A stretch of 64,000 nucleotides of DNA from a virus. How positions within the stretch are numbered: the first letter of the stretch is position 1; every line of letters starts with the position of its first letter. The notes beneath the pieces were generated by a model. It was not told the origin of the DNA and did no database searches. It saw only the letters and a program-made list of their open reading frames with translations. Shown piece after piece: positions 1-64,000 of this stretch. The translations under genes were made by a program, and so were the position numbers. Where the stretch lies: IMG/VR virus record IMGVR_UViG_3300042396_000723, positions 32,185 through 96,184 of that record. One strand, given 5' to 3'.

Positions 1-29
1 TAACTCCTATTATAGTACAAATCAAACCC

Positions 30-497
30 TCAATATCTCCGCCTTAAATATTCTGCCAATAATAACGCCTCTGCCCTCCCGTGATGTTTTTCGAGTTTAA
101 GATTGTTAGTTTCACCTGGAAACATCTGCAACGCCATCACCCTTGACGCTTTCTTATCTTTTCCTATTAGGCTGTAGTGCTTTTTCCATGCCTGGGGAGT
201 AACAAACTCCATCGGGATTCCTAGCGTTGCAATAATCCCAAGCCAAATCCCAAAACCCATCCCAAAGTTAAAAGTAGAAGATACCCCTTGCTTGGGCATT
301 GCATGAACATTCTCAATAATTAGGTGAGTATTGATGGTGATCATTTCCTTCAGTCCAGATGCCATTAATGTCGGGTTGGGGCGTATCTTTCCACTAATCT
401 TAATCACTGGACAGTCGAGAAATTTAACCTCACCATTAGAAATCCTACACACTGCCCCCGTCGCTCCGGGGTCAATTCCGATAAATGTTTTAGTCAT
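30..497 (-). CDS. RuvC-like Holliday junction resolvase (phage type)
   Basis: 155 aa ORF with N-terminal FIGIDPGATGA motif typical of RuvC/RNase H-fold resolvases; last gene of the minus-strand early block. Confidence 0.6.
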   Translation of the reverse strand: MTKTFIGIDPGATGAVCRISNGEVKFLDCPVIKISGKIRPNPTLMASGLKEMITINTHLIIENVHAMPKQGVSSTFNFGMGFGIWLGIIATLGIPMEFVTPQAWKKHYSLIGKDKKASRVMALQMFPGETNNLKLEKHHGRAEALLLAEYLRRRY

Positions 498-810
498 TAT
501 CCGTTGTTGTTTGTAAATAGTTGATAACAGATGGGCTATAGTCAGATATTAAAATTCTTTCAATTGCCCAAGAGAAGTTGTATTTATCAATTTTTTCACC
601 AAGTCTTCTGCTTAGAATTTTAAATATTATTCTGATTTTATCGCCAATATAAGCAGATCCATAATTTAGATTTTTGGCAATCTCAGGATAAGTATTGTCG
701 TTTAATATTCCCTCGAGAATCTTTCTAGTCAAGCTATCAAGATGTTTTCCGGTCTCGGAAAATACCAAACTATCAACCAACCAGATATATTCTAACTGTT
801 CCCTAGTCAC
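490..810 (-). CDS. hypothetical protein, possible HTH DNA-binding protein
   Basis: 106 aa ORF in operon context; central segment LTRKILEGILNDNTYPEIAKNL resembles a helix-turn-helix. Assignment by eye only. Confidence 0.35.
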   Translation of the reverse strand: MTREQLEYIWLVDSLVFSETGKHLDSLTRKILEGILNDNTYPEIAKNLNYGSAYIGDKIRIIFKILSRRLGEKIDKYNFSWAIERILISDYSPSVINYLQTTTDND

Positions 811-1135
811 CTATAAAATCTCCCTCCGCATGGTAGATCCCATTATGAATTTTAAAACCTTCAATATTCTCGGTTTCAATATCCGAAAAACTTACCCGTT
901 CACTAACCATCCAGATTAGTAATTTTTCTAAAGTGTCAAAAGCTGGAAGGTGTGGCAGTTCAAGCCTTAATCTATCGGGTGTTCCAAAAGCACCTTTAAA
1001 GTGAGTGCTGAATTTAAAGATAGAATAATGGCGATCGCTTACCCCTCTTGATATTTTTTCCACTTCATCGAGTAGGCATCCTAAGTTTTCCATCCTAAGT
1101 TTTCCATCCTTTCTTAGCACTGTTGGCATCCGCAA
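803..1135 (-). CDS. hypothetical protein
   Basis: 110 aa ORF in co-oriented gene string; true start may be the internal Met near 1093 because the upstream ORF ends at 1095. Confidence 0.3.
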   Translation of the reverse strand: MRMPTVLRKDGKLRMENLGCLLDEVEKISRGVSDRHYSIFKFSTHFKGAFGTPDRLRLELPHLPAFDTLEKLLIWMVSERVSFSDIETENIEGFKIHNGIYHAEGDFIGD

Positions 1136-1370
1136 AAGCTATATGATCTCGCGTTATTTGCCACTCGTAACGAGGTCTTAGTCCCTCTCCAATCCTAACA
1201 CAATCCGAGTCTGTATCAGTCAGAGGAGTCACACCATTCTGATATTTGAACAGGGTCTTAGTCACCCAATTGACATCGGTTAATAATTGATTCCCGCCGC
1301 GTTTTCTGGCAGTGGTAACAACTAACTCGGCAATCTCTGGATAATTTGATTTAACTTTTGACTTTTTCAT
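1095..1370 (-). CDS. hypothetical protein
   Basis: 91 aa ORF tightly packed between neighbours on the same strand. Confidence 0.3.
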   Translation of the reverse strand: MKKSKVKSNYPEIAELVVTTARKRGGNQLLTDVNWVTKTLFKYQNGVTPLTDTDSDCVRIGEGLRPRYEWQITRDHIAFADANSAKKGWKT

Positions 1371-1700
1371 TTAAAATTCTTGATTGTTGTCTATGGTTTT
1401 CTTGAACTCTGAACCAACGGGAGCTAAGTTTTCTCGCCAGCTTAACCATCGGGTTTGTTGGTTTAGTTTGGCGGCGTTATAGTCTTCTAGTGTGATGTTC
1501 CAATCCTCAACAGGAGCAAACTCTAAACCAAGATCAAGAATGGTTTTGACAGCCCCTTCACGGGGGTATTTGGCTTTAGGGTTTGTCGTCCGGTGATAGA
1601 GTGTCATCAAAATAAAGTCTTTGTTTTTGGGGATGGGATTGGGTTCTGGGATTAACAGGATTTGACTGTAGACTGATTCGACTACTTCTGGATATTGCAT
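1371..1700 (-). CDS. hypothetical protein
   Basis: 109 aa ORF abutting the upstream gene start (1370/1371). Confidence 0.35.
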   Translation of the reverse strand: MQYPEVVESVYSQILLIPEPNPIPKNKDFILMTLYHRTTNPKAKYPREGAVKTILDLGLEFAPVEDWNITLEDYNAAKLNQQTRWLSWRENLAPVGSEFKKTIDNNQEF

Positions 1701-1707
1701 GAGGTTA

Positions 1708-2475
1708 TTAAGCTCTTGACGGTATCTTGTTAGTGTTGTCAGATGGAACTATTGAGGTAATACTTGAATCCCCATAATTATTCCACTGAACTATATTTGT
1801 CGCCTGCTTCCAGAGTTGTTGCACTCGGACTTTGTGAGGTAAAAATTCTTCGCTACAAAACTTTCCGAAGTAATCTATATCCCCATCATAACAATCAGTA
1901 ATTAAATCCCTGGGATATTCAAAATCATAAATCCCGTAAATATTGTTAAAGTTTGCATCGGAATGTTTACCAGATCCCTCCCACAAACCAAATTGACCCC
2001 GAAACCACCCTCGACTTATATCTTCTCTCTTTTGGAATTGTTTACGTCTTTGTATCTCGTATTCGTAACCGTCAATCTCGCTACAGTCTTCCTGTTCATC
2101 AGGAGCGTAAAGCATCCCTATTGCTGTTTCCGAGTCAGGATCATAATGTGATGATATCCCGTTATCAAGCAAAGAAATCCCAACTAAAAGAATAAGCCCT
2201 TTGCAATTACAGTTTTCTATATTCTCCTTAATCTTCCGAACAGTTGCATCGTAATCATGGAACGGATAAACGGGTTTAACCTCAACAAATATCAATTCTT
2301 GTCTCCCTACTATCACAAAGTCAGGTATCCATCCATCAAAATCGCAAGGTTCATATTCCCATTTCCAATTAAGTAAATCAAAGAAAGCCGCCCACTTAGC
2401 TTCTAATCTTGACCGGAATTGAATCCCATTATATCGAGTGGGTTTGTTTTTGATGGTGTAGTCAAATCCTTTCAT
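1708..2475 (-). CDS. putative PD-(D/E)XK-like nuclease domain protein
   Basis: 255 aa; N-terminal FRSRLEAKWAAFFD followed by PDFVIVG...ELIFVEVKP, reminiscent of D...E-x-K restriction-endonuclease-fold motifs. Motif-level only. Confidence 0.4.
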   Translation of the reverse strand: MKGFDYTIKNKPTRYNGIQFRSRLEAKWAAFFDLLNWKWEYEPCDFDGWIPDFVIVGRQELIFVEVKPVYPFHDYDATVRKIKENIENCNCKGLILLVGISLLDNGISSHYDPDSETAIGMLYAPDEQEDCSEIDGYEYEIQRRKQFQKREDISRGWFRGQFGLWEGSGKHSDANFNNIYGIYDFEYPRDLITDCYDGDIDYFGKFCSEEFLPHKVRVQQLWKQATNIVQWNNYGDSSITSIVPSDNTNKIPSRA

Positions 2476-2511
2476 GTTTTCCTCTTATTTGCTAATGTTT
2501 GCAATTCAAAA

Positions 2512-3132
2512 TTACCAACTCGGATTACCGCCATTAACGGCATCCGTCATGTATTTAGTTCTACGATGCCAACCCGACTTAAACACGGTTTGAGAAGGTC
2601 TACTGGTATAAATTGAGGTGTAATAACTATCTTGAGACTTGAGATAGTTTAACGCCTGTTCCTGCGGTGTTGACCCTGAGATATCCCACTTTTTACCACT
2701 ATTAACATAACTATTCATAATAGCTAAATTAAGCGGTTTCTGGGCTTTATCTGCACCTGAAGCTATCCAGTAGTCGGTGTGATATATCTTTATTGCTTGG
2801 GGTAAAGTTATTGAGGAAACGTTTAACCCGTGCCGTTTGGCTACACTTTCAATAATACCATACTTGGTTTTCCCACCGCCATCGGCAGGGTGATCCGACC
2901 AACCTCCTTCTACCTTCAAAATGTGACTTATAGCCCATGCAAAACCCTCGTCATTTATACCAGCTTGACTAACAGCTTTCTTAATCTCTTCAGGGGCTTG
3001 TGCTTTGGAAATATCACCGGAAACATTACCCGATGGATTAGCACCCGTTACTGATTGAATTGCGGGGGATTGTAATAAATTGATAAGTGTAAACCCCGTT
3101 ACCCCTAACATCATTAAGTTATTGAAAATCAT
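2512..3132 (-). CDS. GH108-like lysozyme / peptidoglycan hydrolase with N-terminal hydrophobic anchor
   Basis: 206 aa; motif EGGWSDHPADGGGKTKYGI matches the glycoside hydrolase family 108 signature (EGG...D..D.GG.T..GI); hydrophobic N-terminus. Confidence 0.65.
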   Translation of the reverse strand: MIFNNLMMLGVTGFTLINLLQSPAIQSVTGANPSGNVSGDISKAQAPEEIKKAVSQAGINDEGFAWAISHILKVEGGWSDHPADGGGKTKYGIIESVAKRHGLNVSSITLPQAIKIYHTDYWIASGADKAQKPLNLAIMNSYVNSGKKWDISGSTPQEQALNYLKSQDSYYTSIYTSRPSQTVFKSGWHRRTKYMTDAVNGGNPSW

Positions 3133-3725
3133 TTTTTCGGCTCCATTATTGGGATTACTTTTTTAGGGTCAATATATTTCCCGTTGAGTTTTATTCCTAA
3201 GTGCAGGTGATTTCCGGTTGATGTTCCCGTAGTACCAACTAGAGCTATGGGAGTACCTGCTTTGACCGACTGACCCTTTTGAGCTAAAACTTTCGAGGCG
3301 TGGCAGTATTTGGACAGGTAGCCACCTGAGTGATTGATCTCAACTGCATTGCCACAACCGCCCATGTCACCCGCAAAAGACACCTGACCATCGGCAACGG
3401 CTAAGATGTTTGCACCCCCCGGCGCTGCAAAATCAATCCCGTTGTGCATTTTTTGCCCTCCCGTTACAGGATGCTCTCTCATACCAAACCCAGAAGATAT
3501 TGTGTAAGGGGTTGAATGGGGATAGATAAACTTAGGGGCGTTTTTACCTAACGTAATTGTTTCTGATGTTGTTGTTGATTGGGATTGAGGAACTGAGGTA
3601 GAGGGTGATCCAAACTTAAAAATGCTAAAGCCCACAAGCAAAACAGAAACGAAACACCAGAACCAAACATCATCAAGCTGTTCCTCACAATCCCTTATCC
3701 TCTCCTCCAATTTCCGGTTCAACAT
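3129..3725 (-). CDS. M23 family (LytM-like) peptidoglycan endopeptidase
   Basis: 198 aa; HNGIDFAAP and GTTGTSTGNHLHLG motifs (HxxxD and HxH zinc ligands of M23 peptidases); N-terminal TM segment; start overlaps upstream stop. Confidence 0.8.
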   Translation of the reverse strand: MLNRKLEERIRDCEEQLDDVWFWCFVSVLLVGFSIFKFGSPSTSVPQSQSTTTSETITLGKNAPKFIYPHSTPYTISSGFGMREHPVTGGQKMHNGIDFAAPGGANILAVADGQVSFAGDMGGCGNAVEINHSGGYLSKYCHASKVLAQKGQSVKAGTPIALVGTTGTSTGNHLHLGIKLNGKYIDPKKVIPIMEPKK

Positions 3726-3729
3726 TGCC

Positions 3730-4080
3730 TTATTTTCCCCCCATATCTTGCTTGCCTATTTGTTCTGATTTATCGTTTTTGGGAACGTCAAGGTTGTAGC
3801 GCGATCGCAAGCCACCTAATTTAAACTCGCCACTAAATAGGTTTTTAGCTGTCTCTTTCTTTTCGGGTTTAGTGGAATCGGAAGATTTTTTATCATCGGT
3901 TTTGGGTTCTTCTTTAGGTTTTGCCCAGTCCTCCTTGGGTATCTGCCTAGTTATTTCTGGGATGGTTTTTACCGTTTCGGCTACACCCTTTTTAAACCAC
4001 CAAGGGATTGACTGATTCCAACAAAAGTAAATCAGAAATACCCAACCCAGAACAGATCCAAAATAGAATAAAACTCTCAT
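3730..4080 (-). CDS. membrane protein, Lys/Glu-rich tail (possible lysis accessory)
   Basis: 116 aa; N-terminal hydrophobic helix (VLFYFGSVLGWVFLIYF) then charged region; sits between M23 peptidase and another small TM ORF. Confidence 0.4.
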   Translation of the reverse strand: MRVLFYFGSVLGWVFLIYFCWNQSIPWWFKKGVAETVKTIPEITRQIPKEDWAKPKEEPKTDDKKSSDSTKPEKKETAKNLFSGEFKLGGLRSRYNLDVPKNDKSEQIGKQDMGGK

Positions 4081-4316
4081 TATTTAACATCCTCCAGTGA
4101 TTCAATTGGGGTAATGGTTGAATCGGAATCGTCACCTTGACCGGGGGGAAGTTGACGATTATTTGTGGCATTTATAGACCCGCCGAACCAATAGGTTAAA
4201 GTCCCTACACTTTTCTCGAATAATGTCTTGATAGCGGTTTCAACTGTCATCCCTCTGACTCCAAAAAAGACAAGTAAAGTTAGCGCAGAAACGAAAACAA
4301 TTCTTGAGGGTTTCAT
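4080..4316 (-). CDS. small membrane protein (holin-like candidate)
   Basis: 78 aa; single hydrophobic segment IVFVSALTLLVFFGV; start overlaps the downstream gene. Confidence 0.35.
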   Translation of the reverse strand: MKPSRIVFVSALTLLVFFGVRGMTVETAIKTLFEKSVGTLTYWFGGSINATNNRQLPPGQGDDSDSTITPIESLEDVK

Positions 4317-4328
4317 AAGTAAAGGCTC

Positions 4329-5765
4329 CTATTTATTAATTAAGACTTTGGACTGAGAGGACTGAGATAATTGAGACTCCCATGCGGGTTTGAGGTAATT
4401 CGTGTAACGCTTGTTAGTAGAACGCGGCTCTATTCCTAACTCGCTACAAATTTGTTTTAGGGGTGATGGAATCAAACCGTGGGAATATTTAAAAGCCCGA
4501 AGTTCAAGAGAAGATTTAAACAGGGCAGTATTAACCTGCTCCCACCAATCACTATCCGGGTCGGTTGATTTGGCACTGGCAAAGGTAACGTTAAATCCTG
4601 ATAGGTCAGGAATTGAAACTACTCTTGATTGCCCTTTGATTGTGCAGATAGCGGGTCTTTTCCCTTCCTTGAGCAACCTTTCAGCTATCTCTATTAACCC
4701 CGTTTTCTCCCCTGCTAAATACCGTAACTGCGATTCAGGGATTGATGGGTAGCAGATTATTAATTGAGCTAAATTTTCCAGTGTTGCCAAAGTAAAACCA
4801 CCCTCACCGACGGACGCGGATTGACCCACGGGGATTAACTTAATCTTGTAGCCTCTACCCTGCTTAATGATCTCAATTAGCTTATCGAGCCGGGAATTGG
4901 TTTTGTCTGACTTGTATCGTTCCACGATACTGTCAAATTCTTCGCAGATTAGGCAAATCGGAGTCAGGTCAACTTGAATTTCTGATATCTTTTTGGCTCC
5001 GTTTTTGGCTCCGTCAACACAAGCCTTAATCCGTTTATCTAATTGGGCGTGAACGTGATCAATTAGGCTATCAATCTCGTCATCGGGTTGCTTGATCCAT
5101 TCGGTGTCCAACCCAAACCAATTATTAAGATAACCGTCATTATCGGGCTTTCCATAGTTCGGGTCAGCAATAAACAGTTGACCATCGGGGTTATTCTCAA
5201 GCCATTGACTGATTATCAATCCCAGGAGTTTAGATTTTCCCGACCCCGTGCCACCCGTTAGCCTTTGATGTGGCAACGATAGAAATTCGGATACCCAACC
5301 CGAATCATCTTTGATTGATTGAAACTTAGACTTGATTTCCGGTGGGATAGCGCGGATCAACAGTTGAGATGATTTGGCATAACCTTTTTCTCCAAAGTCC
5401 CCTAGACTATCCAAAGCCTGACCAACTCCCCAAACTGTCCAACTAACTGATTTAGCCAAGGTATCGGGGACGGTGCGGGGTAGATCCTCAAGTTTGACCA
5501 TAGACTCATCCCCTAGTATCAACCCCGCTAAAGCACCAAGGCATCCCACGCCCGCTAAATATAGAAGGATTGAATTATTAACGGGTTTACGCTCAATTAC
5601 CAAAACGCTACCCCATTCTCCTTTCTGAGATTGGTGGGGTGAGATACCTTTTAAATCCTCAATCTGAACAGTCGCAGCGCTGAATAAACCAATGGCTGAA
5701 AATCCTAAACTTGCTGCAACGGCAACCCCCCAATTATCCTTAGTGAAGTTATTTGGTCTTGCCAT
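4329..5765 (-). CDS. membrane-anchored FtsK/SpoIIIE-HerA-like P-loop ATPase
   Basis: Walker A GGTGSGKS and Walker B-like ICLICEEFD; two N-terminal hydrophobic segments; first ATG (complement of 5763-5765) is preceded by AGGAGG. The track ORF extends to 5801 on a TTG. Confidence 0.6.
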   Translation of the reverse strand: MARPNNFTKDNWGVAVAASLGFSAIGLFSAATVQIEDLKGISPHQSQKGEWGSVLVIERKPVNNSILLYLAGVGCLGALAGLILGDESMVKLEDLPRTVPDTLAKSVSWTVWGVGQALDSLGDFGEKGYAKSSQLLIRAIPPEIKSKFQSIKDDSGWVSEFLSLPHQRLTGGTGSGKSKLLGLIISQWLENNPDGQLFIADPNYGKPDNDGYLNNWFGLDTEWIKQPDDEIDSLIDHVHAQLDKRIKACVDGAKNGAKKISEIQVDLTPICLICEEFDSIVERYKSDKTNSRLDKLIEIIKQGRGYKIKLIPVGQSASVGEGGFTLATLENLAQLIICYPSIPESQLRYLAGEKTGLIEIAERLLKEGKRPAICTIKGQSRVVSIPDLSGFNVTFASAKSTDPDSDWWEQVNTALFKSSLELRAFKYSHGLIPSPLKQICSELGIEPRSTNKRYTNYLKPAWESQLSQSSQSKVLINK

Positions 5766-6555
5766 CTTTAGCCTCCTTTTCTGCCAATTGTTTAGCCTCA
5801 AGTTCTAATTGCTTTTGAAGGGCCTCAGTCCGCTTCTGCTGCTCGTAGGTTAAAGCTCTAAGTGTCATGGCAACCTCAGAGAACCGACGGACATCACTCG
5901 CCAAAACCGAGACATTAACAGAGGTAAACTTTAATTGAATTTGATCTGCCGATGTAGTTTCCCAATGGCGTTTTAGTGCCAAAAGATTTCCCCAAACCTC
6001 AAACAACAAATCAGCCGCTTGCTTCCGTTCTTTAGGTGAACCGTTAAATTCTCCCTCTAGCGTAGCTTTATCAAGTTTGTTAGCCAGAAAGTTGATTTTC
6101 TTAATCAGAAATAACTCAATAGAAATGGGTTTCTTTTCAATCTCAGAACGAGCTTGCAACAGGAATGTTTCTGCTACCGCTTCACTCAAGTTGTTAACTT
6201 GAAAACCTACCTCGTTTAATGACTTATCTAATAGCTCATTTCGTGCCATTTCTAAGTCAGGGGATGGTTGAAATTCTCCAGAATTATCATTAGCTTCGGT
6301 CGAGGTTTCCCCTGTTGGTTCTACCGTCATTTGCTGAACTTCGGCACTTTCAGCTACGGGAACGTTAGGAGCAAACTTCTTGATAATTCCTGATTTATTC
6401 CCGACTAAGGTAATAAAACTACAAACTGCAATAACTGTTAGTAAAACCGCTACTCGTTTTCGTGTTTTATTAGGCTTTCTAGGTTCCCTCTGAGTGGCTT
6501 CTGAATCCCCACTAAAAGCTGGTAAGTCATCACTAGGCTGTAAACTGTCTAACAT
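5749..6555 (-). CDS. membrane-anchored coiled-coil protein
   Basis: 268 aa; one TM helix (VAVLLTVIAVCSFITLV) followed by a long helical, charged C-terminus (QKQLELEAKQLAEKEAK). Confidence 0.4.
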   Translation of the reverse strand: MLDSLQPSDDLPAFSGDSEATQREPRKPNKTRKRVAVLLTVIAVCSFITLVGNKSGIIKKFAPNVPVAESAEVQQMTVEPTGETSTEANDNSGEFQPSPDLEMARNELLDKSLNEVGFQVNNLSEAVAETFLLQARSEIEKKPISIELFLIKKINFLANKLDKATLEGEFNGSPKERKQAADLLFEVWGNLLALKRHWETTSADQIQLKFTSVNVSVLASDVRRFSEVAMTLRALTYEQQKRTEALQKQLELEAKQLAEKEAKDGKTK

Positions 6556-6560
6556 CTATA

Positions 6561-6986
6561 TCAATCTCCCTGTGCATGGTGTGAGGTTTTGATTTTCTGG
6601 GCGTTGGTGTTTGGAGTGGTGTTTTCGGGCGAAAGTACCTTTCCATAGAGTTCAAGGGCTTCAAAGTATTCAGGACTCCCAGGCTGAAGGCAATTCAGGT
6701 GATTCTCGGTTGCCCTTTGGATCAGTTCACCCAACACAAGGTTAAAGTCTGGTTTTGTGTCTGATCTGTTGGGGCTTGTTTCCTTGTTTGATTGGGTGTT
6801 ATTGCGGGTTGTGATAGCCAAGAGTGCAGTAGTTGTGGAACTAGCTATTAATCCGATAAAACCCCCGTATTGACCCATTCTAACCTCTGATATTTCCGGT
6901 TCTAATGTTAGGGATAACAGGACTGAACTAAGACCACCAATCACAGTTCCAACCATGATCGCCTTAACGGGTTCTGGGATTTTCAT
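6561..6986 (-). CDS. membrane protein
   Basis: 141 aa; two hydrophobic helices near the N-terminus. Confidence 0.4.
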   Translation of the reverse strand: MKIPEPVKAIMVGTVIGGLSSVLLSLTLEPEISEVRMGQYGGFIGLIASSTTTALLAITTRNNTQSNKETSPNRSDTKPDFNLVLGELIQRATENHLNCLQPGSPEYFEALELYGKVLSPENTTPNTNAQKIKTSHHAQGD

Positions 6987-7276
6987 ATTGATAGTTTTGG
7001 GATTGTTCCCTGATTCGACTAAAAACTACTTGATTGCTAAATATTAAAAACCCAATAAAGAATGCTGTTAAATAATAAATAGTATTCATTAGAAACAACC
7101 TCCCATTAAAAAGGGCATTACGTTATGTGAGCAGTAAACTCCAAATAGATTAACCAAGTCGATAACGATTCCCACTTAAAACCCTCCCATTAATAATTCT
7201 AATTGTTGACTGATTTCCTTGGGTTGAGGGATTTTTAGGATAACTTCTATTCTCTCAACCCGTGTTTCTAGTTCGT

Positions 7277-7786
7277 TTATTCTCCGAAAAAACTTCTCAC
7301 AGCTAACTGGGATTTTTTTGACTTTCCCACCGCTTCGTTAAGTTGCTGTTCTAAAGCCTCAATTGAGATTTCTTGATCAAAGTCTAAGAGGTTTCCTAAC
7401 TCATCCCCGGACGCTTGATCAATTGCATTCTTGTACTCAGGAATCCCAACTAATAAAGCCTTGGCGGATTCAATTTCATCGTCTGCAATTTCATTTAAGA
7501 AAGCCAATTGTTTTGCTTTTTTAAATAGTTTAGCATCTTCCCGCCCGGAGTTTTGACCCGCAACAACAACGGCTTTAGTGTTAACAATCGCGTTATCCTT
7601 AGCTTTCTTTTGGGTCTTAACAACTGCATCATTGAGTTGATCTGTTGTACTCCCTTTGGTGATAGCTGATTTAGTCTGCTGTTTCGGCTGTTCCGCCTGG
7701 GTTTGGGGTTTCCGTGAGTTCTGATACAACTCGGTAAGTTCCGGTTGAGTGTTGTTGTCGGTAGCTTGTGATTCTTGATAGGACAT
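7277..7786 (-). CDS. hypothetical protein
   Basis: 169 aa ORF; 5' end overlaps ORF 7671-8144, so one of the two starts is probably downstream of the track value. Confidence 0.3.
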   Translation of the reverse strand: MSYQESQATDNNTQPELTELYQNSRKPQTQAEQPKQQTKSAITKGSTTDQLNDAVVKTQKKAKDNAIVNTKAVVVAGQNSGREDAKLFKKAKQLAFLNEIADDEIESAKALLVGIPEYKNAIDQASGDELGNLLDFDQEISIEALEQQLNEAVGKSKKSQLAVRSFFGE

Positions 7787-8144
7787 CGACTTTAAACTCC
7801 TTAAATAGTTGGGTTGTGTTTAGCATTAACATCTTCTGGAAAACTTCTATCTCGATAGATAAACCGTTGTTTAAACAGTGGTGATAGAGGCTTTGGAACT
7901 GATAGTAGGTATGGTGTGGGTATTTGGAACTAACAAAAATATGCAATAGGTACAAGATGTTTAATTCCGCCCAATCAACAGGTTTTCTTGTTATCCCCAA
8001 AACCCCTTTTCTGTCTGCGATTGTCTGGTGGGAAACCTTGAAAATCAACTGAATCTCTTTTGAGGAAAATGGTTCTAAAGCGTTTTCGTCTCTAAGATCT
8101 ATTGTTTTCCTAATTCCCCCTTGCCTCGATCTAAAATCGCCCAT
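7671..8144 (-). CDS. hypothetical protein
   Basis: 157 aa ORF; overlaps 7277-7786 by about 116 nt at its 3' end. Confidence 0.3.
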   Translation of the reverse strand: MGDFRSRQGGIRKTIDLRDENALEPFSSKEIQLIFKVSHQTIADRKGVLGITRKPVDWAELNILYLLHIFVSSKYPHHTYYQFQSLYHHCLNNGLSIEIEVFQKMLMLNTTQLFKEFKVDVLSRITSYRQQHSTGTYRVVSELTETPNPGGTAETAD

Positions 8145-8267
8145 TCATGGCTTCCTATAGTCCTCCGTTCTGGGTTTACTCAGGCTTGATTTAACCTGAT
8201 GTACCAATAGTAAACCCACCTCTAAGGGTGGGCATAGGGGAAAATACATCTGGGGTGGAATTTGCCA

Positions 8268-8471
8268 CTACTGATTATTCTTTTCCTGCCATTCCATAAC
8301 ATAAAGCGTGTGTTTGCAAAATCGTTTCAATACATCTCGGTCAACCCATAAGTCCACAAAGGTATTATCTTGATTAATCGTTGCAATACAGTATTGACCA
8401 TTAAGGTTTTGCCCTAATTTTATTTCCCCTTTTAGGTGATGGACTTCTTGAGAGTGTGAATAATTGTCCAT
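8268..8471 (-). CDS. hypothetical small protein
   Basis: 67 aa ORF; its stop overlaps the upstream ORF start (8471). Confidence 0.3.
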   Translation of the reverse strand: MDNYSHSQEVHHLKGEIKLGQNLNGQYCIATINQDNTFVDLWVDRDVLKRFCKHTLYVMEWQEKNNQ

Positions 8472-8668
8472 TATATTTTTCCCTCTGATTGTGCTAACAA
8501 ACCTAAGTGGCGACGAAATTGAACGTATTGGGGTTTAGGGTCGTAGCCTTTGCGACGGTGATTTTTTACCGTGTCAGGGTCGGCTCCTGTTAACAATGAA
8601 ATTTGGTTGATGGATTTTCCGGTAAGTAAACGAAATTCATCTACAGATAGTTCTTTTTGTGCAAACAT
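8471..8668 (-). CDS. hypothetical small protein
   Basis: 65 aa ORF at the head of a leftward operon, next to the divergent intergenic region 8669-8793. Confidence 0.3.
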   Translation of the reverse strand: MFAQKELSVDEFRLLTGKSINQISLLTGADPDTVKNHRRKGYDPKPQYVQFRRHLGLLAQSEGKI

Positions 8669-8793
8669 TGTAATAGCCTCAACTGGGTTAAAGAATGGGT
8701 TGGGGTGGGGCTGATCGGCTGATATCCGGTCAGCCCCTTTCAGTATTTGTGTTAATGTTATGCTGATTATATGCTAAACGACATAAAAAAACA

Positions 8794-9045
8794 ATGGACA
8801 AAAGGTATAGAATTACGATTAAGATCCCTGCGTGGCATAATAAGCGATTAAGGGAATGGGCAGCACTCAAGGGTGTAGCACCCACAACCTTGGCGGGTAA
8901 CGTATTGCAAGCTCGAATAGAAGCAAACGACGAACAAATTGTGGCGATGTTAAAGTCTCGGTCTGAGGATGAAGGATTAACTATTGAGGAATTTATTAAA
9001 AAGATTGTCAATGATTCAGATGATCAAGAAAAGCCCACTAGGTAG
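8794..9045 (+). CDS. possible ribbon-helix-helix-like small DNA-binding protein
   Basis: 83 aa; the only plus-strand gene in the minus block; N-terminal beta-strand-like YRITIKIP followed by helices (REWAALKGVAPTTLAGNVLQARIE). Fold assignment speculative. Confidence 0.35.
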   Translation: MDKRYRITIKIPAWHNKRLREWAALKGVAPTTLAGNVLQARIEANDEQIVAMLKSRSEDEGLTIEEFIKKIVNDSDDQEKPTR

Positions 9046-9097
9046 AGTGAGCTTCTTTGGAGTTATCGGGAATAAGGGCAGGAGTTGTAAGATTGTT

Positions 9098-9532
9098 TTA
9101 AATAAGACTGTTCAAACTATTTACAATTTCTTCCTTATTGATTTCATCATCTACAAATCTTTTTGCATTGATTGAATCAATTAAAAATTGAAAAGCTCTT
9201 GATTCAGTAAGATACATTGGGATATTTAAAACGTTGTCAAGTTCACCGTTAAATATTTTATTTGCTATTATCACGGCATCCTCAACATTTAGAACGCCAT
9301 CATGCACCAACAATTCCACAATGCCAATTAATCCCATGTAGAATCCAGCTTTTAATAAATCCGAATAATCGGGTTTTACTATTTTGGCTTTTTCGTTAAT
9401 TTCAACCGTAGATTTATGAGCTAAACTGTATTCTAAACAGTATTTGAAATTATCTGGGTTCAATTGTGAGAGTAAAATAACGCCTTTTTCACTCACAAAC
9501 TTTGAGCCAGAATCTAATTCTTTAATGTCCAT
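9098..9532 (-). CDS. hypothetical protein (AT-rich moron candidate)
   Basis: 144 aa ORF in a visibly AT-rich stretch compared with flanking DNA. Confidence 0.35.
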   Translation of the reverse strand: MDIKELDSGSKFVSEKGVILLSQLNPDNFKYCLEYSLAHKSTVEINEKAKIVKPDYSDLLKAGFYMGLIGIVELLVHDGVLNVEDAVIIANKIFNGELDNVLNIPMYLTESRAFQFLIDSINAKRFVDDEINKEEIVNSLNSLI

Positions 9533-9645
9533 TTTGTCTCCATAATGTTTCCTGTGGGATGCCCCTACTCTGACGGGAATCAGAAATAGGGGCTTTTAAT
9601 TTATTTTATCGCCACCATTGTCCGTCGCTGATGAAGTCTTGATCG

Positions 9646-9975
9646 TTAGATAAACAAACTTAACTGACCCTCACTAGCAACCGCTTTACGTTTTGGATTG
9701 TTCCACGATTCCCCCCGACTGTTGACACGGTTTCGCCAGTGGGGATAGGTTCTGAACGGTTGTTTCAGTGCCACAAATTTAGGAATCAGTTTCAATTCCT
9801 CAAGCCAGATTTTGTAAGGACTGTATTCCCTGGCTCCGAATGGGTAGCGGTCGTTGCAATACTTCCGGGCATCCTTAGAGTTGATCTCTTCGCTCAGACA
9901 AGCGCATTGTGCTTCGTACTCGATCAAAGAGTCTGCAATCTTTGAGATTGAACAATCGCGCCAAGACATTTGCAT
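9646..9975 (-). CDS. hypothetical protein
   Basis: 109 aa ORF, co-oriented with neighbours. Confidence 0.3.
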   Translation of the reverse strand: MQMSWRDCSISKIADSLIEYEAQCACLSEEINSKDARKYCNDRYPFGAREYSPYKIWLEELKLIPKFVALKQPFRTYPHWRNRVNSRGESWNNPKRKAVASEGQLSLFI

Positions 9976-10106
9976 TTCAATTCCCTCCAGAATAATAATT
10001 CAACCAATACCAAAACGTTGTCAGTTGCCACTCGTGGGGTTTTTTACGACTGACAATATTGCGCCATAGTCTGAAGTTGGCTCGAAAGTCACGCAGGCCA
10101 GTCCAA

Positions 10107-10388
10107 TCAATCATGTTTCCTCCTGTGTTTTTTGGGGTTTAGCGATCGCAAATAATCTGCAATCGCTCGGCAATGGTTTGGATCATTAACATCTTCATGA
10201 CACTGAATCCAATGTTTAATCAGTGTCAAATTGTAGCCATACCCCGCCCGATTCCCCCCAGGGCGTTTGTAATAATGAATATTTTCGATCCATTTTTTGT
10301 GAGAGTGTTTAACGGAATCGGGATTTTTTAATCCCAGGAGTTTGACCGCTTCATGTTTGGAGCCAAATTCGTAGGCTGTGGCAATCAT
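10107..10388 (-). CDS. hypothetical protein
   Basis: 93 aa ORF; its start overlaps the stop of the upstream gene (10385-10388). Confidence 0.3.
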   Translation of the reverse strand: MIATAYEFGSKHEAVKLLGLKNPDSVKHSHKKWIENIHYYKRPGGNRAGYGYNLTLIKHWIQCHEDVNDPNHCRAIADYLRSLNPKKHRRKHD

Positions 10389-10774
10389 AAACCTTGAATC
10401 CTTAACTGAATAGGAACCTCGTTAATCTCCAACAATCCTTTTTTAGAAAGTTTTGCCAATTCAACCTGAACATCTTGCACGTCGAATTTAATTTCTTTCT
10501 CCTTCCCCAATGGAGTTACGCCAGAACAGTCAAGTATTGTGATTAGATTTTCTGGTGTAACTTCTAAATCTTTATTGCAGCCATAAAGAAGACGAAGCAT
10601 ATAGAGAATGTAGACAGATTTGTTTATTCCCCCTGCTATTAAATCCGATTGCAAATTATAAACAGATTGGACTAATTTACCCTGTTTATTCATCACTGTC
10701 CCCATATTTTTCTCTGGGGCTTTTAATTGAATGACGTTATCAATTTCAGTGGTTTCAATTTGTTCAACTTGCAT
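10385..10774 (-). CDS. hypothetical protein
   Basis: 129 aa ORF in a tightly packed operon. Confidence 0.35.
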   Translation of the reverse strand: MQVEQIETTEIDNVIQLKAPEKNMGTVMNKQGKLVQSVYNLQSDLIAGGINKSVYILYMLRLLYGCNKDLEVTPENLITILDCSGVTPLGKEKEIKFDVQDVQVELAKLSKKGLLEINEVPIQLRIQGL

Positions 10775-10783
10775 AATCTTCTC

Positions 10784-11077
10784 CTATCTAGTAAAACTGA
10801 TTTGAGCATCCCAGAGGGTTTGAAGCCACTGGTTTTGCGTGGGCATTAAGTGTTGATTTTTTTCTCTTAACGGATGCGGGAACATCCTCCGAGCTAGTTT
10901 AGATGCTGCGATCGCATCTTTTTTAGAATGAAAATACCCAGGGAAACGTCGCCCTGATGCCAAGTGAGTAACCCCCCAGTAATCGTCGTCAATCCGATGT
11001 ACAGCGATCCACTTTCTGATAGTTGCCTTTACTTTCCATCGCCCATAAATAGTATGGGTTACAATCGTTTTTCTCAT
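10784..11077 (-). CDS. hypothetical protein
   Basis: 97 aa ORF; 4-nt overlap with the upstream ORF at 11074-11077. Confidence 0.3.
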   Translation of the reverse strand: MRKTIVTHTIYGRWKVKATIRKWIAVHRIDDDYWGVTHLASGRRFPGYFHSKKDAIAASKLARRMFPHPLREKNQHLMPTQNQWLQTLWDAQISFTR

Positions 11078-11265
11078 GACTCAACCCTTGTTCTTGTGAT
11101 AACTGAAACGGGAACCCCGTCCCAATCTTCCTGGATATAGTATCTGCCAGTGCCAGATTTATTCATTTCCTCGCACTTTTTCCGAGCTTGATTAAATCTC
11201 GGATAAGACGCGATAATAACGCCTTTTCCTAGTTCCCAAATCGCGTAGCCTTTCTGTTTGCTCAT
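11074..11265 (-). CDS. hypothetical small protein
   Basis: 63 aa ORF. Confidence 0.3.
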   Translation of the reverse strand: MSKQKGYAIWELGKGVIIASYPRFNQARKKCEEMNKSGTGRYYIQEDWDGVPVSVITRTRVES

Positions 11266-11357
11266 CTTTCTGTCTTAATGTTAATTTGGCATATTCAATA
11301 GCAAAAAATATGCCCCCTTTATACTGTTTTTCCCTGTATGGATTGGGGGCTTAAACT

Positions 11358-11513
11358 TTAAGCTCGTTTTAATCTCGAACCATATTGAACGTGATGGTAT
11401 AGAGTCTCAACAGTTTTGAACCGATGCCCACAGTCTGGACATTTCCGCTCTCGGTACTCTTTCCTCGTGCCGACTACACAAGTCTTTTCAGCGTTGCATT
11501 TAGGACATTTCAT
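11358..11513 (-). CDS. small zinc-ribbon protein (not in ORF track)
   Basis: My own translation gives 51 aa MKCPKCNAEKTCVVGTRKEYRERKCPDCGHRFKTVETLYHHVQYGSRLKRA with paired CxxC motifs; GGAGGAGG precedes the ATG; its ATG overlaps the stop of a 32-codon upstream ORF (TAATG). Confidence 0.35.
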   Translation of the reverse strand: MKCPKCNAEKTCVVGTRKEYRERKCPDCGHRFKTVETLYHHVQYGSRLKRA

Positions 11514-11714
11514 TACAACACCTCCTCCTTCTTGTTGTAAAAGTCTTTTAGTTCGCTAATGGCTTTAATGAGAAGATCAATTTCTGGAGAATAACGCTTC
11601 GTACTTGACATCTGGTTTCTGGTTAATGGGTTAAAAAAGGGGTGTAGCTAGAGGGCTTTCCACCCCAGGAGATTCTTACTTACACAAACGTTTAAATGAT
11701 TAAACGATTTTTGT

Positions 11715-11870
11715 CTAAACATCACCTCCTTCATCTTCGGCTTCAATATCAATTGAAGCATCCGCTTTTTCTAGCAGCCATTCGATAAATTCTTGGTAGA
11801 TTTCTTCTTTGGTCAAAGAAGGATAATCTATTTCTTCTGTGTCACCACAAGCTCTAAATATTGCTTTCAT
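11715..11870 (-). CDS. small acidic protein (not in ORF track)
   Basis: My own translation gives 51 aa MKAIFRACGDTEEIDYPSLTKEEIYQEFIEWLLEKADASIDIEAEDEGGDV; its ATG overlaps the stop of ORF 11867-12163 (ATGA). Confidence 0.25.
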   Translation of the reverse strand: MKAIFRACGDTEEIDYPSLTKEEIYQEFIEWLLEKADASIDIEAEDEGGDV

Positions 11871-12163
11871 GATTCTCCTTTCTGCTTGATATAATCCCCA
11901 AGCGATAAAACATAAACTTCTGTCCCTTGTTCAATTGTTCCTTCGCTCCATTCAGGCTTGGGGATTCCCTTAGAGATTCCTAACAAAGTAACTGTTACCG
12001 AGGGGACGCTGTTGCCGTATCCGTTGGTAAAGCGGATATGGGTTAGTGGCTTATGAAATCGGGATTGATAGTAAGGTTTAATCTCCCGATATTCCTCTAG
12101 CTTCACGCCGGAGGCTATCATGTCAAACCACTTTTTCTTGATGGCTAGAGTTAAGGTTTTCAT
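11867..12163 (-). CDS. possible ASCH/PUA-like domain protein
   Basis: 98 aa; N-terminus LTLAIKKKWFDMIASGVKLEEYRE resembles ASCH-domain openings. Weak, motif-level. Confidence 0.3.
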   Translation of the reverse strand: MKTLTLAIKKKWFDMIASGVKLEEYREIKPYYQSRFHKPLTHIRFTNGYGNSVPSVTVTLLGISKGIPKPEWSEGTIEQGTEVYVLSLGDYIKQKGES

Positions 12164-12195
12164 AACCCTTTTCCTGCTCTCATAAGTTCATTGAT

Positions 12196-12405
12196 CTAGC
12201 GAGTGCGATCGCGCCCCGCTTGTTGACCATCTTCATAACACCCTTGATCAAGGTGTGCTATTACTTCATCCCCTTTCAGGAGCCACCATTTCCGGTGATA
12301 AGGGACAGAACCCGTAGCGGTTCCCCAGAGTTCAACGCCTTCGGGCATCGCGTAATAATCTTTGTCGTAATTTGAAGCCACCCGTCTAATTTCTGATGCG
12401 TTCAT
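12196..12405 (-). CDS. hypothetical small protein
   Basis: 69 aa ORF. Confidence 0.3.
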   Translation of the reverse strand: MNASEIRRVASNYDKDYYAMPEGVELWGTATGSVPYHRKWWLLKGDEVIAHLDQGCYEDGQQAGRDRTR

Positions 12406-12484
12406 AATTCTCTTATTTATGCTGGGTTTTGAATTGGGGGAATTTCACCCCCGGAGTTAATCAGTCAAGAACCAAGGCAATTAT

Positions 12485-13168
12485 TTAGAAATCGAAATTA
12501 CTTCCAGTGAGAACTTTTACTTCAACAGGTGGCAGCGCCGAGGGGAGTGTGGGAGTTTTGTTCCCAACTAAATAACTCAATTCATCTTGAGCAAGACCAT
12601 CAATGCACTGCATCATCCGAGTCCCTTCCATGTCGGTCATTCGAGACAGATTAGCCGGATCAGCTAAAACCGCCGACGCTTGATCTAACATCGCCCAGTC
12701 GGTGCGCTCCTGCCAAGACCACTTAAGGCTGTAATAATTAACAGGCTTGATAACGTTGTTGGCATCGGGTTTGGAGCTTGACTGTTTGACAAATTCGGGT
12801 ACAAAAATGCCTGTCGCGGGTTCCACACCTCGCGCTTGAACTTCTGTGACGAGGCGGTTAAAATCCCCTAAAGATTGGGTTTTTAAGTACGTCACCATCA
12901 CCACACCTTTAGGCAGTTCCCCCGATTCAGCGACGAACCAAATCTGTCCCCAGGTTGCGCCTTGAGTTTGTCCGAGGTCGCCCCAGAATTTGGAGAATTT
13001 CAGGATTGTCATGGAACATTTAGAGCCATAATCGGTGTCGCCAATTGTCCATTGTCCGGCTTGGCAATTGTTACGAACGGCAATAGGGAAATTGGGAACT
13101 AAGATTGCATCTTTCGGCTTAGCTCCGAAGACGGAAATAGTGGATTTTTCGGCTGCTGTTTTTGTCAT
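12485..13168 (-). CDS. hypothetical protein
   Basis: 227 aa ORF with protein-like composition; no recognisable motif. Confidence 0.4.
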   Translation of the reverse strand: MTKTAAEKSTISVFGAKPKDAILVPNFPIAVRNNCQAGQWTIGDTDYGSKCSMTILKFSKFWGDLGQTQGATWGQIWFVAESGELPKGVVMVTYLKTQSLGDFNRLVTEVQARGVEPATGIFVPEFVKQSSSKPDANNVIKPVNYYSLKWSWQERTDWAMLDQASAVLADPANLSRMTDMEGTRMMQCIDGLAQDELSYLVGNKTPTLPSALPPVEVKVLTGSNFDF

Positions 13169-13261
13169 TTTGTTTTAGCTTGGTTTCTGTTAGTTTAATT
13201 AGGCTTAATCGCACCGCCCCAACGCCTCACAATCGCACTATGAAGCGTAAGGGAAAAACGA

Positions 13262-13498
13262 TTACTGATTACGCTCTTTGTACATATCAAAAGGATAAAA
13301 GTCGTCATCCGGCATTTCGGGAAAGAAGCCGTCGCTACCATCGGCAAATAGAATAATTCCCCCTGAGTTGTTGGGGTTCTTGATAAAAATGTCCCCTTCT
13401 GGATTTGAGAAATAATCCAGACTTAAACTAGATCCACGATCAGATCCGATCTCATAGGCTCTATCTAAATTTTTTCTGTCCATGTTAGTTTTCTCCAA
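13262..13498 (-). CDS. hypothetical small acidic protein
   Basis: 78 aa ORF; overlaps the next ORF start. Confidence 0.3.
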   Translation of the reverse strand: MEKTNMDRKNLDRAYEIGSDRGSSLSLDYFSNPEGDIFIKNPNNSGGIILFADGSDGFFPEMPDDDFYPFDMYKERNQ

Positions 13499-13682
13499 GA
13501 ATTGAATTAATTAATTCGTTAAACTCATTCATTGTTCCCTGTGGAATCTGCTTAATAATTGCAGGGATCAAAACATCGTCAATCTCAATACATCGGTCGT
13601 TATAGGTTTCGTTGAACTCGACAATGAAGTCGCGTTCTTCTATTAATTCGACGAATCTTTCAGCCAACTGCTTAACATCCAT
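13485..13682 (-). CDS. hypothetical small protein
   Basis: 65 aa ORF. Confidence 0.3.
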   Translation of the reverse strand: MDVKQLAERFVELIEERDFIVEFNETYNDRCIEIDDVLIPAIIKQIPQGTMNEFNELINSILGEN

Positions 13683-13912
13683 TACGCCACCTCCTCGTGG
13701 GATTTGTAATATTTCACCGATCCGTTGTCGTAACGATATTCGATCCGATAGACTCGGTTAAATTTATCAGTTTCTTCTTTATTCGGAAATCCTATGATTC
13801 CTTCACATCTGAAGGTGGGATTTTCCCCATTCTCTCCCACCCATTCTTTAAATTCTTGGTAGGTGTCGAAGTTGATGGGTTCGATTCCCAGCGTGATGTA
13901 GTTACTGTTCAT
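13682..13912 (-). CDS. hypothetical small protein
   Basis: 76 aa ORF; 1-nt overlap with the downstream gene. Confidence 0.3.
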   Translation of the reverse strand: MNSNYITLGIEPINFDTYQEFKEWVGENGENPTFRCEGIIGFPNKEETDKFNRVYRIEYRYDNGSVKYYKSHEEVA

Positions 13913-13987
13913 TTTTTTTGCCTTAAATAATTAATGCTTTGTTGAACCTTTTAGGGACTTGTTCAGGTCTCGGTTGTTCTATGGGTA

Positions 13988-14512
13988 TTAATAGCGGTTT
14001 TCCTCCTCAGTCCAACTTTGTTCAACTAAGCAATCAACAGCTAACTGAAACGAACTATGGCGGGACGTACTATACTGAAAACCTTTCCCATGCACCAGCA
14101 TCTCACCGACCGCATAAAACCAGGATTTGTACTGGACTACGAAACCCAACTTACAACCCGTCTCATAAATAACCGTCCCCTGTTGTTTGGCTAAGGAAAC
14201 AATCATTTCTTGAGTTGGTTGATTCGCGTCGATTAATTCCCGTTTTTGGGAACAGATTAGCTCCCAATAGAATGAGAACTGATCCGCACCAATTAGAATT
14301 GCGCCACCATCAGCTAACACAAATTTCAAGATGTCGTGATTGGTAAAGATACCTGTTATCTGTTCGGGCGTGGGATTGATTTGTCCGAATGTGTCCCAAG
14401 CAATGACTTGGGCAGCGATGGTCTTGTCTAGTGCTAACGCCATGATTTCCCCTGAAATCAGAGGGGCGGGCGCTGTCTGAACTTGACTTGTTTGGACGGT
14501 TGTTGCTATCAT
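13988..14512 (-). CDS. hypothetical protein
   Basis: 174 aa ORF downstream of the regulator gene; a palindrome and -10-like element lie upstream at 14590-14620. Confidence 0.35.
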   Translation of the reverse strand: MIATTVQTSQVQTAPAPLISGEIMALALDKTIAAQVIAWDTFGQINPTPEQITGIFTNHDILKFVLADGGAILIGADQFSFYWELICSQKRELIDANQPTQEMIVSLAKQQGTVIYETGCKLGFVVQYKSWFYAVGEMLVHGKGFQYSTSRHSSFQLAVDCLVEQSWTEEENRY

Positions 14513-14731
14513 GGTTTAGTTGGGTTTTGACCCGTAAGGCGGTTGGCACTGATGTTGTAGTCGGGTGCTGACCGCTTTTGGCTTTGTATCTACAATCTTA
14601 TAGTAATCTGATTACTATGTCAAGGGGTTTCGGAAAAATTCTTGTTACTACACAAAAAGAAGTTTAGGTATTGGCGGCAAGGCTTGTACAGAAAGGCATT
14701 TAGCTTATGCGGTTGCAATCGACAATCACTC

Positions 14732-15004
14732 TCATCGCTTCTGACTAAAGGACTTGATTGTCACGGTAGGGAACAGGTCTCGGATATCAGCACCGAGGGT
14801 CTTTAAAACAAAATCCAATCTTTCACGACTAACAGATGCAACTTTTCCCTGTTCCCATTTGAGGATTGTGTCAAAGGAAACCGTTGGCTCCGTAAGGGTT
14901 GCAAGTTTTTTTTGCGATATGTTTTTGGCATTTCTTACATCTTGCAATCTAGTCCCAACGTCCTTATCCCAAGCAATTTGGACAATACAGTTATATGGAA
15001 TCAT
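14732..15004 (-). CDS. XRE-family helix-turn-helix transcriptional regulator (CI/Cro-like)
   Basis: HTH segment ISQKKLATLTEPTVSFDTILKWEQGKVASVS; the internal ATG (complement of 15002-15004) is preceded by AGGAG; first gene of the leftward operon, facing the divergent replication operon. The track ORF extends to 15217. Confidence 0.6.
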   Translation of the reverse strand: MIPYNCIVQIAWDKDVGTRLQDVRNAKNISQKKLATLTEPTVSFDTILKWEQGKVASVSRERLDFVLKTLGADIRDLFPTVTIKSFSQKR

Positions 15005-15446
15005 AATCTCCTCTTCTTGATCTTTCGGTATAGTATTGACATTACTACCTTTTTGTTCTAACATAGCAATATTGTAGGAATCTGGCAAGACCAAATCACC
15101 AGATTCCTGCACCCCCTGAAACAACAAGCCTTGGATCGGCTTTGTAAATCGTAAGGGGAAAAACCCGAAAAGGAAAATGCCTATGGGATGAAACTGAACG
15201 GGCAGATTGTAGAACACCTAAATACCAGAGGGAAGATTCAAGCATTCCCTTTGGTTTCCTAAATAATGAAATGAAAAAAATAGCGATAGCGATTGCGATT
15301 GCGATTTTTGCAGTCATAAATTGTTTATTAATTTTCTGTGATGATTCGCAGAAAATCGGGGAAAATTCCCCGTCGGAAGAGCAACCCAAACGGGGAGATG
15401 GTCGAAGAAGCTGATCATCATTTTCCCTAAAAATTTTGAGGAAAAT
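15005..15446. promoter_or_regulatory. divergent control region between regulator gene and replication operon
   Basis: About 440 bp without a convincing ORF; contains TTGACA at 15044-15049, hexamer repeats GCGATAGCGATTGCGATTGCGATT at 15283-15306 and palindrome CGGGGAAAATTCCCCG at 15357-15372. Confidence 0.4.
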
Positions 15447-15725
15447 ATGAAGATTTCAATTTCAGAAGAATTGGATGACATTGGAATGTCCGCCGAAGCA
15501 TTCCGAGTCTATTTTGCGATCGTTTGCCATATTGCAAATCACGAGACGTTTCCAACGGTTGATCAAATCACGTCAAAATGTTTTTCCAGACGACGCGCGT
15601 CTGGAAAAACGCAGACAAGGCTTGCGTTGCGCGAGCTAATTAAGCTCGGTTTAATTAGCGGTGATATCGAAACGGAAAACTATACCTTAGTTCATCCCAG
15701 TAAGTGGGAAGTGGGGGCTGTATGA
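15447..15725 (+). CDS. winged-helix DNA-binding protein, first gene of replication operon
   Basis: 92 aa; FRVYFAIVCHIANHETFPTVDQITSKC...RLALRELIKLGLI resembles a winged helix; its stop overlaps the next ATG (ATGA at 15722-15725). Confidence 0.45.
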   Translation: MKISISEELDDIGMSAEAFRVYFAIVCHIANHETFPTVDQITSKCFSRRRASGKTQTRLALRELIKLGLISGDIETENYTLVHPSKWEVGAV

Positions 15726-16897
15726 AACCATCTATTCTAGCCGCCTTTGCAGAAGCCGTCCCCTATATCCCCGGACTCAGACAGCAAACAGGGAGCGTAG
15801 TAGCCACGATTCTTATGATGCAACTTGAGTATCGTTTCGCAAAGTATCCAGACGGGTTTTATAAGTTTTTAGAACCCCCTCAAAACGGACATCAGGACTA
15901 CAGGCTTGGGGATAGTTGGGTTGAGGAACTCGCTTTTTCTAAAGAAGAATTTAGGACTGGGTTTGACAAGATTGGAGTCCGTTACAACTCCAAAACCCAG
16001 TATGACGAAGCAAAATCTAGCGGATCGGAATTTGGTTGTAATTACTACTGTTCTTACGTTGACCGGAGGTCGGGGTTAACTTTCTACTTTCGGAATCACA
16101 GCAAGGTAGATGAGCTAATTTCCGATATCGAACCCAGGCAAAAATCAGTGGGTTTTCGCCCACGGAAAACTAGACCCCAAATGGTAGATCCCAATCTACA
16201 GGAAATCGGGAATCCCAATTTACTGAATATGGTAAATCCCAATTTACCATCATCGGGAATCCCAATTTACCAGAGTGGTGAATCCCAATTTCCTATTCCT
16301 TATATAGATATTTCAGAAAAGACTTCAGAAAAGACTCCAGAAAATACCCCCCTTACCCCCCAAGGGGAATCGGAGGAGGGGGGGATTCAGAACGAAGCCG
16401 TTTTGATTTCAAACGAAGACCAGGGGAAAGAGCTTACCGAGGACTCTGCTACACAGCAAAGTCAAAAAGAGAATCACCGACCTGAACAAAATCTTAATCC
16501 GGTGATCAGACATTCCGCCGCCGTCGAGTCCGATCCTCGATTTCTACCAACGGACGCAACAGCAGACAATATGAAAACTTGGAACGCAATTGTGGCGACC
16601 GGAGCCATGAGAGGTGAGCGATCGCCCGACCCTGAGTTTTTGGAATATTACAGGGGGCTATTAAGCAAATGCACTCATTACAGGGGCAAAGACTGTAATT
16701 CAAACCATGCCAAATCTTCCCTTGCTCAGAAATGGAAATCCGAGCCACTAAAAATCCTTGCCGATGCCGAGTCGTGGTTGAAATCAAAAGCCAAGTTTAG
16801 CGGTGGCAAATCAACCCAGACCCGCAATATCAGCGAACTTTCTAGGGATGAACGCCTCGCCATCCTGAGAGCCAAACGCGAACAAAAAGGAGCCTAA
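15722..16897 (+). CDS. putative replication initiation protein with origin repeats embedded in a low-complexity linker
   Basis: Sits directly upstream of the DnaB helicase; the central linker (PNLQEIGNPNLLNMVNPNL...) is encoded by iteron-like direct repeats, the arrangement known for lambda O and its ori. Confidence 0.45.
   Translation: MKPSILAAFAEAVPYIPGLRQQTGSVVATILMMQLEYRFAKYPDGFYKFLEPPQNGHQDYRLGDSWVEELAFSKEEFRTGFDKIGVRYNSKTQYDEAKSSGSEFGCNYYCSYVDRRSGLTFYFRNHSKVDELISDIEPRQKSVGFRPRKTRPQMVDPNLQEIGNPNLLNMVNPNLPSSGIPIYQSGESQFPIPYIDISEKTSEKTPENTPLTPQGESEEGGIQNEAVLISNEDQGKELTEDSATQQSQKENHRPEQNLNPVIRHSAAVESDPRFLPTDATADNMKTWNAIVATGAMRGERSPDPEFLEYYRGLLSKCTHYRGKDCNSNHAKSSLAQKWKSEPLKILADAESWLKSKAKFSGGKSTQTRNISELSRDERLAILRAKREQKGA
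16188..16347. repeat. iteron array plus AT-rich tract and 12-bp tandem repeats (candidate origin of replication)
   Basis: Five direct repeats of (G)AATCCCAATTTAC starting at 16188, 16211, 16235, 16258 and 16281 (23-24 bp spacing), then TTATATAGATA and three copies of TTCAGAAAAGAC-like 12-mers at 16312-16347. Confidence 0.55.
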
Positions 16898-16899
16898 CC

Positions 16900-17487
16900 A
16901 TGACCGAGCTTAACGATGAAATCTTTGATCAGGGAATTGAAAACCTGAAAGAAAATTTTTCCGACGCGATTTTCACCGAACTCAAATATGAAATTTGGTT
17001 CGACAAACTCTCTCAGGAGTTATCAGCTGAAGAATTTGAGACTGCAATCCGTGAGGCAATTTTCAACCTTAGCAAGTGTCCCACGGGAAAAGAGCTTGTA
17101 AGCCTCGTTAAAGAATCCGAACGTGAGTTAGTAAGTAACTGTTGGTCAAGATGCCTAGAATCGCTTGCTAAACGCCTCCCGTTGAATAATTTAGACGATG
17201 CGAGTCAATATGCAATCGTTCAACTCGGAGGGATGTCTCACCTTGGGTCGATTGAAAGTACCCAACTCAACTACCTGAGCAACGATTTCAAGACTCATTG
17301 GCAAGCCTACCGAAAAGCCCCGCGAGAATTTGAGCGTCCCACGCAGGTCATCCCCCGTGAGCAAATCGAGTTCAAGCCCAATGGACTCAAGCCACAGATT
17401 TCAGAGGAACAGAAGTTAAAAAATCAGGAATTTCTAAATAACCTGATCGCCACAAAAATGAATAAAAACTTAAATGGAGCGAAATAA
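16900..17487 (+). CDS. hypothetical protein (position suggests replication-associated, e.g. helicase loader)
   Basis: 195 aa ORF between the initiator-like gene and dnaB; its stop overlaps the dnaB start; no motif recognised. Confidence 0.35.
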   Translation: MTELNDEIFDQGIENLKENFSDAIFTELKYEIWFDKLSQELSAEEFETAIREAIFNLSKCPTGKELVSLVKESERELVSNCWSRCLESLAKRLPLNNLDDASQYAIVQLGGMSHLGSIESTQLNYLSNDFKTHWQAYRKAPREFERPTQVIPREQIEFKPNGLKPQISEEQKLKNQEFLNNLIATKMNKNLNGAK

Positions 17488-18803
17488 TGGAAACAATAAT
17501 CATGCAAAACGTTGAGGCAGAACAAGCCGTTTTGGGAGCGATTCTCTTAGACCCCGAAGCTATGGGGCGAGTTGCGGAAACGCTAACTGCTAAATCTTTT
17601 TCCCTGCGATCGCATCAAACAATCTACAAAGCAGCTTTAGCATTACATTCCGAGGGAATAACCACGGATTTAATGACCGTCACTACCTGGTTATCCGATC
17701 AGAAATTACTTGAAAAAGCCGGGGGACAATTAGGATTAACCCAATTATTAGACCGCACAGTTTCAGCAGTTAACATTGATCAATACGGGCTGTTAATTGC
17801 CGATAAGCAAACTCGAAGAAACCTAATTGAATCTGCCCATAAAATTATTGAATTGGCAGAAGATACCAGTCAACCTTTAGAGACAATTCTCCAAAAGTCA
17901 GAGGAACAAATTGCTAATATTTCCCAATCAAAATCACAACAGGATTTAGTTTCGATTGGTGAAACTTTAATTGATACCTTTCAAGAAATTGAAGACCGGA
18001 GCGAAAGCAAGATTCCCCCCGGTGTCCCCTCTGGATTTTATGACCTCGATGCTATGACTGGAGGATTCCAACACACCGACTTAATTATTGTGGCAGGAAG
18101 ACCTGCAATGGGCAAATCGAGTTTGGCTTTAAATTTTGGATATAACATTGCCAAAAAAGGGCTACCCGTCGCGGTCTTCAGTTTAGAAATGTCTAAAGGT
18201 CAATTAGTCCAAAGACTATTATCGAGCGAAACCAAAATTGAAAGTACCCGCATTCGTTCAGGAAACATTCAGCAAGAGGAATGGGAACCTTTGACAACCG
18301 CAATTAGTTCCTTAGCAGAATTACCGATTTATATTGACGACACCTCGAATATTACCATCACCGAAATGCGTTCTGAAGCTCGAAGATTGCAAGCCGATAA
18401 CGATGGAAAGTTAGGCTTAATTCTAATAGATTATCTGCAATTAATGGACGGAGGAAGTGATAATCGGGTGCAAGAATTGTCAAGAATTACACGGGGATTA
18501 AAGGGAATGGCAAAAGATTTAAACGTTCCTGTAGTTGTCCTGTCTCAGTTGAGTCGTAGCGTCGAACAGCGCACCAATAAACGCCCAATGCTTTCAGACT
18601 TGAGAGAATCGGGCTCAATTGAACAAGACGCGGACTTAGTAATGATGATCTATCGAGATGATTATTATAATCCCAACACTTCGGACGCGGGAATAGCTGA
18701 ATTAATTTTAGCTAAACATCGCAACGGCCCCACCGGAACAGTAAAGCTATTGTTCGATTCTCAATTTACCCAATTTAAAAATTTAGTACGGGGGATGAAC
18801 TAA
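17487..18803 (+). CDS. dnaB: replicative DNA helicase DnaB
   Basis: 438 aa; Walker A GRPAMGKSSLALN, Walker B LILIDYLQLM, and SQLSRSVEQR...SDLRESGSIEQDADLVMMIYRDDYY typical of DnaB-family hexameric helicases. Confidence 0.9.
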   Translation: METIIMQNVEAEQAVLGAILLDPEAMGRVAETLTAKSFSLRSHQTIYKAALALHSEGITTDLMTVTTWLSDQKLLEKAGGQLGLTQLLDRTVSAVNIDQYGLLIADKQTRRNLIESAHKIIELAEDTSQPLETILQKSEEQIANISQSKSQQDLVSIGETLIDTFQEIEDRSESKIPPGVPSGFYDLDAMTGGFQHTDLIIVAGRPAMGKSSLALNFGYNIAKKGLPVAVFSLEMSKGQLVQRLLSSETKIESTRIRSGNIQQEEWEPLTTAISSLAELPIYIDDTSNITITEMRSEARRLQADNDGKLGLILIDYLQLMDGGSDNRVQELSRITRGLKGMAKDLNVPVVVLSQLSRSVEQRTNKRPMLSDLRESGSIEQDADLVMMIYRDDYYNPNTSDAGIAELILAKHRNGPTGTVKLLFDSQFTQFKNLVRGMN

Positions 18804-19232
18804 ATGGACATACTTGGTTGGGAAGACTTAGGAAGTATTATCAATTGGTTTTACGAACAGCAGAGACAAGGCAAAACTTCCTTTAAAGTTCAAGAAATGC
18901 GCGATAAGTTTAATTTGAATATTCCAAATTCAAACACCCGAATAAAACGGTTTCTTAAGTTTGGAATCATTAAACCACTAACTTATGGCAGATACGAAAT
19001 CGAACCACTGTCAGAAGAAAGAATCCAGGAGATTAAAGACAAAATCATCCCCCCTAATCCCATTTTTAAAACCTATTATTTCAGGGGAAGACAACATACC
19101 GTCGAATGGATTTACCAAAACCAAAACCCCCCGATGACCCTCCAATATTTTGCTCAAAGACTTCAACGGGGTTGGTCACTAAAGAAAGCATTAGAAACAC
19201 CGACCCGAAAATACAAAAAAGAGGTTAATTAA
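18804..19232 (+). CDS. hypothetical protein
   Basis: 142 aa ORF starting one base after the dnaB stop. Confidence 0.35.
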   Translation: MDILGWEDLGSIINWFYEQQRQGKTSFKVQEMRDKFNLNIPNSNTRIKRFLKFGIIKPLTYGRYEIEPLSEERIQEIKDKIIPPNPIFKTYYFRGRQHTVEWIYQNQNPPMTLQYFAQRLQRGWSLKKALETPTRKYKKEVN

Positions 19233-19236
19233 CGCC

Positions 19237-19800
19237 ATGACCGCAGCAACCAAGAAGATAATTGAAAGAATCTTAAAAATTGGTGAGTGGGTAGAGATTG
19301 ACCCACATAAACACCGCCCATCTTATCTAATAAGAGGTACAGCATGGCGAGTTGAAAGTTTCAATGTATTAAAACAAACCTGTCAAGTAACTAACGAAAA
19401 AACCAGATCGGAAACCCTAGACTTTGAGGAGGTTTCCGACTCATCCCCATTCAAAAAAACAGATATTGTGCAATTAAAAAAGGATAGCCGTTACATCGGA
19501 CGGGTGATTATGTGCCGGGGGAATAAAATCAAAATTCAGTGGGCGAAAGGATTGGCAGAATCCTTAGACTCGGACAAGATAAAACTATTTATTCAGATGG
19601 TCAAAGGGGAACAAATCCCCCTCGGAAATTACGCTTTCCAGAAAGGCGATCATGTCAAAACTACAGACAAGAATTTTGGCAATGTAATCCTCACTGTAAA
19701 AGAATGCTTACCCTCTGGAATGGTGGTGTTGAGTTCATCAAACGATCCTAATTTATTGCTCCCCGGCTGTGGCTTAACAATTGTTGAGGAGGGTTTCTAA
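19237..19800 (+). CDS. hypothetical protein
   Basis: 187 aa ORF; its stop overlaps the methyltransferase start. Confidence 0.35.
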   Translation: MTAATKKIIERILKIGEWVEIDPHKHRPSYLIRGTAWRVESFNVLKQTCQVTNEKTRSETLDFEEVSDSSPFKKTDIVQLKKDSRYIGRVIMCRGNKIKIQWAKGLAESLDSDKIKLFIQMVKGEQIPLGNYAFQKGDHVKTTDKNFGNVILTVKECLPSGMVVLSSSNDPNLLLPGCGLTIVEEGF

Positions 19801-20831
19801 TGCCAACATTCGCAACATTATTCATGGGCGGAGGCGGTGCAGATTTGGGGTTAGAGGCCGCAGGGTTTAAGTCTTTATGGGGAATTGAAAGAGATCCTAA
19901 AATTGCAGAAGTAGCACGATTAAATTTCCCAAATACCAAAGTATTTAATTCTTGCGCAGGAGACATAAACCCCCGCAGTCTTCCCTATGTTGACCTGCTT
20001 TGGATGAGTCCCCCGTGCCAACAGTATTCAAACGCTAGACGGGGTAATTTAGGCGATCACAAAGACAAGGACGCGGGGCTGTACTGTAGCAGTTATATCG
20101 CAGCGATTGATCCTCGATGGGTAGTTTTAGAAAACGTCCCTGGCTACTCAAAATCACCTGTATTCGAGAAAATCCTACAATCCTTAATTCGCCACGGATA
20201 TCGCTATCATTGGTTAATACTTGACGCGGCGGATCACGGGGTTCCCCAAAACCGGAAACGGTTGATTATGTGGGCAGTTAAAAATGATCAACCTCTCCCC
20301 TATTTCCCCGAATCAAAACCCAAAAAGGGATGGTATCAAGCCATTGCTGACTTAATCCCAGAAATGCAGGACTGTGAGCTTGCAGACTGGCAGATTAAGC
20401 GACTAAATGAATTGGGTTATTTACCAGAAAAAGCCTGGATTGATATTGGGAAACAACTCATTAGACAGGCTACAGTTCGGGAGTCAAACGATCCAAGTTT
20501 TACTATTGTGAGTGGTCATGTTAACTCGCATTCTCCTATCCTGTTAATCCCCCGAGCGGGAGCTTGCATCAAGAATATTCTCCCGACTCCACAGAACAAA
20601 CCCTGCCCAACAATTCGAGCTATGAAGGATGTTTCAACCCATTGGGCGGACATCGTGCAGGGAAGCCAAATTAAACGAATTAGTCAGAAAGCGACGGCAC
20701 GGCTCCAGACTTTCCCCGACTCCTATCAATTCCCAGAATCCAAAACTTTAAGCCAACAAATAATAGGAAACGCCGTGCCTCCGTTATTGGCTAAAGAATT
20801 AGGTCTGGCAATCTTAAAATCAATTAACTAA
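19800..20831 (+). CDS. DNA (cytosine-5)-methyltransferase, orphan
   Basis: 343 aa; motif I FMGGGGADLG, catalytic motif IV SPPCQQYS (PCQ), motif VI LENVPG. No adjacent restriction endonuclease gene recognised. Confidence 0.85.
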   Translation: MPTFATLFMGGGGADLGLEAAGFKSLWGIERDPKIAEVARLNFPNTKVFNSCAGDINPRSLPYVDLLWMSPPCQQYSNARRGNLGDHKDKDAGLYCSSYIAAIDPRWVVLENVPGYSKSPVFEKILQSLIRHGYRYHWLILDAADHGVPQNRKRLIMWAVKNDQPLPYFPESKPKKGWYQAIADLIPEMQDCELADWQIKRLNELGYLPEKAWIDIGKQLIRQATVRESNDPSFTIVSGHVNSHSPILLIPRAGACIKNILPTPQNKPCPTIRAMKDVSTHWADIVQGSQIKRISQKATARLQTFPDSYQFPESKTLSQQIIGNAVPPLLAKELGLAILKSIN

Positions 20832-20833
20832 CC

Positions 20834-21277
20834 ATGAAAACATCAACTAAAGCCAAAACCAAACCCGCTAAAAAAGGATTTCAACCCGCCCCTAAAATTC
20901 ATGACAATGACTTACATATATTTTCTTGTGAGTGCCTTTGGTATGACTCAGAAACCGACGAGGAACTATTGACCGAATTGTGGACAGTCAAACTCGATAA
21001 ACGACGGTTTCGGACTGATGTCAGGCAAGCCATTATTACGGGGTTGATCTATTGCTTTCTTGAAACACCGGAAGCAACGGAACGGCATATTAACAGGGTG
21101 TTTTTTTGGAATAATAAATCCCGTGCCTATGAGCCATTAGGGGCGGTGTCTGACGCGCCGATGGACGGATCTAGTCCGGTTGATTTTGAAGCCGATCCGG
21201 TGGTGGCTTATGAGCGATTAAAAGCCCTTTGTGTCGAGATCGAAGTTATCAAGGTTGACGATTGCTTTTGCTCTTGA
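20834..21277 (+). CDS. hypothetical protein
   Basis: 147 aa ORF immediately after the methyltransferase gene. Confidence 0.35.
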   Translation: MKTSTKAKTKPAKKGFQPAPKIHDNDLHIFSCECLWYDSETDEELLTELWTVKLDKRRFRTDVRQAIITGLIYCFLETPEATERHINRVFFWNNKSRAYEPLGAVSDAPMDGSSPVDFEADPVVAYERLKALCVEIEVIKVDDCFCS

Positions 21278-21288
21278 CCTTTTAAAAA

Positions 21289-21330
21289 TACACAAATAAA
21301 CTTGTTTTTTTTGCGTTATTTGTGTATAAT
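21289..21330 (+). promoter_or_regulatory. 11-bp perfect inverted repeat overlapping a -10-like TATAAT
   Basis: TACACAAATAA (21289-21299), a 16-nt T-rich spacer, then TTATTTGTGTA (21316-21326) running into TGTGTATAAT (TATAAT at 21325-21330). Could act as an operator/promoter or as a terminator hairpin. Confidence 0.3.
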
Positions 21331-21597
21331 GAAAACAGTCAAGAATCAAGGTTTACCAATGTAGTTTGTTGGTAAATAGTTAACCAGTCTAAGCTCTTTA
21401 CTGAGCTACGTTATTGGGAAGTGTTTAAGTTCATACCTTGGGATGCGTTGCCAGTTCCAAGCTCTATAACTAAGTGATTAAACAGATGTACAGCAATTAA
21501 GTCAGCAATACTGCTGATACCCTCTTAATAAGCAGCGATTTCCCACAAATCCCCATAATCTGTTATAACTGGTGAGTAGTTATATGAGGTTGTTTTT

Positions 21598-21798
21598 ATG
21601 GTAAGACCCCACGAACACAGGCAAGAAATCAAAGCCAGACTCAAACCAGAAGATAGGGAGAAGTTGAAAGCCCTCGTCGTTGGCATGGGTTATCGTTATT
21701 GGAGGCAGGAGTCACCGGAACCCGCATGGACTGAGTTTTTGGAGGCGATCGCAACGGGCGATATAATTCTTTACAAAAAAGTCGGGGGAGGGGGTTGA
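21598..21798 (+). CDS. hypothetical small protein
   Basis: 66 aa ORF after a ~320 bp intergenic region. Confidence 0.3.
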   Translation: MVRPHEHRQEIKARLKPEDREKLKALVVGMGYRYWRQESPEPAWTEFLEAIATGDIILYKKVGGGG

Positions 21799-21859
21799 CC
21801 TTTTGGGATAAGTGGGGTACAGTTATAAATGTAGAAGGTTGAAATAAAGGAACAAGACG

Positions 21860-22090
21860 ATGACCACTCAAACCGAGCCAACTAAAATTTACTGCGACCG
21901 GAAATTTTCACTTTACGACGTAACACCCTGGACAGCCGCAAGGCTGACGAATTTCTTTAACTTGGTTGACGATGGTGAAGACGTGAAACGTGCCGTCAAT
22001 GGGTTGAAAACCTGGAAAGGTAGTCAGTCCTACCGCTTGACAATGAGTGACAAAGCTTCGATTGATTACGTTATTGAATGCTACGGTTAA
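21860..22090 (+). CDS. hypothetical small protein
   Basis: 76 aa ORF. Confidence 0.3.
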   Translation: MTTQTEPTKIYCDRKFSLYDVTPWTAARLTNFFNLVDDGEDVKRAVNGLKTWKGSQSYRLTMSDKASIDYVIECYG

Positions 22091-22158
22091 AGATTAATTA
22101 ACCGAGTAAGGTGGCTGCCCTACTCGGTTCGAAGTCAATCATTTAAGAGGAGTATACC

Positions 22159-22668
22159 ATGTCAAGCAAAAAACAGGTCAAGCAATCTTTAGAACTGACA
22201 CTAAGTTTAGCCGAATCACTAGGGCCATTAACACGGTCAGAAGCTAAAGAGTTTTTTGGATTATTGGGAGAACTCAATAAAGTTTTCAGTAAAGTAGTTG
22301 ACCCCGATGCTCACGGCCTAAAACCCGAACCCAGTCCCGAAGTAGTTAAACACCCCATTGATGCCCTACTCAAAAAAGGAAAGGTCGAACTACCAGAGGG
22401 ACGCTACAAACAACTGATTCAGATTCATGACGAGCTTTTAGTCCTCAAGATTAAATTCTTGAGTGCGAAGCAAAATCAGAATGTCACCTGGTTCCCCCTT
22501 GAGTGGAACGGGGATAAGTCAGCCGCGTTGTACTTGTCATCGTCGGAATGGTCTATAGCTCCCATCAAGTACCGAGATGACAACGATTTGACGGGCGAGT
22601 GGGAAGGATTTGATCTTACTGAGTTCATGAGTATGAACTGCCCAGAGTTTGATCAAGACGAATATTGA
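22159..22668 (+). CDS. hypothetical protein
   Basis: 169 aa ORF; AGAGGAG lies upstream of the ATG. Confidence 0.35.
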   Translation: MSSKKQVKQSLELTLSLAESLGPLTRSEAKEFFGLLGELNKVFSKVVDPDAHGLKPEPSPEVVKHPIDALLKKGKVELPEGRYKQLIQIHDELLVLKIKFLSAKQNQNVTWFPLEWNGDKSAALYLSSSEWSIAPIKYRDDNDLTGEWEGFDLTEFMSMNCPEFDQDEY

Positions 22669-22720
22669 TTTCATGGGAGGTCTTACCCTCCCTCCAAGAA
22701 GTAAAGCAGGAGAACAAATT

Positions 22721-22879
22721 ATGCTATATCGCATCACCCGAATCAAAACCGCACCCGACAGAAAAGACCGTCAAGGGTATTATTTAGAAGCCTTGAATGA
22801 GTTAGAGGCTTTGACAAGATTTCATAACCAATTCCCTGAATTTGTAGGGGAAGAATTAGAGTTAGAGGAATGGAATTAA
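22721..22879 (+). CDS. hypothetical small protein
   Basis: 52 aa from the internal ATG at 22721 (preceded by GGAGAA); the track ORF 22649-22879 overlaps the previous gene. Confidence 0.3.
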   Translation: MLYRITRIKTAPDRKDRQGYYLEALNELEALTRFHNQFPEFVGEELELEEWN

Positions 22880-22904
22880 AAGACCTCTAATTCAACTTAA
22901 AACT

Positions 22905-22934
22905 AACCAGGGGTTTATATTCCCTGGTTTTTTG
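22905..22934 (+). terminator. rho-independent terminator candidate
   Basis: Hairpin AACCAGGG / CCCTGGTT with a 9-nt loop followed by TTTTTT, placed between convergent genes (22879 plus, 22939 minus). Confidence 0.5.
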
Positions 22935-22938
22935 CTGT

Positions 22939-23535
22939 TTATCTAATCACAGGGACAGGAATAATCCCCATCAGAATGCCAGATATTTCCTGAAACATTC
23001 GCGTAGTTGTTTGCGTTGCGTCAATTATAATCCAGTTATTTTGCCTAGCCAATTCCAGATATCCGAAGCGAACCCGATCTAAAAAAAGCAAGTCTCGTTC
23101 AACCTTGTCCAGAGGTTTGTCGAGATCGCGGCGCACCGCCACCTCAACAGGACAATCGAACAAAATCACCATATCGGGATCAATTCCCCCCGTCGCCTCG
23201 TGATTTAGCTTCCTTAAATTATCTAAATTAAGCCCGTGCCCATATCCCTGATAGGCAAGTGTTGAATCCGTGTATCGATCACACAATACCAAATCAGAAT
23301 CTTCTAACAAATATCTAATCGTGGGATTGTGTTTAATCCTATCCTTCAGGATTAATTTAAGCTGCTGCTCCGGCGTTAAACACCCATTCTTTAATTCAAA
23401 ACGAACGTCATAATCGCAGGGTTCTCTTGTGATGTAGAACTTTAACTTTAACGCCGTGAAATGGTCGCAAAGTTTTCTAATTTGGGTTGTTTTCCCACTG
23501 CGGTCAATACCTTCAAAAGCAATCAATTTACTCAT
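22939..23535 (-). CDS. tmk: thymidylate kinase (dTMP kinase)
   Basis: P-loop IAFEGIDRSGKTTQ and DRYTDSTLAYQG motifs; first ATG is the complement of 23533-23535. The track ORF extends to 23550 on a TTG. Confidence 0.85.
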   Translation of the reverse strand: MSKLIAFEGIDRSGKTTQIRKLCDHFTALKLKFYITREPCDYDVRFELKNGCLTPEQQLKLILKDRIKHNPTIRYLLEDSDLVLCDRYTDSTLAYQGYGHGLNLDNLRKLNHEATGGIDPDMVILFDCPVEVAVRRDLDKPLDKVERDLLFLDRVRFGYLELARQNNWIIIDATQTTTRMFQEISGILMGIIPVPVIR

Positions 23536-23696
23536 TTCATCCTCATCCAATTTTTAATCAAATCATCTTTAATCATACCTTGCCTTATTAATTCAATTAT
23601 ATATTCTCTAGCTTCCTCCAGTGTCAATATATCCACATTACGTTTAATTATCGCAAGTTTAAATTCTTGCTCCATTGTTAGCTGTGTTGGTTCCAT
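23532..23696 (-). CDS. nblA: NblA-like phycobilisome degradation protein (not in ORF track)
   Basis: My own translation gives 54 aa MEPTQLTMEQEFKLAIIKRNVDILTLEEAREYIIELIRQGMIKDDLIKNWMRMK; its length, predicted two-helix layout, LTxEQEF start and C-terminal KNW fit the NblA pattern (L-[ST]-x-E-Q-[QE]-F ... K-H-Q-W); its stop overlaps the tmk ATG. Confidence 0.5.
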   Translation of the reverse strand: MEPTQLTMEQEFKLAIIKRNVDILTLEEAREYIIELIRQGMIKDDLIKNWMRMK

Positions 23697-23878
23697 TTCC
23701 GTTGTTATAAGAATATCAACACATAGATTATATCAAAAAATATTTTGATTTTTATACCTCTTTAATACAGAATCAAAATATTTTTTTGATTTACCTGTTG
23801 CCAATTGCTCCTGATGATGGATTTAATTTGCCAATGCGTATAGTATAGAAATATATAAATACAGCAGGAGATGGCACA

Positions 23879-24088
23879 ATGCGCGACTATATAAACAGAG
23901 TCCCCGACTATGGGGAAAAGAAAAAGCCTCACAATCTGAGTTTGACCGACACGGCGTGGCAACGGCTTGATAAATTAGCTGCGCTCTTGGGAGTGTCCAG
24001 GAGTGAGTTCGTCGAACGCCTATCCCGTGGAGCGATTGCCCCACAAGACTTACAAGCCTTTTATAAAATTTTTTTAAAAAAAGGTTGA
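23879..24088 (+). CDS. ribbon-helix-helix (CopG/Arc-like) DNA-binding protein
   Basis: 69 aa; LSLTDTAWQRLDKLAALLGVSRSEFVERL is a typical RHH strand-helix-helix signature; the upstream intergenic region carries paired near-palindromes. Confidence 0.5.
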   Translation: MRDYINRVPDYGEKKKPHNLSLTDTAWQRLDKLAALLGVSRSEFVERLSRGAIAPQDLQAFYKIFLKKG

Positions 24089-24114
24089 CAATTTCTAAAG
24101 TATGCGTATATTAT
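24085..24114 (+). promoter_or_regulatory. sigma70-like promoter candidate
   Basis: TTGACA (24085-24090), 18-nt spacer, TATTAT (24109-24114), 30 nt upstream of the ATG at 24144. Confidence 0.4.
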
Positions 24115-24143
24115 AGAATTTGTAAACGCACAGAGGTAACGCC

Positions 24144-24947
24144 ATGACAACCGCAACCACAGCAAAAACCAAAACCGCAGCAAAAACTAAAACCCCTGAG
24201 TGGAAATGGAATAATAATCTGGGGTGTGATGCCCTAAAACTCCCTACAAAGGGATGTCACGTTGACAACAGAGGAAACGTCTGGAAAGACGGCGACTCCA
24301 TTGGTAACGTCACCCCGTTGCCAAATTCAGTTAAGGTGACACCCCTAGAATGGGTTGTCACCCACGAACAAAAACAGGAAGCCGTTTCCTGCGAAAAGCT
24401 ACACGGGAGCTACAAAAAAAACGCGACTCCTGCCCGTCGTAAAGAATCCCCCGATGGGATGCGGGGAGGCAATTCTCAGTGGGGAGAAGTCTCTGGCCCT
24501 AAAGCCCATTTTGTGGCTGATGAGTACGAGGTGATTGTCACCTACACGGCAACTAAAGCCGTCAATCAATTCAGGGAAATTATTGAGGGAAAACCCAAGT
24601 TTCCTTCCCCCACTACCATTGCCTATGAAACGGGCTATGGGAAAGAAACGGAATATACCGTGACCGAGTTGGCCGTCTTAGACTTGCCTACCGAAAAAGT
24701 GGAGAAGGTCTACACAGACCAACGAAAACACCTCTATGGAGAGGCAATCAAGGTTGTCAAAGAATACCTTGACAATTTAGATAAACCCGTTGAAGGGCTG
24801 TTAAAGGTCGGTGACAGCGTGATTCACCCTGTATATGGACAGGGAACTGTCACAAAGGCTTTCGGGACTAAAAACCCCACCTACCAGTCCGTTTGCGCGG
24901 ATTTCCCCTGCGGGAACAAGATGGTAGGAAAATGTGACCTGATATGA
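24144..24947 (+). CDS. hypothetical protein
   Basis: 267 aa ORF with GAGG upstream; N-terminal TTATTAKTKTAAKTKT low-complexity tract. Confidence 0.4.
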   Translation: MTTATTAKTKTAAKTKTPEWKWNNNLGCDALKLPTKGCHVDNRGNVWKDGDSIGNVTPLPNSVKVTPLEWVVTHEQKQEAVSCEKLHGSYKKNATPARRKESPDGMRGGNSQWGEVSGPKAHFVADEYEVIVTYTATKAVNQFREIIEGKPKFPSPTTIAYETGYGKETEYTVTELAVLDLPTEKVEKVYTDQRKHLYGEAIKVVKEYLDNLDKPVEGLLKVGDSVIHPVYGQGTVTKAFGTKNPTYQSVCADFPCGNKMVGKCDLI

Positions 24948-25003
24948 CCTTTTCACTATGATTACCCCACGGAAGCCACAGCTAAAAACAGAGAGGAAAA
25001 ACA

Positions 25004-25501
25004 ATGACAACTTTCACAAAACCAGAAAACCTTTTTGATTCAGTTGATTTTCAAGGATTTGTCGTCGGAGAAGACGACGCGGTAACAACAGTATTGTATC
25101 GGGGTCAAGTCCCCGATTTTAAGCGGAATAAAAAACAGGTCGTAAAGTTTGACTTCGACCTTCACTGCCTAACGGCAAAACACTGGTTTCTAGCTATAGA
25201 GCTATCTACTTCTGACCTTTTGTTTAAGGAGGTAGAAAGTTGTCCTGTTGAACTTCCCAATGAGTTCAAGGATTCAGTTGTCCTGCACCCTGTAAACGGG
25301 AAAGTGGGCGTTTGGGTTGCGCCGATGTCACCCACTGATGTTTCGGGTTGGCAAAAAGCTATGGAAACTACAGCGACAGAGGTAAAAGCCTCTGGTAGTG
25401 TGAAGTTTCGAGGGCTTCACAACCTGTTCAACAGGCTATCCCGCGTTACCCCCAAAACAGGGGTTGTTGGGGGTGCTAAATTCCCGACATGGAGAGACTA
25501 A
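25004..25501 (+). CDS. hypothetical protein
   Basis: 165 aa ORF with GAGAGGAAAAACA before the ATG; lies inside a segment bracketed by direct repeats. Confidence 0.35.
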   Translation: MTTFTKPENLFDSVDFQGFVVGEDDAVTTVLYRGQVPDFKRNKKQVVKFDFDLHCLTAKHWFLAIELSTSDLLFKEVESCPVELPNEFKDSVVLHPVNGKVGVWVAPMSPTDVSGWQKAMETTATEVKASGSVKFRGLHNLFNRLSRVTPKTGVVGGAKFPTWRD

Positions 25502-25506
25502 AAGTA

Positions 25507-25553
25507 GCGATCTCAGGTTAGCTCCTAGCACGGTTCGATTCCGTGCGGTCGCA
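25507..25553 (+). other. tRNA-like 3' fragment (T-arm plus acceptor strand); possible att core or tRNA remnant
   Basis: CACGG-TTCGATT-CCGTG (25529-25545) is a canonical T-stem/loop (GGTTCGATTCC), followed by a 7-nt acceptor-like strand and discriminator A; the element is too short (47 nt) for D and anticodon arms. Confidence 0.4.
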
Positions 25554-25590
25554 TTCCCGAAAGGGATTATTAACTACATAGGCTAAAGCA

Positions 25591-25872
25591 ATGAAGAAAC
25601 ATCAAATCAATGAGCAACTTAGTAAGTTATTGAAACTTACTAACTGCTCTAACCTAGAGGTAACGGTTGACAACAACACCAGGGATTGTATGACCGTCTG
25701 GAAGCTATGGGGTAAAGGTGGGCAAATTGCCCAAGCCGAAGCACGGTTTGGATCGGAATATTCTGATCAACCCGATGGTTTTGCCTTCTATTTAGAAGGC
25801 TACAACTGGACAGATTACTGTCCTACAGTTCAAGATTGTGCCAGCCAACACAAGGAGCGCGCTCTTGTCTAA
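25591..25872 (+). CDS. hypothetical protein
   Basis: 93 aa ORF downstream of the tRNA-like fragment. Confidence 0.3.
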   Translation: MKKHQINEQLSKLLKLTNCSNLEVTVDNNTRDCMTVWKLWGKGGQIAQAEARFGSEYSDQPDGFAFYLEGYNWTDYCPTVQDCASQHKERALV

Positions 25873-25873
25873 T

Positions 25874-26038
25874 ATGACCCATTATTTCGGCTACGAAGTC
25901 GAGATTAAAGATAAATCAGGGAAGTACGCCTGGTTTATCTACCAAGACGGGGTAATCATCTTTTCAAGTGGCTACGATTACCCCACAGAAGCCACAGCCT
26001 ATGACTGCGCTTGCAGTCGCATTGACACATTATTCTAA
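25874..26038 (+). CDS. hypothetical small protein; a decayed partial copy lies at 24945-24982
   Basis: 54 aa from the ATG at 25874; its 5' and 3' segments (ATGACC... and ...GATTACCCCACAGAAGCCACAGC) recur in collapsed form at 24945-24982. Confidence 0.3.
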   Translation: MTHYFGYEVEIKDKSGKYAWFIYQDGVIIFSSGYDYPTEATAYDCACSRIDTLF

Positions 26039-26049
26039 GGAAAAATCAA

Positions 26050-26430
26050 ATGGAAATCATTAACGCTACACCCCATCAAATCGTTATCTGTAGCAACCAA
26101 GGGGTTGTCCAAGATGCAAAGACTAAGCAATTCACAGCTTCGGCTGTTGAGATCCTCCACACCCTGCCACCATCGGGAATCATCCCCCGCGTGGCGATGG
26201 GGAATACCGAATCCGAACCCATTTTAGGTATTCCAGTCCAAAGCGTTCAATATGGCGAGATTGAGGGACTCCCCCCTGCGTCTCCCGATGTTTATTATGT
26301 AGTGTCGGGACTGGTAGCAGCAGCCGCCGTTAAAGTGAACAGGGCTGATTGCCTGGCTCCGGGTGCGCTAGTCCGCAATTCTGCCAACCCATCAGAGGTG
26401 TTAGGCTGTCTTTTTTTGCAAAAGCCCTGA
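26050..26430 (+). CDS. hypothetical protein
   Basis: 126 aa ORF, last intact gene of the plus block. Confidence 0.35.
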   Translation: MEIINATPHQIVICSNQGVVQDAKTKQFTASAVEILHTLPPSGIIPRVAMGNTESEPILGIPVQSVQYGEIEGLPPASPDVYYVVSGLVAAAAVKVNRADCLAPGALVRNSANPSEVLGCLFLQKP

Positions 26431-26432
26431 TT

Positions 26433-26537
26433 GGCGACGGTTGCCCCCGGTGTGGTAGTCATAGGCTGGTTAGATATGGTTACACCGAACACGGTCGCCG
26501 CCGAATGAAATGCAAGGATTGTAATAAATTATTTTAA
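26433..26537 (+). pseudogene. transposase N-terminal zinc-ribbon remnant (IS1/IS1595-like)
   Basis: In-frame GDGCPRCGSHRLVRYGYTEHGRRRMKCKDCNKLF then a stop; the C-x2-C...C-x2-C block matches transposase N-terminal zinc ribbons; no canonical start codon and no catalytic domain follow. Confidence 0.45.
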
Positions 26538-26542
26538 AATCA

Positions 26543-26573
26543 ACCCTCTAAATATTTAGAGGGTTCTTTTTTT
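26543..26573. terminator. bidirectional rho-independent terminator candidate
   Basis: Perfect 10-bp stem ACCCTCTAAA / TTTAGAGGGT with a 2-nt loop, T-run downstream on plus and A/T-rich on minus; sits between convergent gene blocks. Confidence 0.55.
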
Positions 26574-26575
26574 GA

Positions 26576-27265
26576 TTATCTGATAATCGTTAACGTCGTA
26601 GTCTCTGGCAACTTCACCCACGGATAAACGATCCGCCAAACATCGTGACTATAAATATTTTTCGTCATGTACCGGGCGTCGGGAACTTGTTTAATCTCTA
26701 TCCCCATCTTAATACTCATCGCTTTGAGAGGTCGCCAACTGAAGTTAGACTCATGAACTTTATTGAACTTGGCAACCCTGATGATTGACGAATAATCAAA
26801 AAGTTCATCCAAAGCCTCGGACAGTTGATTGTTTTCTTCCTCAAGCAGTGCTTTCTCGGCCTCTAACTTTTCTACCTCTAACGCCAATCGTCCAGCCTCT
26901 AGCAAAGCCTGAGCATAGGTTTGTGGTAACGCAAGCGGGGTCTGAACGTGGTTATTCTTAGCAAGGGAGAAAGCCTCAACTAACCGTTCTTTGCAATCCA
27001 AAACCTGATCACTGTTTCGGGAAAACGTCATCAAAAGTGTTGCTTGTGCTTCATTCAAGAAACAGTAAGAGACTTCGTAAGCCCCACCCTGCGGGCGTCT
27101 CACCACGTCCGTTTTAAACGCGACTGGTGTTTTTCGTTCTAATCGGTCTAAATACTTTGTGATTGTTTGCAGTAAGTTCTTATGTTGAATCCCCAGTTCA
27201 TCAGCAATCAATCGGGAATCGACAACTAAGGTGTCATTCTGTGTGGTAATGTCAAGAATAGCCAT
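26576..27265 (-). CDS. phage regulatory protein, Rha-family N-domain with antirepressor-type C-domain
   Basis: N-terminus LVVDSRLIADELGIQHKNLLQTITKY resembles the Rha family; the C-terminal ~110 aa are about 60% identical to the C-terminus of ORF 49458-50186. Confidence 0.55.
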   Translation of the reverse strand: MAILDITTQNDTLVVDSRLIADELGIQHKNLLQTITKYLDRLERKTPVAFKTDVVRRPQGGAYEVSYCFLNEAQATLLMTFSRNSDQVLDCKERLVEAFSLAKNNHVQTPLALPQTYAQALLEAGRLALEVEKLEAEKALLEEENNQLSEALDELFDYSSIIRVAKFNKVHESNFSWRPLKAMSIKMGIEIKQVPDARYMTKNIYSHDVWRIVYPWVKLPETTTLTIIR

Positions 27266-27420
27266 TGTTTACTCCGTATAAGTAAGTTGTGGTTAGACCC
27301 GTTCAAAAGCCAAAAACTTTTGGCGGGTTGCCTATTTATATTATAATACAAACCCAATATCTTCACCAATAAAAATAACCCAACAATTAATAAATCATCG
27401 GGTGTGTTGTCCAATTTTAA

Positions 27421-27852
27421 TCAGTGTGCATTATTATTATAGCACCCTATTTCATCATCAACCATTGCTGAAACCAAAGGTTTTCTTTCTGGAAATAAAT
27501 CTTTAATTGACCTGACAGCATCAATATAAGACTTACCGAGGTATGTTCCATTCTCTCCAAAACTAACAGGGATATCAGAAACCGCCCACCACCCAGACCG
27601 ACCTCTGAACTCAATATACCAATAACCATAGTTGGTATTTTCTCCCGTTGTTTGGGATATTAAATTATTTAATTGTTCTGTTTTTGTTTGCATTCGCAAC
27701 ATCATTTCCTCTCTAATTTTCCCTTGAAGTTCCCAGATATCTTTTTTTATAATGTCGTTCATCTGATTAGCTAATCTCATCTTGTACCCTGAATCCGTAG
27801 TAGCATTCTCGTACTCGGTTATTAAATTTTTTAATGCTTCCGTATCCATCAT
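27421..27852 (-). CDS. hypothetical protein
   Basis: 143 aa ORF in an AT-rich stretch. Confidence 0.35.
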   Translation of the reverse strand: MMDTEALKNLITEYENATTDSGYKMRLANQMNDIIKKDIWELQGKIREEMMLRMQTKTEQLNNLISQTTGENTNYGYWYIEFRGRSGWWAVSDIPVSFGENGTYLGKSYIDAVRSIKDLFPERKPLVSAMVDDEIGCYNNNAH

Positions 27853-28088
27853 CCCACCTCAAAAGTAACAACATTCCACTTCAATTCTACCTGTAATTCT
27901 ACCTGTAATTTTACCTGTTCTGATATCCATTTATCCATACACGAATTAATAAAAACAGGATAATCATTACGAGATTGTAGCCATTGTTTAGGATACTTAA
28001 CTTTCAATTCCTTAATCGTGAAAGTTTCCTCGGATACGGTAACTTCACGATCCAATGCAATCAGTTTAATTTTAGTTGAATTATTCAT
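27849..28088 (-). CDS. hypothetical small protein
   Basis: 79 aa ORF; 4-nt overlap with the downstream gene. Confidence 0.3.
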   Translation of the reverse strand: MNNSTKIKLIALDREVTVSEETFTIKELKVKYPKQWLQSRNDYPVFINSCMDKWISEQVKLQVELQVELKWNVVTFEVG

Positions 28089-28160
28089 GATAAAAAGGGA
28101 CTGGGTTGTGTTGGTGTTGCATTAAATACAATCTAATGCCCTCCCGTGCAAGAGATTGTC

Positions 28161-28607
28161 TCAGGTTTGATTGCCGTCGTTAGTGTTTGAATTACTTGCA
28201 TTGGTAGATACCCCTTTTAGCTTCTTTATTATTGCAATAGCTTTTTGATGTTCTGAAGCTAAGTGTTGATATTTTTCTTGAATGTTTACTAATTGTTCAG
28301 AAAAATTAGAGTTAGTTTTCTCCTGTAGCGCGGCTATCTTTTCCCTGAGTTCGTTGTTTTCAACCTCAAGCCTGTTTAAATCATTCTCCCTATAATTAGC
28401 CTCCCTCTGAAGGCTTTTAATTTCACTTTGTAATTCAACTATAACCTTGATGTTTTTGGTATCAAAAATTCTATTGATAGCAATACCAATTACACTACTA
28501 CCACCCAACAGAACGGTAATCAAACCAAATACTGATTGAATCGTTTGGTCTGTAGTAGCTGTTGTTGTATTTGATTGGAGAATAACATGAAAAAAAGACA
28601 TCAACAT
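28161..28607 (-). CDS. membrane-anchored coiled-coil protein
   Basis: 148 aa; hydrophobic segment VFGLITVLLGGSSVIGIAI followed by a heptad-like region (LQREANYRENDLNRLEVENNELREKIAALQEK). Confidence 0.35.
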   Translation of the reverse strand: MLMSFFHVILQSNTTTATTDQTIQSVFGLITVLLGGSSVIGIAINRIFDTKNIKVIVELQSEIKSLQREANYRENDLNRLEVENNELREKIAALQEKTNSNFSEQLVNIQEKYQHLASEHQKAIAIIKKLKGVSTNASNSNTNDGNQT

Positions 28608-28624
28608 TTTGATTACGAGGGTAA

Positions 28625-29155
28625 TTAACTTTTGTAGGCATATTTAATTGATAACATAATCTCTGCAAGCATTGAAGAAAACACCCCGCAAGCTAAGGAA
28701 GATATACTGCCATTTTGCTTGATTCCTACAGACAAAAAGAAAACTACTATAAACAATACTGAAAGGATGTGGCAGATATTTAAAAGAATATAGCAAGCAG
28801 TCCAAACAGAGGAGCTAATTTCACTACTAAACTCTTTCTTGAACTTGTAGACGAAACACCAACAAATTATCCCGCCAATCCCCACCCCAAGGGTGATAGC
28901 GTTTAAAAAATCAATACTCTCATTTATCCATCTAATAGATGTTTCTAATGGGGTAAAAATCATTCCAAACAATCCGACCAGAATCATCACCAGGAAATGA
29001 TGATTAAAAAATAATGCCTGAACTATATATTTAATTCTAAAAACAGGGCGTGGCATATTGCAATATTTACCCCCTCTTTCTAAAATCGTAAGACTCACCC
29101 TCTTTTTTTCGCTCTTTGAGTTTTTTGCTACGTTCATAGTGATGCCCCAATACAA
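28625..29155 (-). CDS. multi-pass membrane protein
   Basis: 176 aa with at least four hydrophobic segments; very AT-rich coding sequence. Confidence 0.35.
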   Translation of the reverse strand: MYWGITMNVAKNSKSEKKRVSLTILERGGKYCNMPRPVFRIKYIVQALFFNHHFLVMILVGLFGMIFTPLETSIRWINESIDFLNAITLGVGIGGIICWCFVYKFKKEFSSEISSSVWTACYILLNICHILSVLFIVVFFLSVGIKQNGSISSLACGVFSSMLAEIMLSIKYAYKS

Positions 29156-29426
29156 GGAAAAGCGATAAAAAACTTATAATAATTTGAATTATTAAAGTTG
29201 ATATTTTCATATTATCAAACTTGTCATAACCTATCTTGTTAAAGCTGTCAAACAATAACATCAATCCGTTATTTATCAACAGAGTAGATGACAAGTATTG
29301 ATTCAACTTTCGGTTATCAAATATCAAGGAAAATCCATTAATAATAGAAATCAGTCCGGCAAAGAAAAGCAAGAAGGCATAACCGGACTGGTTGAAAGGG
29401 AGCGAAAAAATTGATATTGATATCAT
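29067..29426 (-). CDS. membrane protein
   Basis: 119 aa with hydrophobic segments; 3' end overlaps ORF 28625-29155, so gene boundaries are uncertain. Confidence 0.3.
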   Translation of the reverse strand: MISISIFSLPFNQSGYAFLLFFAGLISIINGFSLIFDNRKLNQYLSSTLLINNGLMLLFDSFNKIGYDKFDNMKISTLIIQIIISFLSLFLVLGHHYERSKKLKERKKEGESYDFRKRG

Positions 29427-29746
29427 TCTATTGGTGTTAATGGGTTGTTTTTTGACGCTTCAATTGCTGCTTTTCTGGTGGCTATTATTCCCATTGCCTC
29501 TGTAACCAGTGCAATTTTTATCCACTCCATCTTTTCGGAAAATCCTGGATATTTAGTCTCTAATTCATTGGGTGTTCCCAAATTCAAAATACCTTCACCT
29601 GGACTTGTCCCCAAAACTTCTCCAGTCTCAAGATTGACAATCGAATATTGGTGGCACAGTTCAATTACAACATCCAATAAAATCCCACTCACAGGAATCT
29701 GTTGGCTTTGTAATACAAAAAAATGGTCTTTTTTCTCAATAGTCAT
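29423..29746 (-). CDS. hypothetical protein
   Basis: 107 aa ORF directly downstream of the tail-fiber-like gene. Confidence 0.3.
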   Translation of the reverse strand: MTIEKKDHFFVLQSQQIPVSGILLDVVIELCHQYSIVNLETGEVLGTSPGEGILNLGTPNELETKYPGFSEKMEWIKIALVTEAMGIIATRKAAIEASKNNPLTPIE

Positions 29747-29750
29747 GATT

Positions 29751-31874
29751 TTATGCCGTGTAAATTATTGTTATTTTAACTGGTTTTGATAAAATATTTT
29801 CGCTATTTGTTGGATGATTTATTATTTGTATGTCCGCCACTGACACGGACACGGAAAAATGAAGACCAACAAACTGTGTATCATATCCAGACAATACAAA
29901 CGCGTTTGCGCTGAATTCCACTAATACTGTGACGGATACAATTTTTGAAACCGTAACTCCATGAGCTATTAATGCAACCCCCCCTTCAGTTGCAGCCGTA
30001 GTCCCCGTCAAAACTTTAATCTTAATCCCTGGATGATTAGCGTCCCCACCTAAAGAACTGAAACCACCAACATATTGATTTCCTCCAATCCCCTGTCCCC
30101 CAGGAATTACACTAGCTCCCGTGGTGGGAGATGTTGAAGGTGTTGTGGAATTAGTTGATATCACACCTCTTAGGTAGGTATTGGTGATACTTGAATCACC
30201 AATTGTTACGGTGTTTGAGCCGTTACCGGTGGCGTTAAAACAAAATACGTTTTCGTTGGTTGCGTTCTGGGTTCCTTTTGTATTTGCGCCAAAAAAACAA
30301 GAGTTATTTGAGATAGTTAGACCTGTAACGCCGTCAGAAGTGAAGCGTCCTGCACCAACTCCAAAACCTGCCAAATTACTCCCTGTTATATTGCTGAAAA
30401 GCGCACCAACTCCAGAGGCAGTTAAATTATTCCCTGTAGTGTTATTTTCTAAAGCCCCAACGCCAAAAGCAGACGAATTATTCCCTGTAGTATTAGAACG
30501 AAGCGCATTAAGTCCAGCGGCAGTTAAACTACTCCCTGTAATATTGGACAAAAGCGCACTAACTCCAACTGCCGTTGAATAATTCCCTGTGGTGTTATTT
30601 TGTAAAGCCCCAGTTCCAAAACCTGCCAGGCCAATACCTGTGGTATTGGCCTGGAGCACACTAACTCCTGTTATTGTATTTGTGTCTAAACTCCCCCCTC
30701 CTCTCCCAATAGGAATCAAATTATAAGAATTGGCACTAACAGTACCAGCAAAAATAGCACCCGTAACCCCTAAACTAGCGACCCTTAAAGCCCCTGTAGT
30801 TGTTGATGTTGATTGGGTTGATAGGGGAATATGAAATCTCGAACTATCAACAGAGAAATAAGTAGTCGCACCATCTCCCCAGGATTGAATCCCTGTCGAT
30901 ATATCTCTCTCCCACCACGTTCTAGTGGTACTCAGGGGAATGTTAAAGGAAGCATCAACAGCTATCCCGTTATGAAAACTGGTTGTATTCCAGTCTACAC
31001 CATTAGCTTTCCGACAAAGCCAAGTTCTTTCTGTTATTATGTTTCCTGATGCCCCTGTTTTTGAAGATAAAACTTGAAAATCTCCAGATGTACTACCGAG
31101 AGGAGACCCTTGATATAGACTAACTCCTGCACCTAAAGAACCTATTATGTTTCCGTTTACTGCTAGATTCCCCGTGATAGTCCCACCCGCCAATGAAAGA
31201 TAGGAATTAATATCAATTGAATAAGTCCCATCCCCTGTTTTCTTTAGGAATCCTGGGGTGTCGGATAGCGATTGAATAGCAATTAATTCGTTGCCGATAC
31301 TGTTAGTTGAAACCGCAGTTACTTGACCCTTAGCATTGACAGTAATAGCAGGAATTGAACTAGCACTACCGAAAGAACCAGCATTACTATTGACCGTTGC
31401 CAGTGTTATCGCACTTGTAACATTGGCTGAACCATCAAAAGATACTGAATAACTAGCATCCCCCGTTGTTGTAATTGTCCGTGGCGTGGTTAGTTTTAAA
31501 GCCTCTCCCGCAGTAGCAGAACTCGATATCTCAACATAAACAGAACCCGACCATCGGTAAACTTTATTAGTCGTTTCATCAACGTAAATCTTTCCAGTTT
31601 CACCCGTACCTGGGAACCCGGCAAGGTTTGTATAACTCAGGACATCATCAACATAAGACGGTAAAAGCCCAGATGAAATTGTGCCAGACGCGGCGTTTAA
31701 ACTTGTTAAAACTTCGTTACCAGTAGACGCGATCGCACCAACATCAGACGCGGTTAAACTAATCTGAGCTTTAGGAACCTTGGTATTTGAATCCAAGGTA
31801 GCCACACCATTAGCCATTGCTTTCTCTAATTGCAAAACAATCAAAGAATAATCAATATCCGAAAACATTCCCAT
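29751..31874 (-). CDS. tail fiber / receptor-binding protein candidate with tandem Gly/Thr/Asn-rich repeats
   Basis: 707 aa, extremely rich in G/S/T/N/A; contains successive ~19-aa repeats (NTTGNxxTAxGVGALxSNxTGS); typical of phage fibre/spike proteins. Confidence 0.5.
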   Translation of the reverse strand: MGMFSDIDYSLIVLQLEKAMANGVATLDSNTKVPKAQISLTASDVGAIASTGNEVLTSLNAASGTISSGLLPSYVDDVLSYTNLAGFPGTGETGKIYVDETTNKVYRWSGSVYVEISSSATAGEALKLTTPRTITTTGDASYSVSFDGSANVTSAITLATVNSNAGSFGSASSIPAITVNAKGQVTAVSTNSIGNELIAIQSLSDTPGFLKKTGDGTYSIDINSYLSLAGGTITGNLAVNGNIIGSLGAGVSLYQGSPLGSTSGDFQVLSSKTGASGNIITERTWLCRKANGVDWNTTSFHNGIAVDASFNIPLSTTRTWWERDISTGIQSWGDGATTYFSVDSSRFHIPLSTQSTSTTTGALRVASLGVTGAIFAGTVSANSYNLIPIGRGGGSLDTNTITGVSVLQANTTGIGLAGFGTGALQNNTTGNYSTAVGVSALLSNITGSSLTAAGLNALRSNTTGNNSSAFGVGALENNTTGNNLTASGVGALFSNITGSNLAGFGVGAGRFTSDGVTGLTISNNSCFFGANTKGTQNATNENVFCFNATGNGSNTVTIGDSSITNTYLRGVISTNSTTPSTSPTTGASVIPGGQGIGGNQYVGGFSSLGGDANHPGIKIKVLTGTTAATEGGVALIAHGVTVSKIVSVTVLVEFSANAFVLSGYDTQFVGLHFSVSVSVADIQIINHPTNSENILSKPVKITIIYTA
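30300..30660. repeat. in-frame ~57-bp tandem repeats inside the tail-fiber-like gene
   Basis: At least five consecutive degenerate ~57-bp units (e.g. ...GCACCAACTCCAGAGGCAGTTAAATTATTCCCTGTAGTG...) visible on both strands. Confidence 0.5.
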
Positions 31875-31875
31875 G

Positions 31876-32310
31876 TTAATATCCTCTTACTAATCGAACT
31901 GATTTACCACTAGGAATTACCAACTCAATAGCGGGGTATAGAACATTATTAATGGCCTCAAAGTTTAGATTTTCACCGGATGAAAATGTTAATCCATTAA
32001 TAGTTACATCCCCTACGAGTACCTTTAAATAAATGAAATAACTACCAGTTGCAATTGTTGTATTTGTTGTTAGCAATCTACAATCTAACTCGGCGGTTAT
32101 TGTTGGTAAAGAGACTGGGACTCTACCACTTGATAAAGATGGAAGTTTGGCGTTGATCGCACCAAGTGTTGCTTCCGCAGATCCCCCGTCGTTTGAGATA
32201 GCACGATAAATCTCCCAGTAGGGAAGTGTCTGTGCCGGGTTCTCCAGGGCTTCTATTTGCTCTTTAATTAAAGCAGCCGCCTCCGTTTGCTGTGTACTAA
32301 TATCAGGCAT
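31876..32310 (-). CDS. hypothetical protein (tail module)
   Basis: 144 aa ORF between two large structural-type genes. Confidence 0.35.
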   Translation of the reverse strand: MPDISTQQTEAAALIKEQIEALENPAQTLPYWEIYRAISNDGGSAEATLGAINAKLPSLSSGRVPVSLPTITAELDCRLLTTNTTIATGSYFIYLKVLVGDVTINGLTFSSGENLNFEAINNVLYPAIELVIPSGKSVRLVRGY

Positions 32311-32415
32311 CTTTCAAAAATAGAAGGATTTATAATTAATTTTAACCCCTCTTTTATTGATTGCATTTTTAATTTAAGAAAATTCACCCTAGGACTAAAA
32401 GCATAATTTTTAAAA

Positions 32416-34143
32416 TTATCCCAAGACTAAGGCATATTTTTTAGCCGAGTTTTCAATAAAACTCAAAATATCAGAATCCATCTCTAAAATCCCTTGGTGA
32501 GAAATGGCTGTCACAGTGTTTGTGTAGTAATATGCGACTGTGATCAAATAATTCCCACTAGCGAAGCCTGAAGCCCCATTGACGGCAGCTACAGAGTTAA
32601 TTACAGGGCTGTACAATCCCAGTTCCGAATCAGGAACAGTAGTTGCCTCTCCTCCTGATCCAGTTAAGACAATAGTTTGAGTTGCTTCGCCTAGCTGCAC
32701 TGGAGTGCTAAACTTATTTCCCCCTATCCAGATCCATATATCTGTTGCATTGAAATTCCCTTTTGAATTTCCTGCAATAACATCAAGATAGTCGGATCTG
32801 ATATTTGTGGGATGCGTTAGTTTAATCTCTAATTGTTTTGAAGGGCTTAACGTTACACTCCCTGCCACAATTGCTTTTCCACAACCATTTAATGTCCCGA
32901 CTTTAGCCCTCAATACTTGACCTGTTCCTAACCCCGAAACTGCTAAACAAGTCCCATTCCCGTTAATGGCAACGATCTGATTGGCAGTGTTGGCAACTAA
33001 ACCAAATACCCCACGCTCTCCTGCTCCAATAAATGATCGCCCATTGACAATTCCCGATCCCGATAAGGCGATCGCGCTTAAACCCGTATCAGGGACAATT
33101 CGACGTAGATCCAACCCCGCACTAATTAAATTGCCAATGATTGCAGCCACACCCGAATAATAGCCAACACGCTCCCCGATTGATAGACTGACTTCTATCT
33201 GAGCATTCTCGGCTACCCTCCCCCCTAAACTTGCCACGTCAACCTGAATCTCCACAGCAACTAGATAGGCATATCCCGATAGCAAATCTTTTTCTAAAAT
33301 TAATCCCGAATTGTTGTTGGTATAAGTAATTCTTTGATTAATTCCCGTCATCTCCCCACCTCCAGAGGCGGAGGTATCCAGAGATCCATCGGTCAAGTTG
33401 ACGTATCCTAAAAATGTCAAATTGACCGCACCCGCACCAAAAAACAGATCAGTTAAGTCTGTATCCCCCCACGATATCCCTACTGATATGGATCTCCCCG
33501 CAAAATAGGGAGATGTCGTTTCGTTTCTTAGCCAAAATTTGACGGGCTCGGAATAACTTCTGTCAACTGCATAATCGGGACGGATAATAATTTCTTTTTG
33601 CTCATCTGTGAACTCAGAAAGCAACCTATCACAGCCGTTTACCGAACGAGTTGATGTAACTAAGGTTTGGAATTCTTGGGGATAAACCCTCAGCCACTGA
33701 CTGTCTTGCCATTCTCTGATTTCTCCCCATTCGTCAACGTAAACCCGCATCCCGTCGATTTTATTAACAGGGATTTGAGAGGTATTCGCTACGCTTTTTT
33801 GGGTAACGAAGTATTCATTTTTGTTAAGTGTTAGCGTCCCAGGTAAAGTATCTGAAGCTGAGTAAGTGGCTATAACATAAGCAGCTAAATAGGTATTTGT
33901 CGGGGAGAATGACAGCACATAGGAGACTGGATCATACCCCTCACAGTTACAGTTAGGCACAATTACAGTCACACCTTGACCCGTTGTTAAATTGATGGCG
34001 GTTGGAGGGGAATACAGGTTAAATCCTTGGCGGTTCCGCATCTGCCAATACAACGAACCCGAAACCGGAGTTGTTAAACTTCCCGAAATTACTGAGACAA
34101 CCGGAGCAGGAATTTGAGAGGGAATACCAGCGTAAGTCAGCAT
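32416..34143 (-). CDS. tail structural protein candidate
   Basis: 575 aa, rich in G/S/T/N/A; lies in a block of large structural-type genes. Confidence 0.4.
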   Translation of the reverse strand: MLTYAGIPSQIPAPVVSVISGSLTTPVSGSLYWQMRNRQGFNLYSPPTAINLTTGQGVTVIVPNCNCEGYDPVSYVLSFSPTNTYLAAYVIATYSASDTLPGTLTLNKNEYFVTQKSVANTSQIPVNKIDGMRVYVDEWGEIREWQDSQWLRVYPQEFQTLVTSTRSVNGCDRLLSEFTDEQKEIIIRPDYAVDRSYSEPVKFWLRNETTSPYFAGRSISVGISWGDTDLTDLFFGAGAVNLTFLGYVNLTDGSLDTSASGGGEMTGINQRITYTNNNSGLILEKDLLSGYAYLVAVEIQVDVASLGGRVAENAQIEVSLSIGERVGYYSGVAAIIGNLISAGLDLRRIVPDTGLSAIALSGSGIVNGRSFIGAGERGVFGLVANTANQIVAINGNGTCLAVSGLGTGQVLRAKVGTLNGCGKAIVAGSVTLSPSKQLEIKLTHPTNIRSDYLDVIAGNSKGNFNATDIWIWIGGNKFSTPVQLGEATQTIVLTGSGGEATTVPDSELGLYSPVINSVAAVNGASGFASGNYLITVAYYYTNTVTAISHQGILEMDSDILSFIENSAKKYALVLG

Positions 34144-34169
34144 ATTTTATTGTTTACCCTTGTACTCAT

Positions 34170-34376
34170 TTATCCTTGAATTACTTGCCATTTACCATTG
34201 TGTTTAAAGGCGATCGCATTCCCTGTAACCACACCTTTAGCTACAAAACTTTTACCCATCCCAGAGAATACAGATCCACTATTCCCCAGAGGGTAAGCCT
34301 TGCCAATTAACACTGATTTGTTAAGAGCGTTTAATCGACTTAAAGCCTGAGATGCGATTTGATTTACCGTCGCCAT
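34170..34376 (-). CDS. hypothetical small protein
   Basis: 68 aa ORF between two large structural genes. Confidence 0.25.
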   Translation of the reverse strand: MATVNQIASQALSRLNALNKSVLIGKAYPLGNSGSVFSGMGKSFVAKGVVTGNAIAFKHNGKWQVIQG

Positions 34377-34537
34377 GCTACTGATTCCCTTAACGTTCTG
34401 GTTCGGTTTGTTGCTCTTACAGTTTTCCCTCCATATCTGCCCGTGATGGAACTTCCTGAAATATTCCAGGTTGGCTGTCCACTGCTTAATATTCTTAAAA
34501 GTTTGGCTGCTAATTCTCTTTCTTTTGGGGACGACAT

Positions 34538-36904
34538 TTAATTCCTCCGACCGGGGACAGTTGAGGGTAAAACCCCTCCTAAAGTAATTATAGTGGCATT
34601 ATTGTCTACCTTTGGATCTTCCCCTTGGTTATTGTCCGAACCTTCGTTAGATGGAACGATATCTTCTATTGTTTCAATACGAATAGATCGACTGTCCGAC
34701 AATCCTAGTGTTAGCTTTGTGCCGTCCGTTTTACAGATTGGATCTAATCCGTAGGCATTCTGACTTCCATCATATTCAAGGGTATAAGAAGCCGACAAGA
34801 CTCTAAATCTTCCCTGAAACCTGTTTCCACTAAAAGTGCAAAAATCCCCGCCTTCAATATTTGGGAAGTGCCAGCTAACCGTTCGGGTTTCTTGGGTGCT
34901 TTGAAGGGTGTTAATTGTAAGTTGAGTTTCGGCTGCTTTTTTTGCTTGCTCAAGGGTAGAAGCAGCCCCAAAACTTAGACTCTCTCCCCCCTCTGTTGCC
35001 CATTCAGGGATTGAATCAGAGTAGACAAAGTAGCGTTTTCCGACACCTTCTTTTGTCGTTACAACACTTTTTGTATAGGTTTTTTTGGGTTGCTGTTGCT
35101 CCCATGTTGTTTTCCTGTATTGAGCTTCTGGGGGTCTACCCTGAATCTCCCGATATCGAACATTCTCAACCCCATCAACAAACCCTGCTCCCGATGCGGT
35201 TAACTCCACTATTTTCTCGGTTGAATATTCGTCGTTCTTTTTAGTCCAAATTGATTGATAGTAACTTTCCTCTCCTGTAACAAGTGCTGGCAGAGGATCT
35301 TCGCTGGTTGAGTCGGGGTGAGCCATTGTTGCGATAGACGAGGCTTGGCGAGATTCTGTCCAAACCAGCATCGGCTCCACAAAATCCATGTCAGCAGTAA
35401 GCAAGCCCACTTTCAACCTTCGATTAAAGCCCTCTTTTGGGGGTGTAACCTTTGTGAACATCTTTCGCTGCATTTCCTCATCCATTTCATCCCAAAAAAC
35501 CCACTCAATGCTGTAAGGGACTGTATCCTGTCCATAGTCTGCGCGCATTGATTTGATGTAAAAGCTGGTTACATCTTGCCTGTTTATCTTTTTAAAGGTA
35601 ACCACTGGAGCCCAAGGCCCTATGAGATTCCCGTTGTTATCTACCTCCATCTGACTTGTATCAGTATCCCCTCCTGGTTCTTCCTGTTGAAATCGGCTTA
35701 ATTTCCATCCAGACGTGACAATACTTGTCAAGTATTTAGCATTTGAAACCTTAGATTGAAGCCCCTTCAATGAATCACCACGTCCTAAATATTCTTCATA
35801 ATCTGGATGCACAGTTAACTGATATTCTATTTCTTTTGTGTTCTTAGGTGTAGTAAGTGTGTAAGTCGGTGGTTCTACTGCCTGATAATAATAGCGAGTT
35901 TCTTGAAATTCGATTAATTTCCAGAAGTTTACTGGATCGAGAATCATTAATCCATCGGGCGTTTCAATAAAGTCTTTTAAATAATAAGCAAATCCCCAGG
36001 TTTCAATAACCTCTCTGTCTGTTTGCCCGTCAATTGAGTAGGTTGTTCTCCTGACTTTCTTTGGGCCGGATTGGTCTAAGTTGCTATCTAAACTCCTTAA
36101 AATAGCTGTTCCTTTTGGTGGGTTTGTTACATCTTGGTCGTATTCATATTCGGTTTTAAGTTCAGGTTCTTTTTCCTCGAATTCGGGAGGTGAATTTGGG
36201 TCAACTTGCTCTTTATTACTTTCCCTTGGAGTCCATGTCAACGCGGCTCCATTGTAATAGGGTGCGACACCTAACTGGTTAGATCCGTCCGCTATTTGTT
36301 CTCCCCAACTAAAACTATAAGAAGAGCCAGAATTGATATTCTTCAATGCGACAAACTGCCCATAATGGACGTAACAGCCCTCTACTAAGGCATATTCCTC
36401 CAATACATCATCCAGGGAAATCATAGAGTCTTCGCCAACTTCATCAATGAAGATGTCAAACCCACCAGACAAATTGACACCCGCCTTGGATGCCAACCGA
36501 CTCGCCGATAATGTCCCCGTGGCAATATTAACCAAAGGCTTGATTTTCACCGACCGTGAACAATAAACCTTCCACCATCCTTCTAGGTTGATTGAGACAG
36601 TATAAACATTTATTTTTTTGGTTCCTTTATATAAATATCCAGTTCTTTCGTAGCTATAACCGCCATCGGGAGCAACTCTAAATGGAATCCCGTCTATGGT
36701 GATTCTTGTATTCCTTGAAGGATTATAAACCTGCTCGTAACTGCTAATATCTTCTTCTGTAATCCCTTCATAGGTAATTGAGGCACTGGGATGATCTTGG
36801 AAGTTCTTTGTAACAGTTAATGATCCCAGTTTTATCGGAACTGGAAGGCTAGGGGGATTTTTGACAATATTACTTTTAAATAATGGACGGGAAACAATAG
36901 GCAT
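34538..36904 (-). CDS. large virion structural protein candidate (tail or baseplate)
   Basis: 788 aa ORF with uniform coding character; positional inference only. Confidence 0.4.
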   Translation of the reverse strand: MPIVSRPLFKSNIVKNPPSLPVPIKLGSLTVTKNFQDHPSASITYEGITEEDISSYEQVYNPSRNTRITIDGIPFRVAPDGGYSYERTGYLYKGTKKINVYTVSINLEGWWKVYCSRSVKIKPLVNIATGTLSASRLASKAGVNLSGGFDIFIDEVGEDSMISLDDVLEEYALVEGCYVHYGQFVALKNINSGSSYSFSWGEQIADGSNQLGVAPYYNGAALTWTPRESNKEQVDPNSPPEFEEKEPELKTEYEYDQDVTNPPKGTAILRSLDSNLDQSGPKKVRRTTYSIDGQTDREVIETWGFAYYLKDFIETPDGLMILDPVNFWKLIEFQETRYYYQAVEPPTYTLTTPKNTKEIEYQLTVHPDYEEYLGRGDSLKGLQSKVSNAKYLTSIVTSGWKLSRFQQEEPGGDTDTSQMEVDNNGNLIGPWAPVVTFKKINRQDVTSFYIKSMRADYGQDTVPYSIEWVFWDEMDEEMQRKMFTKVTPPKEGFNRRLKVGLLTADMDFVEPMLVWTESRQASSIATMAHPDSTSEDPLPALVTGEESYYQSIWTKKNDEYSTEKIVELTASGAGFVDGVENVRYREIQGRPPEAQYRKTTWEQQQPKKTYTKSVVTTKEGVGKRYFVYSDSIPEWATEGGESLSFGAASTLEQAKKAAETQLTINTLQSTQETRTVSWHFPNIEGGDFCTFSGNRFQGRFRVLSASYTLEYDGSQNAYGLDPICKTDGTKLTLGLSDSRSIRIETIEDIVPSNEGSDNNQGEDPKVDNNATIITLGGVLPSTVPGRRN

Positions 36905-36908
36905 AATA

Positions 36909-37628
36909 TCAAGTGATTAATTTTAAAGATTGAATGGCATCATCCCAGAAAAACTGACCAGGTGTAAATTCTCCCTGTTGCTCAACAAACCGTCTACCCC
37001 TCCATTCTACATAATCAATAAATCCCAAGTTCTCCCCAATATTAAAGACATTGAGTTTACCAATTAGCTCCTGATGTGCGGTATATTGCCCTGTCATCTC
37101 CAAAGTTTCCCCTCCTCTAATCCGACAGCAGGAATTAGAGCAATCAATCACAACTCGCTCCCCTACTTGCCCAAAATTAAGAGGGACACCTCTATTTAAA
37201 ACTTGAGATACAATCATTCCCAACGGAACAGATACTATCAACTCACACATTACCCTGGGGATAGGGGCGTTAAATTCTATGGTTAAATTAATACTATCAG
37301 GAACGGTATTAGTCGCAAAATAGACAGTAGTATTTTGTAAATAGAATCTTTGCCCAGTCAATCTATCTGGGTTTGTGGCTTGAATAAAATTGTTTATCCC
37401 GACCCGTAGAACAGCTAAAAAAGGCAGATTTATTTTATAAAGGGTAAAGACGGCATCAGGGGTTGTTAGCTCTGTTGGGGAAGGGTTAACGCCAGGGTAT
37501 TTGTGAAATGTTTTAGTTTGAAATAAAGGAGCTAATGTCTGATTTCCTTGTGCAGACAAAATAGGAGCCGATAAATTAAATGGACTCAGGATTGTTGCGG
37601 GTAAGTTAGAATTAGAGAGCGTGAACAT
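36909..37628 (-). CDS. virion structural protein candidate
   Basis: 239 aa ORF upstream of the 788-aa gene. Confidence 0.35.
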   Translation of the reverse strand: MFTLSNSNLPATILSPFNLSAPILSAQGNQTLAPLFQTKTFHKYPGVNPSPTELTTPDAVFTLYKINLPFLAVLRVGINNFIQATNPDRLTGQRFYLQNTTVYFATNTVPDSINLTIEFNAPIPRVMCELIVSVPLGMIVSQVLNRGVPLNFGQVGERVVIDCSNSCCRIRGGETLEMTGQYTAHQELIGKLNVFNIGENLGFIDYVEWRGRRFVEQQGEFTPGQFFWDDAIQSLKLIT

Positions 37629-37659
37629 AAAAAATTAATTTAACTACTAATATTATCCC

Positions 37660-38076
37660 GTGAATTATCGCCAAGAATTAAAACAGACCATAGAATTGTT
37701 TGTCCCTCAAGTTGAACAAGCATTTCTCAAAGCATTCTTTCTAAAAGACCTCGATTTTGGGCGGGATTTAATGGTGGGGGAGCGGACGGGTGCGATAGAT
37801 TGGTATACCTCTGACCTGGGATCTCTTGTAGGAAACGTGATGATTTCGATGGGTTGTAGCTCCCGATTAAATGCCGAGATAGAAAAAGCAACCGAGGCGA
37901 TTTATGCCAGACACGGGATATTTTCCATCAACGAGGAGGTTGTTAGAGCCATAGAGCTTTCAACCGCCAAGGTACAGCTAAAAGGGGAAGTGAATGCTAC
38001 AACAGTGCAACAAACTTCTTCTCGGCTCTGGGTAGCAATTTCCACGTTTCAAATTGACTGTTTTATTGGGTTGTGA
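37660..38076 (+). CDS. hypothetical protein (opposite-strand insert between minus-strand genes)
   Basis: 138 aa plus-strand ORF filling the gap between 37628 and 38078. Confidence 0.3.
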   Translation: MNYRQELKQTIELFVPQVEQAFLKAFFLKDLDFGRDLMVGERTGAIDWYTSDLGSLVGNVMISMGCSSRLNAEIEKATEAIYARHGIFSINEEVVRAIELSTAKVQLKGEVNATTVQQTSSRLWVAISTFQIDCFIGL

Positions 38077-38077
38077 T

Positions 38078-39682
38078 CTATTTTTTCATCCAATCAGCCA
38101 GTCCTTCTCGGTAAGTTTTAGCAAACGCATAGCATACCGCATCGGCTAAGTTAGGCGATCGCCCGATAATACGCTTAATATCATCTTTTTTGGTAATCAT
38201 TATTGTTTTCCCAGACTCCCACCACCGGAATGCACAGAGTTCTTCTTTTAATTGATCGTCGGGAGGTAAACAGATCGGGATTTGATTCTTGGGGTCTAAT
38301 AAGTCTCGCAGATTCCAGTACCAATAAGTCCGCATATTAGCAAAAGTCAAGAGTCCGCTTTTGTCTTTCAAATACTCGCCGTTTCCATCCTTCGCGGCTT
38401 CACTTCCTTTCAAGGGAATAACGTGCATTTTCATCCCTCGACAGGTATCGTGAACCGCAGCGCCCACCCCAATTACGTCAATTTGTACCTTTACCCCAAT
38501 GTTCGCCATACAGGAGGCAATCTGCTGCGCGACAATATTGCTGTCTGGGGTCTGGCTTCCATCAAATTCCCTGAGTCTATCAAGCCAGTTGTCCCATCGC
38601 AGAGCCAACACTGTCTTATCTATCCCACCCCGCGCCACATCCACACCAATATGGGACATTTTTAAGGTTTGAGGATAGTCAACCCATCGTTGCATCGCCA
38701 AAGTGACCCAATCCCCAGGAATAACTTGATAGGGGTCTGATTCTGGCTCGATGGTCATGTCGCCATAGAGAAGCTGCGATCGCAAAGGTTCAGGGAGAGA
38801 TTGCAGCACCCCTCTATATCCTGAATCTTTCAGGAAAGGATTGTCGTCTAGTGTCGCTCGAATAAATGTGCGGGATCGGGGTTCTAAGTCTTCGTCTCCA
38901 ATTCTGATCTTTTTAGGCTTGGGATAATAGAGTTTTCCCTCAACCTTTACAGGATCAAGAGAAGAAACCTCGTGGATTTCCTTGCCAATCGTGAGATAAA
39001 AGCTATCAACATCTACTTCTTGGTCTTTCCCGTTCACCCCCACAAACCAACGCAACTCACCTGGTTCGGCAAGGTGTCTTCCTGTCTGAGATTCATATTT
39101 TGGATCAAGCCAGGGAGCCAGGTAGCCGATAATCCATCGCCCACTTACTTGACTGGGAGGATTAAACGTAAAGATTACTCGGCATTTTTGATGGGGATCG
39201 GGACTTCTGCACCAACCTGTTAAAAAGAGGAATTGCTCAAGGGAGAACTCTGTCACCTCGTCTACTGCCTTGAGATCGTGTTCAATCCCTCGCCAGTTTT
39301 CAATATCACTTTCATGTTGCGCCGCACCAAACTTTAGAGTTCTCCCTCCGGGTATTTTCCTCCATAGCTTTTCGTTACTATTGTAAGTCGCCCCACTCCC
39401 CCGTAATAATAGCCGCGATTTTTCAATAATATCTAGCAGCCGAGGATACTCTCGCCGGAAAACAATTGATTTCCGGTGTTGTGTCACCGCCATAATCTGA
39501 ATGATTGCGGTTTTCCCCCCTCCAGCACTCCCCCCAAACCCAATAATGTCAGCATGGGAAGACAAAGCCATTCTTTGTGGTTCACTTTTGGGTTCCCAAG
39601 GGTTCCAGTTTGCAATACTCTGTCCAGTAAATCCTAATTTGTCTAATACAGAAGGGTAGCCACTATGTCTTTGTTTTGTCAC
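38078..39682 (-). CDS. terminase large subunit
   Basis: 534 aa; N-terminal Walker A-like GFGGSAGGGKT (ATPase) and an acidic-residue-rich C-terminal half consistent with an RNase H-like nuclease; size and position fit TerL. Confidence 0.75.
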   Translation of the reverse strand: MTKQRHSGYPSVLDKLGFTGQSIANWNPWEPKSEPQRMALSSHADIIGFGGSAGGGKTAIIQIMAVTQHRKSIVFRREYPRLLDIIEKSRLLLRGSGATYNSNEKLWRKIPGGRTLKFGAAQHESDIENWRGIEHDLKAVDEVTEFSLEQFLFLTGWCRSPDPHQKCRVIFTFNPPSQVSGRWIIGYLAPWLDPKYESQTGRHLAEPGELRWFVGVNGKDQEVDVDSFYLTIGKEIHEVSSLDPVKVEGKLYYPKPKKIRIGDEDLEPRSRTFIRATLDDNPFLKDSGYRGVLQSLPEPLRSQLLYGDMTIEPESDPYQVIPGDWVTLAMQRWVDYPQTLKMSHIGVDVARGGIDKTVLALRWDNWLDRLREFDGSQTPDSNIVAQQIASCMANIGVKVQIDVIGVGAAVHDTCRGMKMHVIPLKGSEAAKDGNGEYLKDKSGLLTFANMRTYWYWNLRDLLDPKNQIPICLPPDDQLKEELCAFRWWESGKTIMITKKDDIKRIIGRSPNLADAVCYAFAKTYREGLADWMKK

Positions 39683-39774
39683 CTATCTTCCCCGTATAAC
39701 CAATTGTGATTTTAATTTTTATCCTTCCCTTTGAAGATGGTCTAGTTGCTCTATTTAGAACAATTCTTTCCATA

Positions 39775-40434
39775 TTAAAACTCCGTAGGAACACTTACCC
39801 CAAAATTAATTAACCAGTTATATAACCTAGACCTATCCTTAACAAAATCATCGTCCAATGGTTCGTTTTCTAAGTTTTCATCCCCACCTGTTGTTTCCCC
39901 TTTGGCTAACTCCTCCGCCTGTTTTAGTCTATCATTTGCTTGTTTACATAGCTTTGCCAAATCATCTAAAGAGTAATGATTTTCAAGTCCTCCCACCTTA
40001 AATATTAAGATAGCATCCGCTATAATATCAAGGGCTAAATCTCCCGTTGTAATAAGCTCCTGGGGAAGTAATTTAGAGTCTGTCCCATCTTCGGGATACT
40101 TGTAACCCAATAATTGTTCTAGTAAACTCAATCCTGGGATTAGCTGCTCTCGATAGGTGATCGGCTCCGTTGCTATAAAAAAATGATGGCGTGATTCTTG
40201 AGTTAATTGGTCAGGATCAAACTCAAAAAAATGAGCTATTTTTAAATAATGACAACGAAACCGAGGGAAAAGGTAATCATCCATTTTCTCTGGGTAAATG
40301 TGAAGCCCTGCAATGGACTTCTTTAAATCCAAAAGATATGCAGATAGTTTCCTAGACTCTCTAATAGCCACAGGGAAAACCAAGATAAAATTCCCAGTCT
40401 GATAATTTAATCGGAAGTGCAACATTAAAGCCAC
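39775..40434 (-). CDS. hypothetical protein (possible terminase small subunit, by position only)
   Basis: 219 aa ORF immediately upstream of the large terminase; acidic C-terminus. Confidence 0.3.
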   Translation of the reverse strand: MALMLHFRLNYQTGNFILVFPVAIRESRKLSAYLLDLKKSIAGLHIYPEKMDDYLFPRFRCHYLKIAHFFEFDPDQLTQESRHHFFIATEPITYREQLIPGLSLLEQLLGYKYPEDGTDSKLLPQELITTGDLALDIIADAILIFKVGGLENHYSLDDLAKLCKQANDRLKQAEELAKGETTGGDENLENEPLDDDFVKDRSRLYNWLINFGVSVPTEF

Positions 40435-41066
40435 TCCTCCTGACTATCTTGCCAATTAACTAACTTGATTCTATTGCCAAATAATGGCTCGAATTCGCAT
40501 TGTTTTAATTCCAAATATCGCCACCTTCGATTTAGGGATTCCCCTTCCTTGAAGACAAGATGGGCATCTAGTTTTTCTATGGGTTCCTGTAGCTCTTGGG
40601 TCGCTTCACGGTAAATCACCTGCGTCCTAATTTTTACCGTTTGCCCAGAAAGATTGGGAGAAGCATAGATTTTCCCGCCTTCTTCAACCACGATTTGAGA
40701 TTGACCTGTAATCCTATCTACTAATTCTACTGTTAGAGGCGATTTATTATCGGCATTTGGGAAGTAATAAGCGATCGCCTCGCTATCTGGTTTAGGGATT
40801 TTAATATCATATTTTGAAGCATTGCCAGAGAGGGATAATTGCCCACCATTCCCCGATAACCTCGCCTCTAAGAGCGTAAAGTCCAGAAATTCAGGGGTAA
40901 CAGCCCATCGTTTTTTCCTGCGCAATGCTGCGACTAATGGATGACCAGCTAACTTTAACTCGATTTTATCTTCGTCAACCTTGACAGAAGAAGGCAACAC
41001 CAAATCAGGAGGGGTGTACAACTCGCCTCCTGACTCCTTTACCCAAGCTCGGCAAACTTTACGCAT
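40425..41066 (-). CDS. hypothetical protein
   Basis: ORF with a likely start at the internal ATG (complement near 41066); the track ORF extends to 41198 and overlaps the upstream gene. Confidence 0.35.
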   Translation of the reverse strand: MRKVCRAWVKESGGELYTPPDLVLPSSVKVDEDKIELKLAGHPLVAALRRKKRWAVTPEFLDFTLLEARLSGNGGQLSLSGNASKYDIKIPKPDSEAIAYYFPNADNKSPLTVELVDRITGQSQIVVEEGGKIYASPNLSGQTVKIRTQVIYREATQELQEPIEKLDAHLVFKEGESLNRRWRYLELKQCEFEPLFGNRIKLVNWQDSQEEWL

Positions 41067-41742
41067 TAACAGAAGCGGAGATCGCCTCCATGCTTGTAGG
41101 GTGATTTGCGAGGGTTTCAGTGCCTGTCCGTGAAACAGTAGGAGGGTTTCCCCCGTCATAAAAAACGGCTTGTGAAACCCCTGCAATATTCCGCCCACCA
41201 GAGGGGAGAATGAAGTACGTTTTTATCTCTCCTATTTTTCGCATTTTTGCGGTTCCCGATGCAGCAGTGGTTTGGGCGACAACAATATTACTAGGCGTGG
41301 TAGACCCACCTACATCGTAAGTAATTGTTACCCCAGGCAAGTCAGAAGTAAGGGTTAAAACATTGGTCGCTGCCGTTCCTGAAACCAAAGCAGATGCAGA
41401 AGGAACTCCATTAATCTCCTCTAAAAGTCTTGTTGCAATTGTGGTCGCAGTATCACCTGACCTTTGGGTGTGGGAGACAATAGCCGAGTTACCCCCGGCA
41501 GTGATTCCTATTAGGTAGTCATCCCCTGTACTCCCTGCTGTGATGGTCATGGTATTCACTTGAGACACCGCGCCACCAAAATCTGCCCAGGCTTCTAACA
41601 CATCCTTTACCACCCCCCCTTCAGTAATTTGTGTCCGTACCCTTTTAAAAGGGATTGTTACCGTCAGGTCGGGTTGGGATGCAGGATAACTAATTGAGCC
41701 AATTGAAGAAGTCATTTGTTTTGAGTAATAACTTATTAACAA
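41059..41742 (-). CDS. hypothetical protein, Thr/Ser/Gly-rich
   Basis: 227 aa ORF, first gene of the leftward late operon. Confidence 0.35.
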   Translation of the reverse strand: MLISYYSKQMTSSIGSISYPASQPDLTVTIPFKRVRTQITEGGVVKDVLEAWADFGGAVSQVNTMTITAGSTGDDYLIGITAGGNSAIVSHTQRSGDTATTIATRLLEEINGVPSASALVSGTAATNVLTLTSDLPGVTITYDVGGSTTPSNIVVAQTTAASGTAKMRKIGEIKTYFILPSGGRNIAGVSQAVFYDGGNPPTVSRTGTETLANHPTSMEAISASVNA

Positions 41743-41813
41743 TATTATAATTATAATTATGCCTTAAACTCAAAGATAATTCCGCAAAAAAATACCAATA
41801 ACTTTATATAAAA

Positions 41814-43802
41814 ATGACCGCCCAATCATCCGAGACAACAAAAAAAGAAACCACCACAGAGATTGTGAATCGTTATAGAGAAGACTCTCGCGTCATGATG
41901 CAAGCGTTAGCGGAGAGTGCCGACGCAAGTTCGATGCGAAATCCTCTCCCTGTAACGGGAAGAATCCAGCCTTTCTCTCAACAGCAAGTAGAAAACTGTT
42001 TAGCAGACGCGATCTTAAAACGAATTGCATGGAGCCTTCCATCTTCGTCAACCCAAAAGATGTGGCAGTTATCCTTGGGGGATGACTTCTCTAGTAAGAC
42101 GGGTTCTAAATTAGTCCGAGATTATTATGCCTATCACGAAAGATTGAAAACCATATCACAATTTAGAAAAGCATTGCAGTTCTCTCGCTCTCATGGTGGG
42201 ACAGTTATTATTCTCAAGATTAACGATGGAAGACATTATTCCGAACCTGTTGATGAAGGCAAGATTAAATCAATCTCTGGGTTAATCGTTCGTCACCGAT
42301 GGCAAGTTGCTCCTTCGGTGAGAACGGCTGCTAGTATATTTGACCTTGATGACATTGAACATTATGAAATCCTAACAATTGACCAACAAATAAAACAAAA
42401 ATTACTATTTAACGGAACAAATTCCAAGCAGGATGATCGCCTGATTCATCGGTCAAGAATCCTCCGGTTTAATGGGGCATTAATGCCTGATGATTGGATG
42501 ATTTCCTATAACAATGGATGGGGATTGAGTGTCTTTGACGAGGTTTGGAAATATTATAAAAACTATACGAATGGACTCAATGCAGTAGGCGAATTAATTA
42601 AAACCCAATCAGTTCTACAGCATTCTTTTGAAGGACTGCGGGAACTGATGATGGCATCTGATGAAGAAAGTATCGCAGCTATTAAGCAAACCATGAAATC
42701 AATCCGACTAATGTTTGATCTATATGGCATGGTTCTCCACGACTCCCGTGAACAATTCAACTGGAATGCCCGCCCCGTCGTCGGGATGGATTCACTCGTG
42801 CAAGTACAGAAGGATGGGGTAACAGGAGCCTCTGGGATGCCTCACACGATAGTTTGGGGAGAAAGCCCTGGGGGTTTGGGGCGTGATGGCAAGGAGACCC
42901 AAATCAACTATGCTAACTCGGTGGCAGAGTACCAAGGAGAGAGCTTAGATCCTAGCGCAGCTATTCTTGATCGTTATATCTTCTTGGCTAAAGACGGCCC
43001 CACAAAAGGCAAAATCCCCGACAACTACCAGAGGCAGTACCCTTCTATCTTGAGGATGACCATCGAGGATCTCCGCTCTGGACGCTCATCTGATATTCAG
43101 GCATTGGCTTCAGGTATTCAAGCCGGATTCATCACGACAGATGAAGCTCGGACAGTGCCTTCTAACTCCGGTTGGTGGCCAGAGCTTAATCTTGATCAAA
43201 AAGCATGGGAAGAAGCCAGGAAAAAAGCAGAAGAACAAGCAAACTCCCTTGGTGGTTTTGATATGGGAGCATTAGGAGGAGAGGAAGTTGCCCCACCCAC
43301 TGAAGAACCCGTCGAAGAAGAATCTATAACTCAAATGGACAGTGCTGTTTACACCCCAATAAAGCGGGTTCTTAATTGGCACGGGCTATCAATTGGGGTC
43401 ACTCACGATAAAGGGGATCTTCGCTATAACAAAACGATGAAGGTAGGGTATGGGCATATTAGACGCAGCTATGGACACGCGGAGGACGCAAAAGCAATCG
43501 ACGTTTATATCAAAAATCCAAACTCACCTAGTCTCTGGAAGGTTCGGCAACTCAACACAACAACAGGGGAGATTGACGAAACAAAGTATTTCTTGGGTTT
43601 TGATTCCCCCAAAGAAGTGCGCGATTGCTATTACTATCATGCCGGATTAGATCGTTTTGGAGGAGTGGAGAAGTGCGATCCTACGGAATTAAACCAATAT
43701 CGCCAAGATGCAGAAGAATTGGAGGGAGTTAATGAAGTTTATCAAAATAAGATATTAACAGATGTAGCAAATAGAATCAATCAACAAACTCAATTAGATT
43801 AA
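41814..43802 (+). CDS. portal protein candidate
   Basis: 662 aa, first gene of the rightward head operon, divergent from the terminase operon; size and position fit a portal. No motif confirmed. Confidence 0.4.
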   Translation: MTAQSSETTKKETTTEIVNRYREDSRVMMQALAESADASSMRNPLPVTGRIQPFSQQQVENCLADAILKRIAWSLPSSSTQKMWQLSLGDDFSSKTGSKLVRDYYAYHERLKTISQFRKALQFSRSHGGTVIILKINDGRHYSEPVDEGKIKSISGLIVRHRWQVAPSVRTAASIFDLDDIEHYEILTIDQQIKQKLLFNGTNSKQDDRLIHRSRILRFNGALMPDDWMISYNNGWGLSVFDEVWKYYKNYTNGLNAVGELIKTQSVLQHSFEGLRELMMASDEESIAAIKQTMKSIRLMFDLYGMVLHDSREQFNWNARPVVGMDSLVQVQKDGVTGASGMPHTIVWGESPGGLGRDGKETQINYANSVAEYQGESLDPSAAILDRYIFLAKDGPTKGKIPDNYQRQYPSILRMTIEDLRSGRSSDIQALASGIQAGFITTDEARTVPSNSGWWPELNLDQKAWEEARKKAEEQANSLGGFDMGALGGEEVAPPTEEPVEEESITQMDSAVYTPIKRVLNWHGLSIGVTHDKGDLRYNKTMKVGYGHIRRSYGHAEDAKAIDVYIKNPNSPSLWKVRQLNTTTGEIDETKYFLGFDSPKEVRDCYYYHAGLDRFGGVEKCDPTELNQYRQDAEELEGVNEVYQNKILTDVANRINQQTQLD

Positions 43803-44047
43803 TTTTAAATTAATTGGTTTTTGAATGCAACTTAGTCAGCCCATTTTATTTCACTAGGGTTGGCTAAGTTGTCTAAACTGTTACATCAAATCTTTGTCAG
43901 TTCCTGATTTACGGGCTACGTAAATCTATGTATAGGTTAAGGTAGTTTGGCAACAATTGGCACTTCGGACAGTAAGGACACCCCAGACCCACTGCAACGG
44001 TCTGTCTCCCGCCTATTCACCAAGAAATCAATACAATAAAAAAGGTG

Positions 44048-44072
44048 TGATTTTCTTATATAGAAATTATTT
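44048..44072 (+). promoter_or_regulatory. conserved 25-bp element GATTTTCTTATATAGAAATTATTTT, copy 1
   Basis: Exact 25-bp identity with 51066-51090; lies 75 bp upstream of the ATG at 44147; contains a TATATAG core. Confidence 0.4.
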
Positions 44073-44146
44073 TATAAAGTCCCGTTGATCTATAAGAATT
44101 TAACCTTAAAATTATAGTAATAACTTCTGATCAGAAGGGTTTTATC

Positions 44147-44539
44147 ATGCCAATTCCTGTTAGTTTTTTCAAGATTACAAGAGCCGGAAAGGATTACGCC
44201 TTCAAGCCCGAAGACATCTCGTTTGGGGACGACGACACTCTTGAGGTTAAATTAAATCAAGGGGGAGATATAGCGGTCATCCCTCTTGTAAAAAAATCCG
44301 TGACATTAACAATTCAGGGTGCTGTTGACACTGATCTTGATACGTTTGAAACCGAGAGAACCCAAAATGTCCAAAACTTAATTGACAATCAGCCGGTTGG
44401 CGCAAACATGGCTTTTGCAAACTATATTATTTACAGTGCTTACTTGCGAAAAGTAACCCCCACTGCCCCAATTACCGTGTCAGGGAAGACCTTGTTTGAC
44501 ACAATTGAGTTAGAGTTTGCCTCTCGCGTTTACGTTTAA
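44147..44539 (+). CDS. hypothetical protein
   Basis: 130 aa ORF downstream of the conserved 25-bp element. Confidence 0.35.
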   Translation: MPIPVSFFKITRAGKDYAFKPEDISFGDDDTLEVKLNQGGDIAVIPLVKKSVTLTIQGAVDTDLDTFETERTQNVQNLIDNQPVGANMAFANYIIYSAYLRKVTPTAPITVSGKTLFDTIELEFASRVYV

Positions 44540-44589
44540 ATTTATACTGCCTAAGCCAATCAAGGTTTAGGTAGTAGCCCCTAAAATCT

Positions 44590-45555
44590 ATGTATAAAAA
44601 GATGACACCAACAGAAACTTCAGTAAAATTAGCGATTGCACAAGTCTTGTCAATGCCTTCTGTTTTTAACGCACCTCTTTACGTCTTGGATTTTAACATT
44701 GACGAAAAAGGGACGGTATCAGGAAGGTTTAGAGATGCTGCTAGACCCCGTGTATTTAGCTATGAGATTGCAGACGATGGAATAACCTTTAGTCCCTTTG
44801 TCCCTGGAAGAATGGATAGCAGTGACTGGAAAGTAGAAGACTGGGAGAAGTTTTCAGATGGCTATTCGTTTAGGATTGACGCAGGGATGCAAAAACGAAC
44901 CGACAAGCCAAAATGTAATCCGGCTGTTTCTTTTTCTTGTGGAAAGGCTTGTGTTAGTTTAAAAAAGAAATGCAAAACAGATCCTCAAGATCCGACTTCT
45001 GTAGCCAAGAAAGAAAAATTAAAAGCTGTTATTAAAGAGGTTACAGTTACCGACAAGACGAGCAAAATTAAAGTCAGTAAGGATAAATCTAGTAAGCCCA
45101 AAGCCAATAAATTGATCAATGACCTAGAACCCTTAGAGCCATTAAACACCTCTCGGACACCCACTGAAACCGTGTTACCTGAGCTAAGTTCTAACAATGT
45201 TGTTAAGGGTCTTGGTGGTAAAGTGGGCAGAGGAAAATATTCAGGCGATGCGGGTAGGGATTTTGAAGATACTGGCAAGATGATGAACTACCCACTAAAA
45301 AGCGTTGTAGCCACAAAGGACATGAAAGGGAAGGAAAAAGAAGTGGCAGACGTAGCAAAAATGTTGAAAGAATCCGAGAGAAATTGGCTCCCTGTTTATG
45401 TCAAAGAAGTTAGACCTTACGAGTATGAAGTTGTCGGAAATCATTTGACCCATGCAGCAGCAATAAAAGCAGGGTTTGAGAGGATTTGGACTATTCCGGT
45501 TGATTCAGATCCGGCTACTCTCAAACAGATTCAAATGTTAACAAACGGTAATTAA
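44590..45555 (+). CDS. modular family member A: conserved N-domain, 4-Cys linker, ParB/Srx-like C-terminus (tentative)
   Basis: N-domain (KLAIAQVLSMP...GRFRDAARPRVFSYEI...GYSFRIDA) and KPKCNPAVSFSCGKACVSLKKKCKTDPQD shared with the paralogs; C-terminus LPVYVKEV...YEVVGNHLTHAAAIKAGFERIWTIPV resembles ParB-like domains. Confidence 0.5.
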   Translation: MYKKMTPTETSVKLAIAQVLSMPSVFNAPLYVLDFNIDEKGTVSGRFRDAARPRVFSYEIADDGITFSPFVPGRMDSSDWKVEDWEKFSDGYSFRIDAGMQKRTDKPKCNPAVSFSCGKACVSLKKKCKTDPQDPTSVAKKEKLKAVIKEVTVTDKTSKIKVSKDKSSKPKANKLINDLEPLEPLNTSRTPTETVLPELSSNNVVKGLGGKVGRGKYSGDAGRDFEDTGKMMNYPLKSVVATKDMKGKEKEVADVAKMLKESERNWLPVYVKEVRPYEYEVVGNHLTHAAAIKAGFERIWTIPVDSDPATLKQIQMLTNGN

Positions 45556-45596
45556 TTCCTGTGTTTATTTTACAATCTTATAAATTAAGATTTGAT

Positions 45597-45672
45597 GCTC
45601 CGCCAACAGAAATCCAGGCGAAATTAGCGATCGCCAAAGTACATCTCAATATTGGTAGAAGTGAACTTAATT
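45597..45672 (+). pseudogene. decayed remnant of the family N-domain start
   Basis: One frame reads APPTEIQAKLAIAKVHLNIGRSELN then stop, matching the paralog N-domain opening (APTExQMKLxIAQxLSM...) but truncated. Confidence 0.35.
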
Positions 45673-45723
45673 AAGCAAAAACAAAGTACAATAGACTCAT
45701 CGCATTAAAAAGGAAAATCAATC

Positions 45724-45948
45724 ATGAAAGCTAAAAAAACTGCTGTTGAAGGACAGAAGAAAATTAAAACCGTTCCCCCTGCTGTTGTAGATGAAGATGA
45801 GGATGTTTTAGGGGAAGGGGAGACATTGCAGGAATTTGACAAGAGAATGGAGAAAAAATATCCGAAAAGAAGTTATGACGATTTGACAGAAGAAGAAAAA
45901 CGCGAACGTGCCAAACGTTTTGTAGCTCAAGGGCCGGAAGACTGGTAA
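45724..45948 (+). CDS. hypothetical small charged protein
   Basis: 74 aa, Lys/Glu-rich, between family members A and B. Confidence 0.3.
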   Translation: MKAKKTAVEGQKKIKTVPPAVVDEDEDVLGEGETLQEFDKRMEKKYPKRSYDDLTEEEKRERAKRFVAQGPEDW

Positions 45949-45997
45949 ACTCCCCAGCCCGCACCCGTACAAAAAAATTTAGTTTATCTCAAAAACA

Positions 45998-48900
45998 ATG
46001 GTCACAACCTTAAACCGTCAAAATCCCCGTCGCCTTGATGCTGCTCCTACGGAAGTGCAGATGAAACTTGGTATTTCTCAAGTTTTGTCGATGCCATTTG
46101 CCTACAACTCTCCGGTTATCGTTCTGGATTTTGAAGTAGGCAATAAAAACATCATCAAGGGACGGTTTAAGGATGCCATTAGATCCCGTGTTTTTGAGTT
46201 TGAGATTGGGGATTCTATCACGTTCAAGCCGTTCACCTGGAGGCGAACGGATAGCGACGTTGACCCGATGGCATGGGAAGACTTCTCTAAAGGGTATTGC
46301 TACCGATTCGATGCAGTCAAGACCGTCAGAAAGGAAAAACCTAAGTGTGGCAATACTTCTTATAACTGCGGTAAAGCCTGCATTGGCTTAAACAAGAATT
46401 GCAAATCAGATCCCCCCGATAAACCGTCCCAGGAGAAAGTTGATAAACTCAGAGCCGCGGCAGGGGAGTTTAAAGCTGTTCAGGGCGATCCAACCAAGAA
46501 GCAAGAGGATAATAAGTTAACGCCAAAACCACAGGAAGTTAAGGAAGTCGCGCCCACCCCCTCTCCCGATAAAGCAGAAGTCCCTGTCACCGACCTTGCT
46601 AAACAGCCACCTGTTGCCTTAAAAATTGGTAAAAAATCAGTCAACCTAAAAGACGACCTTGATTCCTACAAAGATTTAAGAATAACCGCCGATCCCGTTT
46701 TAGGTTGGCAAGTTATCAATAAGAATGGGAACGTACTGAGAGAACCGCCCAAGGGCAACACGGCTCCAAGTCATAGATTCAAGAAAAGAGAGCAGGCTGA
46801 AAAGTTTGCTAACGATGTGATGACACGGGTTGAGAAGTTGCAGAAGGCTCAACCAAAACCGGATGCTGATGTAAGTGACTCTGATAAAAGGTCATTTGAA
46901 AGTCTTTACACCACAAAATTATCATCCGCCCAACAGTTGCTTAACTTAGAAAAAAACGCAAAAATAGCGCGAATATCTCCCAGTGAAGATCAAAAAAATT
47001 ATGACAAAAAACAACCCGACCTCAATATTGATTCGGGGCCAGGAATAATGGAAGGTTGGAGGACTGCGAAACCAGACGGATCTGTCCAGGGAATCCCTTG
47101 GTCTGTCAAGGCGGAGGGTCAAGAAAAGTCACGGGCTATCGTGGGTGCTAGATTAACGGATCATCCAGCCAGCCCTAATTTAAAAAGACTCAGGTTATAC
47201 GACGCAGACGGACGTAATGAGACAATTGACTTCAAAAAGGGTGATAGAAACGCATCTCTTAGGGCTAGAAGACTTGTTAGAGAAATCGCACAAGGAAAGT
47301 CTCAAGAGATGGAATCTGGCGACATAAAAGCGTTGATTGAGGGAGGTAAAGAGGGTTTAGCTAAAAGAAAAGTGGAAAAGGCAAGATTAGCTGCTGAAGA
47401 CAAGCAATTTAAAGCAGCCTTAGATGATTATTTAAAATCAAAAAACCTAACAAGAGAAAGCATTAAAGGTTTGACCGATATCGGAATGGACGATCTTATC
47501 GAAAAAGTTGAGAAATACCAGAAATCACGATCTCAAACCCCCAATTCAGCAGGGGATAAGGGTGCGGGGGGTAAAACGTTTGACCTAAATGATTTATGGC
47601 GACAAACCGCCGACGCTGCTTATTCTAAAAACAAAGATGGTGTCTCAAAAAATCTTGAGCAATGGAAGGAAGTTGTAAAAAAATTAGAGTCAGGAGAAGG
47701 GATCTCTAAAGACGTTAACTTAAACGAATACGAAAAGTTAATGGATAATTTAGAAAAAAAATTAGTCCTCGATCCCAAAGATCCGTCTAATGTTGAATTT
47801 AAAAAGATTACGGGATCTATTTCTAAGATTCTTAGTAAAGCAGGCAGTCTCAACCCGTTAACACAAGAAGACCTAGAAAAAGCTCACCCTAACTTTAGAC
47901 CAATCATGCAACGAATTAATAAAACCGTTGCTAAGGATTATGAATTATTTGACAAAAAAGAGCGAGTTCAAAAAGAGTTAAATAGCCTAAAACAAGAAAA
48001 ATCTTATAACGAGGCTGTGATATTAAATAATTCAAAACGATTCCGAGAAATAGGTATTAATAATAACGAGGTAGAAATTCAAAGACTTTCCAAGAAAAAA
48101 CCGAGCGATTCAGTTGAGGTTAGAAATCCTGTCTCAAATTTACCAGAAAGGACTATTTCGGCATCCAAACGGATTAAGGAACTTCAAGATGAAATTGGGG
48201 AATTGAATAATAGTGAAAAAGCTAAAATAGAAGAAGACAGGGCTAGAAAAGAAATAGCCCGATTGCAAAGCCCAATGAAGGATGCAGAGAGTAGAATAAA
48301 CGCCATTTTAGACGAGAAGAAAAAATTAAGGGAATCTCGCGGCGGATCTAGTTCACAATCAGAACCCAAGCAAACCCCAAATTCAGTAGGGGTTGATGGT
48401 GCGGGGGGTAAATCAGTTGATCAACAATATAAGGATATAATTGCTAAGTCGAAAGATCCAAAGGGAACAGAGGAAGTTTTATCGTCAGCATTAAGAGGTG
48501 GGTTTGGTGACTTTGAAAGAAAAAATTATAACGAATATTCAACCGCTATAAAATCTGGGACTGTTCCAAAAGGAATGGGGAACTATTATCAAAAACAAGT
48601 CGACAAATATAAACCCATTATTGAGGCGGAAGATTTTATTAACGAAAGGAAGAAAAAAGCAATTAGTGGAGACTATGAAACAGAACAAGAAGCTGGGGTT
48701 TATGTTCTTAATAAATTAAAGCAAAAAGGCTACAAAGAACACGAATATTATGACAGTCCAGACTATGAAAAAGATTATGGAAAATTGGTGGGGGTAATGA
48801 AATCTGTTAAACTTCCTCCGCCGTTGTCTGGTATCGTCCCCGGTAAAGAATTAAAACAGACATTAACTCCGGGTGACAAACTACTTGTTAAAGAGGATAC

Positions 48901-49282
48901 TTATTCGTTAATGAGTAGTGGAAATACCCCTACTGGCTATCGAATAGTTGATGGTGGCGAAGTTTTAAAGGTTAATGTCAAGAATGTTAAAACCCGCGTT
49001 AGAGGCGAATACATGGGGAAACCCTACGAGAACGAGCCGTCTCTCGCTCTTGATAAAGTTACCCACGTCATCCGAGATGGTAAACGTTACAAGGTAGATG
49101 ATTCTGATAGATCCCCCAATGACTTAAAGTCGGAATCCTCCAAATCCCAGAAAGCAGTAAAACAAAAGGCAGTAAAACAGAAAGCAATAAAAGTTCAAGG
49201 GGAGCGATCGCAAAAACAAGAATCCCCTCTAATTCCGAAAGAGGAAATAGTTAAAGATGCTCCAATACTGATGTTAAGGTAA
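45998..49282 (+). CDS. modular family member B: N-domain, 4-Cys linker, long Lys/Glu-rich helical C-terminal region
   Basis: 1094 aa; N-domain and KPKCGNTSYNCGKACIGLNKNCKSDPPD shared with paralogs; C-terminal region has internal repeats (SAGDKGAGGKTFD / SVGVDGAGGKSVD; QKAVKQKAVKQKAIK). Confidence 0.5.
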   Translation: MVTTLNRQNPRRLDAAPTEVQMKLGISQVLSMPFAYNSPVIVLDFEVGNKNIIKGRFKDAIRSRVFEFEIGDSITFKPFTWRRTDSDVDPMAWEDFSKGYCYRFDAVKTVRKEKPKCGNTSYNCGKACIGLNKNCKSDPPDKPSQEKVDKLRAAAGEFKAVQGDPTKKQEDNKLTPKPQEVKEVAPTPSPDKAEVPVTDLAKQPPVALKIGKKSVNLKDDLDSYKDLRITADPVLGWQVINKNGNVLREPPKGNTAPSHRFKKREQAEKFANDVMTRVEKLQKAQPKPDADVSDSDKRSFESLYTTKLSSAQQLLNLEKNAKIARISPSEDQKNYDKKQPDLNIDSGPGIMEGWRTAKPDGSVQGIPWSVKAEGQEKSRAIVGARLTDHPASPNLKRLRLYDADGRNETIDFKKGDRNASLRARRLVREIAQGKSQEMESGDIKALIEGGKEGLAKRKVEKARLAAEDKQFKAALDDYLKSKNLTRESIKGLTDIGMDDLIEKVEKYQKSRSQTPNSAGDKGAGGKTFDLNDLWRQTADAAYSKNKDGVSKNLEQWKEVVKKLESGEGISKDVNLNEYEKLMDNLEKKLVLDPKDPSNVEFKKITGSISKILSKAGSLNPLTQEDLEKAHPNFRPIMQRINKTVAKDYELFDKKERVQKELNSLKQEKSYNEAVILNNSKRFREIGINNNEVEIQRLSKKKPSDSVEVRNPVSNLPERTISASKRIKELQDEIGELNNSEKAKIEEDRARKEIARLQSPMKDAESRINAILDEKKKLRESRGGSSSQSEPKQTPNSVGVDGAGGKSVDQQYKDIIAKSKDPKGTEEVLSSALRGGFGDFERKNYNEYSTAIKSGTVPKGMGNYYQKQVDKYKPIIEAEDFINERKKKAISGDYETEQEAGVYVLNKLKQKGYKEHEYYDSPDYEKDYGKLVGVMKSVKLPPPLSGIVPGKELKQTLTPGDKLLVKEDTYSLMSSGNTPTGYRIVDGGEVLKVNVKNVKTRVRGEYMGKPYENEPSLALDKVTHVIRDGKRYKVDDSDRSPNDLKSESSKSQKAVKQKAVKQKAIKVQGERSQKQESPLIPKEEIVKDAPILMLR

Positions 49283-49457
49283 CAGATAGAGATGGAATTA
49301 TTCTTGTGGAAGCCGAAGAAGTATAGAAAATTAACAATAAATTAGTGGTTTTGCTTCTGTTTTGCCCAAAATAAAACTGTTATAATTAATAATAACAAAC
49401 GCCTCTCGCGGTGCGCTAACACCCAGAGGCAGTAGATCCTATCCAAGAGGAACCACA

Positions 49458-50186
49458 ATGACTAATTTATCATTATTACCTGACGATATTCGTTCTGAAT
49501 TTTCCGTTAACGATCAAGGTCAGGCTTTTGCGAGTAGACGGGCGATCGCACGGTTGGCAGGCGTTTCTCATGTGTCCATCGGGAATCTATTGGATAAAAT
49601 CGCTGTTAACCTAGACCTCCCCGAAAGCATTGAAATCCTTGGAGGGCAGGACTTTGAGGGTGTTAACCTGATCCCTGATACCGTTGCCTCCCGGATTATT
49701 GAGTATTACGCTTTTGATGCTAAACGTTATTGCACAGAACAAGCCAAGCGAGTTTATAAAGCATTCGGGGCTATCGGGTTTCGGTCGTGGGTACAAACTG
49801 AATTAGGTTGGCAATATTCACAACCTAAGTTACCTCAGACTTATGCTGAGGCATTACTGGAGGCGGGACGGTTAGCGTTAGAAGTGGAGAAGTTGGAAGC
49901 CGAGAAAACATTGCTTGAGCAAGAGAATGGCGAACTCTCCAAAAATTTAGATGAGTTATTTGATTATTCCTCTATTGTTCGGATTGCCAAGTTTAACCAA
50001 ATCTCAGAGAAAATCTTTAACTGGCGGTTACTCAAGGCATTGAGTCTTAAAATGGGGTTAGAAATTAAAAAAGTCCCGTGTCCCAGGTTTGAGACAAAAA
50101 GCCTATATTCTCACGATGTCTGGCGTGTTGCTTATCCTGAAATGAAGCTACCAGAAACGACAACGCTAGTTATTAACAGAGGATAA
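49458..50186 (+). CDS. antirepressor-like protein, paralogous in its C-domain to the Rha-family gene at 26576-27265
   Basis: C-terminus PQTYAEALLEAGRLALEVEKLEAEK...YSHDVWRVAYPEMKLPETTTL is near-identical in pattern to 26576-27265; the N-terminal domain is different. Confidence 0.5.
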   Translation: MTNLSLLPDDIRSEFSVNDQGQAFASRRAIARLAGVSHVSIGNLLDKIAVNLDLPESIEILGGQDFEGVNLIPDTVASRIIEYYAFDAKRYCTEQAKRVYKAFGAIGFRSWVQTELGWQYSQPKLPQTYAEALLEAGRLALEVEKLEAEKTLLEQENGELSKNLDELFDYSSIVRIAKFNQISEKIFNWRLLKALSLKMGLEIKKVPCPRFETKSLYSHDVWRVAYPEMKLPETTTLVINRG

Positions 50187-50262
50187 CCAAAACAGTAGGA
50201 GGGATGCGTTAAAACATCCTTTCTCTGTACTAAGATCGGGGTATATCCTACTTTTTAACCCC

Positions 50263-50682
50263 ATGCTATCCCTAAGATTTAACGCCAATCAAGTCCGAAA
50301 TTATCTAAATAAATTAATTAAAAAGTTTCAGAATCTTAACCCCGAACTGCATAAAGTTGGGCAGTTTATGGTGGCATCAACCGATGAGAACTTCCAAAAG
50401 GAACAGAGTCCTTATGGGGAGAAATGGGAACACTTAGCACCATCAACCCTCAAATACAAGGCAAGTCGGGGTTTTATTATGCAAATATTACAACGCCAAG
50501 GATTGTTGCGATCTTCTATTCGGTATCGGATTGAAAAAGGAAGGGTTGAGGTAGGGAGTCCATTGCCCTATGCCTCCTATTTACAAGAAGGCACTAAGAA
50601 AATGCCTAAACGTCAATTTTTAGGAGTAAGTCAACGCGATCGCAGGGAGATTATCGCTATTCTAAAGGATTCTCTTCGTTGA
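50263..50682 (+). CDS. virion morphogenesis protein candidate (Mu G-like)
   Basis: 139 aa; C-terminal LPYASYLQEGTKKMPKRQFLG resembles the Mu gpG-type signature; located in the head module. Confidence 0.4.
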   Translation: MLSLRFNANQVRNYLNKLIKKFQNLNPELHKVGQFMVASTDENFQKEQSPYGEKWEHLAPSTLKYKASRGFIMQILQRQGLLRSSIRYRIEKGRVEVGSPLPYASYLQEGTKKMPKRQFLGVSQRDRREIIAILKDSLR

Positions 50683-51031
50683 TCTCGACGAGTTTATCAA
50701 TAAGACCTGGGTTGATTTCTTGAGGGATTTCTTGCTCAATAATCTTTAAAGTTTCCTTAGTCCAAGCAAGGATCAATCGTTCTGCCTCCGATTGATCCTC
50801 AGAAATTAACGAAGCGATAATCAATAGTTCTACGAAATCCGTCCGTCGCTCCCCCATTAAAATCCGTCGAATTGTCTGCCAATCCCATCCACTTTTTTCA
50901 CTAAATTCCATCATCCCAAAATTTGCATTTATAAGATCCCGTCGAATTGACCGACCAAGAGCGCGATAGGGAGCCAACGCACCAGATCCTAGTGTCTTCT
51001 TAGAAGGATACTCTCTTTTGATAGTAGTCAT
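50657..51031 (-). CDS. HTH-containing small protein, antisense insert in the head module
   Basis: 124 aa minus-strand ORF converging on the previous gene; segment FSEKSGWDWQTIRRILMGERRTD resembles an HTH. Confidence 0.35.
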   Translation of the reverse strand: MTTIKREYPSKKTLGSGALAPYRALGRSIRRDLINANFGMMEFSEKSGWDWQTIRRILMGERRTDFVELLIIASLISEDQSEAERLILAWTKETLKIIEQEIPQEINPGLIDKLVEINEENPLE

Positions 51032-51065
51032 TATTTATATCTAAATCATTGGTTTAATTTTAGTC

Positions 51066-51090
51066 GATTTTCTTATATAGAAATTATTTT
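51066..51090 (+). promoter_or_regulatory. conserved 25-bp element GATTTTCTTATATAGAAATTATTTT, copy 2
   Basis: Exact repeat of 44048-44072; lies 71 bp upstream of the ATG at 51161. Confidence 0.4.
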
Positions 51091-51160
51091 TTTACACCAT
51101 CTTTAAATGACTGATAAGGTGCGTTATTCTTTAACAAGAATTATTTTTTTGTATTGAGAA

Positions 51161-52675
51161 ATGGTTGAAATCAGGCTTGATGCTCCAGCTAAATTTAGGG
51201 TAATCAGAACTGATGATGGTCGCCTCCATTGTGAGGGGTCTTTTTGTCGTGATGGGGTGTTGGAATATCGTCAGCCTGATGGCTCCATAGTCCACGAACT
51301 CAGGAGACCGGAAACCAATGCAGAACTAGCCACAGTGGAGAGTTTTAAGCTCCTCCCCCTGGTAATTGAACATCCCCATGTTGGGCTTCTTAATAGCGAA
51401 AGTTATAAGGATTACGCAGTCGGGATGACTGATTCTTCTGCTTATTACAACAAGGCTGAAGGGGTGATCGAAGGCTTGGTGTCGTTTTTTGATGCTAAAG
51501 CGATCGCCCTAATTGATTCAAGGGAAAAGGAACAGTTGTCTGCGGGATATACCTGCGATATCAAACAAGGGGCAGGGGTATGGAATGGTCAACACTACGA
51601 CAGAGAACAGATTAATGTTCGTGCTAACCATTTGGCTTTAACGAGCCGAGGAAGGGCAGGAGAAGATGCCCGTCTCCGATTAGATAGTGCTGCGGGGATT
51701 GGGCAAGCTGTTGCAGGGCAAGCTGTTGAAAACCCTAGTAACCCCAACAAAACCAAAGATAATGGAGATAATGAACAGCGCATGGCAATAATTAGATGCG
51801 ATGGAGTCGAATATTCAGGAATCCCTGAAGTTTTCGCTTCTATTAGTGGTACTCGATTCCGTGAATTAAAAGAATTAAAGGAACGCCACGATTCGCTTGT
51901 TACACGGTTTGACGCTACGATTCGGGAGAATCGGAAGCTAGAAGCCGCACAAGAGAACTACCAGTTTCGGTTGGATAACCTGGAAATCATTGTGGACAAT
52001 GCTGACAATGTCCTTGGTGAATTAGGTTATTACCGGAACGACATGGGGCAATACGTCCGTGTTGATGGGGGCAAAAAGAAAATGATGTCTCTTGTTCCCG
52101 AAGATGAAGAAATGATGGAAGATGAGGACAATGAAGATGAAGAAATGATGGAAGATGAGGTTATGGAAGAAAAAGAAACCATGACTTCCAGAAAGAAAAA
52201 AAAGTCCAAACCTCGTGCTGATGGCGACGATGAAGGCGAGAGTGATTACCGGGGTGATTCAATCGGGGATCTGTTGGCGATTTGGAAGGAAGCCGACAGT
52301 TTGTTACCAGGGTTCTCTGACACTCGGTTTGATAGTGGCTTCTCCACTAGCGATATCAAGCGCACTTTGTTGGCTGAAATCGAACCCAATATGGATTTGA
52401 CGTTCCGATCCGATTCTTATGTAGACGGGGTTTTTGCCTACATTCAGGAGAATTATGATTCCTCCCCCACCGATCCAGGTGACGAAGAAGAAGGGGATGA
52501 CGAGGAGGAAGACGATGGAGACTCGGAGGAGTTTTCCCATCGCCTTGATTCGGTACTCAAAAGACCTGCTCAATCTACCTACGGAGATGAACTCACCGAA
52601 TGGGAAAGACGACGGGTAGATGCCTATAAGCAGCCTTTAACGATAGGAAAAACACGCACGGGGTTTACTAGATAA
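51161..52675 (+). CDS. capsid scaffolding / head maturation protein candidate
   Basis: 504 aa; acidic low-complexity C-terminal half (MMEDEDNEDEEMMEDEVMEE, DEEEGDDEEEDDGD) typical of scaffolding proteins; lies immediately upstream of capsid-like genes. Confidence 0.4.
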   Translation: MVEIRLDAPAKFRVIRTDDGRLHCEGSFCRDGVLEYRQPDGSIVHELRRPETNAELATVESFKLLPLVIEHPHVGLLNSESYKDYAVGMTDSSAYYNKAEGVIEGLVSFFDAKAIALIDSREKEQLSAGYTCDIKQGAGVWNGQHYDREQINVRANHLALTSRGRAGEDARLRLDSAAGIGQAVAGQAVENPSNPNKTKDNGDNEQRMAIIRCDGVEYSGIPEVFASISGTRFRELKELKERHDSLVTRFDATIRENRKLEAAQENYQFRLDNLEIIVDNADNVLGELGYYRNDMGQYVRVDGGKKKMMSLVPEDEEMMEDEDNEDEEMMEDEVMEEKETMTSRKKKKSKPRADGDDEGESDYRGDSIGDLLAIWKEADSLLPGFSDTRFDSGFSTSDIKRTLLAEIEPNMDLTFRSDSYVDGVFAYIQENYDSSPTDPGDEEEGDDEEEDDGDSEEFSHRLDSVLKRPAQSTYGDELTEWERRRVDAYKQPLTIGKTRTGFTR

Positions 52676-53505
52676 TGCGGTACAATTACAATCTTCAATT
52701 TGATCGGGCGACTCCTGGCATGGGCGAGGGATCTATTAATTTTCCGAGGGTCAAAGCCCTTGTTTCTGTCAAGAATGCTGTTAAAGAGGTCTGGACTCTG
52801 GCGGTTCCTGCCTCCCCCACTTCTAGCACTACATATACCGTCAAATTAAACAACGGACTAGGTACGGCACGTTTTACAACCGACGCTAGTGCCACTCAAG
52901 CGGAACTGCAAGCTGGTTTATTGAATGCAATCCGAATAAACCCTGCTTTTGGGCGACGAGGGATTGCTGCTGTTAGTGGGAATAATGTGTTGTTTACAGC
53001 ACTGGAATATGGTATCGAAAATATCCTAACAGTTACTGGTGCTAGTTTAACAGCAACTAAAACTACGGCGATGACCATACCTCTTCCTGTCCCCTTCGGT
53101 CGGTTTGTCGCCAGAGCAAACACTGAAACCGATCCCAAAGTTGCAGGGCTTCCTACTGCTATTACTGACGTAATCCTGGGCATTACTCGAATCGTCAAAG
53201 ATATCGAAATGCAGCCTTTGATAAATCAAGGTGCAAGCTATGGTGGAACGACTTACCCATATCAAGATGTGATGGACGTGGTTGACCGGACAGGAGAATC
53301 GTCAGGGATCTGGGTTGAATGTGTCGAGACGGATATCACAATTAATGATGCCGTCTATGTCTCTATTGCTGCGGGACACGAGGGGAAAGCAACAAAGGTG
53401 ACAAGTGGCACGATTAATATCTCCACGAAGGCTGAGTTCAAGTGTTCCCCCGTAGTCACTAGCACTGGTGCGGTGTGCGTTTTGATCGGCTTCAATGTTC
53501 CCTAA
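52675..53505 (+). CDS. head structural protein candidate
   Basis: 276 aa, Thr/Ala/Gly-rich; start overlaps the scaffold-like gene stop. Confidence 0.35.
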   Translation: MRYNYNLQFDRATPGMGEGSINFPRVKALVSVKNAVKEVWTLAVPASPTSSTTYTVKLNNGLGTARFTTDASATQAELQAGLLNAIRINPAFGRRGIAAVSGNNVLFTALEYGIENILTVTGASLTATKTTAMTIPLPVPFGRFVARANTETDPKVAGLPTAITDVILGITRIVKDIEMQPLINQGASYGGTTYPYQDVMDVVDRTGESSGIWVECVETDITINDAVYVSIAAGHEGKATKVTSGTINISTKAEFKCSPVVTSTGAVCVLIGFNVP

Positions 53506-53530
53506 TTTGTATAGAAAGAATTTATAAACT

Positions 53531-54484
53531 ATGATGAACTTTTCTGGGACTACAAGGTTAGATGCTGATGAAATCGGCACGTTCTTTGGCTCTCTGATGG
53601 ATTTAGAGGCTCAGATAGATAAGGAATTTGACCTTGCGGACTATCCTTTCGCTGCTGGAGTCATTTGCCCTCTGAATATCCAAAACAAGCCCTGGGCAAA
53701 AACCTGGGGGTATCGGTGGCTCCGCCACGTTGGGCAGTTCAAGTTAATCCGAAACTACACCACAGACCTTCCCGAAGTGGAACTGGTCTATGGCGAGATG
53801 AAGATGCCGATTCATAAATGGGGACAAGGCTATAGCGTCTCTGAGGATGATATCGCGGCTGTTAGTCGGATGGGCGAGAGTATTGAAGAAGACAAAATCT
53901 GGACAATTCAAGAAGCCGCACAACAAAAAATCAATCAGTTGGTGGCAAACGGGGATTTAGAAACAGGAATGCCCGGTTTCTTGAATCATCCCCAAGCACT
54001 GCGGTCTTATGCTCCCTTCCCTTTGAACGGGTCAGCAACATCACAGCAAAAACTGAGTGTATTGAATGATTGTGTTAATGCTCCGACTCGGCTGACCAAT
54101 AACCGAGAGAAGCCGGACACATTGTTGATGGATTCGGAAACTTACGAACACCTCTCCTCGGATATTATTCAAATCGGCACATCCGCATTGGATCGTACGG
54201 TGTTAGAGCATTTCTTAAAAGTCAACCCTAATATCAAAGAAGTCGGCGTTGTGTCCGAGATGGCTCCTGACTATTTAGAGTCGATTGGTTTAGCTCCCAC
54301 CCGCTTTATTCAGGCTTTCCGTCGAGATCCCAAAAAAGTCTCTGCTAAGATTTATCAACCGTTAAAGTGGACTGATACTCGCCCCATTGGTGTTGATTCT
54401 TTCTGGCGTGGTGCCAAGTTTAAGTTTGGGGGAATTGATCTCAAACGCCCATTCTCCATGCACGTTGTAGTATTACCTGAATAA
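53531..54484 (+). CDS. major capsid protein candidate
   Basis: 317 aa ORF downstream of the scaffold-like gene, with a strong RBS context; assignment by position and size. Confidence 0.4.
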   Translation: MMNFSGTTRLDADEIGTFFGSLMDLEAQIDKEFDLADYPFAAGVICPLNIQNKPWAKTWGYRWLRHVGQFKLIRNYTTDLPEVELVYGEMKMPIHKWGQGYSVSEDDIAAVSRMGESIEEDKIWTIQEAAQQKINQLVANGDLETGMPGFLNHPQALRSYAPFPLNGSATSQQKLSVLNDCVNAPTRLTNNREKPDTLLMDSETYEHLSSDIIQIGTSALDRTVLEHFLKVNPNIKEVGVVSEMAPDYLESIGLAPTRFIQAFRRDPKKVSAKIYQPLKWTDTRPIGVDSFWRGAKFKFGGIDLKRPFSMHVVVLPE

Positions 54485-54486
54485 AA

Positions 54487-54966
54487 ATGTCTAAAACTAT
54501 CATCTTTGACCCCAAACTAAATCCTCACAATCCACGCATTCCCTATGGAATATCAGTGGAGGCTATCACTTCGCCGATTCGTTTTTCCCGTCCCATTAAT
54601 CGTGGGGGAACCAAGAAAACTTCCTTAGATGCGGTAGAAACACGGGGGAGTTGGATTCTTCCTGGGACTAATTTAGAACTTCCCGACGAGGACTATGAGT
54701 ATATTACTCGGCATCCTCTCGGATTACAACTTATTAATTGCGGAGCATTCAGAATCATCTCTCCCACACTAGAGGAAGGGAAGTTTCCCACTGAAACAAC
54801 CCTTGATTATATTGAAAAAGATGCCCTCGATCTGATTCGCAATTCTAGCGATATTGATTGGTTAGAACGATCCGAGAAAAGAGAAGGTCGTCCCGCTATT
54901 TCTAGGGCAATAGCAGAGCAAATCAAGAATATCAAGTCAGTCAATACTATGAACATCCGGGGGTAG
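54487..54966 (+). CDS. head-associated protein candidate
   Basis: 159 aa ORF following the capsid-like gene. Confidence 0.35.
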   Translation: MSKTIIFDPKLNPHNPRIPYGISVEAITSPIRFSRPINRGGTKKTSLDAVETRGSWILPGTNLELPDEDYEYITRHPLGLQLINCGAFRIISPTLEEGKFPTETTLDYIEKDALDLIRNSSDIDWLERSEKREGRPAISRAIAEQIKNIKSVNTMNIRG

Positions 54967-54969
54967 TAA

Positions 54970-55305
54970 ATGGTTCTCCCTTCCGAATTTTTAGCGGTTT
55001 ATCCTCAGTTCGCTGTGGTCGAATCTTCTGTGATTCAATACAGTTTAAACTTTGCCGAGAATAATTACTGCGCTGGTTGGGCAGATCCCAAGAGAACGGA
55101 TGGAATTATGTTGATTGCTGCCCATCGAATCAGCGTTGATTGGTTCCAACAGGCGGATATTGCCTCTAGTGTTACGGGAATCGCATCGGGGTCAGGGAGT
55201 TCCACCCCTTCTGGCTCCGAGAATGATTGGTCTTTAACGACTTACGGGAGGCAATATATCCACCTCCGCAATACTATCTTCACTCCCCCTATTTTGGTCT
55301 TATGA
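54970..55305 (+). CDS. hypothetical protein (head completion region)
   Basis: 111 aa ORF. Confidence 0.3.
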   Translation: MVLPSEFLAVYPQFAVVESSVIQYSLNFAENNYCAGWADPKRTDGIMLIAAHRISVDWFQQADIASSVTGIASGSGSSTPSGSENDWSLTTYGRQYIHLRNTIFTPPILVL

Positions 55306-55487
55306 AAGTACAGTTCCCTGATTTCTCAGTTGATAATGGTCGAGTTACTTCTGCCGGGATGGTAACTCCTGCTTCCCCAGAATTGCAAGCTATGGCAGCG
55401 ATTTATGTGGTGTTACAAGAAATTAACGAGAAGTTAGACAAATCAGACCACGCCCCGGTTTCTCATACTCCTAAAGAGAAGAAATGA
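55302..55487 (+). CDS. hypothetical small protein
   Basis: From the internal ATG at 55302, which overlaps the upstream stop (ATGA); the track ORF starts at 55227. Confidence 0.3.
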   Translation: MKVQFPDFSVDNGRVTSAGMVTPASPELQAMAAIYVVLQEINEKLDKSDHAPVSHTPKEKK

Positions 55488-55903
55488 GTCAATCTTTCGT
55501 TGAGCAAATGATAGCCCTAAGAGACCGAATCTCTCCCCTTGCGGGGGGATTTGGCAATCCCAACATTCAAAACCTCGTCGTTCGCACAAGAGTGGGCGAT
55601 GGGTACGAATATTTGGAGATTTCCCCAACTCCGGTTATCCAAAAACAATTCCCAAACAAGGAGGGGATTGAAAACCTAAGCTCAGTGGAGGGGATAACTA
55701 GATCCTATTCAGTTAAAGGGATTTCACGGCGTTATTTAGAGGTGCAATTGAAAGGGGAGGGGGTTGACTATCTAGTCGGAGCCGATACTACTTATTACCC
55801 TCCTGATGGCGTTGTTTGTAACTTAGTCTCACTAACAGAAAATGTTGTGACGTGGGACATGGAGTTAGTTGAGAAGATTAGCTCACAAGGTTTTTATTTG
55901 TGA
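55484..55903 (+). CDS. hypothetical protein
   Basis: 139 aa ORF; start overlaps the previous stop. Confidence 0.35.
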   Translation: MSQSFVEQMIALRDRISPLAGGFGNPNIQNLVVRTRVGDGYEYLEISPTPVIQKQFPNKEGIENLSSVEGITRSYSVKGISRRYLEVQLKGEGVDYLVGADTTYYPPDGVVCNLVSLTENVVTWDMELVEKISSQGFYL

Positions 55904-55940
55904 TTAACTCACAAGGTTTCTATTTATAAAAGGTAAAATC

Positions 55941-57365
55941 ATGCTGAAATCAAAACCAAGTTCTTTGTATCGGGTTGATGAAGATGAAGTAGCAATGGGA
56001 AGTGGTGGGAGAGGAACTGCACCAACCGAAGCCCAAATGAAGCTATTTATTGCCCAAACTTTGTCAATGAACTTCGCCTATAACGCCCCAGTTGTTGTGC
56101 TTAAATTTGATGTTGCCGAGAATGGGAATATTGCCGGATTATTTAAAGATGCGGCACGTCCACGGATGTTTTCCTTTACCTTAGACGGGGAGTCCGTAAC
56201 TTATAAGCCTTACAAACCTGGTAAAATGGACAGCTTGGAATCAGACGAGGATGTCCAAGAATGGGAGGCATTTTCAGAGGGGTACGGGTTCCGCGTAGAT
56301 GCGGGGGTAGGGGGCAAAAAAAAGCCTCAATGCGTTAAGCCCACCGCTTACAATTGTGGGAGTGCCTGTATTAATGTGATGAAGGACTGTAAGACTAACG
56401 CCAAAGATGCAGTTTCTAAGGATAGGCTTAAAAAGTTGAAAGGTGTGGCGATGTCTTATTACAAGGAATTTGAGAAACTTGATAAGACAGAAAGAGGCAG
56501 TGACAAACAGAAGGGATTTGGCGACAAATCAAATCAAGCTAGTCGGAAAAGAGTTGAATTGATGGAGCAATCCAAAAGCAAAAAGGGGGTAAAGTCGGAC
56601 GAACCCCAGATCAAGCCCAAGGCAGAAAGTAAAAAGCCTTCTACTCAAAAATTATCAACACAGAAAACGGTAGAACCCGAAGTTAAAACCAAGCCAAACG
56701 TAGAACCTAAAAAGACGGAATCCAAGCCAAAGTCCAAAGCCAATCCCTTTTATAGTGACGAACCAATTAAGGATTATGAGACTTTTAAAAAGGAAATACC
56801 AAAAGAACTGGCTAGGTTTAATTTTGAATACAATATGGACGGGTTGATCCCTATTCCAAGAATGAGAGAGGAATTAAAAGGGAGAGTAAAAGCAGAGGAC
56901 TTTGATAAGTGGATGCTACAGTCTCAAGCCGATAATGATAATATTCGACTTAGTGAAGGGCAAAAGAAAATGCCAGGGGGGATAAAAACCGAACTAGGAA
57001 ACCACAGGGATAACATTCGATTTTTTGACAAAGAGGCTATGGAAAAAGCTAGGACTGAAACGAAAAGAAAACCCGGTCAAATAATAGATCCAAAAGAATT
57101 TGAAGACGTGGCAATGAAGTCCTTAACCGATCTTGATAAGGACGGGAAATATGGCAATCTCATCCCTATTCATGAACTCAGAAAAACCCTTGGCGACAAA
57201 GTAAGTCGAGGGGATTTCAATAATTTATTGATGGAAATGCAGGCAAATGACAAGGTTCAATTAATTGGGGGTCAAATGACAGATGCCACCCCAAAAAAAG
57301 TGGAGGACTCTGTTGTATCAGAGCTGGGGGCATATCGTTATTACGTTAAAATCCTCAAGGATTAA
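55941..57365 (+). CDS. modular family member C: N-domain, 4-Cys linker, duplicated C-terminal domain
   Basis: 474 aa; KPQCVKPTAYNCGSACINVMKDCKTNAKD; the C-terminus carries two related ~45-aa units (GLIPIPRMREELKGRVKAEDFDKWMLQSQADNDNIRL / GNLIPIHELRKTLGDKVSRGDFNNLLMEMQANDKVQL). Confidence 0.5.
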   Translation: MLKSKPSSLYRVDEDEVAMGSGGRGTAPTEAQMKLFIAQTLSMNFAYNAPVVVLKFDVAENGNIAGLFKDAARPRMFSFTLDGESVTYKPYKPGKMDSLESDEDVQEWEAFSEGYGFRVDAGVGGKKKPQCVKPTAYNCGSACINVMKDCKTNAKDAVSKDRLKKLKGVAMSYYKEFEKLDKTERGSDKQKGFGDKSNQASRKRVELMEQSKSKKGVKSDEPQIKPKAESKKPSTQKLSTQKTVEPEVKTKPNVEPKKTESKPKSKANPFYSDEPIKDYETFKKEIPKELARFNFEYNMDGLIPIPRMREELKGRVKAEDFDKWMLQSQADNDNIRLSEGQKKMPGGIKTELGNHRDNIRFFDKEAMEKARTETKRKPGQIIDPKEFEDVAMKSLTDLDKDGKYGNLIPIHELRKTLGDKVSRGDFNNLLMEMQANDKVQLIGGQMTDATPKKVEDSVVSELGAYRYYVKILKD

Positions 57366-57466
57366 ACAAGATCAAATAGCTACAAGCCGAAAGTGTTAAA
57401 AGAAATAGCAGTAGGAACATATAGAAATCCTTAATTAAGTTACAGGCAAAAGGAATATCAAAAAAC

Positions 57467-59332
57467 ATGATCATAGAGACTAAATCAGCCCCAACAAAAG
57501 CTCAAATGCAAGCAGCGATCGCCCAGACTCTTGCTCTTCCTTTTGCCTATAACTCCCCAGTGGATGTGATGGACTTTAAGGTAGATGGCACGGGTAAAAT
57601 ATCAGGGCGATTCAAGGATTCTGCCCGTCCAAGGGTGTTTGATTTTGAGTTAGATGGAAATACCGTCAACTTCAAACCTTACACGACAGGACGTATGGAT
57701 TCGGACGATGCAGTGGAACAATGGGAGGAGTTCTCGTCAGGGTATTCCTATCGTTTTGATGCTAAGGCAAAAGCCAAGGCGAAAAGCAAGACAGGAGACT
57801 CCAAGAAACCCCAATGCGTTAAACCCACAGCATATAATTGCGGAAAAGCCTGTATAAATATTAATAATAATTGTAAATCCAACCCCGACGATGCTAACTC
57901 AAAGGATCGTTTAGAAAAACTGAAAGCTGCTGGTATTGATTACGCTAAAGAAACTAAGAAATCCACTCCTAAATCTACCGCAAAAACCAAGAAAGAGGTA
58001 GAAAAACCACCGGAAATAGATAAAACCCCTAAAATAGATAAAACCCCTGAAAAGATAGAGGGAAAGGCTACCGAGTCCAAATCCCTTAATTTAGTAGGAA
58101 AAGGGGATCACGAGTCCGTCCCCAAAGATGCGAATGAATACTATGAAGCAATGAAAACATCGGGCAATCCTATCTCTTATGACGATGCCATAAAGATTAC
58201 CGGAGCCGTTAGAGAGTGGACGGAGGATGCTTCTTATATTAGGGAATCTCAAAAAGCAGGGAAATACAGCATTATTGCCGACCGGATTAATGATTACGTT
58301 AAAAGTTCAACGCCATTCAAGGGCGAAATTTATCGAGGCATCTCCTTCGGATCAACAGATGAGGCTTTGAGTTGGGCTAAGGGAGATAGTGATGGGATAT
58401 TAGATAATCAGAATGCCCATGCTTCTTGGACTTCTAACTGGGATAAAGCCAGAAAGTTTGCTGGTAACAATTCGGTAAACGACTTTACATCGCAACCTGT
58501 CATTATCAAAACAAATAATAAGTCGGGTGCCTCCATCAAAAACCTAAGCAACATTGGCACAGAAGATGAGGTAGTGGTTGTCAAAGACACTCGCCATCGG
58601 GTTAAGAATGTTGTATACGAAGATGGTGTTTTGATCGTTGAGACAGAAGAAGTTTCTCCAGATGAGGGAAAGAAAGCGCCTGAACCATCACCAGAAATAA
58701 CTAAACCCCAAAAAGAATCCGAGGAAAAGGCAGTTAAACAACCCGAAAATAAACCCAAAAACCTTAATTTAGTGGGCAAAGGCGATCATGAATCCATGCC
58801 ATCAAGCCACAAAGAGTATTATAAAGCACTGAAAAAAGCAGGGGTCAATATTTCTGAGAAGGAGGCAGCAGCCACCACTACAGCCATCTATAAATGGACG
58901 AGGAATGCTAACGACATCCGAGCCGATCAAAAGGCAGGAGAGGAGAACGAAGATGCAAATCGAATCTCTAATTATGTCAGGAACTCAACCCCATACAAAG
59001 GCGAAGTTTACCGAGGGATTCACTTTGAAACCAAAGAGGAGGCTTTAAACTGGACTAAAGGCGACAAGGATGGAGTGCTAGATAATCAAGGTGCTCACGC
59101 CTCTTGGTCATCTAGCCTTAAAACAGCAGAAGAATTTTCAGACGATTTCTTTATTGAGGAAAAAAGATATCCTGTTGTCATTAAATCAATCAACAAATCA
59201 GGTGCTTCTATTAAGAATTTAAGCAACATCAAAGAAGAAGACGAGGTTATGGTTTTAAAGGATACTCGCCATCGGGTTAAAAGTGTCAGGGAAGAAAACG
59301 GACGGATTATTGTTGAAGCTGAGGAAGTATAG
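57467..59332 (+). CDS. modular family member D: N-domain, 4-Cys linker, two tandem ADP-ribosyltransferase-like domains
   Basis: 621 aa; each duplicated C-terminal unit has INDYV / ISNYV, YRG (KGEIYRGISF / KGEVYRGIHF), an STS-like HASWTS / HASWSS, and ExE followed by hydrophobics (TEDEVVVV / EEDEVMVL), matching the R-S-E ART motif order. Confidence 0.55.
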   Translation: MIIETKSAPTKAQMQAAIAQTLALPFAYNSPVDVMDFKVDGTGKISGRFKDSARPRVFDFELDGNTVNFKPYTTGRMDSDDAVEQWEEFSSGYSYRFDAKAKAKAKSKTGDSKKPQCVKPTAYNCGKACININNNCKSNPDDANSKDRLEKLKAAGIDYAKETKKSTPKSTAKTKKEVEKPPEIDKTPKIDKTPEKIEGKATESKSLNLVGKGDHESVPKDANEYYEAMKTSGNPISYDDAIKITGAVREWTEDASYIRESQKAGKYSIIADRINDYVKSSTPFKGEIYRGISFGSTDEALSWAKGDSDGILDNQNAHASWTSNWDKARKFAGNNSVNDFTSQPVIIKTNNKSGASIKNLSNIGTEDEVVVVKDTRHRVKNVVYEDGVLIVETEEVSPDEGKKAPEPSPEITKPQKESEEKAVKQPENKPKNLNLVGKGDHESMPSSHKEYYKALKKAGVNISEKEAAATTTAIYKWTRNANDIRADQKAGEENEDANRISNYVRNSTPYKGEVYRGIHFETKEEALNWTKGDKDGVLDNQGAHASWSSSLKTAEEFSDDFFIEEKRYPVVIKSINKSGASIKNLSNIKEEDEVMVLKDTRHRVKSVREENGRIIVEAEEV

Positions 59333-59343
59333 GAGATTTAACT

Positions 59344-59436
59344 ATGAGTTTAACGACTAGAAAAGATGCCATGCTAACGGAATCTCAGATGAAGTTGGCG
59401 ATCGCCCAGACTCTTGCCCTTCCTTTTATGTTCTGA
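59344..59436 (+). pseudogene. truncated N-domain remnant upstream of family member E
   Basis: Reads MSLTTRKDAMLTESQMKLAIAQTLALPFMF then stop; identical in pattern to the opening of members D and G but ends after ~30 codons, indicating a deletion of the rest of the N-domain. Confidence 0.4.
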
Positions 59437-59437
59437 A

Positions 59438-60532
59438 ATGAAAAAACCCCAATGCGTAAAGCCAACATCATATAACTGCGGAGCGGCTTGTATCAACGTT
59501 TCCAAATCTTGCCAACAAGTCCCTTCTGAATCTTTTGGGCGATCGCGTCTTCAGAAGTTAAAACAAATTGCTTCTATTTATGCGAAGCAAAACACAGCAA
59601 AATCTCAAAGACAAGGGGCTACGGCTAACAAGATCATAGGATCAATTGAAGAAAAAAGGAAAACTGAAGCGACATCTTTGGCACAAGACAGAAAAGTTAT
59701 TAACCAAGACCGTAGAAAAGCTAGGTTAAAAGCCGAAGCAAAAGCCAAGAGAGAGCAACTATTAAAGATGTATGAAGATGTTAGTAAAACGTCAACATCA
59801 AAAGGCAATGTCCCCAAACTTTTGAATACAGAAGCTCCTGACAGGGAGCTAACAAGGTTAAAAAATAAGTACGAAAAGCAATCGGTTGAAACGGCAAAGA
59901 CCAACCTACAAAAAGCCGAGAGAGCGCTAAGTAGTGCGCTTAAAACTATAGGGGAGATGAAACAGGAGTCTGATAAATTCCTAGAAGAAACCCGAAAACT
60001 GGTACAGGTAGACAAACCTACTAAATTAAACTCATCGGTCAAAACCGGAACCCCTAACGCCCATAAAAAAGGTGTTGAGGCGTTCCAAAAAATGATCTCA
60101 ATTCCAGGCTTGGACACTCCAGTTAGTATTGTGGAAACCCCTCCAGAAAGGAAGGGGAGAAGTTGCTACAAACCCAAGACAAATAATGTATTCATGGGTA
60201 ATTCCGACCCTGCCGTTGTAGTTCATGAGATGAGTCACTGGCTAGAGGAGAAAGTACCAGGAATCAGAGAGGAAGTTCAGGAGTTTTATAATAAGAGAAC
60301 CCAAGGCGAGAAAAATATTAAACTAAGTGAAGTTACTGGCAATAAAAACTATGGGGATAGAGAGGTTACAAAGGTTGATAAATGGTTAAATCCTTACATG
60401 GGCAAGGAATACAAAAACGCCTCTGAAATCCTTTCTATGGGAATGGAAATAATGTACCGCAACCCTGCTTATTTAGCCAAGAATGACCCCGAAATGTTCG
60501 ACTTTATTTATAGTGTTGTGAGGAGAGGATGA
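59438..60532 (+). CDS. modular family member E: 4-Cys linker plus HExxH domain, N-domain deleted
   Basis: Starts at ATG 59438 (MKKPQCVKPTSYNCGAACINVSKSC...); C-terminal VVVHEMSHWLE ... SMGMEIMYRNPAYLAKNDPEMFDFIYSVVRRG shared with F and G. Confidence 0.5.
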   Translation: MKKPQCVKPTSYNCGAACINVSKSCQQVPSESFGRSRLQKLKQIASIYAKQNTAKSQRQGATANKIIGSIEEKRKTEATSLAQDRKVINQDRRKARLKAEAKAKREQLLKMYEDVSKTSTSKGNVPKLLNTEAPDRELTRLKNKYEKQSVETAKTNLQKAERALSSALKTIGEMKQESDKFLEETRKLVQVDKPTKLNSSVKTGTPNAHKKGVEAFQKMISIPGLDTPVSIVETPPERKGRSCYKPKTNNVFMGNSDPAVVVHEMSHWLEEKVPGIREEVQEFYNKRTQGEKNIKLSEVTGNKNYGDREVTKVDKWLNPYMGKEYKNASEILSMGMEIMYRNPAYLAKNDPEMFDFIYSVVRRG

Positions 60533-61668
60533 TTAAATACAGAGAAGACAAGAGGGAAAAGAAAGCTCAATGCGTGAAGACTACTTCCTATAATTGCGGT
60601 CTATCTTGCATTAATGTTAAGAAAAATTGCAGGATAGTCCCGAATGATTCAAGGTCAAAGGATAGGCTTGAAAAGCTGAAAACAATGGGGATTGATTACG
60701 CTAAAATTAGACCCTCAAAGTCTAAAGTTAAGCCGACACCAACCCCTATTCCGGTCATTCCCGCGCCAGTGATACCCGCGCCAGTCGTAATGCCAGAACC
60801 CGAAGTTAAAGAGACTCCAGAGCAAAGGAAAGCGAGGTTACAAATAGAATCAAGAGTTGTTCGGCAACGACTCGTGGGGATGTATGATGATCTTGAGCAT
60901 GAAGAGAAAAGAAATCCAATCAAAGCCAATCAAAATGCCATAATAGCAATTAACGAAGAAAACCCCAAAAAGTTTTTAACTAGCAGGATAAAATTCTCTA
61001 ATTCAAGAGCGAAGGATTATATTAAAACAAATCCAGAAAAAGCTCAGACATATGTGGATGCTGCCAAAATCGACCTAGAACCTGCACTAGCTAAAGTTAA
61101 CGATCTTTTGGGTGAAGCCAGAAAATTAGTTGAAGTAAAGAATCCGTCATCATTTAATATAAAACAAAAAGGGGATAATATAATCCTTTACAAACACTTG
61201 TTAGATAAAGGAATTGACGCTTTTCAGAGGTTGGTCGATGTACCAAAATTGAGAAGTCCTGTCTCCATCGTAGTAACAGAACCATTGGGAAGCAGAAGCT
61301 CTTATTCTGACGCTGCAAAGAAAATCACACTAGGAACTGATGACCCGTCTGCCATTGTCCATGAGTTAGCGCATTGGTTGGATTTGTCTGACAATGGGGT
61401 CAAAAAAGAAGTTTTAGAATTTTACAATAAAAGAACGGAGGGAGAAAAAACGGTAAAGTTAAGTGATGTTAGCAAAAACCCATATAGTAATGATGAAGTA
61501 ACTAAAGTTGATAAGTGGTTAAATCTTTATATGGGAAAAGTTTATCCTGACAAGTCAACGGAAATCCTCTCAATGGGTTTAGAATTAATGTATAAGAACC
61601 CAGTATATCTAGCAAAAAAAGACCCCGAAATGTTTGACTTTATTTACTCAGTAGTTAGGAGAGGTTAG
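60529..61668 (+). CDS. modular family member F: 4-Cys linker plus HExxH domain, no N-domain
   Basis: 379 aa; AQCVKTTSYNCGLSCINVKKNCRIVPND; Pro-rich PVIPAPVIPAPVV tract; C-terminal IVHELAHWLD ... SMGLELMYKNPVYLAKKDPEMFDFIYSVVRRG; its ATG overlaps the E stop. Confidence 0.5.
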   Translation: MIKYREDKREKKAQCVKTTSYNCGLSCINVKKNCRIVPNDSRSKDRLEKLKTMGIDYAKIRPSKSKVKPTPTPIPVIPAPVIPAPVVMPEPEVKETPEQRKARLQIESRVVRQRLVGMYDDLEHEEKRNPIKANQNAIIAINEENPKKFLTSRIKFSNSRAKDYIKTNPEKAQTYVDAAKIDLEPALAKVNDLLGEARKLVEVKNPSSFNIKQKGDNIILYKHLLDKGIDAFQRLVDVPKLRSPVSIVVTEPLGSRSSYSDAAKKITLGTDDPSAIVHELAHWLDLSDNGVKKEVLEFYNKRTEGEKTVKLSDVSKNPYSNDEVTKVDKWLNLYMGKVYPDKSTEILSMGLELMYKNPVYLAKKDPEMFDFIYSVVRRG

Positions 61669-61669
61669 C

Positions 61670-61945
61670 ATGGCTTATCGCGTTAAAATCAATGGTGTAG
61701 TGGCAATTGTTGAAAATGGCGTTTGGTCATCCTCAACACCCCATTATGCCGAAATTCTAAATAACGTCTTGGCAATGGAGAAATTGGCAGCCATAGACCC
61801 TGATTCGCCTTTTTTCTGGCTTAATTCCCCTGCAACACCCGACCCAGATTGGTTAATTGCCACCGAAATAGCCAAAACCTTTGAGGGGACGGTGATGGAT
61901 CAACCGATTACTCCTCTGACAACAGACGAAGATATTATTTATTAA
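61670..61945 (+). CDS. hypothetical small protein following an HExxH-domain gene
   Basis: 91 aa ORF starting 2 nt after the F stop; possible accessory or immunity-type partner (speculative). Confidence 0.3.
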   Translation: MAYRVKINGVVAIVENGVWSSSTPHYAEILNNVLAMEKLAAIDPDSPFFWLNSPATPDPDWLIATEIAKTFEGTVMDQPITPLTTDEDIIY

Positions 61946-61949
61946 TGCG

Positions 61950-63401
61950 ATGAAGTTCAATCCAAATGCTACGGTTTCCGAGACTCAAATGAAGTTAGCG
62001 ATCGCTCAAACGTTATCGCTCCCATTTGCCTATAATTCGCCCGTGATGGTGTTGGATTTTGATTTAGGGGATAAGGATAGTAACAAGATAACAGGGCGAT
62101 TCAAAGACTTATCCCGTCCCCGCGTGTTCAGTTTTGAGATAACCAAGAAGTCAGTTGTCTATAAACCCTTCGTGGCTCGAACTGATAGCACGGAATTGGA
62201 TGCTAAATCGTGGGAAGATTTCTCGAAAGGTTACTCTTATCGAGTTGATAGTCAAGGCTTGAGAAAGGAAAAAGCTCAATGTGTCAAGCCGACTTCTTAT
62301 AACTGTGGGAGTATTTGTATTAATATTAAGAAAAACTGTAAGGCTAATGCTGATGATGACTTTTCGGAAGAACGGATTGACAAGCTATTTAAGTTAAGAA
62401 GATATTATACAGACAAATTATTGGAAATAAATCCAAGTACACAAAGAGAAGAAGAGACTCTCCTTGAAGAAAAAGTCCGAGAAGTCTCTCGACTACTTAA
62501 ACCATACAATGATCGTCAAAAAGAGCTAGAGAAACAAAAACAGGAGCAAATCAAAGAACAAAGAAGCCGTCAAATAGAAGTATTGAAGTCCGAAGCTCAA
62601 TCGAAAAGAACGCAATTAATGGCATTGTCAAATGAATTAGATAGCAATCAAAAAATATCTTCTGATGCAAGAATTAAGGCATCAGTTCACCTTGAATTCG
62701 ATGATCCAGAAAGCGGAATAAAAAGGGATCTTAAATTTGCTGAAAGTGTTGCTCTAAAACTGAATAAAAATGGACAAAAAGAAGCCGAGATATTCTCCCA
62801 AAATGAGTTAAAAATTGCCATAGAAGCAAAAAAAGAAATTGATAATATTTTAGACAAAGCTCGTGAGTTGATAAAGGTTGAGAAACCAGTTGATATTGGT
62901 GTAGCGTTTGATTCTAAGAATGTAAGAAAACCAGATGAATATAAGAAAGGGCTTGAGATGTTTTCTGAAATGATTTCGGTTCCCAATTTAAAAGAAACAT
63001 TAGAAGTTAAAGAGACAGATTCGGGAAGAAGTTATTACAAACAGGGAGCTATACACATGGCAAATCCAGATCCGGCGACAATCATCCACGAATCAGGGCA
63101 TTGGCTAGAGGCTCGGAATATTCAGGTAAGGAGAGAAGTTAAAGAATTTTATAATAAAAGGACAGAAGGAGAGCCTATTGTCAAATTGAGCGAATCAACG
63201 GGTGATCTCTATGAAGACTATGAAGTTACCAAGGTCGATAAATGGCTTCATCATTACATAGGGAAGTTTTATGGAAACCAGCCTAGTTCCGAGGTTCTGT
63301 CAATGGGATTAGAGATGATGTATAAAAACCCCATTTACTTAGCCAAAAACGATCCCGAAATGTTTGATTTTATCTATTCTGTAGTTAGGCAAGGGAATTG
63401 A
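61950..63401 (+). CDS. modular family member G: N-domain, 4-Cys linker, coiled-coil, HExxH domain
   Basis: 483 aa; KLAIAQTLSLPFAYNSPVMVLDF...GRFKDLSRPRVFSFEI; AQCVKPTSYNCGSICINIKKNCKANADD; C-terminal IIHESGHWLE ... SMGLEMMYKNPIYLAKNDPEMFDFIYSVVRQG. Confidence 0.5.
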   Translation: MKFNPNATVSETQMKLAIAQTLSLPFAYNSPVMVLDFDLGDKDSNKITGRFKDLSRPRVFSFEITKKSVVYKPFVARTDSTELDAKSWEDFSKGYSYRVDSQGLRKEKAQCVKPTSYNCGSICINIKKNCKANADDDFSEERIDKLFKLRRYYTDKLLEINPSTQREEETLLEEKVREVSRLLKPYNDRQKELEKQKQEQIKEQRSRQIEVLKSEAQSKRTQLMALSNELDSNQKISSDARIKASVHLEFDDPESGIKRDLKFAESVALKLNKNGQKEAEIFSQNELKIAIEAKKEIDNILDKARELIKVEKPVDIGVAFDSKNVRKPDEYKKGLEMFSEMISVPNLKETLEVKETDSGRSYYKQGAIHMANPDPATIIHESGHWLEARNIQVRREVKEFYNKRTEGEPIVKLSESTGDLYEDYEVTKVDKWLHHYIGKFYGNQPSSEVLSMGLEMMYKNPIYLAKNDPEMFDFIYSVVRQGN

Positions 63402-63474
63402 AGTTAATGGGTCAATCAAAGCAACAAAGCAAACGCTAAAATGTCTTCCTTGGAGAAAATATAGGAGGGTGGGA

Positions 63475-64000
63475 ATGCTAATAGATAAATCAACTGAAGA
63501 AGACTATCTCAATGGTCGTACTTTTGCTCAGGGTTATTTTTTGCGGATTGACGCAGCTAGAGCCGACGCAGCTAGAGCCACCCCAAAATGCAAGAATGGG
63601 GTTTCTTATAGCTGTGGGAAGTCCTGTATTAGCCTTAAGAAAAATTGCAAGTCAGAACCGCAAGATGAAAAAGGGAAACAAATTCTTAAGGCAGTAAAAT
63701 CCAAGGCTTCTGAGTTTGCTAAAACAAAAGCAAAAACACCCAAAGCTACTCCAGTTAAGCCTACTGAAATTAAGCCAGATGTAGAAGCTCCTCCCCCTCC
63801 CCAAGGTGATATAAAGGTTAAGGCATCTAAATCAAAAACCAAGGTATCAAAACCCGTCGCAGTGGAAGCAGAGAAAAAAGCGACTCCTGCCAAAACCAAA
63901 AAAGCAAAACCCTCAACAAAGCTTAGTGAAGTTAGCAAAGAGCAGAAGAAAGTGGAGGCGATCGCAAAACCATCCAAAACAATAGGAGATGGAACTCATG
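63475..64000 (+). CDS. modular family member H (partial, runs off window): truncated N-domain, 4-Cys linker, Lys-rich region
   Basis: ATG at 63475 preceded by AGGAGG; FAQGYFLRIDAARADAARATPKCKNGVSYSCGKSCISLKKNCKSEPQD; contains a 15-bp tandem duplication (GACGCAGCTAGAGCC x2); no stop before the window end. Confidence 0.45.
   Translation, partial: MLIDKSTEEDYLNGRTFAQGYFLRIDAARADAARATPKCKNGVSYSCGKSCISLKKNCKSEPQDEKGKQILKAVKSKASEFAKTKAKTPKATPVKPTEIKPDVEAPPPPQGDIKVKASKSKTKVSKPVAVEAEKKATPAKTKKAKPSTKLSEVSKEQKKVEAIAKPSKTIGDGTH

Follow-up and report, generated by a model that had tools for sequence, protein, structure and literature searches.

What does a 25-bp sequence do that stands, unchanged, in non-coding DNA ahead of two sets of head genes in one Planktothrix (PaV-LD-like) cyanophage? 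The sequence, GATTTTCTTATATAGAAATTATTTT, was found exactly twice in the window (the whole 64,000-nt stretch of viral DNA analyzed here), both times on the + strand, and we refer to these occurrences as copies A and B (Table 1). It is the longest dispersed exact repeat of the window, its edges are sharp and the flanks of A and B are unrelated to each other. When up to three mismatches were allowed, none of 100 shuffled sequences contained a match to the 25-mer, and no further copy was present in the window at six mismatches or fewer. On the basis of the shuffle test and the rank of the pair as longest dispersed repeat, we rejected a chance origin; the exact repeat reported by the first-pass annotation was therefore borne out. 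The motif search that it proposed, run on the window and on the whole genome of PaV-LD, returned two copies only in each, the PaV-LD pair lying at the matching sites. Since the window and PaV-LD share 98-99% identity in the flanks, conservation of the repeat between these two is uninformative. The element is also kept in IMG/VR relatives, and degenerate DNA pattern scans of IMG/VR returned mostly unrelated chance matches, the relevant ones occurring only in PaV-LD-like contigs. A protein-based scan of representative genomes for a host or prophage origin found no relatives, and Rfam at gathering thresholds detected no known RNA family in the window.

The head module around the copies is Mu-like in its order (portal, Mu-F, Mu-G (Phage_tail_S), protease/scaffold, capsid). 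The 130-aa gene 3' of copy A is followed by variable minor-head-like genes and then by a Mu-G-like gene (50263-50682), while the protease/scaffold gene 3' of copy B is followed by an XM1-gp53-like protein and then by the major capsid protein. An Ant/KilA-like 242-aa product is encoded between the two copies at 49458-50186. The first-pass annotation had correctly assigned both downstream genes to the head module and correctly located copy B; its coordinates for copy A (44048-44072) were off by one. It had also claimed a nearly equal distance to the downstream start codons, and this held at 73 nt for A (to 44147) and 70 nt for B (to 51161), values that replace the 71-75 bp it gave.

Table 1. Positions in the window of the two copies of the element, the adjoining genes and the predicted promoter parts.
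Feature	Position	Strand	Remarks
Copy A of the 25-bp element	44049-44073	+	Within the 344 bp that separate the portal gene from the 130-aa gene
Core of copy A	44052-44066	+	TTTCT-TATAT-AGAAA; centre 44059
Predicted sigma-70-like promoter, p130-to-G operon	44085-44112	+	TTGATC, 16-nt spacer, TAAAAT
Second conserved island, TAACTTCTGATCAG	44121-44134	+	In the 130-aa gene's leader; belongs to the palindrome CTTCTGATCAGAAG (44124-44137)
First gene 3' of copy A	44147-44539	+	130 aa, PHROG 35535
Candidate binder, XRE-family HTH protein	50657-51031	-	124 aa; 45 nt between start codon and copy B centre
Predicted -10 of the regulator's leftward promoter	51057-51062	-	TAAAAT; starts 14 nt from the repeat centre
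Copy B of the 25-bp element	51066-51090	+	Within the divergent 129-bp gap that separates the regulator gene from the protease/scaffold gene
Core of copy B	51069-51083	+	Centre 51076
Predicted sigma-70-like promoter, protease/capsid operon	51102-51130	+	TTTAAA, 17-nt spacer, TATTCT
First gene 3' of copy B	51161-52675	+	504 aa, DUF2213/Pa193_gp24 head maturation protease/scaffold

The conserved core of the element is an inverted repeat, TTTCT-N5-AGAAA. Over 10 site variants the invariant columns were the arms, TTTCT and AG.AA, and the centre was variable (TATAT, TGTAT, CTTAG or CTCAG). With half-sites about one helical turn apart and arms more conserved than the centre, the core has the form expected of an operator. 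When one arm mismatch was allowed, the two copies were the only intergenic matches to the core in the window; a third TTTCT-N5-AGAAA, at 6097-6111 (GATTTTCTTAatcAGAAAT), falls within a 268-aa minus-strand ORF and was treated as chance. A shorter 'core', CTTATATAGA, had been noted earlier at 16299-16308 and linked to the origin region. It is indeed present there, but we attribute it to chance because the 10-mer is not enriched (5 matches at one mismatch or fewer against 4.2 expected), the TTTCT/AGAAA arms are absent and the neighboring sequences are unrelated iteron-like repeats. Near the start codons, at 44124-44137 and 51126-51141, lie secondary TTCT..AGAA palindromes that were inconsistently conserved. 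The one at 51126-51141 is broken in the L007 type by a change that improves the -10-like hexamer, TATTAT replacing TATTCT at the protease/capsid -10.

The gene that shares the divergent gap with copy B encodes a 124-aa protein (ORF070L in PaV-LD) and overlaps at its 3' end with the Mu-G-like gene, which is convergent to it. PHROG repressor/regulator profiles matched this protein at an E of about 9e-4, and an exhaustive phmmer search matched it to P0009 and P0010 (E 4e-4 and 6e-4), of which the former is HTH_3 at E 6e-25 and the latter also an HTH_3 protein. No Pfam match to it exceeded the gathering threshold (HTH_3, HTH_31 and HTH_19), and weak HTH_3 matches were seen in only 2/7 members of its family (best E 0.006). 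A sequence search of the PDB gave no match, and a word-index search for homologues recovered near-identical proteins only. The family is an orphan, with 7 cluster representatives among 1.8 billion proteins. The AF2 model had a pLDDT above 90 over roughly residues 20-100 and folded into a five-helix bundle (residues 16-35, 40-47, 51-58, 66-76 and 80-101) with an HTH formed by helices 2 and 3. Its top Foldseek matches in the PDB were all XRE-family proteins (C.BclI, C.AhdI, C.Esp1396I, ClgR, HigA and SinR), with target-normalised TM scores of 0.72-0.82 and an rmsd of 2.1-2.5 A. Judged by the weak sequence links and the predicted fold together, the protein is a divergent XRE-family HTH protein.

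We then compared the loci of its homologues. Six of them, 33-53% identical to the regulator, were available (P0004, P0005, P0007, P0008, L087 and L210), and where the contig reaches the flanks the order is G-like gene, regulator and divergent DUF2213 protease. A palindrome was present in the regulator/protease gap of 6/6, a count that covers the six loci with DNA, and P0006 has the same gene layout; the regulator loci with such a divergent-gap palindrome were L087, L126-L129 and L210. Regulators with the recognition helix W-x-W-Q-T paired with TTTCTCTnAGAGAAA-type sites, and those with W-D/G-I/Y-Q/E-T (subgroup II) with a GTCTTATAT...ATATAAGAC palindrome, which is 27 bp long, contains G/C, has no U-tract and is unrelated in sequence to the TTTCT-type site. 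In L210, a subgroup-II locus on an 81.8-kb contig, this palindrome occurred at both A and B; in 20 kb it was matched only twice, shuffled sequence gave no match, and A and B were identical at 21/25 positions in their best 25-nt window, against a null maximum of 18. In PaV-LD lineage 2 both copies carried the same A-to-G change, in the three contigs that include both. This substitution falls in the spacer while the recognition helix stays the same, so gene conversion, and not co-evolution with the regulator, may be its source. The joint switch of the sites in L210, the lineage-2 change and the subgroup pairing indicate that the two sites change together and in step with the regulator, over independent lineages that are effectively few (two operator types and one substitution). 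In L211 and L221/L222, distant relatives with larger HTH proteins at the same position, no shared A/B motif rose above the null.

The comparative evidence supports the earlier suggestion of a binding site for a phage-encoded factor, with the adjacent XRE-type gene as the candidate. On balance, this sequence comparison makes the element a probable operator of a phage-encoded dimeric XRE-family HTH regulator, most probably the 124-aa protein itself.

The first-pass annotation had also suggested that the 25-mer was a late promoter, and this we could not uphold. A -35/-10 pair with a 16-18 nt spacer was absent from the 25-mer, no hexamer inside it is conserved (its TATATA/TATAGA is lost in L033, L087 and L220), the centre varies while the arms stay, and subgroup II replaces both sites. 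Candidate hexamers lie downstream instead, in the same predicted geometry relative to the repeat at A and B, the predicted -35 at copy A beginning 26 nt past the repeat centre. The top sigma-70-like candidate in each of seven subgroup-I contexts had its -35 at +26/27 and its -10 at +48-50 from the centre. The distance from the repeat centre to the downstream ATG was 85-89 nt in subgroup I, over unrelated intervening sequence, and that to the regulator ATG was mostly 43-48 nt. The hexamers are weak consensus matches, no commoner than in shuffled sequence, and the subgroup-II sites had no consistent promoter geometry. Toward the regulator, a leftward TAAAAT was seen at +14 to +18 in the window, lineage 2, L126 and L127, and a TACAAT at +18 in L129 and L210; with the -10 placed 14 nt from the centre, the repeat would cover the regulator core promoter. 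We infer these promoter positions, as we do the 124-aa protein as binder and the sign of regulation.

These positions also bear on the possibility that the element is a cis promoter part, an UP-element-like A/T tract or a copied upstream region, that is read by host RNA polymerase without any phage factor. The element is A/T-rich, has the same orientation at both sites and lies directly upstream of the -35-like hexamers at a fixed distance, and its asymmetric flanks are conserved along with the arms. Its 3' half (AAATTATTTT) resembles UP-element sequence, if the consensus of Estrem et al. is what we take it to be. We nevertheless consider this explanation rather unlikely, since the invariant positions are the symmetric arms and not the T-tract, and since subgroup II exchanges both sites for an unrelated palindrome with G/C in it. 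Co-variation with the recognition helix of a neighboring HTH protein is not expected of an UP element, and the exact motif was missing from representative host genomes, where the scan gave no Planktothrix match and returned one mis-binned phage contig and chance matches only.

A palindrome implies only some dimeric binder, and the region has further DNA-binding candidates, so the site might be read by a host regulator or by another phage protein, such as the 242-aa Ant/KilA-like product, with the adjacent XRE protein unrelated to it. We find this improbable: the 242-aa gene is missing from minimal relatives that keep the paired sites or the gene order (L210 and L211), and the XRE gene always adjoins site B, its subgroup tracking the operator type. 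The direct repeats might also serve mainly as recombination substrates or module boundaries for a mosaic 7-10 kb segment, regulation being secondary. The segment between the copies is a mosaic hot spot relative to PaV-LD and is reduced to p130 and G in L211, L033 regains its homology to the window precisely where copy A has its left edge, and the two copies evolve in concert. Against this role, which we regard as highly improbable, a direct-repeat crossover would cost the phage its regulator along with two head genes (p130 and the G-like gene), there is no adjacent recombinase, and the PaV-LD breakpoints are inside the segment and not at the repeats; the palindromic core and the fixed start-codon distance would also be left unexplained. 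That upstream transcripts end at the element through a weak intrinsic terminator or a hairpin in the RNA is scarcely credible: a 5-6 bp stem is followed by TTATTTT, and the element comes directly after the Mu-F-like stop codon in L033, L210 and L220, but the hairpin is too weak (-1.8 to -4.2 kcal/mol, z-scores near 0), a terminator scan found none at copy A or copy B, no co-directional gene ends upstream of copy B, the subgroup-II palindromes lack a U-tract, and the constant distance is to the downstream ATG and not to upstream stop codons.

If the element is an operator, a regulator dimer would recognize TTTCT-N5-AGAAA through half-sites 10 bp apart centre to centre, and the oriented A/T-rich flank (AGAAAyTAyyTTTT) would probably add to promoter function. 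On the regulator side, copy B would precede the predicted transcription start by ~26-30 nt, an autoregulatory and probably autorepressing position, and on the other side it would precede that of the protease/scaffold/capsid operon by ~60 nt. The arrangement would be the same at copy A, ahead of the p130-to-G operon, and one factor would therefore tie two head-morphogenesis operons to its own level. Our preferred guess, a tentative one that could well fail, is that the rightward operons are activated from a class-I-like position. It is a more speculative and on the whole unlikely idea that the XRE regulator, lying antisense within the long rightward virion transcript, acts with its two operators, which concerted evolution would keep identical, as a self-contained timing switch of head assembly. 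The regulator, expressed leftward early on, would then set the state of the two head operons, and it would be silenced once late rightward transcription from copy A read through the convergent, overlapping G/regulator pair. On the same supposition, a hypervariable cargo region, exchanged among PaV-LD-like phages of bloom-forming Planktothrix, would have its boundaries marked by the operator-promoter cassette.

Among the viruses known to infect the toxic bloom-former Planktothrix agardhii, PaV-LD-like phages are the principal ones, and to our knowledge nothing is known about the timing of their gene expression or about lytic/latent switching. In field data, phage DNA was high and phage transcription was low (PMC10343443); the Sandusky Bay paper contains no promoter information. 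The predicted regulator-operator pair, with two 25-bp sites and one 124-aa protein, would give a concrete handle on virion gene expression, and the candidate regulator and its sites could serve as parts for engineering cyanophages or cyanobacterial expression systems. The comparison also documents an orphan XRE subfamily in which operator specificity can be read from natural co-variation.

The candidate switch is of an ordinary phage type, but in an uncharacterised phage group and in an unusual place. Lambdoid CI/Cro proteins are autoregulated and can, from one bound site, repress one promoter and activate the opposite one. The locus studied here shares with them the XRE-fold HTH, the palindromic candidate operator and the divergent intergenic region. 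It differs in lying outside an immunity region, in having a single site per region instead of a tripartite operator, in that the genes under candidate control are structural and in that the protein comes from an orphan sequence family. In phage Mu, the late activator C, a member of the Mor/C family encoded in the middle operon, uses dyad-symmetric sites at late promoters, among them notably P_I, which precedes the protease/scaffold gene I. As in Mu, a symmetric candidate site stands just upstream of a weak predicted -35 before the protease gene and is repeated at another late operon. Mu has four sites whereas two are present here, and the XRE-type candidate, unlike the middle-operon Mu C, is encoded inside the head module and divergently transcribed. 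The Mor/C family (Pfam Mor) had no match in the 124-aa protein or its six homologues.

The best structural matches to the 124-aa protein, at an identity of only 15-20%, were the controller (C) proteins of restriction-modification systems (C.AhdI, C.BclI and C.Esp1396I). C proteins are small XRE-fold dimers that act as concentration-dependent activator/repressor timers from palindromic operators just upstream of their own gene. Unlike in C-box systems, the neighbors here are a Mu-G-like gene and a DUF2213 protease with no restriction or methylase genes under control, and the second candidate operator is 7 kb away at another operon, the predicted targets being virion head genes. The likeness is structural only, the operator sequence being unrelated to the C-box consensus. 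In L127 the divergent gap held two tandem palindromes 29 bp apart, an arrangement that recalls the paired C-boxes of these controllers.

Both copies of the exact 25-bp repeat described in the first-pass annotation were found (GATTTTCTTATATAGAAATTATTTT), the first beginning at 44049 and not, as had been given, at 44048. Among the dispersed exact repeats of the window the element was the longest; it had no match in shuffled sequence, and no further window site with up to six mismatches was detected besides copies A and B. Similarity between the copies stopped sharply at either edge. The whole genome of Planktothrix phage PaV-LD (NC_016564, 95.3 kb) also contained exactly two copies, at orthologous places. 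Copy A lay 246 nt downstream of the portal stop codon while copy B was within the 129-bp gap between the divergent 124-aa regulator gene and the protease gene. Inside the element was an inverted repeat, TTTCT-TATAT-AGAAA, followed by TTATTTT; the centres of its two half-sites are separated by 10 bp. With at most one arm mismatch allowed, copies A and B were the only intergenic fits to TTTCT-N5-AGAAA in 64 kb; a third exact match, at 6097, lay inside a coding ORF and was set aside. The 10-bp 'core' earlier noted at 16299 was not enriched and was without the flanking arms. The region around it, previously called the origin, held roughly five iteron-like direct repeats with the unit AATCCCAATTTAC(C) and, after them, CAGAAAAGACT repeats (16205-16295).

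Features of the window and of related loci (window coordinates unless a locus is named)
Feature	Coordinates	Strand	Remark
Portal	41814-43802		head module gene
Element copy A	44049-44073	+
p130, 130-aa protein, function unassigned	44147-44539		head module gene downstream of copy A
Variable 'minor head protein'-like genes			after p130 gene
Ant/KilA-like gene			head module, between minor-head-like genes and G
G, Mu-G-like Phage_tail_S gene	50263-50682	+
124-aa regulator gene	50657-51031	-
Element copy B	51066-51090	+
DUF2213 head protease/scaffold	51161-52675		then XM1-gp53-like protein, then major capsid protein
~125-aa domain	44590-44979, 46046-46408, 56022-56396, 57482-57880, 61971-62342	+	copies
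~125-aa domain	59444, 60550, 63523		partial matches
L087 palindrome			cATTTTCTCTCAGAGAAATTACTTTT, in gap
L126 palindrome			TTTCTCTCAGAGcAA, in gap
L127 palindromes			TTTCTCT-A-AGAGAAA and TTTCTCT-T-AGAGAAA, both perfect, 29 bp apart, in gap
L033, position A			GATTTTCTCTTAGAGAAACTATCTTTT, overlaps stop codon of Mu-F-like gene
L220, position A			tATTTTCTCTCAGAGAAACTATTTC
L210 subgroup-II palindrome, position A	9908-9934		upstream of p130 gene
L210 subgroup-II palindrome, position B	14076-14102		regulator-protease gap

The 124-aa protein had only weak PHROG matches to transcriptional repressors, and neither a Pfam scan nor a PDB sequence search with it gave a match. When 1.8 billion representatives were searched exhaustively with phmmer, the hits were five orphan relatives (39-48% identical) and two classical XRE proteins (E ~5e-4), one of which was assigned to HTH_3 (E 6e-25); a G-x-RR-x-D-x-VEL segment was common to the 124-aa protein and these two. 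AlphaFold, given the family alignment, produced a model with five helices that was confident over residues ~20-100. Its best PDB matches were all XRE-family dimers: C.BclI, C.AhdI and C.Esp1396I, restriction-modification controller proteins which the predicted fold resembles, and then ClgR, HigA and SinR. From the homologues and the model we conclude that this is a predicted divergent XRE-type HTH DNA-binding protein. The 3' ends of its gene and of the Mu-G-like gene overlapped convergently by 26 nt (50657-50682), as they did in the relatives whose contigs reach the G-like gene (L126, L127, L128 and L210); rightward late transcription would pass antisense through the regulator gene.

The exact core was present in 16 IMG/VR contigs, all PaV-LD-like, which say little about constraint because their intergenic regions are nearly invariant. 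One PaV-LD-like contig with both copies (L214/L216, JBIPLY010000606.1, 48,966 bp) had been assigned, probably in error, to a Lake Mendota MAG labelled 'Acetobacteraceae'. In a second PaV-LD-like lineage (lineage 2, three contigs holding both sites), position 10 had changed from A to G in both copies alike and their flanks differed independently. Since this substitution affects the spacer, and lineage 2 shows no change in the recognition helix, the identity of the copies may be due in part to gene conversion between them. Distant loci were retrieved via proteins and not via the motif, to keep the co-variation test from being circular. Loci with DNA sequence for a regulator homologue were L087/L125, L126, L127, L128, L129 and L210, in which the regulator lay between the Phage_tail_S gene and the divergent DUF2213 protease wherever the contig extended that far. 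Across ten site variants the arms formed the invariant columns and the centre was variable. The recognition helix starts with W-D/G-I/Y-Q/E-T in homologues P0007 and P0008 (subgroup II), whereas the other regulators have W-x-W-Q-T; the gaps of the P0007 and P0008 loci contained a different palindrome, GTCTTATATTGAT-A-ATCAATATAAGAC. L210, 20 kb taken from an 81.8-kb Logan contig, encodes a subgroup-II regulator and had exactly two occurrences of that palindrome (none in shuffles); the best 25-nt window between its A and B intergenic regions was 21/25 identical, with a null maximum of 18. Because L210 carries the subgroup-II palindrome at both positions, A and B switch putative operator type together, in step with the regulator subgroup. 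No shared A/B element was found in the still more distant L211 and L221/L222, which have larger HTH proteins at the regulator position, or in L207 (IMGVR 3300027805_000054), a far relative whose protease is 31-37% identical. In L207 the corresponding divergent slot before the protease gene is taken by a different small HTH_19/HTH_31-like gene (9539-9868), which suggests that the regulator slot is ancient.

The element-to-start-codon sequences were unrelated between contexts. In subgroup I (window-type TTTCT/AGAAA sites), 85-89 nt separated the repeat centre from the downstream ATG; of the four subgroup-II contexts, three had 80-90 nt here and the fourth, L128, had 117 nt. The distance from the centre to the regulator ATG was ~43-48 nt in most lineages, with L087 (18 nt) as the exception. 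Counted from the centre, the best sigma-70-like candidate in seven subgroup-I contexts placed the -35 at +26/27 and a -10 of the form TAnnnT at +48-50, so the repeat would lie near -60 of predicted rightward promoters, a class-I-activator-like position. In the leftward direction, six of the eight contexts had a TAAAAT or TACAAT hexamer that began 14-18 nt away from the centre; the repeat would then overlie the predicted core promoter of the regulator gene itself. Since the -35 and -10 candidates match weakly, we only infer both placements. Immediately before the p130 ribosome-binding site (44121-44137) there was another conserved island, TAACTTCTGATCAG, which contained GATC and belonged to the perfect palindrome CTTCTGATCAGAAG; L033 and L220, although diverged elsewhere, retained it. 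The protease gene leader had the palindrome ATTCTT-TAAC-AAGAAT (51126-51141), longer in lineage 2 (ATTCTTT-AA-AAAGAAT); in the L007 type a C-to-A change breaks it and creates TATTAT at the predicted -10.

Judged from sequence comparison and the structural model, the element is best explained as a putative operator for the XRE regulator encoded next to copy B. Through copy B the regulator would control both its own gene and the capsid operon, and through copy A the p130-to-G operon. A different binder is possible, but apart from the XRE gene no gene tracks the sites. Direct recognition by RNA polymerase, as an UP-like element, would leave the symmetric conservation and the site replacement in subgroup II unexplained, and a purely recombinational role would not account for the palindrome and the fixed spacing. 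A terminator was excluded on energetics, the RNA hairpin being weak (-1.8 to -4.2 kcal/mol, z-scores near 0); a terminator scan found none at either copy, and an Rfam search of the window found no known RNA. Apart from chance hits and one phage contig that had been mis-binned, representative bacterial genomes lacked the exact motif. Such regulator-operator pairs are textbook knowledge; new are the orphan XRE subfamily, its location inside a Mu-like head module and the paired putative operators at two head operons, and the paired sites occur in an ecologically important cyanophage group.

The region 43000-52000 was ~96% identical to PaV-LD across 75% of its length, the remainder being mosaic, and the PaV-LD annotation and family scans placed a Mu-like head module around the repeats. 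The segment between the copies (window 44074-51065, PaV-LD 37528-47255) was a mosaic hot spot of 7.0 kb in the window, 9.7 kb in PaV-LD, where one more KilA-like gene and another large gene are present, and ~3.8 kb in lineage 2; in L211 only p130 and G lay between the positions. Because of this mosaicism, and because homology with L033 restarts precisely where copy A begins on its left side, the element cassette also coincides with a module boundary. The annotated start of PaV-LD ORF058R, the p130 counterpart, is a GTG 30 nt upstream of ATG 44147. Since that codon is ATA in the window (44117-44147), and in L033 the GTG is out of frame and reads into a stop codon, ATG 44147 is likely the true start. 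A ~125-aa domain (PHROG 16619 region) recurred in at least five plus-strand virion-module ORFs (43-52% identical, E 1e-36 to 1e-40), each time at the N-terminus or close to it, and may serve these proteins as a common anchor or targeting module.

Follow-up and report, generated by a model that had tools for sequence, protein, structure and literature searches.

Paralogous modular proteins in the structural gene cluster of a Planktothrix phage PaV-LD relative: a probable virion-borne effector family

In the present study, we analysed a 64,000-nt stretch of viral DNA (hereafter, the window) that is closely related to Planktothrix phage PaV-LD (DNA identity of 95.9%) and found that at least eight paralogous genes within its structural cluster encode modular proteins, in which shared N-terminal elements precede C-terminal domains that differ from gene to gene. 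We consider it probable that these genes represent an effector family built into the virion, the products of which enter the host cell together with the DNA. The shared N-terminal module would act as the handle for incorporation or delivery, whereas the variable C-terminal ends would constitute the payload, namely, arginine-type ADP-ribosyltransferases (ARTs), a ParB/Srx-like domain, tandem winged-helix-like units, and a lethal-factor-like zinc protease accompanied by a small acidic partner. The members are as follows:

44590..45555, plus strand: member 1 (g44590); N-domain, Cys4 (nt 44914-44973), putative ParB/Srx-like C-domain (BLASTP, tblastn; homologues P0008-P0010 match ParB_N)
45998..49282, plus strand: member 2 (g45998); N-domain, Cys4 (nt 46346-46402), then a repetitive, Lys/Glu-rich helical region of ~950 aa (BLASTP; internal repeat D8)
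55941..57365, plus strand: member 3 (g55941); N-domain, Cys4 (nt 56331-56390), a spacer rich in Lys and Pro, and a pair of winged-helix-like units of ~45 aa each (BLASTP, motif)
57467..59332, plus strand: member 4 (g57467); N-domain, Cys4 (nt 57815-57874), R-S-ExE ADP-ribosyltransferase domain in two tandem copies (Pfam ART)
59438..60532, plus strand: member 5 (g59438); Cys4 (nt 59453-59512), coiled coil, zincin (HEMSH, nt 60224), N-domain deleted (phrog_33618, 7e-208)
60529..61668, plus strand: member 6 (g60529); begins at the R-x-D motif; Cys4 (nt 60571-60630), coiled coil, zincin (HELAH, nt 61360) (BLASTP)
61950..63401, plus strand: member 7 (g61950); all elements present, namely N-domain, Cys4 (nt 62280-62339), helical bundle, and zincin (HESGH, nt 63087)
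63475..64000, plus strand: member 8, cut by the end of the window; the final ~25 aa of the N-domain, then Cys4 and a spacer rich in Lys and Pro (tblastn, PaV-LD comparison)

Five of the products (g44590, g45998, g55941, g57467, and g61950) have their N-terminal ~150 aa in common (41-55% identity, E 5e-38 to 8e-56 in all-vs-all BLASTP), including an alpha+beta N-domain of ~95 aa (pairwise E 1e-38 to 1e-56); g59438 and g60529 match these five over the Cys linker only (E 1e-7 to 3e-20), and tblastn detects a partial copy at 63397-63717, in the region of member 8. The Cys4 motif, C-x7-8-C-x3-C-x6-C preceded by R-x-D-A, occurs in each of the eight genes and does not vary among distant relatives either. 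Thus, BLASTP, tblastn, and the motif check agree with the initial annotation, which had described at least eight paralogous modular proteins with a common N-domain and/or a four-cysteine linker. The N-domain, which it took as the targeting element, is shared by five genes, but the near-universal element is Cys4, since two zincin members and two CL131 proteins detected in virions lack the N-domain. The common order is an optional N-domain, an F-S-x-G-Y...R-x-D-A stretch, Cys4 in the form of a basic knuckle (KKPxC-x7-8-C-G-x2-C-I-x5-C; putatively metal-binding), a conserved helix (S-K-D-R-L-x-K-L-K), a spacer that is either Lys/Pro/Glu-rich or a coiled coil, and the variable effector domain. Neither Pfam nor NCBIfam contains a model for the N-domain/Cys4 module, in line with the earlier view that the architecture is not a named family. 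The only matches in the PHROG library are phrog_16619 ("minor head protein"; E down to 5e-248) and phrog_33618 (unknown function; E down to 2e-223); both evidently contain PaV-LD paralogues, but they are automatic clusters for which no domain structure or mechanism is described, "minor head protein" being an annotation label.

The payloads are supported to different degrees. The product of g57467 matches Pfam ART PF01129 above the cut-off (25.2 bits versus 22.3, E 1.2e-5), and both copies retain intact YRG(I), HASW[TS]S, and EDE(V) motifs, which substantiates the tandem ADP-ribosyltransferase-like pair recognised at the outset. Likewise, the HExxH zincin-like domain can now be described as an anthrax-lethal-factor-like zincin in three genes: g59438, g60529, and g61950 have a C-terminal HExxH domain of ~175 aa in common (BLASTP E 1e-75 to 1e-91), with the HExxH helix and a downstream Glu ligand on a zincin fold (lethal factor/ATLF/PPEP M34, MtfA M90 type). 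The enzymatic activities and targets of the ART and zincin domains are predictions. For the proposed ParB-like domain of member 1, the evidence comes from close homologues of like architecture: P0009 scores 30.1 bits against ParB_N (PF02195), above the cut-off of 26.3, and P0010 and P0008 score 24.4 and 16.0 bits, but g44590 itself gives no match. The duplicated ~45-aa unit is visible in the g55941 sequence as originally noted, and a family search with it returned no match; a Pfam search with g45998 was equally without a match.

Two degenerate copies and two small ORFs accompany the intact genes:

45582..45672, plus strand: decayed N-domain start, reading ...RFDAPPTEIQAKLAIAKV... (translation; equals PaV-LD ORF059R)
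45724..45948, plus strand: 74-aa ORF ending in ...RFVAQGPEDW, most plausibly what is left of the C-terminal tail of a decayed ART-type member
59359..59433, plus strand: remnant, with a frameshift, of the initial ~25 aa of an N-domain, belonging to truncated member 5 directly downstream (tblastn E 4e-6 to 1e-4)
61670..61945, plus strand: 91-aa acidic protein (pI 4.05), conserved downstream partner of a zincin member

Both decayed copies reported by the initial annotation are real, the first being missed by BLAST and read from the translation, and the second coinciding with DNA repeat D4, 81% identical to g57467. The small ORFs, proposed as accessory or immunity-type partners, fared differently. 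The last 20 aa of the 45724-45948 product match the C-termini of P0046 (N-domain, Cys4, ART, tail) and PaV-LD ORF067R, and a third copy of this tail follows ORF062R, which points to a decayed member rather than a partner. The 61670-61945 protein, by contrast, has homologues (35-36% identity) immediately 3' of a zincin member in L003 (12840-13094) and L004 (11530-11784), and is a conserved partner.

The array had been placed among portal-, scaffold-, and capsid-like genes, and Pfam and PHROG matches identify these neighbours:

41814..43802, plus strand: portal protein with a C-terminal InPase domain (Phage_portal_3 PF06381, 2.4e-44, aa 67-416; InPase PF18823, 5.2e-26, aa 507-630); 99.4% identical to PaV-LD ORF057R
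51161..52675, plus strand: fusion of a DUF2213 head maturation protease with a very acidic, scaffold-like tail (Pfam DUF2213, 5.6e-30; phrog_530, 4.9e-74); net charge -44
53531..54484, plus strand: major capsid protein (PF09950, 2.4e-26; phrog_264); 100% identical to PaV-LD ORF073R

The setting is conserved over considerable distances: the capsid proteins of L005 and of the related siphovirus vB_AphaS-CL131 (CL131) are only 33-35% identical to that of the window, yet members still lie 3' of the capsid/neck genes there, and in L003, three members directly follow the portal gene. The InPase domain connects the portal to the effector repertoire. It is carried by the portal here and, together with a fused MuF domain, by the CL131 portal, whereas in other phages it is joined to the N-domain module instead, N-terminal to the N-domain.

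Indirect support for packaging comes from CL131, in which ORF044, 045, 047, and 048 occupy the same genome position and carry the R-x-D-A/Cys4 module; the N-domain is found in ORF045 and in one unit of ORF048. Outside Cys4, the matches are weak (17-53 bits, with just 407 ORFs searched). All four proteins were detected by LC-MS/MS in purified virions, with 9 peptides for ORF044, 33 (123 PSMs) for ORF045, 14 for ORF047, and 105 (175 PSMs) for ORF048 (PMC6293099 Table S5). Because relatives are inside virus particles, the window proteins are probably injected into the host. Absence of all such proteins from virions had been named as evidence against delivery; four homologues are present, in the proteome of CL131 rather than of the window phage. 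The PaV-LD depositors, too, labelled ORF081R a "virion structural protein" and ORF085R a "minor virion protein", labels that may derive from BLAST rather than mass spectrometry. The virion data also make it very unlikely that the members are late intracellular proteins for host takeover or superinfection exclusion, or polymorphic toxin/immunity pairs, lying in the structural cluster by chance. Variable toxin-like C-domains behind a constant N-terminus do resemble polymorphic toxins (PMC5576092), and the small conserved ORF 3' of a zincin member could be read in the same way; however, the ART, ParB, and winged-helix members lack a downstream immunity-like gene, their sole candidate being the 45724-45948 remnant, and neither a secretion signal nor a MuF domain was found.

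Presence in the virion establishes neither residence in the head nor ejection, and the direct comparison with capsid proteins covered the product of g57467 only. The second block of members lies just upstream of the tape-measure gene, the usual place of tail genes: in PaV-LD, it is flanked by the neck genes on one side and by the tail-chaperone-like ORF087R and the tape-measure gene on the other, and its position is alike in CL131 and L005. Furthermore, CL131 ORF045 (123 PSMs for 453 aa) roughly equals the capsid protein (86 PSMs for 310 aa) in abundance per residue, which would fit a structural role too, and some members contain Gly/Ala-rich hydrophobic stretches after Cys4. The module could accordingly be a building block of the tail or neck, either residing in the tail lumen and exiting before the DNA with the tape measure or forming a tube- or sheath-like structure, with enzymes as occasional passengers. 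We regard this as unlikely: the first block and the L003 array adjoin the portal rather than tail genes, InPase alternates between the portal and the N-domain module, and most members carry C-terminal enzymes typical of injected effectors. As modelled, the N-domain is unlike the tail-tube fold, for which there is a separate candidate (g44147, a homologue of CL131 virion protein ORF030), and the tape measure has no Cys4. The members would reside in the head and not in the tail; even a tail-lumen position would still deliver the proteins, so that this alternative differs from a head-borne effector family in location more than in function.

Comparison with PaV-LD reveals that whole cassettes have been gained, lost, or replaced while the N-terminal part stayed constant. 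Member 1 is missing from PaV-LD (a ~975-bp indel), member 2 is a mosaic of ORF061R and ORF065R without their ART ends, and at the locus of member 7, PaV-LD keeps the N-domain only (ORF083R); member 6 is the orthologue of ORF081R, and the orthologue of member 8, ORF085R, has a C-terminal ART domain. Swapping of C-domains behind a constant N-domain, a check suggested by the initial annotation, is evident in member 3, the C-domain of which is a divergent allele of that of ORF078R (windowed identity of ~97% over the first 280 aa and ~45% beyond). Recombination in the shared 5' sequence may be the means by which cassettes are added, deleted, and exchanged between closely related phages. Payload cassettes are thus exchanged between 96%-identical phages whose structural proteins are 98-100% identical, which argues for arms-race functions rather than a packing role. 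This bears on another alternative, modelled on the T4 internal proteins or the phiKZ inner body, in which the members would be basic internal head proteins with a physical job, condensing or neutralising DNA or forming an inner core or scaffold remnant, with enzymes secondary. Most members are indeed basic (pI 9.1-9.6) and have Lys-rich spacers, as opposed to the acidic capsid proteins and the very acidic scaffold, some CL131 members are highly abundant, and g45998, devoid of an enzyme domain, has extended helical stretches of low complexity. Nevertheless, the rapid payload exchange and the intact catalytic motifs in both ART copies and all three zincins render this improbable. For delivery by the capsid or ejection route, as first proposed, the CL131 virion homologues, the polyvalent-protein-like repertoire, the InPase swap, and the cassette swaps are all favourable, if indirectly so.

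A profile search of 1.84 billion representatives (E<=1e-3) recovered 285 proteins, the N-domain/Cys4 module thereby defining 285 metagenomic clusters. Of those measuring 200 aa or more (138 members), 99 combine N-domain and Cys4, 97 of them in that order and 86 having the N-domain within the first 40 aa; Cys4 alone is found in 22 and several Cys4 modules in 12. Payloads recognised in 90 distant members comprise InPase (9), ParB_N (6), ADPrib_exo_Tox (5), ART (2), PARP (2), Pkinase (2), GNAT (2), and pentapeptide (1); one member has LPD1, and others have alpha/beta-hydrolase (lipase-like) matches. CL131 ORF048, P0065, P0100, and P0103 are multi-module polyproteins. Far more tentatively, we envisage a three-part extension that is possible but doubtful as a whole: the R-x-D-A/Cys4 knuckle, whether or not an N-domain accompanies it, would be a portable signal for virion loading and ejection, not described before, in a deep cyanophage lineage (marked by a DUF1073 portal, DUF2213 protease, and DUF2184 capsid); whatever protein follows this signal would be loaded and injected; and the repeated modules in the giant relatives would mark the sites at which a polyprotein is cut into individual effectors, possibly by the family's own zincin. 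If so, one could read directly from the arrays, as from a rapidly evolving catalogue, the anti-defence weapons aimed at bloom-forming cyanobacteria.

Conceptually, the array can be grouped with the effector proteins already known to be packaged in phage heads. T4 Alt (an ART), T4 IPI-III, and the Dar/Ddr proteins of P1 are head-packaged and injected to counter the host or its restriction systems, and their loci vary between related phages; the logic of a packaged effector is alike, with no sequence similarity to the members described here. The T4 capsid targeting sequence is a ~10-aa N-terminal peptide removed by the prohead protease, unlike the ~150-aa folded module with four invariant cysteines. 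P1 DdrB combines ParB with an MPTase (PMC5512222). Similar in content are the polyvalent proteins, which unite 2-15 different effector domains per polypeptide, have been proposed to be head-packaged and injected early, and were noted to be scarce in cyanobacteria (PMC5512222). The lethal-factor-like MPTase, ART, ParB, InPase, and, in relatives, LPD1 are common to both, as are portal-terminase phages and a position among morphogenesis genes, with packaging seen for the CL131 homologues. However, most window proteins have one payload type (g57467 carrying the same ART twice), about eight paralogues with the N-domain/Cys4 divide the valencies among them, and this module is absent from PMC5512222 and from the Pfam LPD models. 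Several different effector domains are nevertheless united in the relatives CL131 ORF048, P0065, and P0103. MuF (SPP1 gp7/Mu gp30) toxins similarly couple a constant, head-associated N-terminus to a variable C-terminal effector, often an ART, near the portal, in cassettes that recombine (PMC5576092). They differ in having one copy per genome rather than many paralogues and in their fold, the N-domain being a distinct, unmodelled one: no member matches MuF (PF04233) in Pfam at E<=0.1, and the CL131 MuF region has no match in the window. As to the downstream immunity gene of MuF toxins, a conserved small 3' gene is seen for a zincin member only, ORF 45724-45948 being a remnant. The array is probably the functional counterpart of polyvalent proteins and MuF-toxin fusions, with the valencies divided among separate genes behind one handle.

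The eight genes that the initial annotation had placed in a paralogous array with a common N-terminal part do form one family. In all-versus-all BLASTP comparisons, g44590, g45998, g55941, g57467 and g61950 (named, like all genes here, by start coordinate) are 41-55% identical to one another over their first ~150 aa (E 5e-38 to 8e-56), g59438 and g60529 resemble these five in the cysteine linker only, and g59438, g60529 and g61950 have a C-terminal HExxH domain in common (E 1e-75 to 1e-91). The motif C-x7-8-C-x3-C-x6-C (Cys4, preceded by R-x-D-A) is present in all eight genes, and N-terminal modules used as tblastn queries recovered all copies, with no match elsewhere in the 64 kb. Both decayed copies noticed earlier were also found. 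One, detected by tblastn, is a frame-shifted 25-aa remnant of the shared N-terminal domain (N-domain) at 59359-59433; since it abuts g59438, the latter is a member with an internally deleted N-domain. The other, at 45582-45672, reads ...RFDAPPTEIQAKLAIAKV... and equals ORF059R of the Planktothrix phage PaV-LD, and a partial copy at 63397-63717 is the counterpart of PaV-LD ORF085R, which ends in an ADP-ribosyltransferase (ART) domain.

Positions 44000-64000 match PaV-LD (NC_016564 / HQ683709, 95,299 bp) with 95.9% identity over 80% of their length, and at the protein level the structural genes reach 98-100% (portal 99.4%, protease/scaffold 98.4%, major capsid protein 100%). The portal-like, scaffold-like and capsid-like surroundings of the array were identified as the portal, a DUF2213 protease/scaffold and the major capsid protein, joined by a DUF4054 protein and a Mu-G-like completion protein. 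In the PaV-LD records nearly all genes of the array are labelled hypothetical, the exceptions being ORF081R ('virion structural protein') and ORF085R ('minor virion protein' or 'minor head protein'). The portal gene carries an additional domain:

41814-43802, portal protein with a C-terminal type I inorganic-pyrophosphatase-like domain (InPase) at aa 507-630 (5e-26)

InPase is another hallmark of phage polyvalent proteins (PMC5512222), and the 1393-aa portal of siphovirus vB_AphaS-CL131 (CL131) contains it together with a MuF domain.

Several further features of this region deserve mention. A tandem 33-nt repeat at 52100-52165 encodes EDEEMMEDED in the extremely acidic (net -44) C-terminal part of the protease/scaffold protein. 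The 25-nt repeat GATTTTCTTATATAGAAATTATTTT occurs exactly at 44049-44073, upstream of g44147, and at 51066-51090, upstream of the protease/scaffold gene g51161, whereas chance would produce no such repeat, and a third, weaker copy lies at 51122-51150; it may represent a phage late promoter or operator. Predicted promoters and terminators in the array were no more numerous than in shuffled sequence. Directly after the portal, g44147 (44147-44539) encodes a 130-aa acidic protein with 41% identity to CL131 ORF030, which was detected in virions and sits at the head of the CL131 tail gene block, making g44147 a candidate tail-tube protein in a phage that was formerly called tailless. PaV-LD also encodes a typical tape measure of 1584 aa. 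Between the two blocks of the array lies a KilA/Ant-like gene (49458-50186) that matches PaV-LD ORF064R in its C-terminal half alone (aa 119-242, 97%), the N-terminal half being unlike ORF064R; a paralogue of the C-terminal half lies on the opposite strand at 26579-27112 (minus strand, 55% identity).

Comparison with PaV-LD directly shows that cassettes change behind a constant handle, the N-domain plus Cys4. Relative to PaV-LD, g44590 is an indel of ~975 bp whose boundaries fall in the 5' portions of two N-domain copies, g45998 combines ORF061R and ORF065R as a mosaic, and g61950 is complete, its PaV-LD counterpart (ORF083R) consisting of the N-domain only. Identity between the product of g55941 and ORF078R is about 97% over 280 aa and drops to about 45% thereafter, and ORF062R, 065R, 066R, 067R, 068R and 084R have no counterpart in the window. 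Stretches of repeated DNA, 52-104 nt long and 63-81% identical, connect the copies. PaV-LD ORF065R, 066R and 067R, and likewise 061R and 062R, resemble a single gene for N-domain, Cys4, spacer, ART and tail that is split by frameshifts or stops (9257-12297 and 5038-8035 of the PaV-LD locus, L001); such splits could stem from genuine decay, from programmed frameshifting or from mistakes in the sequence of 2011.

The two small ORFs that had been proposed as accessory or immunity-type partners fared differently. The product of g45724 finishes with 20 aa (...RFVAQGPEDW) that recur at the very C-terminal end of P0046, a member with a complete N-domain, Cys4, ART and tail, as well as in PaV-LD ORF067R and in a third copy after ORF062R. 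Given these matches and the N-domain remnant that shortly precedes it, g45724 most plausibly represents what is left of the ends of an ART member that was deleted, and ORF 45724-45948 was rejected as an immunity gene. By contrast, g61670 (61670-61945; 91 aa, pI 4.05) has homologues at 35-36% identity right after the zincin member in the related loci L003 and L004. The two genes form a conserved pair, in which the small protein could be an inhibitor, chaperone or substrate of the protease.

The tandem ART-like pair in g57467 scores above the curated Pfam cut-off, with the catalytic Arg, S-x-S and E-x-E motifs kept in both copies. The C-terminal end of g44590, described as ParB-like, has no Pfam match of its own; the assignment is carried by homologues of the same architecture, which match ParB_N, one of them above the cut-off. 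The end of g55941 comprises two ~45-aa winged-helix-like units, g45998 contains ~950 aa of repetitive Lys/Glu-rich helix with no family match, and distant phages also contain proteins of the zincin type, with N-domain, Cys4, coil and zincin in succession.

Searching 1.84 billion representative proteins with a profile returned 285 matches at E<=1e-3, 122 of them at E<=1e-10. In a set of 138 members with 200 aa or more, 99 combine N-domain and Cys4 (97 in that order, 86 with the N-domain right at the start of the chain), 22 contain Cys4 alone, 8 the N-domain alone, and 12 several Cys4 modules per chain; the cysteines, G-x-F, Y-K-P, F-S-x-G-Y and R-x-D-A are kept down to about 25% identity. The payloads of 90 distant members include InPase (9), ParB_N (6), ART or PARP (9 hits), protein kinase (2), GNAT (2) and pentapeptide repeats (1), with the polyvalent-protein-specific domain LPD1 in one giant member and lipase-like hydrolases or DnaJ in others. 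Further members were found by Foldseek against viral models in Nodularia phages 2AV2 and kac65v161. Multiple copies also recur near the structural genes of other phages; a search for related loci with a narrow alignment returned two. In L003 (IMG/VR, 110 kb) three members come directly after the portal gene, one of them joining InPase, N-domain and Cys4, and a fourth lies upstream; L004 has three; and in L005 protease, capsid and neck genes precede three consecutive genes with four modules. With capsid proteins only 33-35% identical to the one in the window and portals at about 27%, these phages and CL131 are remote relatives, so that both the presence of several copies and their location are ancient traits of the lineage. 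In L005 (6879-9998 and 12989-19033), a DnaJ (J) domain occurs in one member, and after the array the expected place of the tape measure is taken by a 2014-aa protein that has no Pfam match.

The handle is undescribed: it has no Pfam or NCBIfam model and was not found in the literature checked. Scans of all members with both libraries left N-domain and Cys4 uncovered, PDB searches with single proteins and profiles gave nothing significant for the module, and Cys4 matched only conotoxins in the PDB, at chance level (E 3-5). The only library matches were the automatic PHROG clusters 16619 and 33618. Among isolated phages, tblastn with three different module sequences found PaV-LD only, CL131 being recovered solely by profile. 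In the AlphaFold2 model (mean pLDDT 70), residues 11-71 (pLDDT about 85) form a single helix against a four-stranded antiparallel sheet, followed by a low-confidence stretch containing the conserved W-E-x-F-S-x-G-Y...R-x-D-A motif and by four cysteines on short beta hairpins, then a helix.

Evidence on presence in the particle comes from purified CL131 virions, in which LC-MS/MS listed all four module-bearing proteins: ORF044 (9 peptides, 46% coverage), ORF045 (33 peptides, 123 PSMs), ORF047 (14 peptides) and ORF048 (105 peptides, 175 PSMs, 55% coverage) (PMC6293099 Table S5). That members are late proteins which are not packaged is quite improbable and, of three rival readings, the least compatible with these data. 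ORF044 and ORF047 have Cys4 and no N-domain; the N-domain is therefore dispensable for virion presence, and Cys4 is the common denominator. The earlier idea that the N-domain targets effectors to the capsid or ejection route was largely right in spirit, the common element being Cys4 instead. The four CL131 genes lie after the neck genes and before the tape measure, and ORF048 (1811 aa) contains at least four R-x-D-A/Cys4 units with lipase-like domains in between; a tail-associated structural role nonetheless seems unlikely to us. InPase is fused to the portal in the window and in CL131 and to the N-domain elsewhere, a link between the family and the portal region. Window members are mostly basic (pI 9.1-9.6), the capsid proteins acidic and the scaffold tail of net charge -44, a pattern that would fit co-assembly with the scaffold and later DNA association; we give a role as DNA-condensing internal proteins the same low probability as a tail role. 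On balance, we moderately favour virion-borne, probably injected effectors with a common incorporation or delivery module. Between InPase and MuF, aa ~785-842 of the CL131 portal (about nt 11130-11350 of its locus, L007) resemble the beta-sheet part of the N-domain (GNIFGEF...YKFGIKK...LTYKW...DS) at only 3.4 bits and a Foldseek E of 0.52, a lead and not a finding; a genuine match would provide a physical link between N-domain and portal.

The earliest weapons of a phage against host defences are the proteins that it injects along with its DNA. To our knowledge, few delivery handles have been recognised (MuF, portal fusions, the T4 targeting peptide and the P1 Dar system), and almost nothing is known of phage-host conflict in the toxic bloom formers Planktothrix, Aphanizomenon and Nodularia. 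The present handle spans at least 285 protein clusters and makes cargo recognisable by sequence alone, so that searches with it yield candidates for early effectors (ARTs, proteases, kinases, lipases, ParB-like proteins and DNA-mimic-like pentapeptide proteins) from phages of these three hosts. Should it prove portable, chosen proteins could be loaded into cyanophage particles.

On this reading, the family belongs in functional class with head-packaged effectors such as polyvalent proteins, MuF toxins, T4 Alt and internal proteins, and the P1 Dar system. The family lies outside the MuF group (PMC5576092), because neither a Pfam scan nor a search with the CL131 MuF region found a MuF domain in the window. 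Most members differ from strict polyvalent proteins in bearing a single payload each. Iyer et al. (PMC5512222) remarked that cyanobacteria are apparently poor in polyvalent proteins; the family may be their cyanophage counterpart, split into separate genes, and this apparent scarcity may be explained by the same functions being divided among paralogues.

Follow-up and report, generated by a model that had tools for sequence, protein, structure and literature searches.

Many phages use virion-carried effectors, among them polyvalent proteins, MuF toxins and T4 Alt-like enzymes, to disarm their hosts in the first seconds of infection. The way in which such cargo is retained in the particle and then passed on is not well understood. 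The polyvalent proteins of phages and conjugative elements draw on a repertoire of ADP-ribosyltransferase (ART), ParB-like, zincin-like peptidase, InPase, LPD1 and SNF2 helicase domains (PMC5512222), and fusions of a portal protein with an InPase domain have been described (Iyer, Burroughs, Anand, de Souza, Aravind 2017; PMC5512222). The MuF (SPP1 gp7 / Mu gpF) minor head proteins carry C-terminal toxin domains (Jamet et al. 2017; PMC5576092).

We analysed a stretch of 64,000 nucleotides of viral DNA, called the window throughout. Its nearest comparison is with Planktothrix phage PaV-LD, a close relative to which the window region is 96.5% identical across 76% of its length; IMG/VR has roughly 40 PaV-LD-like contigs. 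Eight of its genes, here A to H, encode paralogs that share a unit of four cysteines (the Cys4 unit, with cysteines C1 to C4). Like polyvalent proteins, the family carries the same effector repertoire on virion-associated proteins encoded in head gene blocks, and a portal-InPase fusion is also present in the window. As for the packaging of polyvalent proteins, the genes are phage-encoded and lie in the head gene block, and relatives were detected in virions of Aphanizomenon phage CL131. The multi-effector trait is seen in gene D, with two ART modules, and in relatives with multi-module architectures (LPD1, InPase, helicase, hydrolases); most window paralogs have one recognisable module or none. 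Unlike described polyvalent proteins, most of the window cassettes are genes of their own, each encoding the shared N-domain and Cys4 unit. The main text of PMC5512222 mentions neither cysteine nor a Zn-ribbon, and no Pfam family, LPD or otherwise, matches the unit.

The paralogs resemble MuF proteins in joining a constant N-terminal head-associated module to variable C-terminal effectors, including ADP-ribosyltransferases, and in the position of a gene directly after the portal. None of the eight window proteins matches Phage_Mu_F (PF04233) at E <=0.1. With the same library, PF04233 is detected in the CL131 portal protein, a different protein from those with the Cys4 unit. MuF proteins are not known to carry a Cys4 unit. 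A further parallel lies in the pre-toxin junctions of polymorphic toxins, such as VENN of CdiA, PT-TG and PT-HINT (Zhang/Aravind and Hayes/Low work). Like them, the unit is a short conserved element at a constant/variable border, where truncated, 'orphan'-like copies begin. Pre-toxin junctions act partly via conserved DNA, whereas the DNA of the unit is conserved only as the protein requires; the unit also differs in being a predicted Cys-braced mini-domain that repeats inside proteins. It appears to be undescribed so far, in a system whose kind, that of virion-carried multi-effector proteins, is already known.

Eight paralogs among the head genes of the window

The paralogs form two groups in the head/virion gene block. 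Genes A and B come after a portal gene (41814-43802, + strand; Phage_portal_3, E 2.4e-44) whose product carries a C-terminal InPase domain (PF18823, E 5.2e-26). Three + strand genes lie between the two groups: that of the DUF2213 head maturation protease (51161-52675), one for a minor capsid protein resembling XM1 gp53 (52675-53505), and the gene of the major capsid protein (53531-54484). Genes C to H follow these three and small head-completion genes.

Gene A (44590-45555, +) encodes 321 amino acids, comprising an N-domain, the Cys4 unit with its helix, and a ParB-like C-terminus. It matches the PHROG family phrog_16619, 'minor head protein' (E 1.5e-27), and its C-terminus matches that of the ParBc-bearing homolog P0008 (BLASTP E 3e-5). 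The gene is absent from PaV-LD, in which positions 44608-45581 are without counterpart. Gene B (45998-49282, +; 1094 aa) has an N-domain, a Cys4 unit (46346-46402) and a long C-terminal region that matches no family; an internal segment of ~790 nt is missing from PaV-LD ORF061R. In gene C (55941-57365, +; 474 aa), the N-domain and the unit (56331-56390) are followed by a variable C-terminus, of which the last ~150 aa are unlike PaV-LD ORF078R. Gene D (57467-59332, +; 621 aa) carries an N-domain, a unit (57815-57874) and two tandem ART modules. The Pfam ART family PF01129 is matched at E 1.2e-5, above the gathering cutoff, and the duplicated modules can be seen in tandem in the translated sequence.

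Three paralogs end in a HExxH module. The reading frame of gene E opens at a TTG at 59414 (372 aa), and from its ATG the gene (59438-60532, +) encodes 364 aa: a Cys4 unit (59453-59512), a coiled region and the module, with VHEMSHWLE as its HExxH. It is without N-domain and matches phrog_33618 (E 1.7e-208), and Pfam Peptidase_M90 only at E 0.036. The start of gene F (60529-61668, +; 379 aa) overlaps the stop of E (ATGA); its N-domain is absent save for a YRED remnant, and the HExxH module comes after the unit (60571-60630). Gene G (61950-63401, +; 483 aa) has an N-domain, a unit (62280-62339) in the variant form C-G-S-I-C, and a HExxH module. The modules of E, F and G are metallopeptidase-like in sequence; PDB sequences searched with the HExxH C-termini and with the ParB-like one gave no informative match. 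Gene H (63475-64000, +), which runs off the window, holds a truncated N-domain tail and a unit (63589-63648). Its ortholog in PaV-LD, ORF085R, stands upstream of a tape-measure-like gene.

All eight proteins match both phrog_16619 and phrog_33618, with best E values of 5.2e-248 (D) and 1.6e-223 (F). The former family is labelled 'minor head protein' and the latter has no assigned function.

The four-cysteine unit and its conservation

The unit of gene A, KPKCNPAVSFSCGKACVSLKKKCKTDPQ, is the translation of 44905-44990 (+, frame 1) and lies within the 321-aa ORF of 44590-45555; its C1-C4 codons span 44914-44973, and the A4 profile HMM matches it at E 1.3e-14. A six-frame scan of the window found the motif in eight genes, all on the + strand and each inside a long ORF. 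The pattern C-x(5,8)-C-G-x2-C-[ILV]-x5-C gave 8 matches against 0.01 expected per mononucleotide shuffle, which rules out a chance origin: the four-cysteine family announced in the earlier note is real. The form common to the eight paralogs is C-x(6,7)-C-G-x2-C-[IV]-x5-C. The stricter pattern of that note, K-[PA]-x-C...C-K-x(3,4)-D, describes A, B, C and D and fails for the other half of the family, with CQQ in E, CRI in F, G-S-I-C in G and T-P-K-C in H. When the eight copies are aligned, only the four cysteines and the glycine after Cys2 are invariant. In five of the eight paralogs, the motif cysteines are the sole cysteines of the protein.

The conserved block continues for ~30 residues past Cys4, through a helix of the form SKDRLxKLK..., and the variable parts begin only after it. 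The motif therefore lies inside the constant part and not at its end, so that its earlier placement at the junction of N-domain and variable modules stands as a domain boundary and not as the precise edge. Similarly, members lacking the N-domain had been said to begin exactly at the motif, which is so for gene E alone (MKKPQC, if the ATG at 59438 is used). Ahead of Cys1, gene F has 14 residues, including YRED, a remnant of the N-domain's YRxDA, and gene H has 38, including FAQGYFLRIDA, the tail of the N-domain.

A word-indexed search returned 27 close relatives. As the claim of conserved cysteines had it, all four are kept in every full-length one of these homologs. With HMMER, 1.84 billion representatives were searched exhaustively, and 312 relatives came up at E <=0.001, 130 of them at <=1e-10. 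In a scan that required an aliphatic residue after C3, 174 sequences contained 180 motifs; these make up 3.7% of the residues and hold 84% of all cysteines (720/858), the cysteine frequency outside the motif being 0.15%. With a unit-only profile, 214 distinct copies were recovered from the sequences collected, and 207 of them read C-C-C-C. Among these 207 four-Cys copies, there is no single-Cys or Cys-to-His change.

The spacing between C1 and C2 is 5-8 residues. Between C2 and C3 it is 3 residues in 92% of copies and otherwise 7 or 2 (CKGxKGVxC, CGVC), and between C3 and C4 it is 6 without exception. Besides the cysteines, conservation extends to K-P-K before C1, a tyrosine at C2-2 (87%), a glycine at C2+1 (93%), a lysine at C3+5 and an arginine or lysine after C4; the residue after C3 is aliphatic in nearly all copies and arginine in one. 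Many copies are flanked by R-[LIM]-D-A before and [ST]-K-E-R-L-x-K-L after. The consensus thus reads (Y)RxDA, a short basic linker, K-P-x-C1-x(5-8)-C2-G-x2-C3-[ILV]-x5-C4-[RK] and then ...SKERLxKL. The motif is retained from 41.7% GC in the window to 62-66% GC in Cyanobium-type contigs, which indicates that selection acts on the protein. The unit is a real, widely conserved mini-domain.

Pfam and NCBIfam hold no family for the unit or for the N-domain, and no PDB fold matches the unit. Against PDB sequences, the unit profile gave only insignificant matches to LDL-A, conotoxin and hedgehog entries (E >=0.4). LDL-A domains, among the profile's top PDB hits at a non-significant E of 1.2-1.9, resemble the unit at pattern level only: their N-terminal half has a similar spacing (~C-x6-C-x3/4-C-x6-C), an aromatic residue two before Cys2 and an isoleucine after Cys3. 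They have, however, six cysteines and a calcium-binding acidic cluster (D-x-S-D-E), whereas the unit has four cysteines and no acidic cluster, and Pfam Ldl_recept_a does not match it. Among viral structure models, Foldseek found similarity to the paralogs only in their PaV-LD counterparts and in proteins of Nodularia phages and CL131; a profile scan of contigs with a subfamily alignment found only Cyanobium MAG contigs. Current libraries lack this domain, by which the borders of cassettes can be recognised in giant proteins that have no annotation.

Repetition, attached effectors and presence in CL131 virions

E, F and other proteins carry the unit with no N-domain, and one to four copies are found per protein. 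In P0057 it stands at residues 19, 472 and 943; P0063 has it at 440, 916 and 1283, with an LPD1 domain behind. Four units are present in gp048 of Aphanizomenon phage CL131, at ORF positions 30, 639, 969 and 1303, with lipase and alpha/beta-hydrolase modules between them. The unit hardly ever ends a protein: the last copy is followed by a median of 330 residues. The domains attached to it in 81 relatives comprise InPase, ART/PARP, LPD1, SNF2/Sno-type helicase, DnaJ, lipase/hydrolases, GNAT and pentapeptide repeats. The mean net charge of the unit is +5.7 across ~31 residues.

In the window, the cassettes are eight separate genes, mostly in the order N-domain, unit, effector; other phages have two to four cassettes in one giant protein. 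On a distant viral contig of 110 kb (L043), the portal gene is directly followed by four cassettes: N-domain-unit-ART, InPase-N-domain-unit, N-domain-unit-HExxH-like and N-domain-unit-ParB_N. On Cyanobium-type contigs, genes of multi-unit proteins either directly follow the portal gene or come shortly ahead of those for protease and capsid. Unit genes adjoin the portal or sit among head genes in the window and in contigs L043, L047 and L048. The unit is a compact sequence tag for cargo in cyanophages of Planktothrix, Aphanizomenon, Nodularia and Cyanobium-type bloom-forming cyanobacteria.

Purified particles of CL131 have been analysed by LC-MS/MS, with the hits given in SI Table 5 (PMC6293099). 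In this phage the unit profile picks out exactly ORF044, ORF045, ORF047 and ORF048 (gp048, E 1e-24). All four of these unit-bearing proteins were found in the purified virions: ORF044 with 46% coverage and 9 peptides, ORF045 with 56% coverage and 123 PSMs, ORF047 with 38% coverage and 14 peptides, and ORF048 with 54.6% coverage and 105 peptides (PMC6293099). This is the sole experimental anchor, and it belongs to a relative of the window phage. The window proteins are most likely carried inside the particle, the virion detection being that of CL131 and not of the window phage or PaV-LD. Incorporation of E and F is uncertain, because their N-domain is missing. Virions that carry the unit can already be purified, so its cysteine chemistry is directly testable.

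Cysteine chemistry and the role of the unit

We give an about even chance to the following reading: a Cys-stapled basic hairpin and helix heads the effector modules of virion-associated, polyvalent-type proteins and acts as a disulfide-braced holding handle. The four cysteines would be the structural staples of a mini-domain of ~50 residues, in which a strongly basic beta-hairpin leads into an amphipathic helix; this mini-domain would head each variable effector module of the family in PaV-LD-like and related cyanophages. The brace would most likely consist of two disulfides, C1-C3 and C2-C4, which can form after the particle has left the cell. As a constant 'handle', the unit would keep each cargo module in the particle, its partner being either the packaged DNA or a shared protein, internal or near the portal. 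We infer the handle role from position, repetition and charge.

In AF2 models, the unit is a hairpin with a two-residue turn, followed by a helix (pLDDT 74-83). Cys2 closes strand 1 and Cys3 belongs to strand 2; from the DSSP register, the two are predicted to point to opposite faces of the hairpin. The segment before Cys1 is basic, variable in length and predicted to be disordered (pLDDT <50, gene D residues 74-112). Five degenerate copies keep Cys2-x10-Cys4 in exact register with C1 missing and C3 replaced by W, Y or H: two in P0145 and one each in P0155, P0125 and CL131 gp048 (KCGESHIPKKFKC). Four of the five are weak HMM matches when taken alone (independent E 0.03-2.8), and that of P0125 has E 0.002. 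The degenerate copies were called by register and context, and they represent perhaps 3-4 independent events. No other pattern of cysteine loss besides C1 with C3 occurs among the copies examined.

A word-indexed search with a short profile of the unit returned 7 proteins, which led to a family of small proteins. This family comprises 695 clusters and has a signal-like N-terminus and two tandem units, with no Pfam domain. The hydrophobic, signal-like N-terminal stretch is present in 114 of 120 members, exactly eight cysteines in 99 of 120, and some of the proteins are encoded on Alphaproteobacteria chromosomes. An hhalign comparison of the window family with the small-protein repeats gave a probability of 70.6% and an E of 3.9e-5, with 25 aligned Cys-rich columns. 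The small proteins are apparently secreted, and we have moderate confidence in their kinship with the unit, both as read from the alignments and N-termini. The phage cargo would thereby be linked to >690 clusters of uncharacterised small, apparently secreted proteins, some at least from Alphaproteobacteria. A histidine often follows C4 in this family, where a metal role is possible.

The earlier note had offered either a zinc knuckle or a disulfide-stabilised hinge, and of the two we favour the disulfides C1-C3 and C2-C4: C1 and C3 are lost together while C2 and C4 are kept, as pairing predicts, and the relatives look secreted. Bond formation itself is deduced from these patterns. A Zn(Cys)4 knuckle, which seems to us possible but rather unlikely, would hold one zinc in a small basic finger that folds in the cytoplasm, binds packaged DNA or other nucleic acid and carries the cargo along. 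The proteins are cytoplasmic during assembly, and in that reducing environment Zn(Cys)4 would form and disulfides would not, which speaks against the latter. Four invariant cysteines with a glycine after Cys2 are found in many zinc knuckles, and the unit is, like zinc knuckles and ribbons such as the retroviral CCHC of Gag, a short basic segment with four metal-capable ligands. Its spacing and ligand set are different, however; it lacks the recognised CxxC knuckle spacing and has no match to a knuckle or ribbon in Pfam or to a zinc-binding fold, and the spacing corresponds to no Pfam zinc-finger family. The variable C2-C3 loop (2, 3 or 7 residues) would be tolerable for a metal site, but Cys-to-His and Cys-to-Asp swaps are both absent from the 207 four-Cys copies. 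The strong positive charge of the unit would suit such a finger, as would the delivery with DNA that is thought to apply to polyvalent proteins (PMC5512222); the paired loss of C1 and C3 with retention of C2 and C4 is nonetheless unexpected for a single metal site, and the predicted register, with C2 and C3 on opposite faces, also argues against one. The secreted-type relatives bear on both sides, through the histidine after C4 and through signal-like N-termini that make them probably extracytoplasmic. Fe-S cluster binding was set aside, the spacing of the unit being very different from cluster-binding spacings such as CxxCxxC.

If the staples are disulfides, they might also act as a redox-switchable lock common to the phage cargo proteins and the large family of secreted-type bacterial mini-proteins, an extension that we consider improbable. 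In oxic water the two disulfides would clamp the effector to an internal partner and keep it compact for the tail channel; the reducing cytoplasm of the next host would open the staples, and the effectors would be released or activated. Such a lock would, if true, constitute a new environmental gating of injected phage proteins and a new extracytoplasmic mini-fold.

There are two further explanations. Cleavage by a head protease had been suggested earlier; RxDA, the basic linker and KKPxC would together be a processing signal, cut by the DUF2213 protease or by the family's own HExxH modules, with the result that the N-domain is removed or the modules of giant proteins are separated. The unit does mark each module start in multi-module proteins, the stretch before Cys1 is basic, variable in length and predicted to be disordered, a protease gene lies in the same block, and polyvalent proteins have been proposed to be cut by their own zincin-like peptidases (PMC5512222). 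Yet four invariant cysteines and a fixed six-residue spacing are needless for a cleavage signal, and no such proteases are found near the genes of the secreted-type bacterial relatives. We regard processing as an unlikely function of the unit; it could coexist with a structural role. The other explanation places the joint in the DNA: the conserved coding sequence would offer a stretch of homology at which N-domains and effector cassettes are swapped, as with VENN/PT-TG and the orphan cassettes of polymorphic toxins. Genes E and F resemble orphan cassettes that start at the unit. The DNA shared with PaV-LD is ~95-98% identical, yet cassette content differs: gene A and an intact G are found only in the window and ORF065R only in PaV-LD, whose ORF083R is an N-domain-only remnant of G in which similarity breaks 55 nt before Cys1. 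The metagenomic variants P0013, P0015, P0016 and P0025 include N-domain-only ORFs and deletion chimeras. Other breakpoints are far off, however, as gene A is deleted from ~codon 6 and the swap in gene C is ~530 nt downstream. Furthermore, codon identity between paralogs at identical motif residues is only 0.11-0.75 (mostly 0.25-0.55), their longest exact nucleotide matches are just 10-16 nt, mostly out of register, and the motif is kept at 41% to 66% GC, which points to selection at the protein level. A joint of this kind is very unlikely in our estimation.

Recent gene conversion among the paralogs is ruled out by the same codon identities and 10-16 nt matches. As for the recombination or fusion joint of the earlier note, it survives as a domain boundary, since rearrangements relative to PaV-LD and in the metagenomic variants often adjoin the unit, but not as a joint in the DNA. 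Because the paralogs are without long identical DNA there, the motif is a protein domain boundary and not a DNA recombination hotspot.

Cassette content of the paralogs relative to PaV-LD

The set of cassettes, each built of the four-cysteine (Cys4) unit and a variable part, mostly behind an N-domain, differs between the window and the Planktothrix phage PaV-LD. The body of gene A, the ParB-like cassette (44608-45581), is wholly absent at PaV-LD 38060-38079, where the only annotated remnant is the short ORF059R. Conversely, PaV-LD ORF065R-068R, about 3.7 kb in length, are missing from the window. Within gene B, a stretch of about 790 nt (47584-48370, + strand) does not occur in the PaV-LD ortholog ORF061R but is about 72% identical to part of ORF065R; this pattern of matches suggests that the internal module was exchanged or duplicated. 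A 242-aa ORF (49458-50186, + strand) with weak matches to the anti-repressor Ant and BstA-like families lies within the head gene block, in between the two groups of paralogs.

Duplication, possible coupling and altered layouts

In gene D (57467-59332, + strand), an ADP-ribosyltransferase module of about 200 aa is clearly duplicated in tandem, at residues ~205-400 and ~425-621. Both copies begin with LNLVGKGDHES, and each carries the YRG, ASW[ST]S and EDEV motifs. Genes E and F both lack the N-domain shared by most paralogs; an ATGA (60529-60532) holds the stop codon of E and, overlapping with it, the start codon of F, which suggests that the two are translationally coupled. Behind its Cys4 unit, gene F has a short PVIPAPVIPAPVV repeat.

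The metagenomic relatives P0013, P0025, P0027, P0015, P0018 and P0020 include deletion chimeras and ORFs reduced to the N-domain. In one type of chimera the tail of the HExxH (metallopeptidase-like) module is fused onto the N-domain, in the other IHEMSH directly follows KKPQCV, and the N-domain-only ORFs end right upstream of the Cys4 unit. These layouts may be true variants or assembly artefacts.

Related proteins and the portal fusion

A large uncharacterised family of 695 clusters, represented by P0167-P0286, comprises proteins of 68-128 aa, without any Pfam domain, in which a signal-like N-terminus precedes two tandem C-x5-C-G-x2-C-I-x5-C-H units, often joined by an Ala/Pro-rich linker. 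One is encoded at locus L003, 5001-5222, and some are found on chromosomes of Alphaproteobacteria, e.g. Aliidongia and Rhodospirillales.

The portal protein of the window (41814-43802, + strand) has a C-terminal InPase (inorganic pyrophosphatase-like) domain (PF18823, E = 5.2e-26). The portal of the Aphanizomenon phage CL131, of 1393 aa, combines portal, InPase and Phage_Mu_F in a single fusion. The same phage, a siphovirus with no identified major tail protein, encodes the unit-bearing gp045 (L049, 39949-41310), which may play a structural part in the tail.
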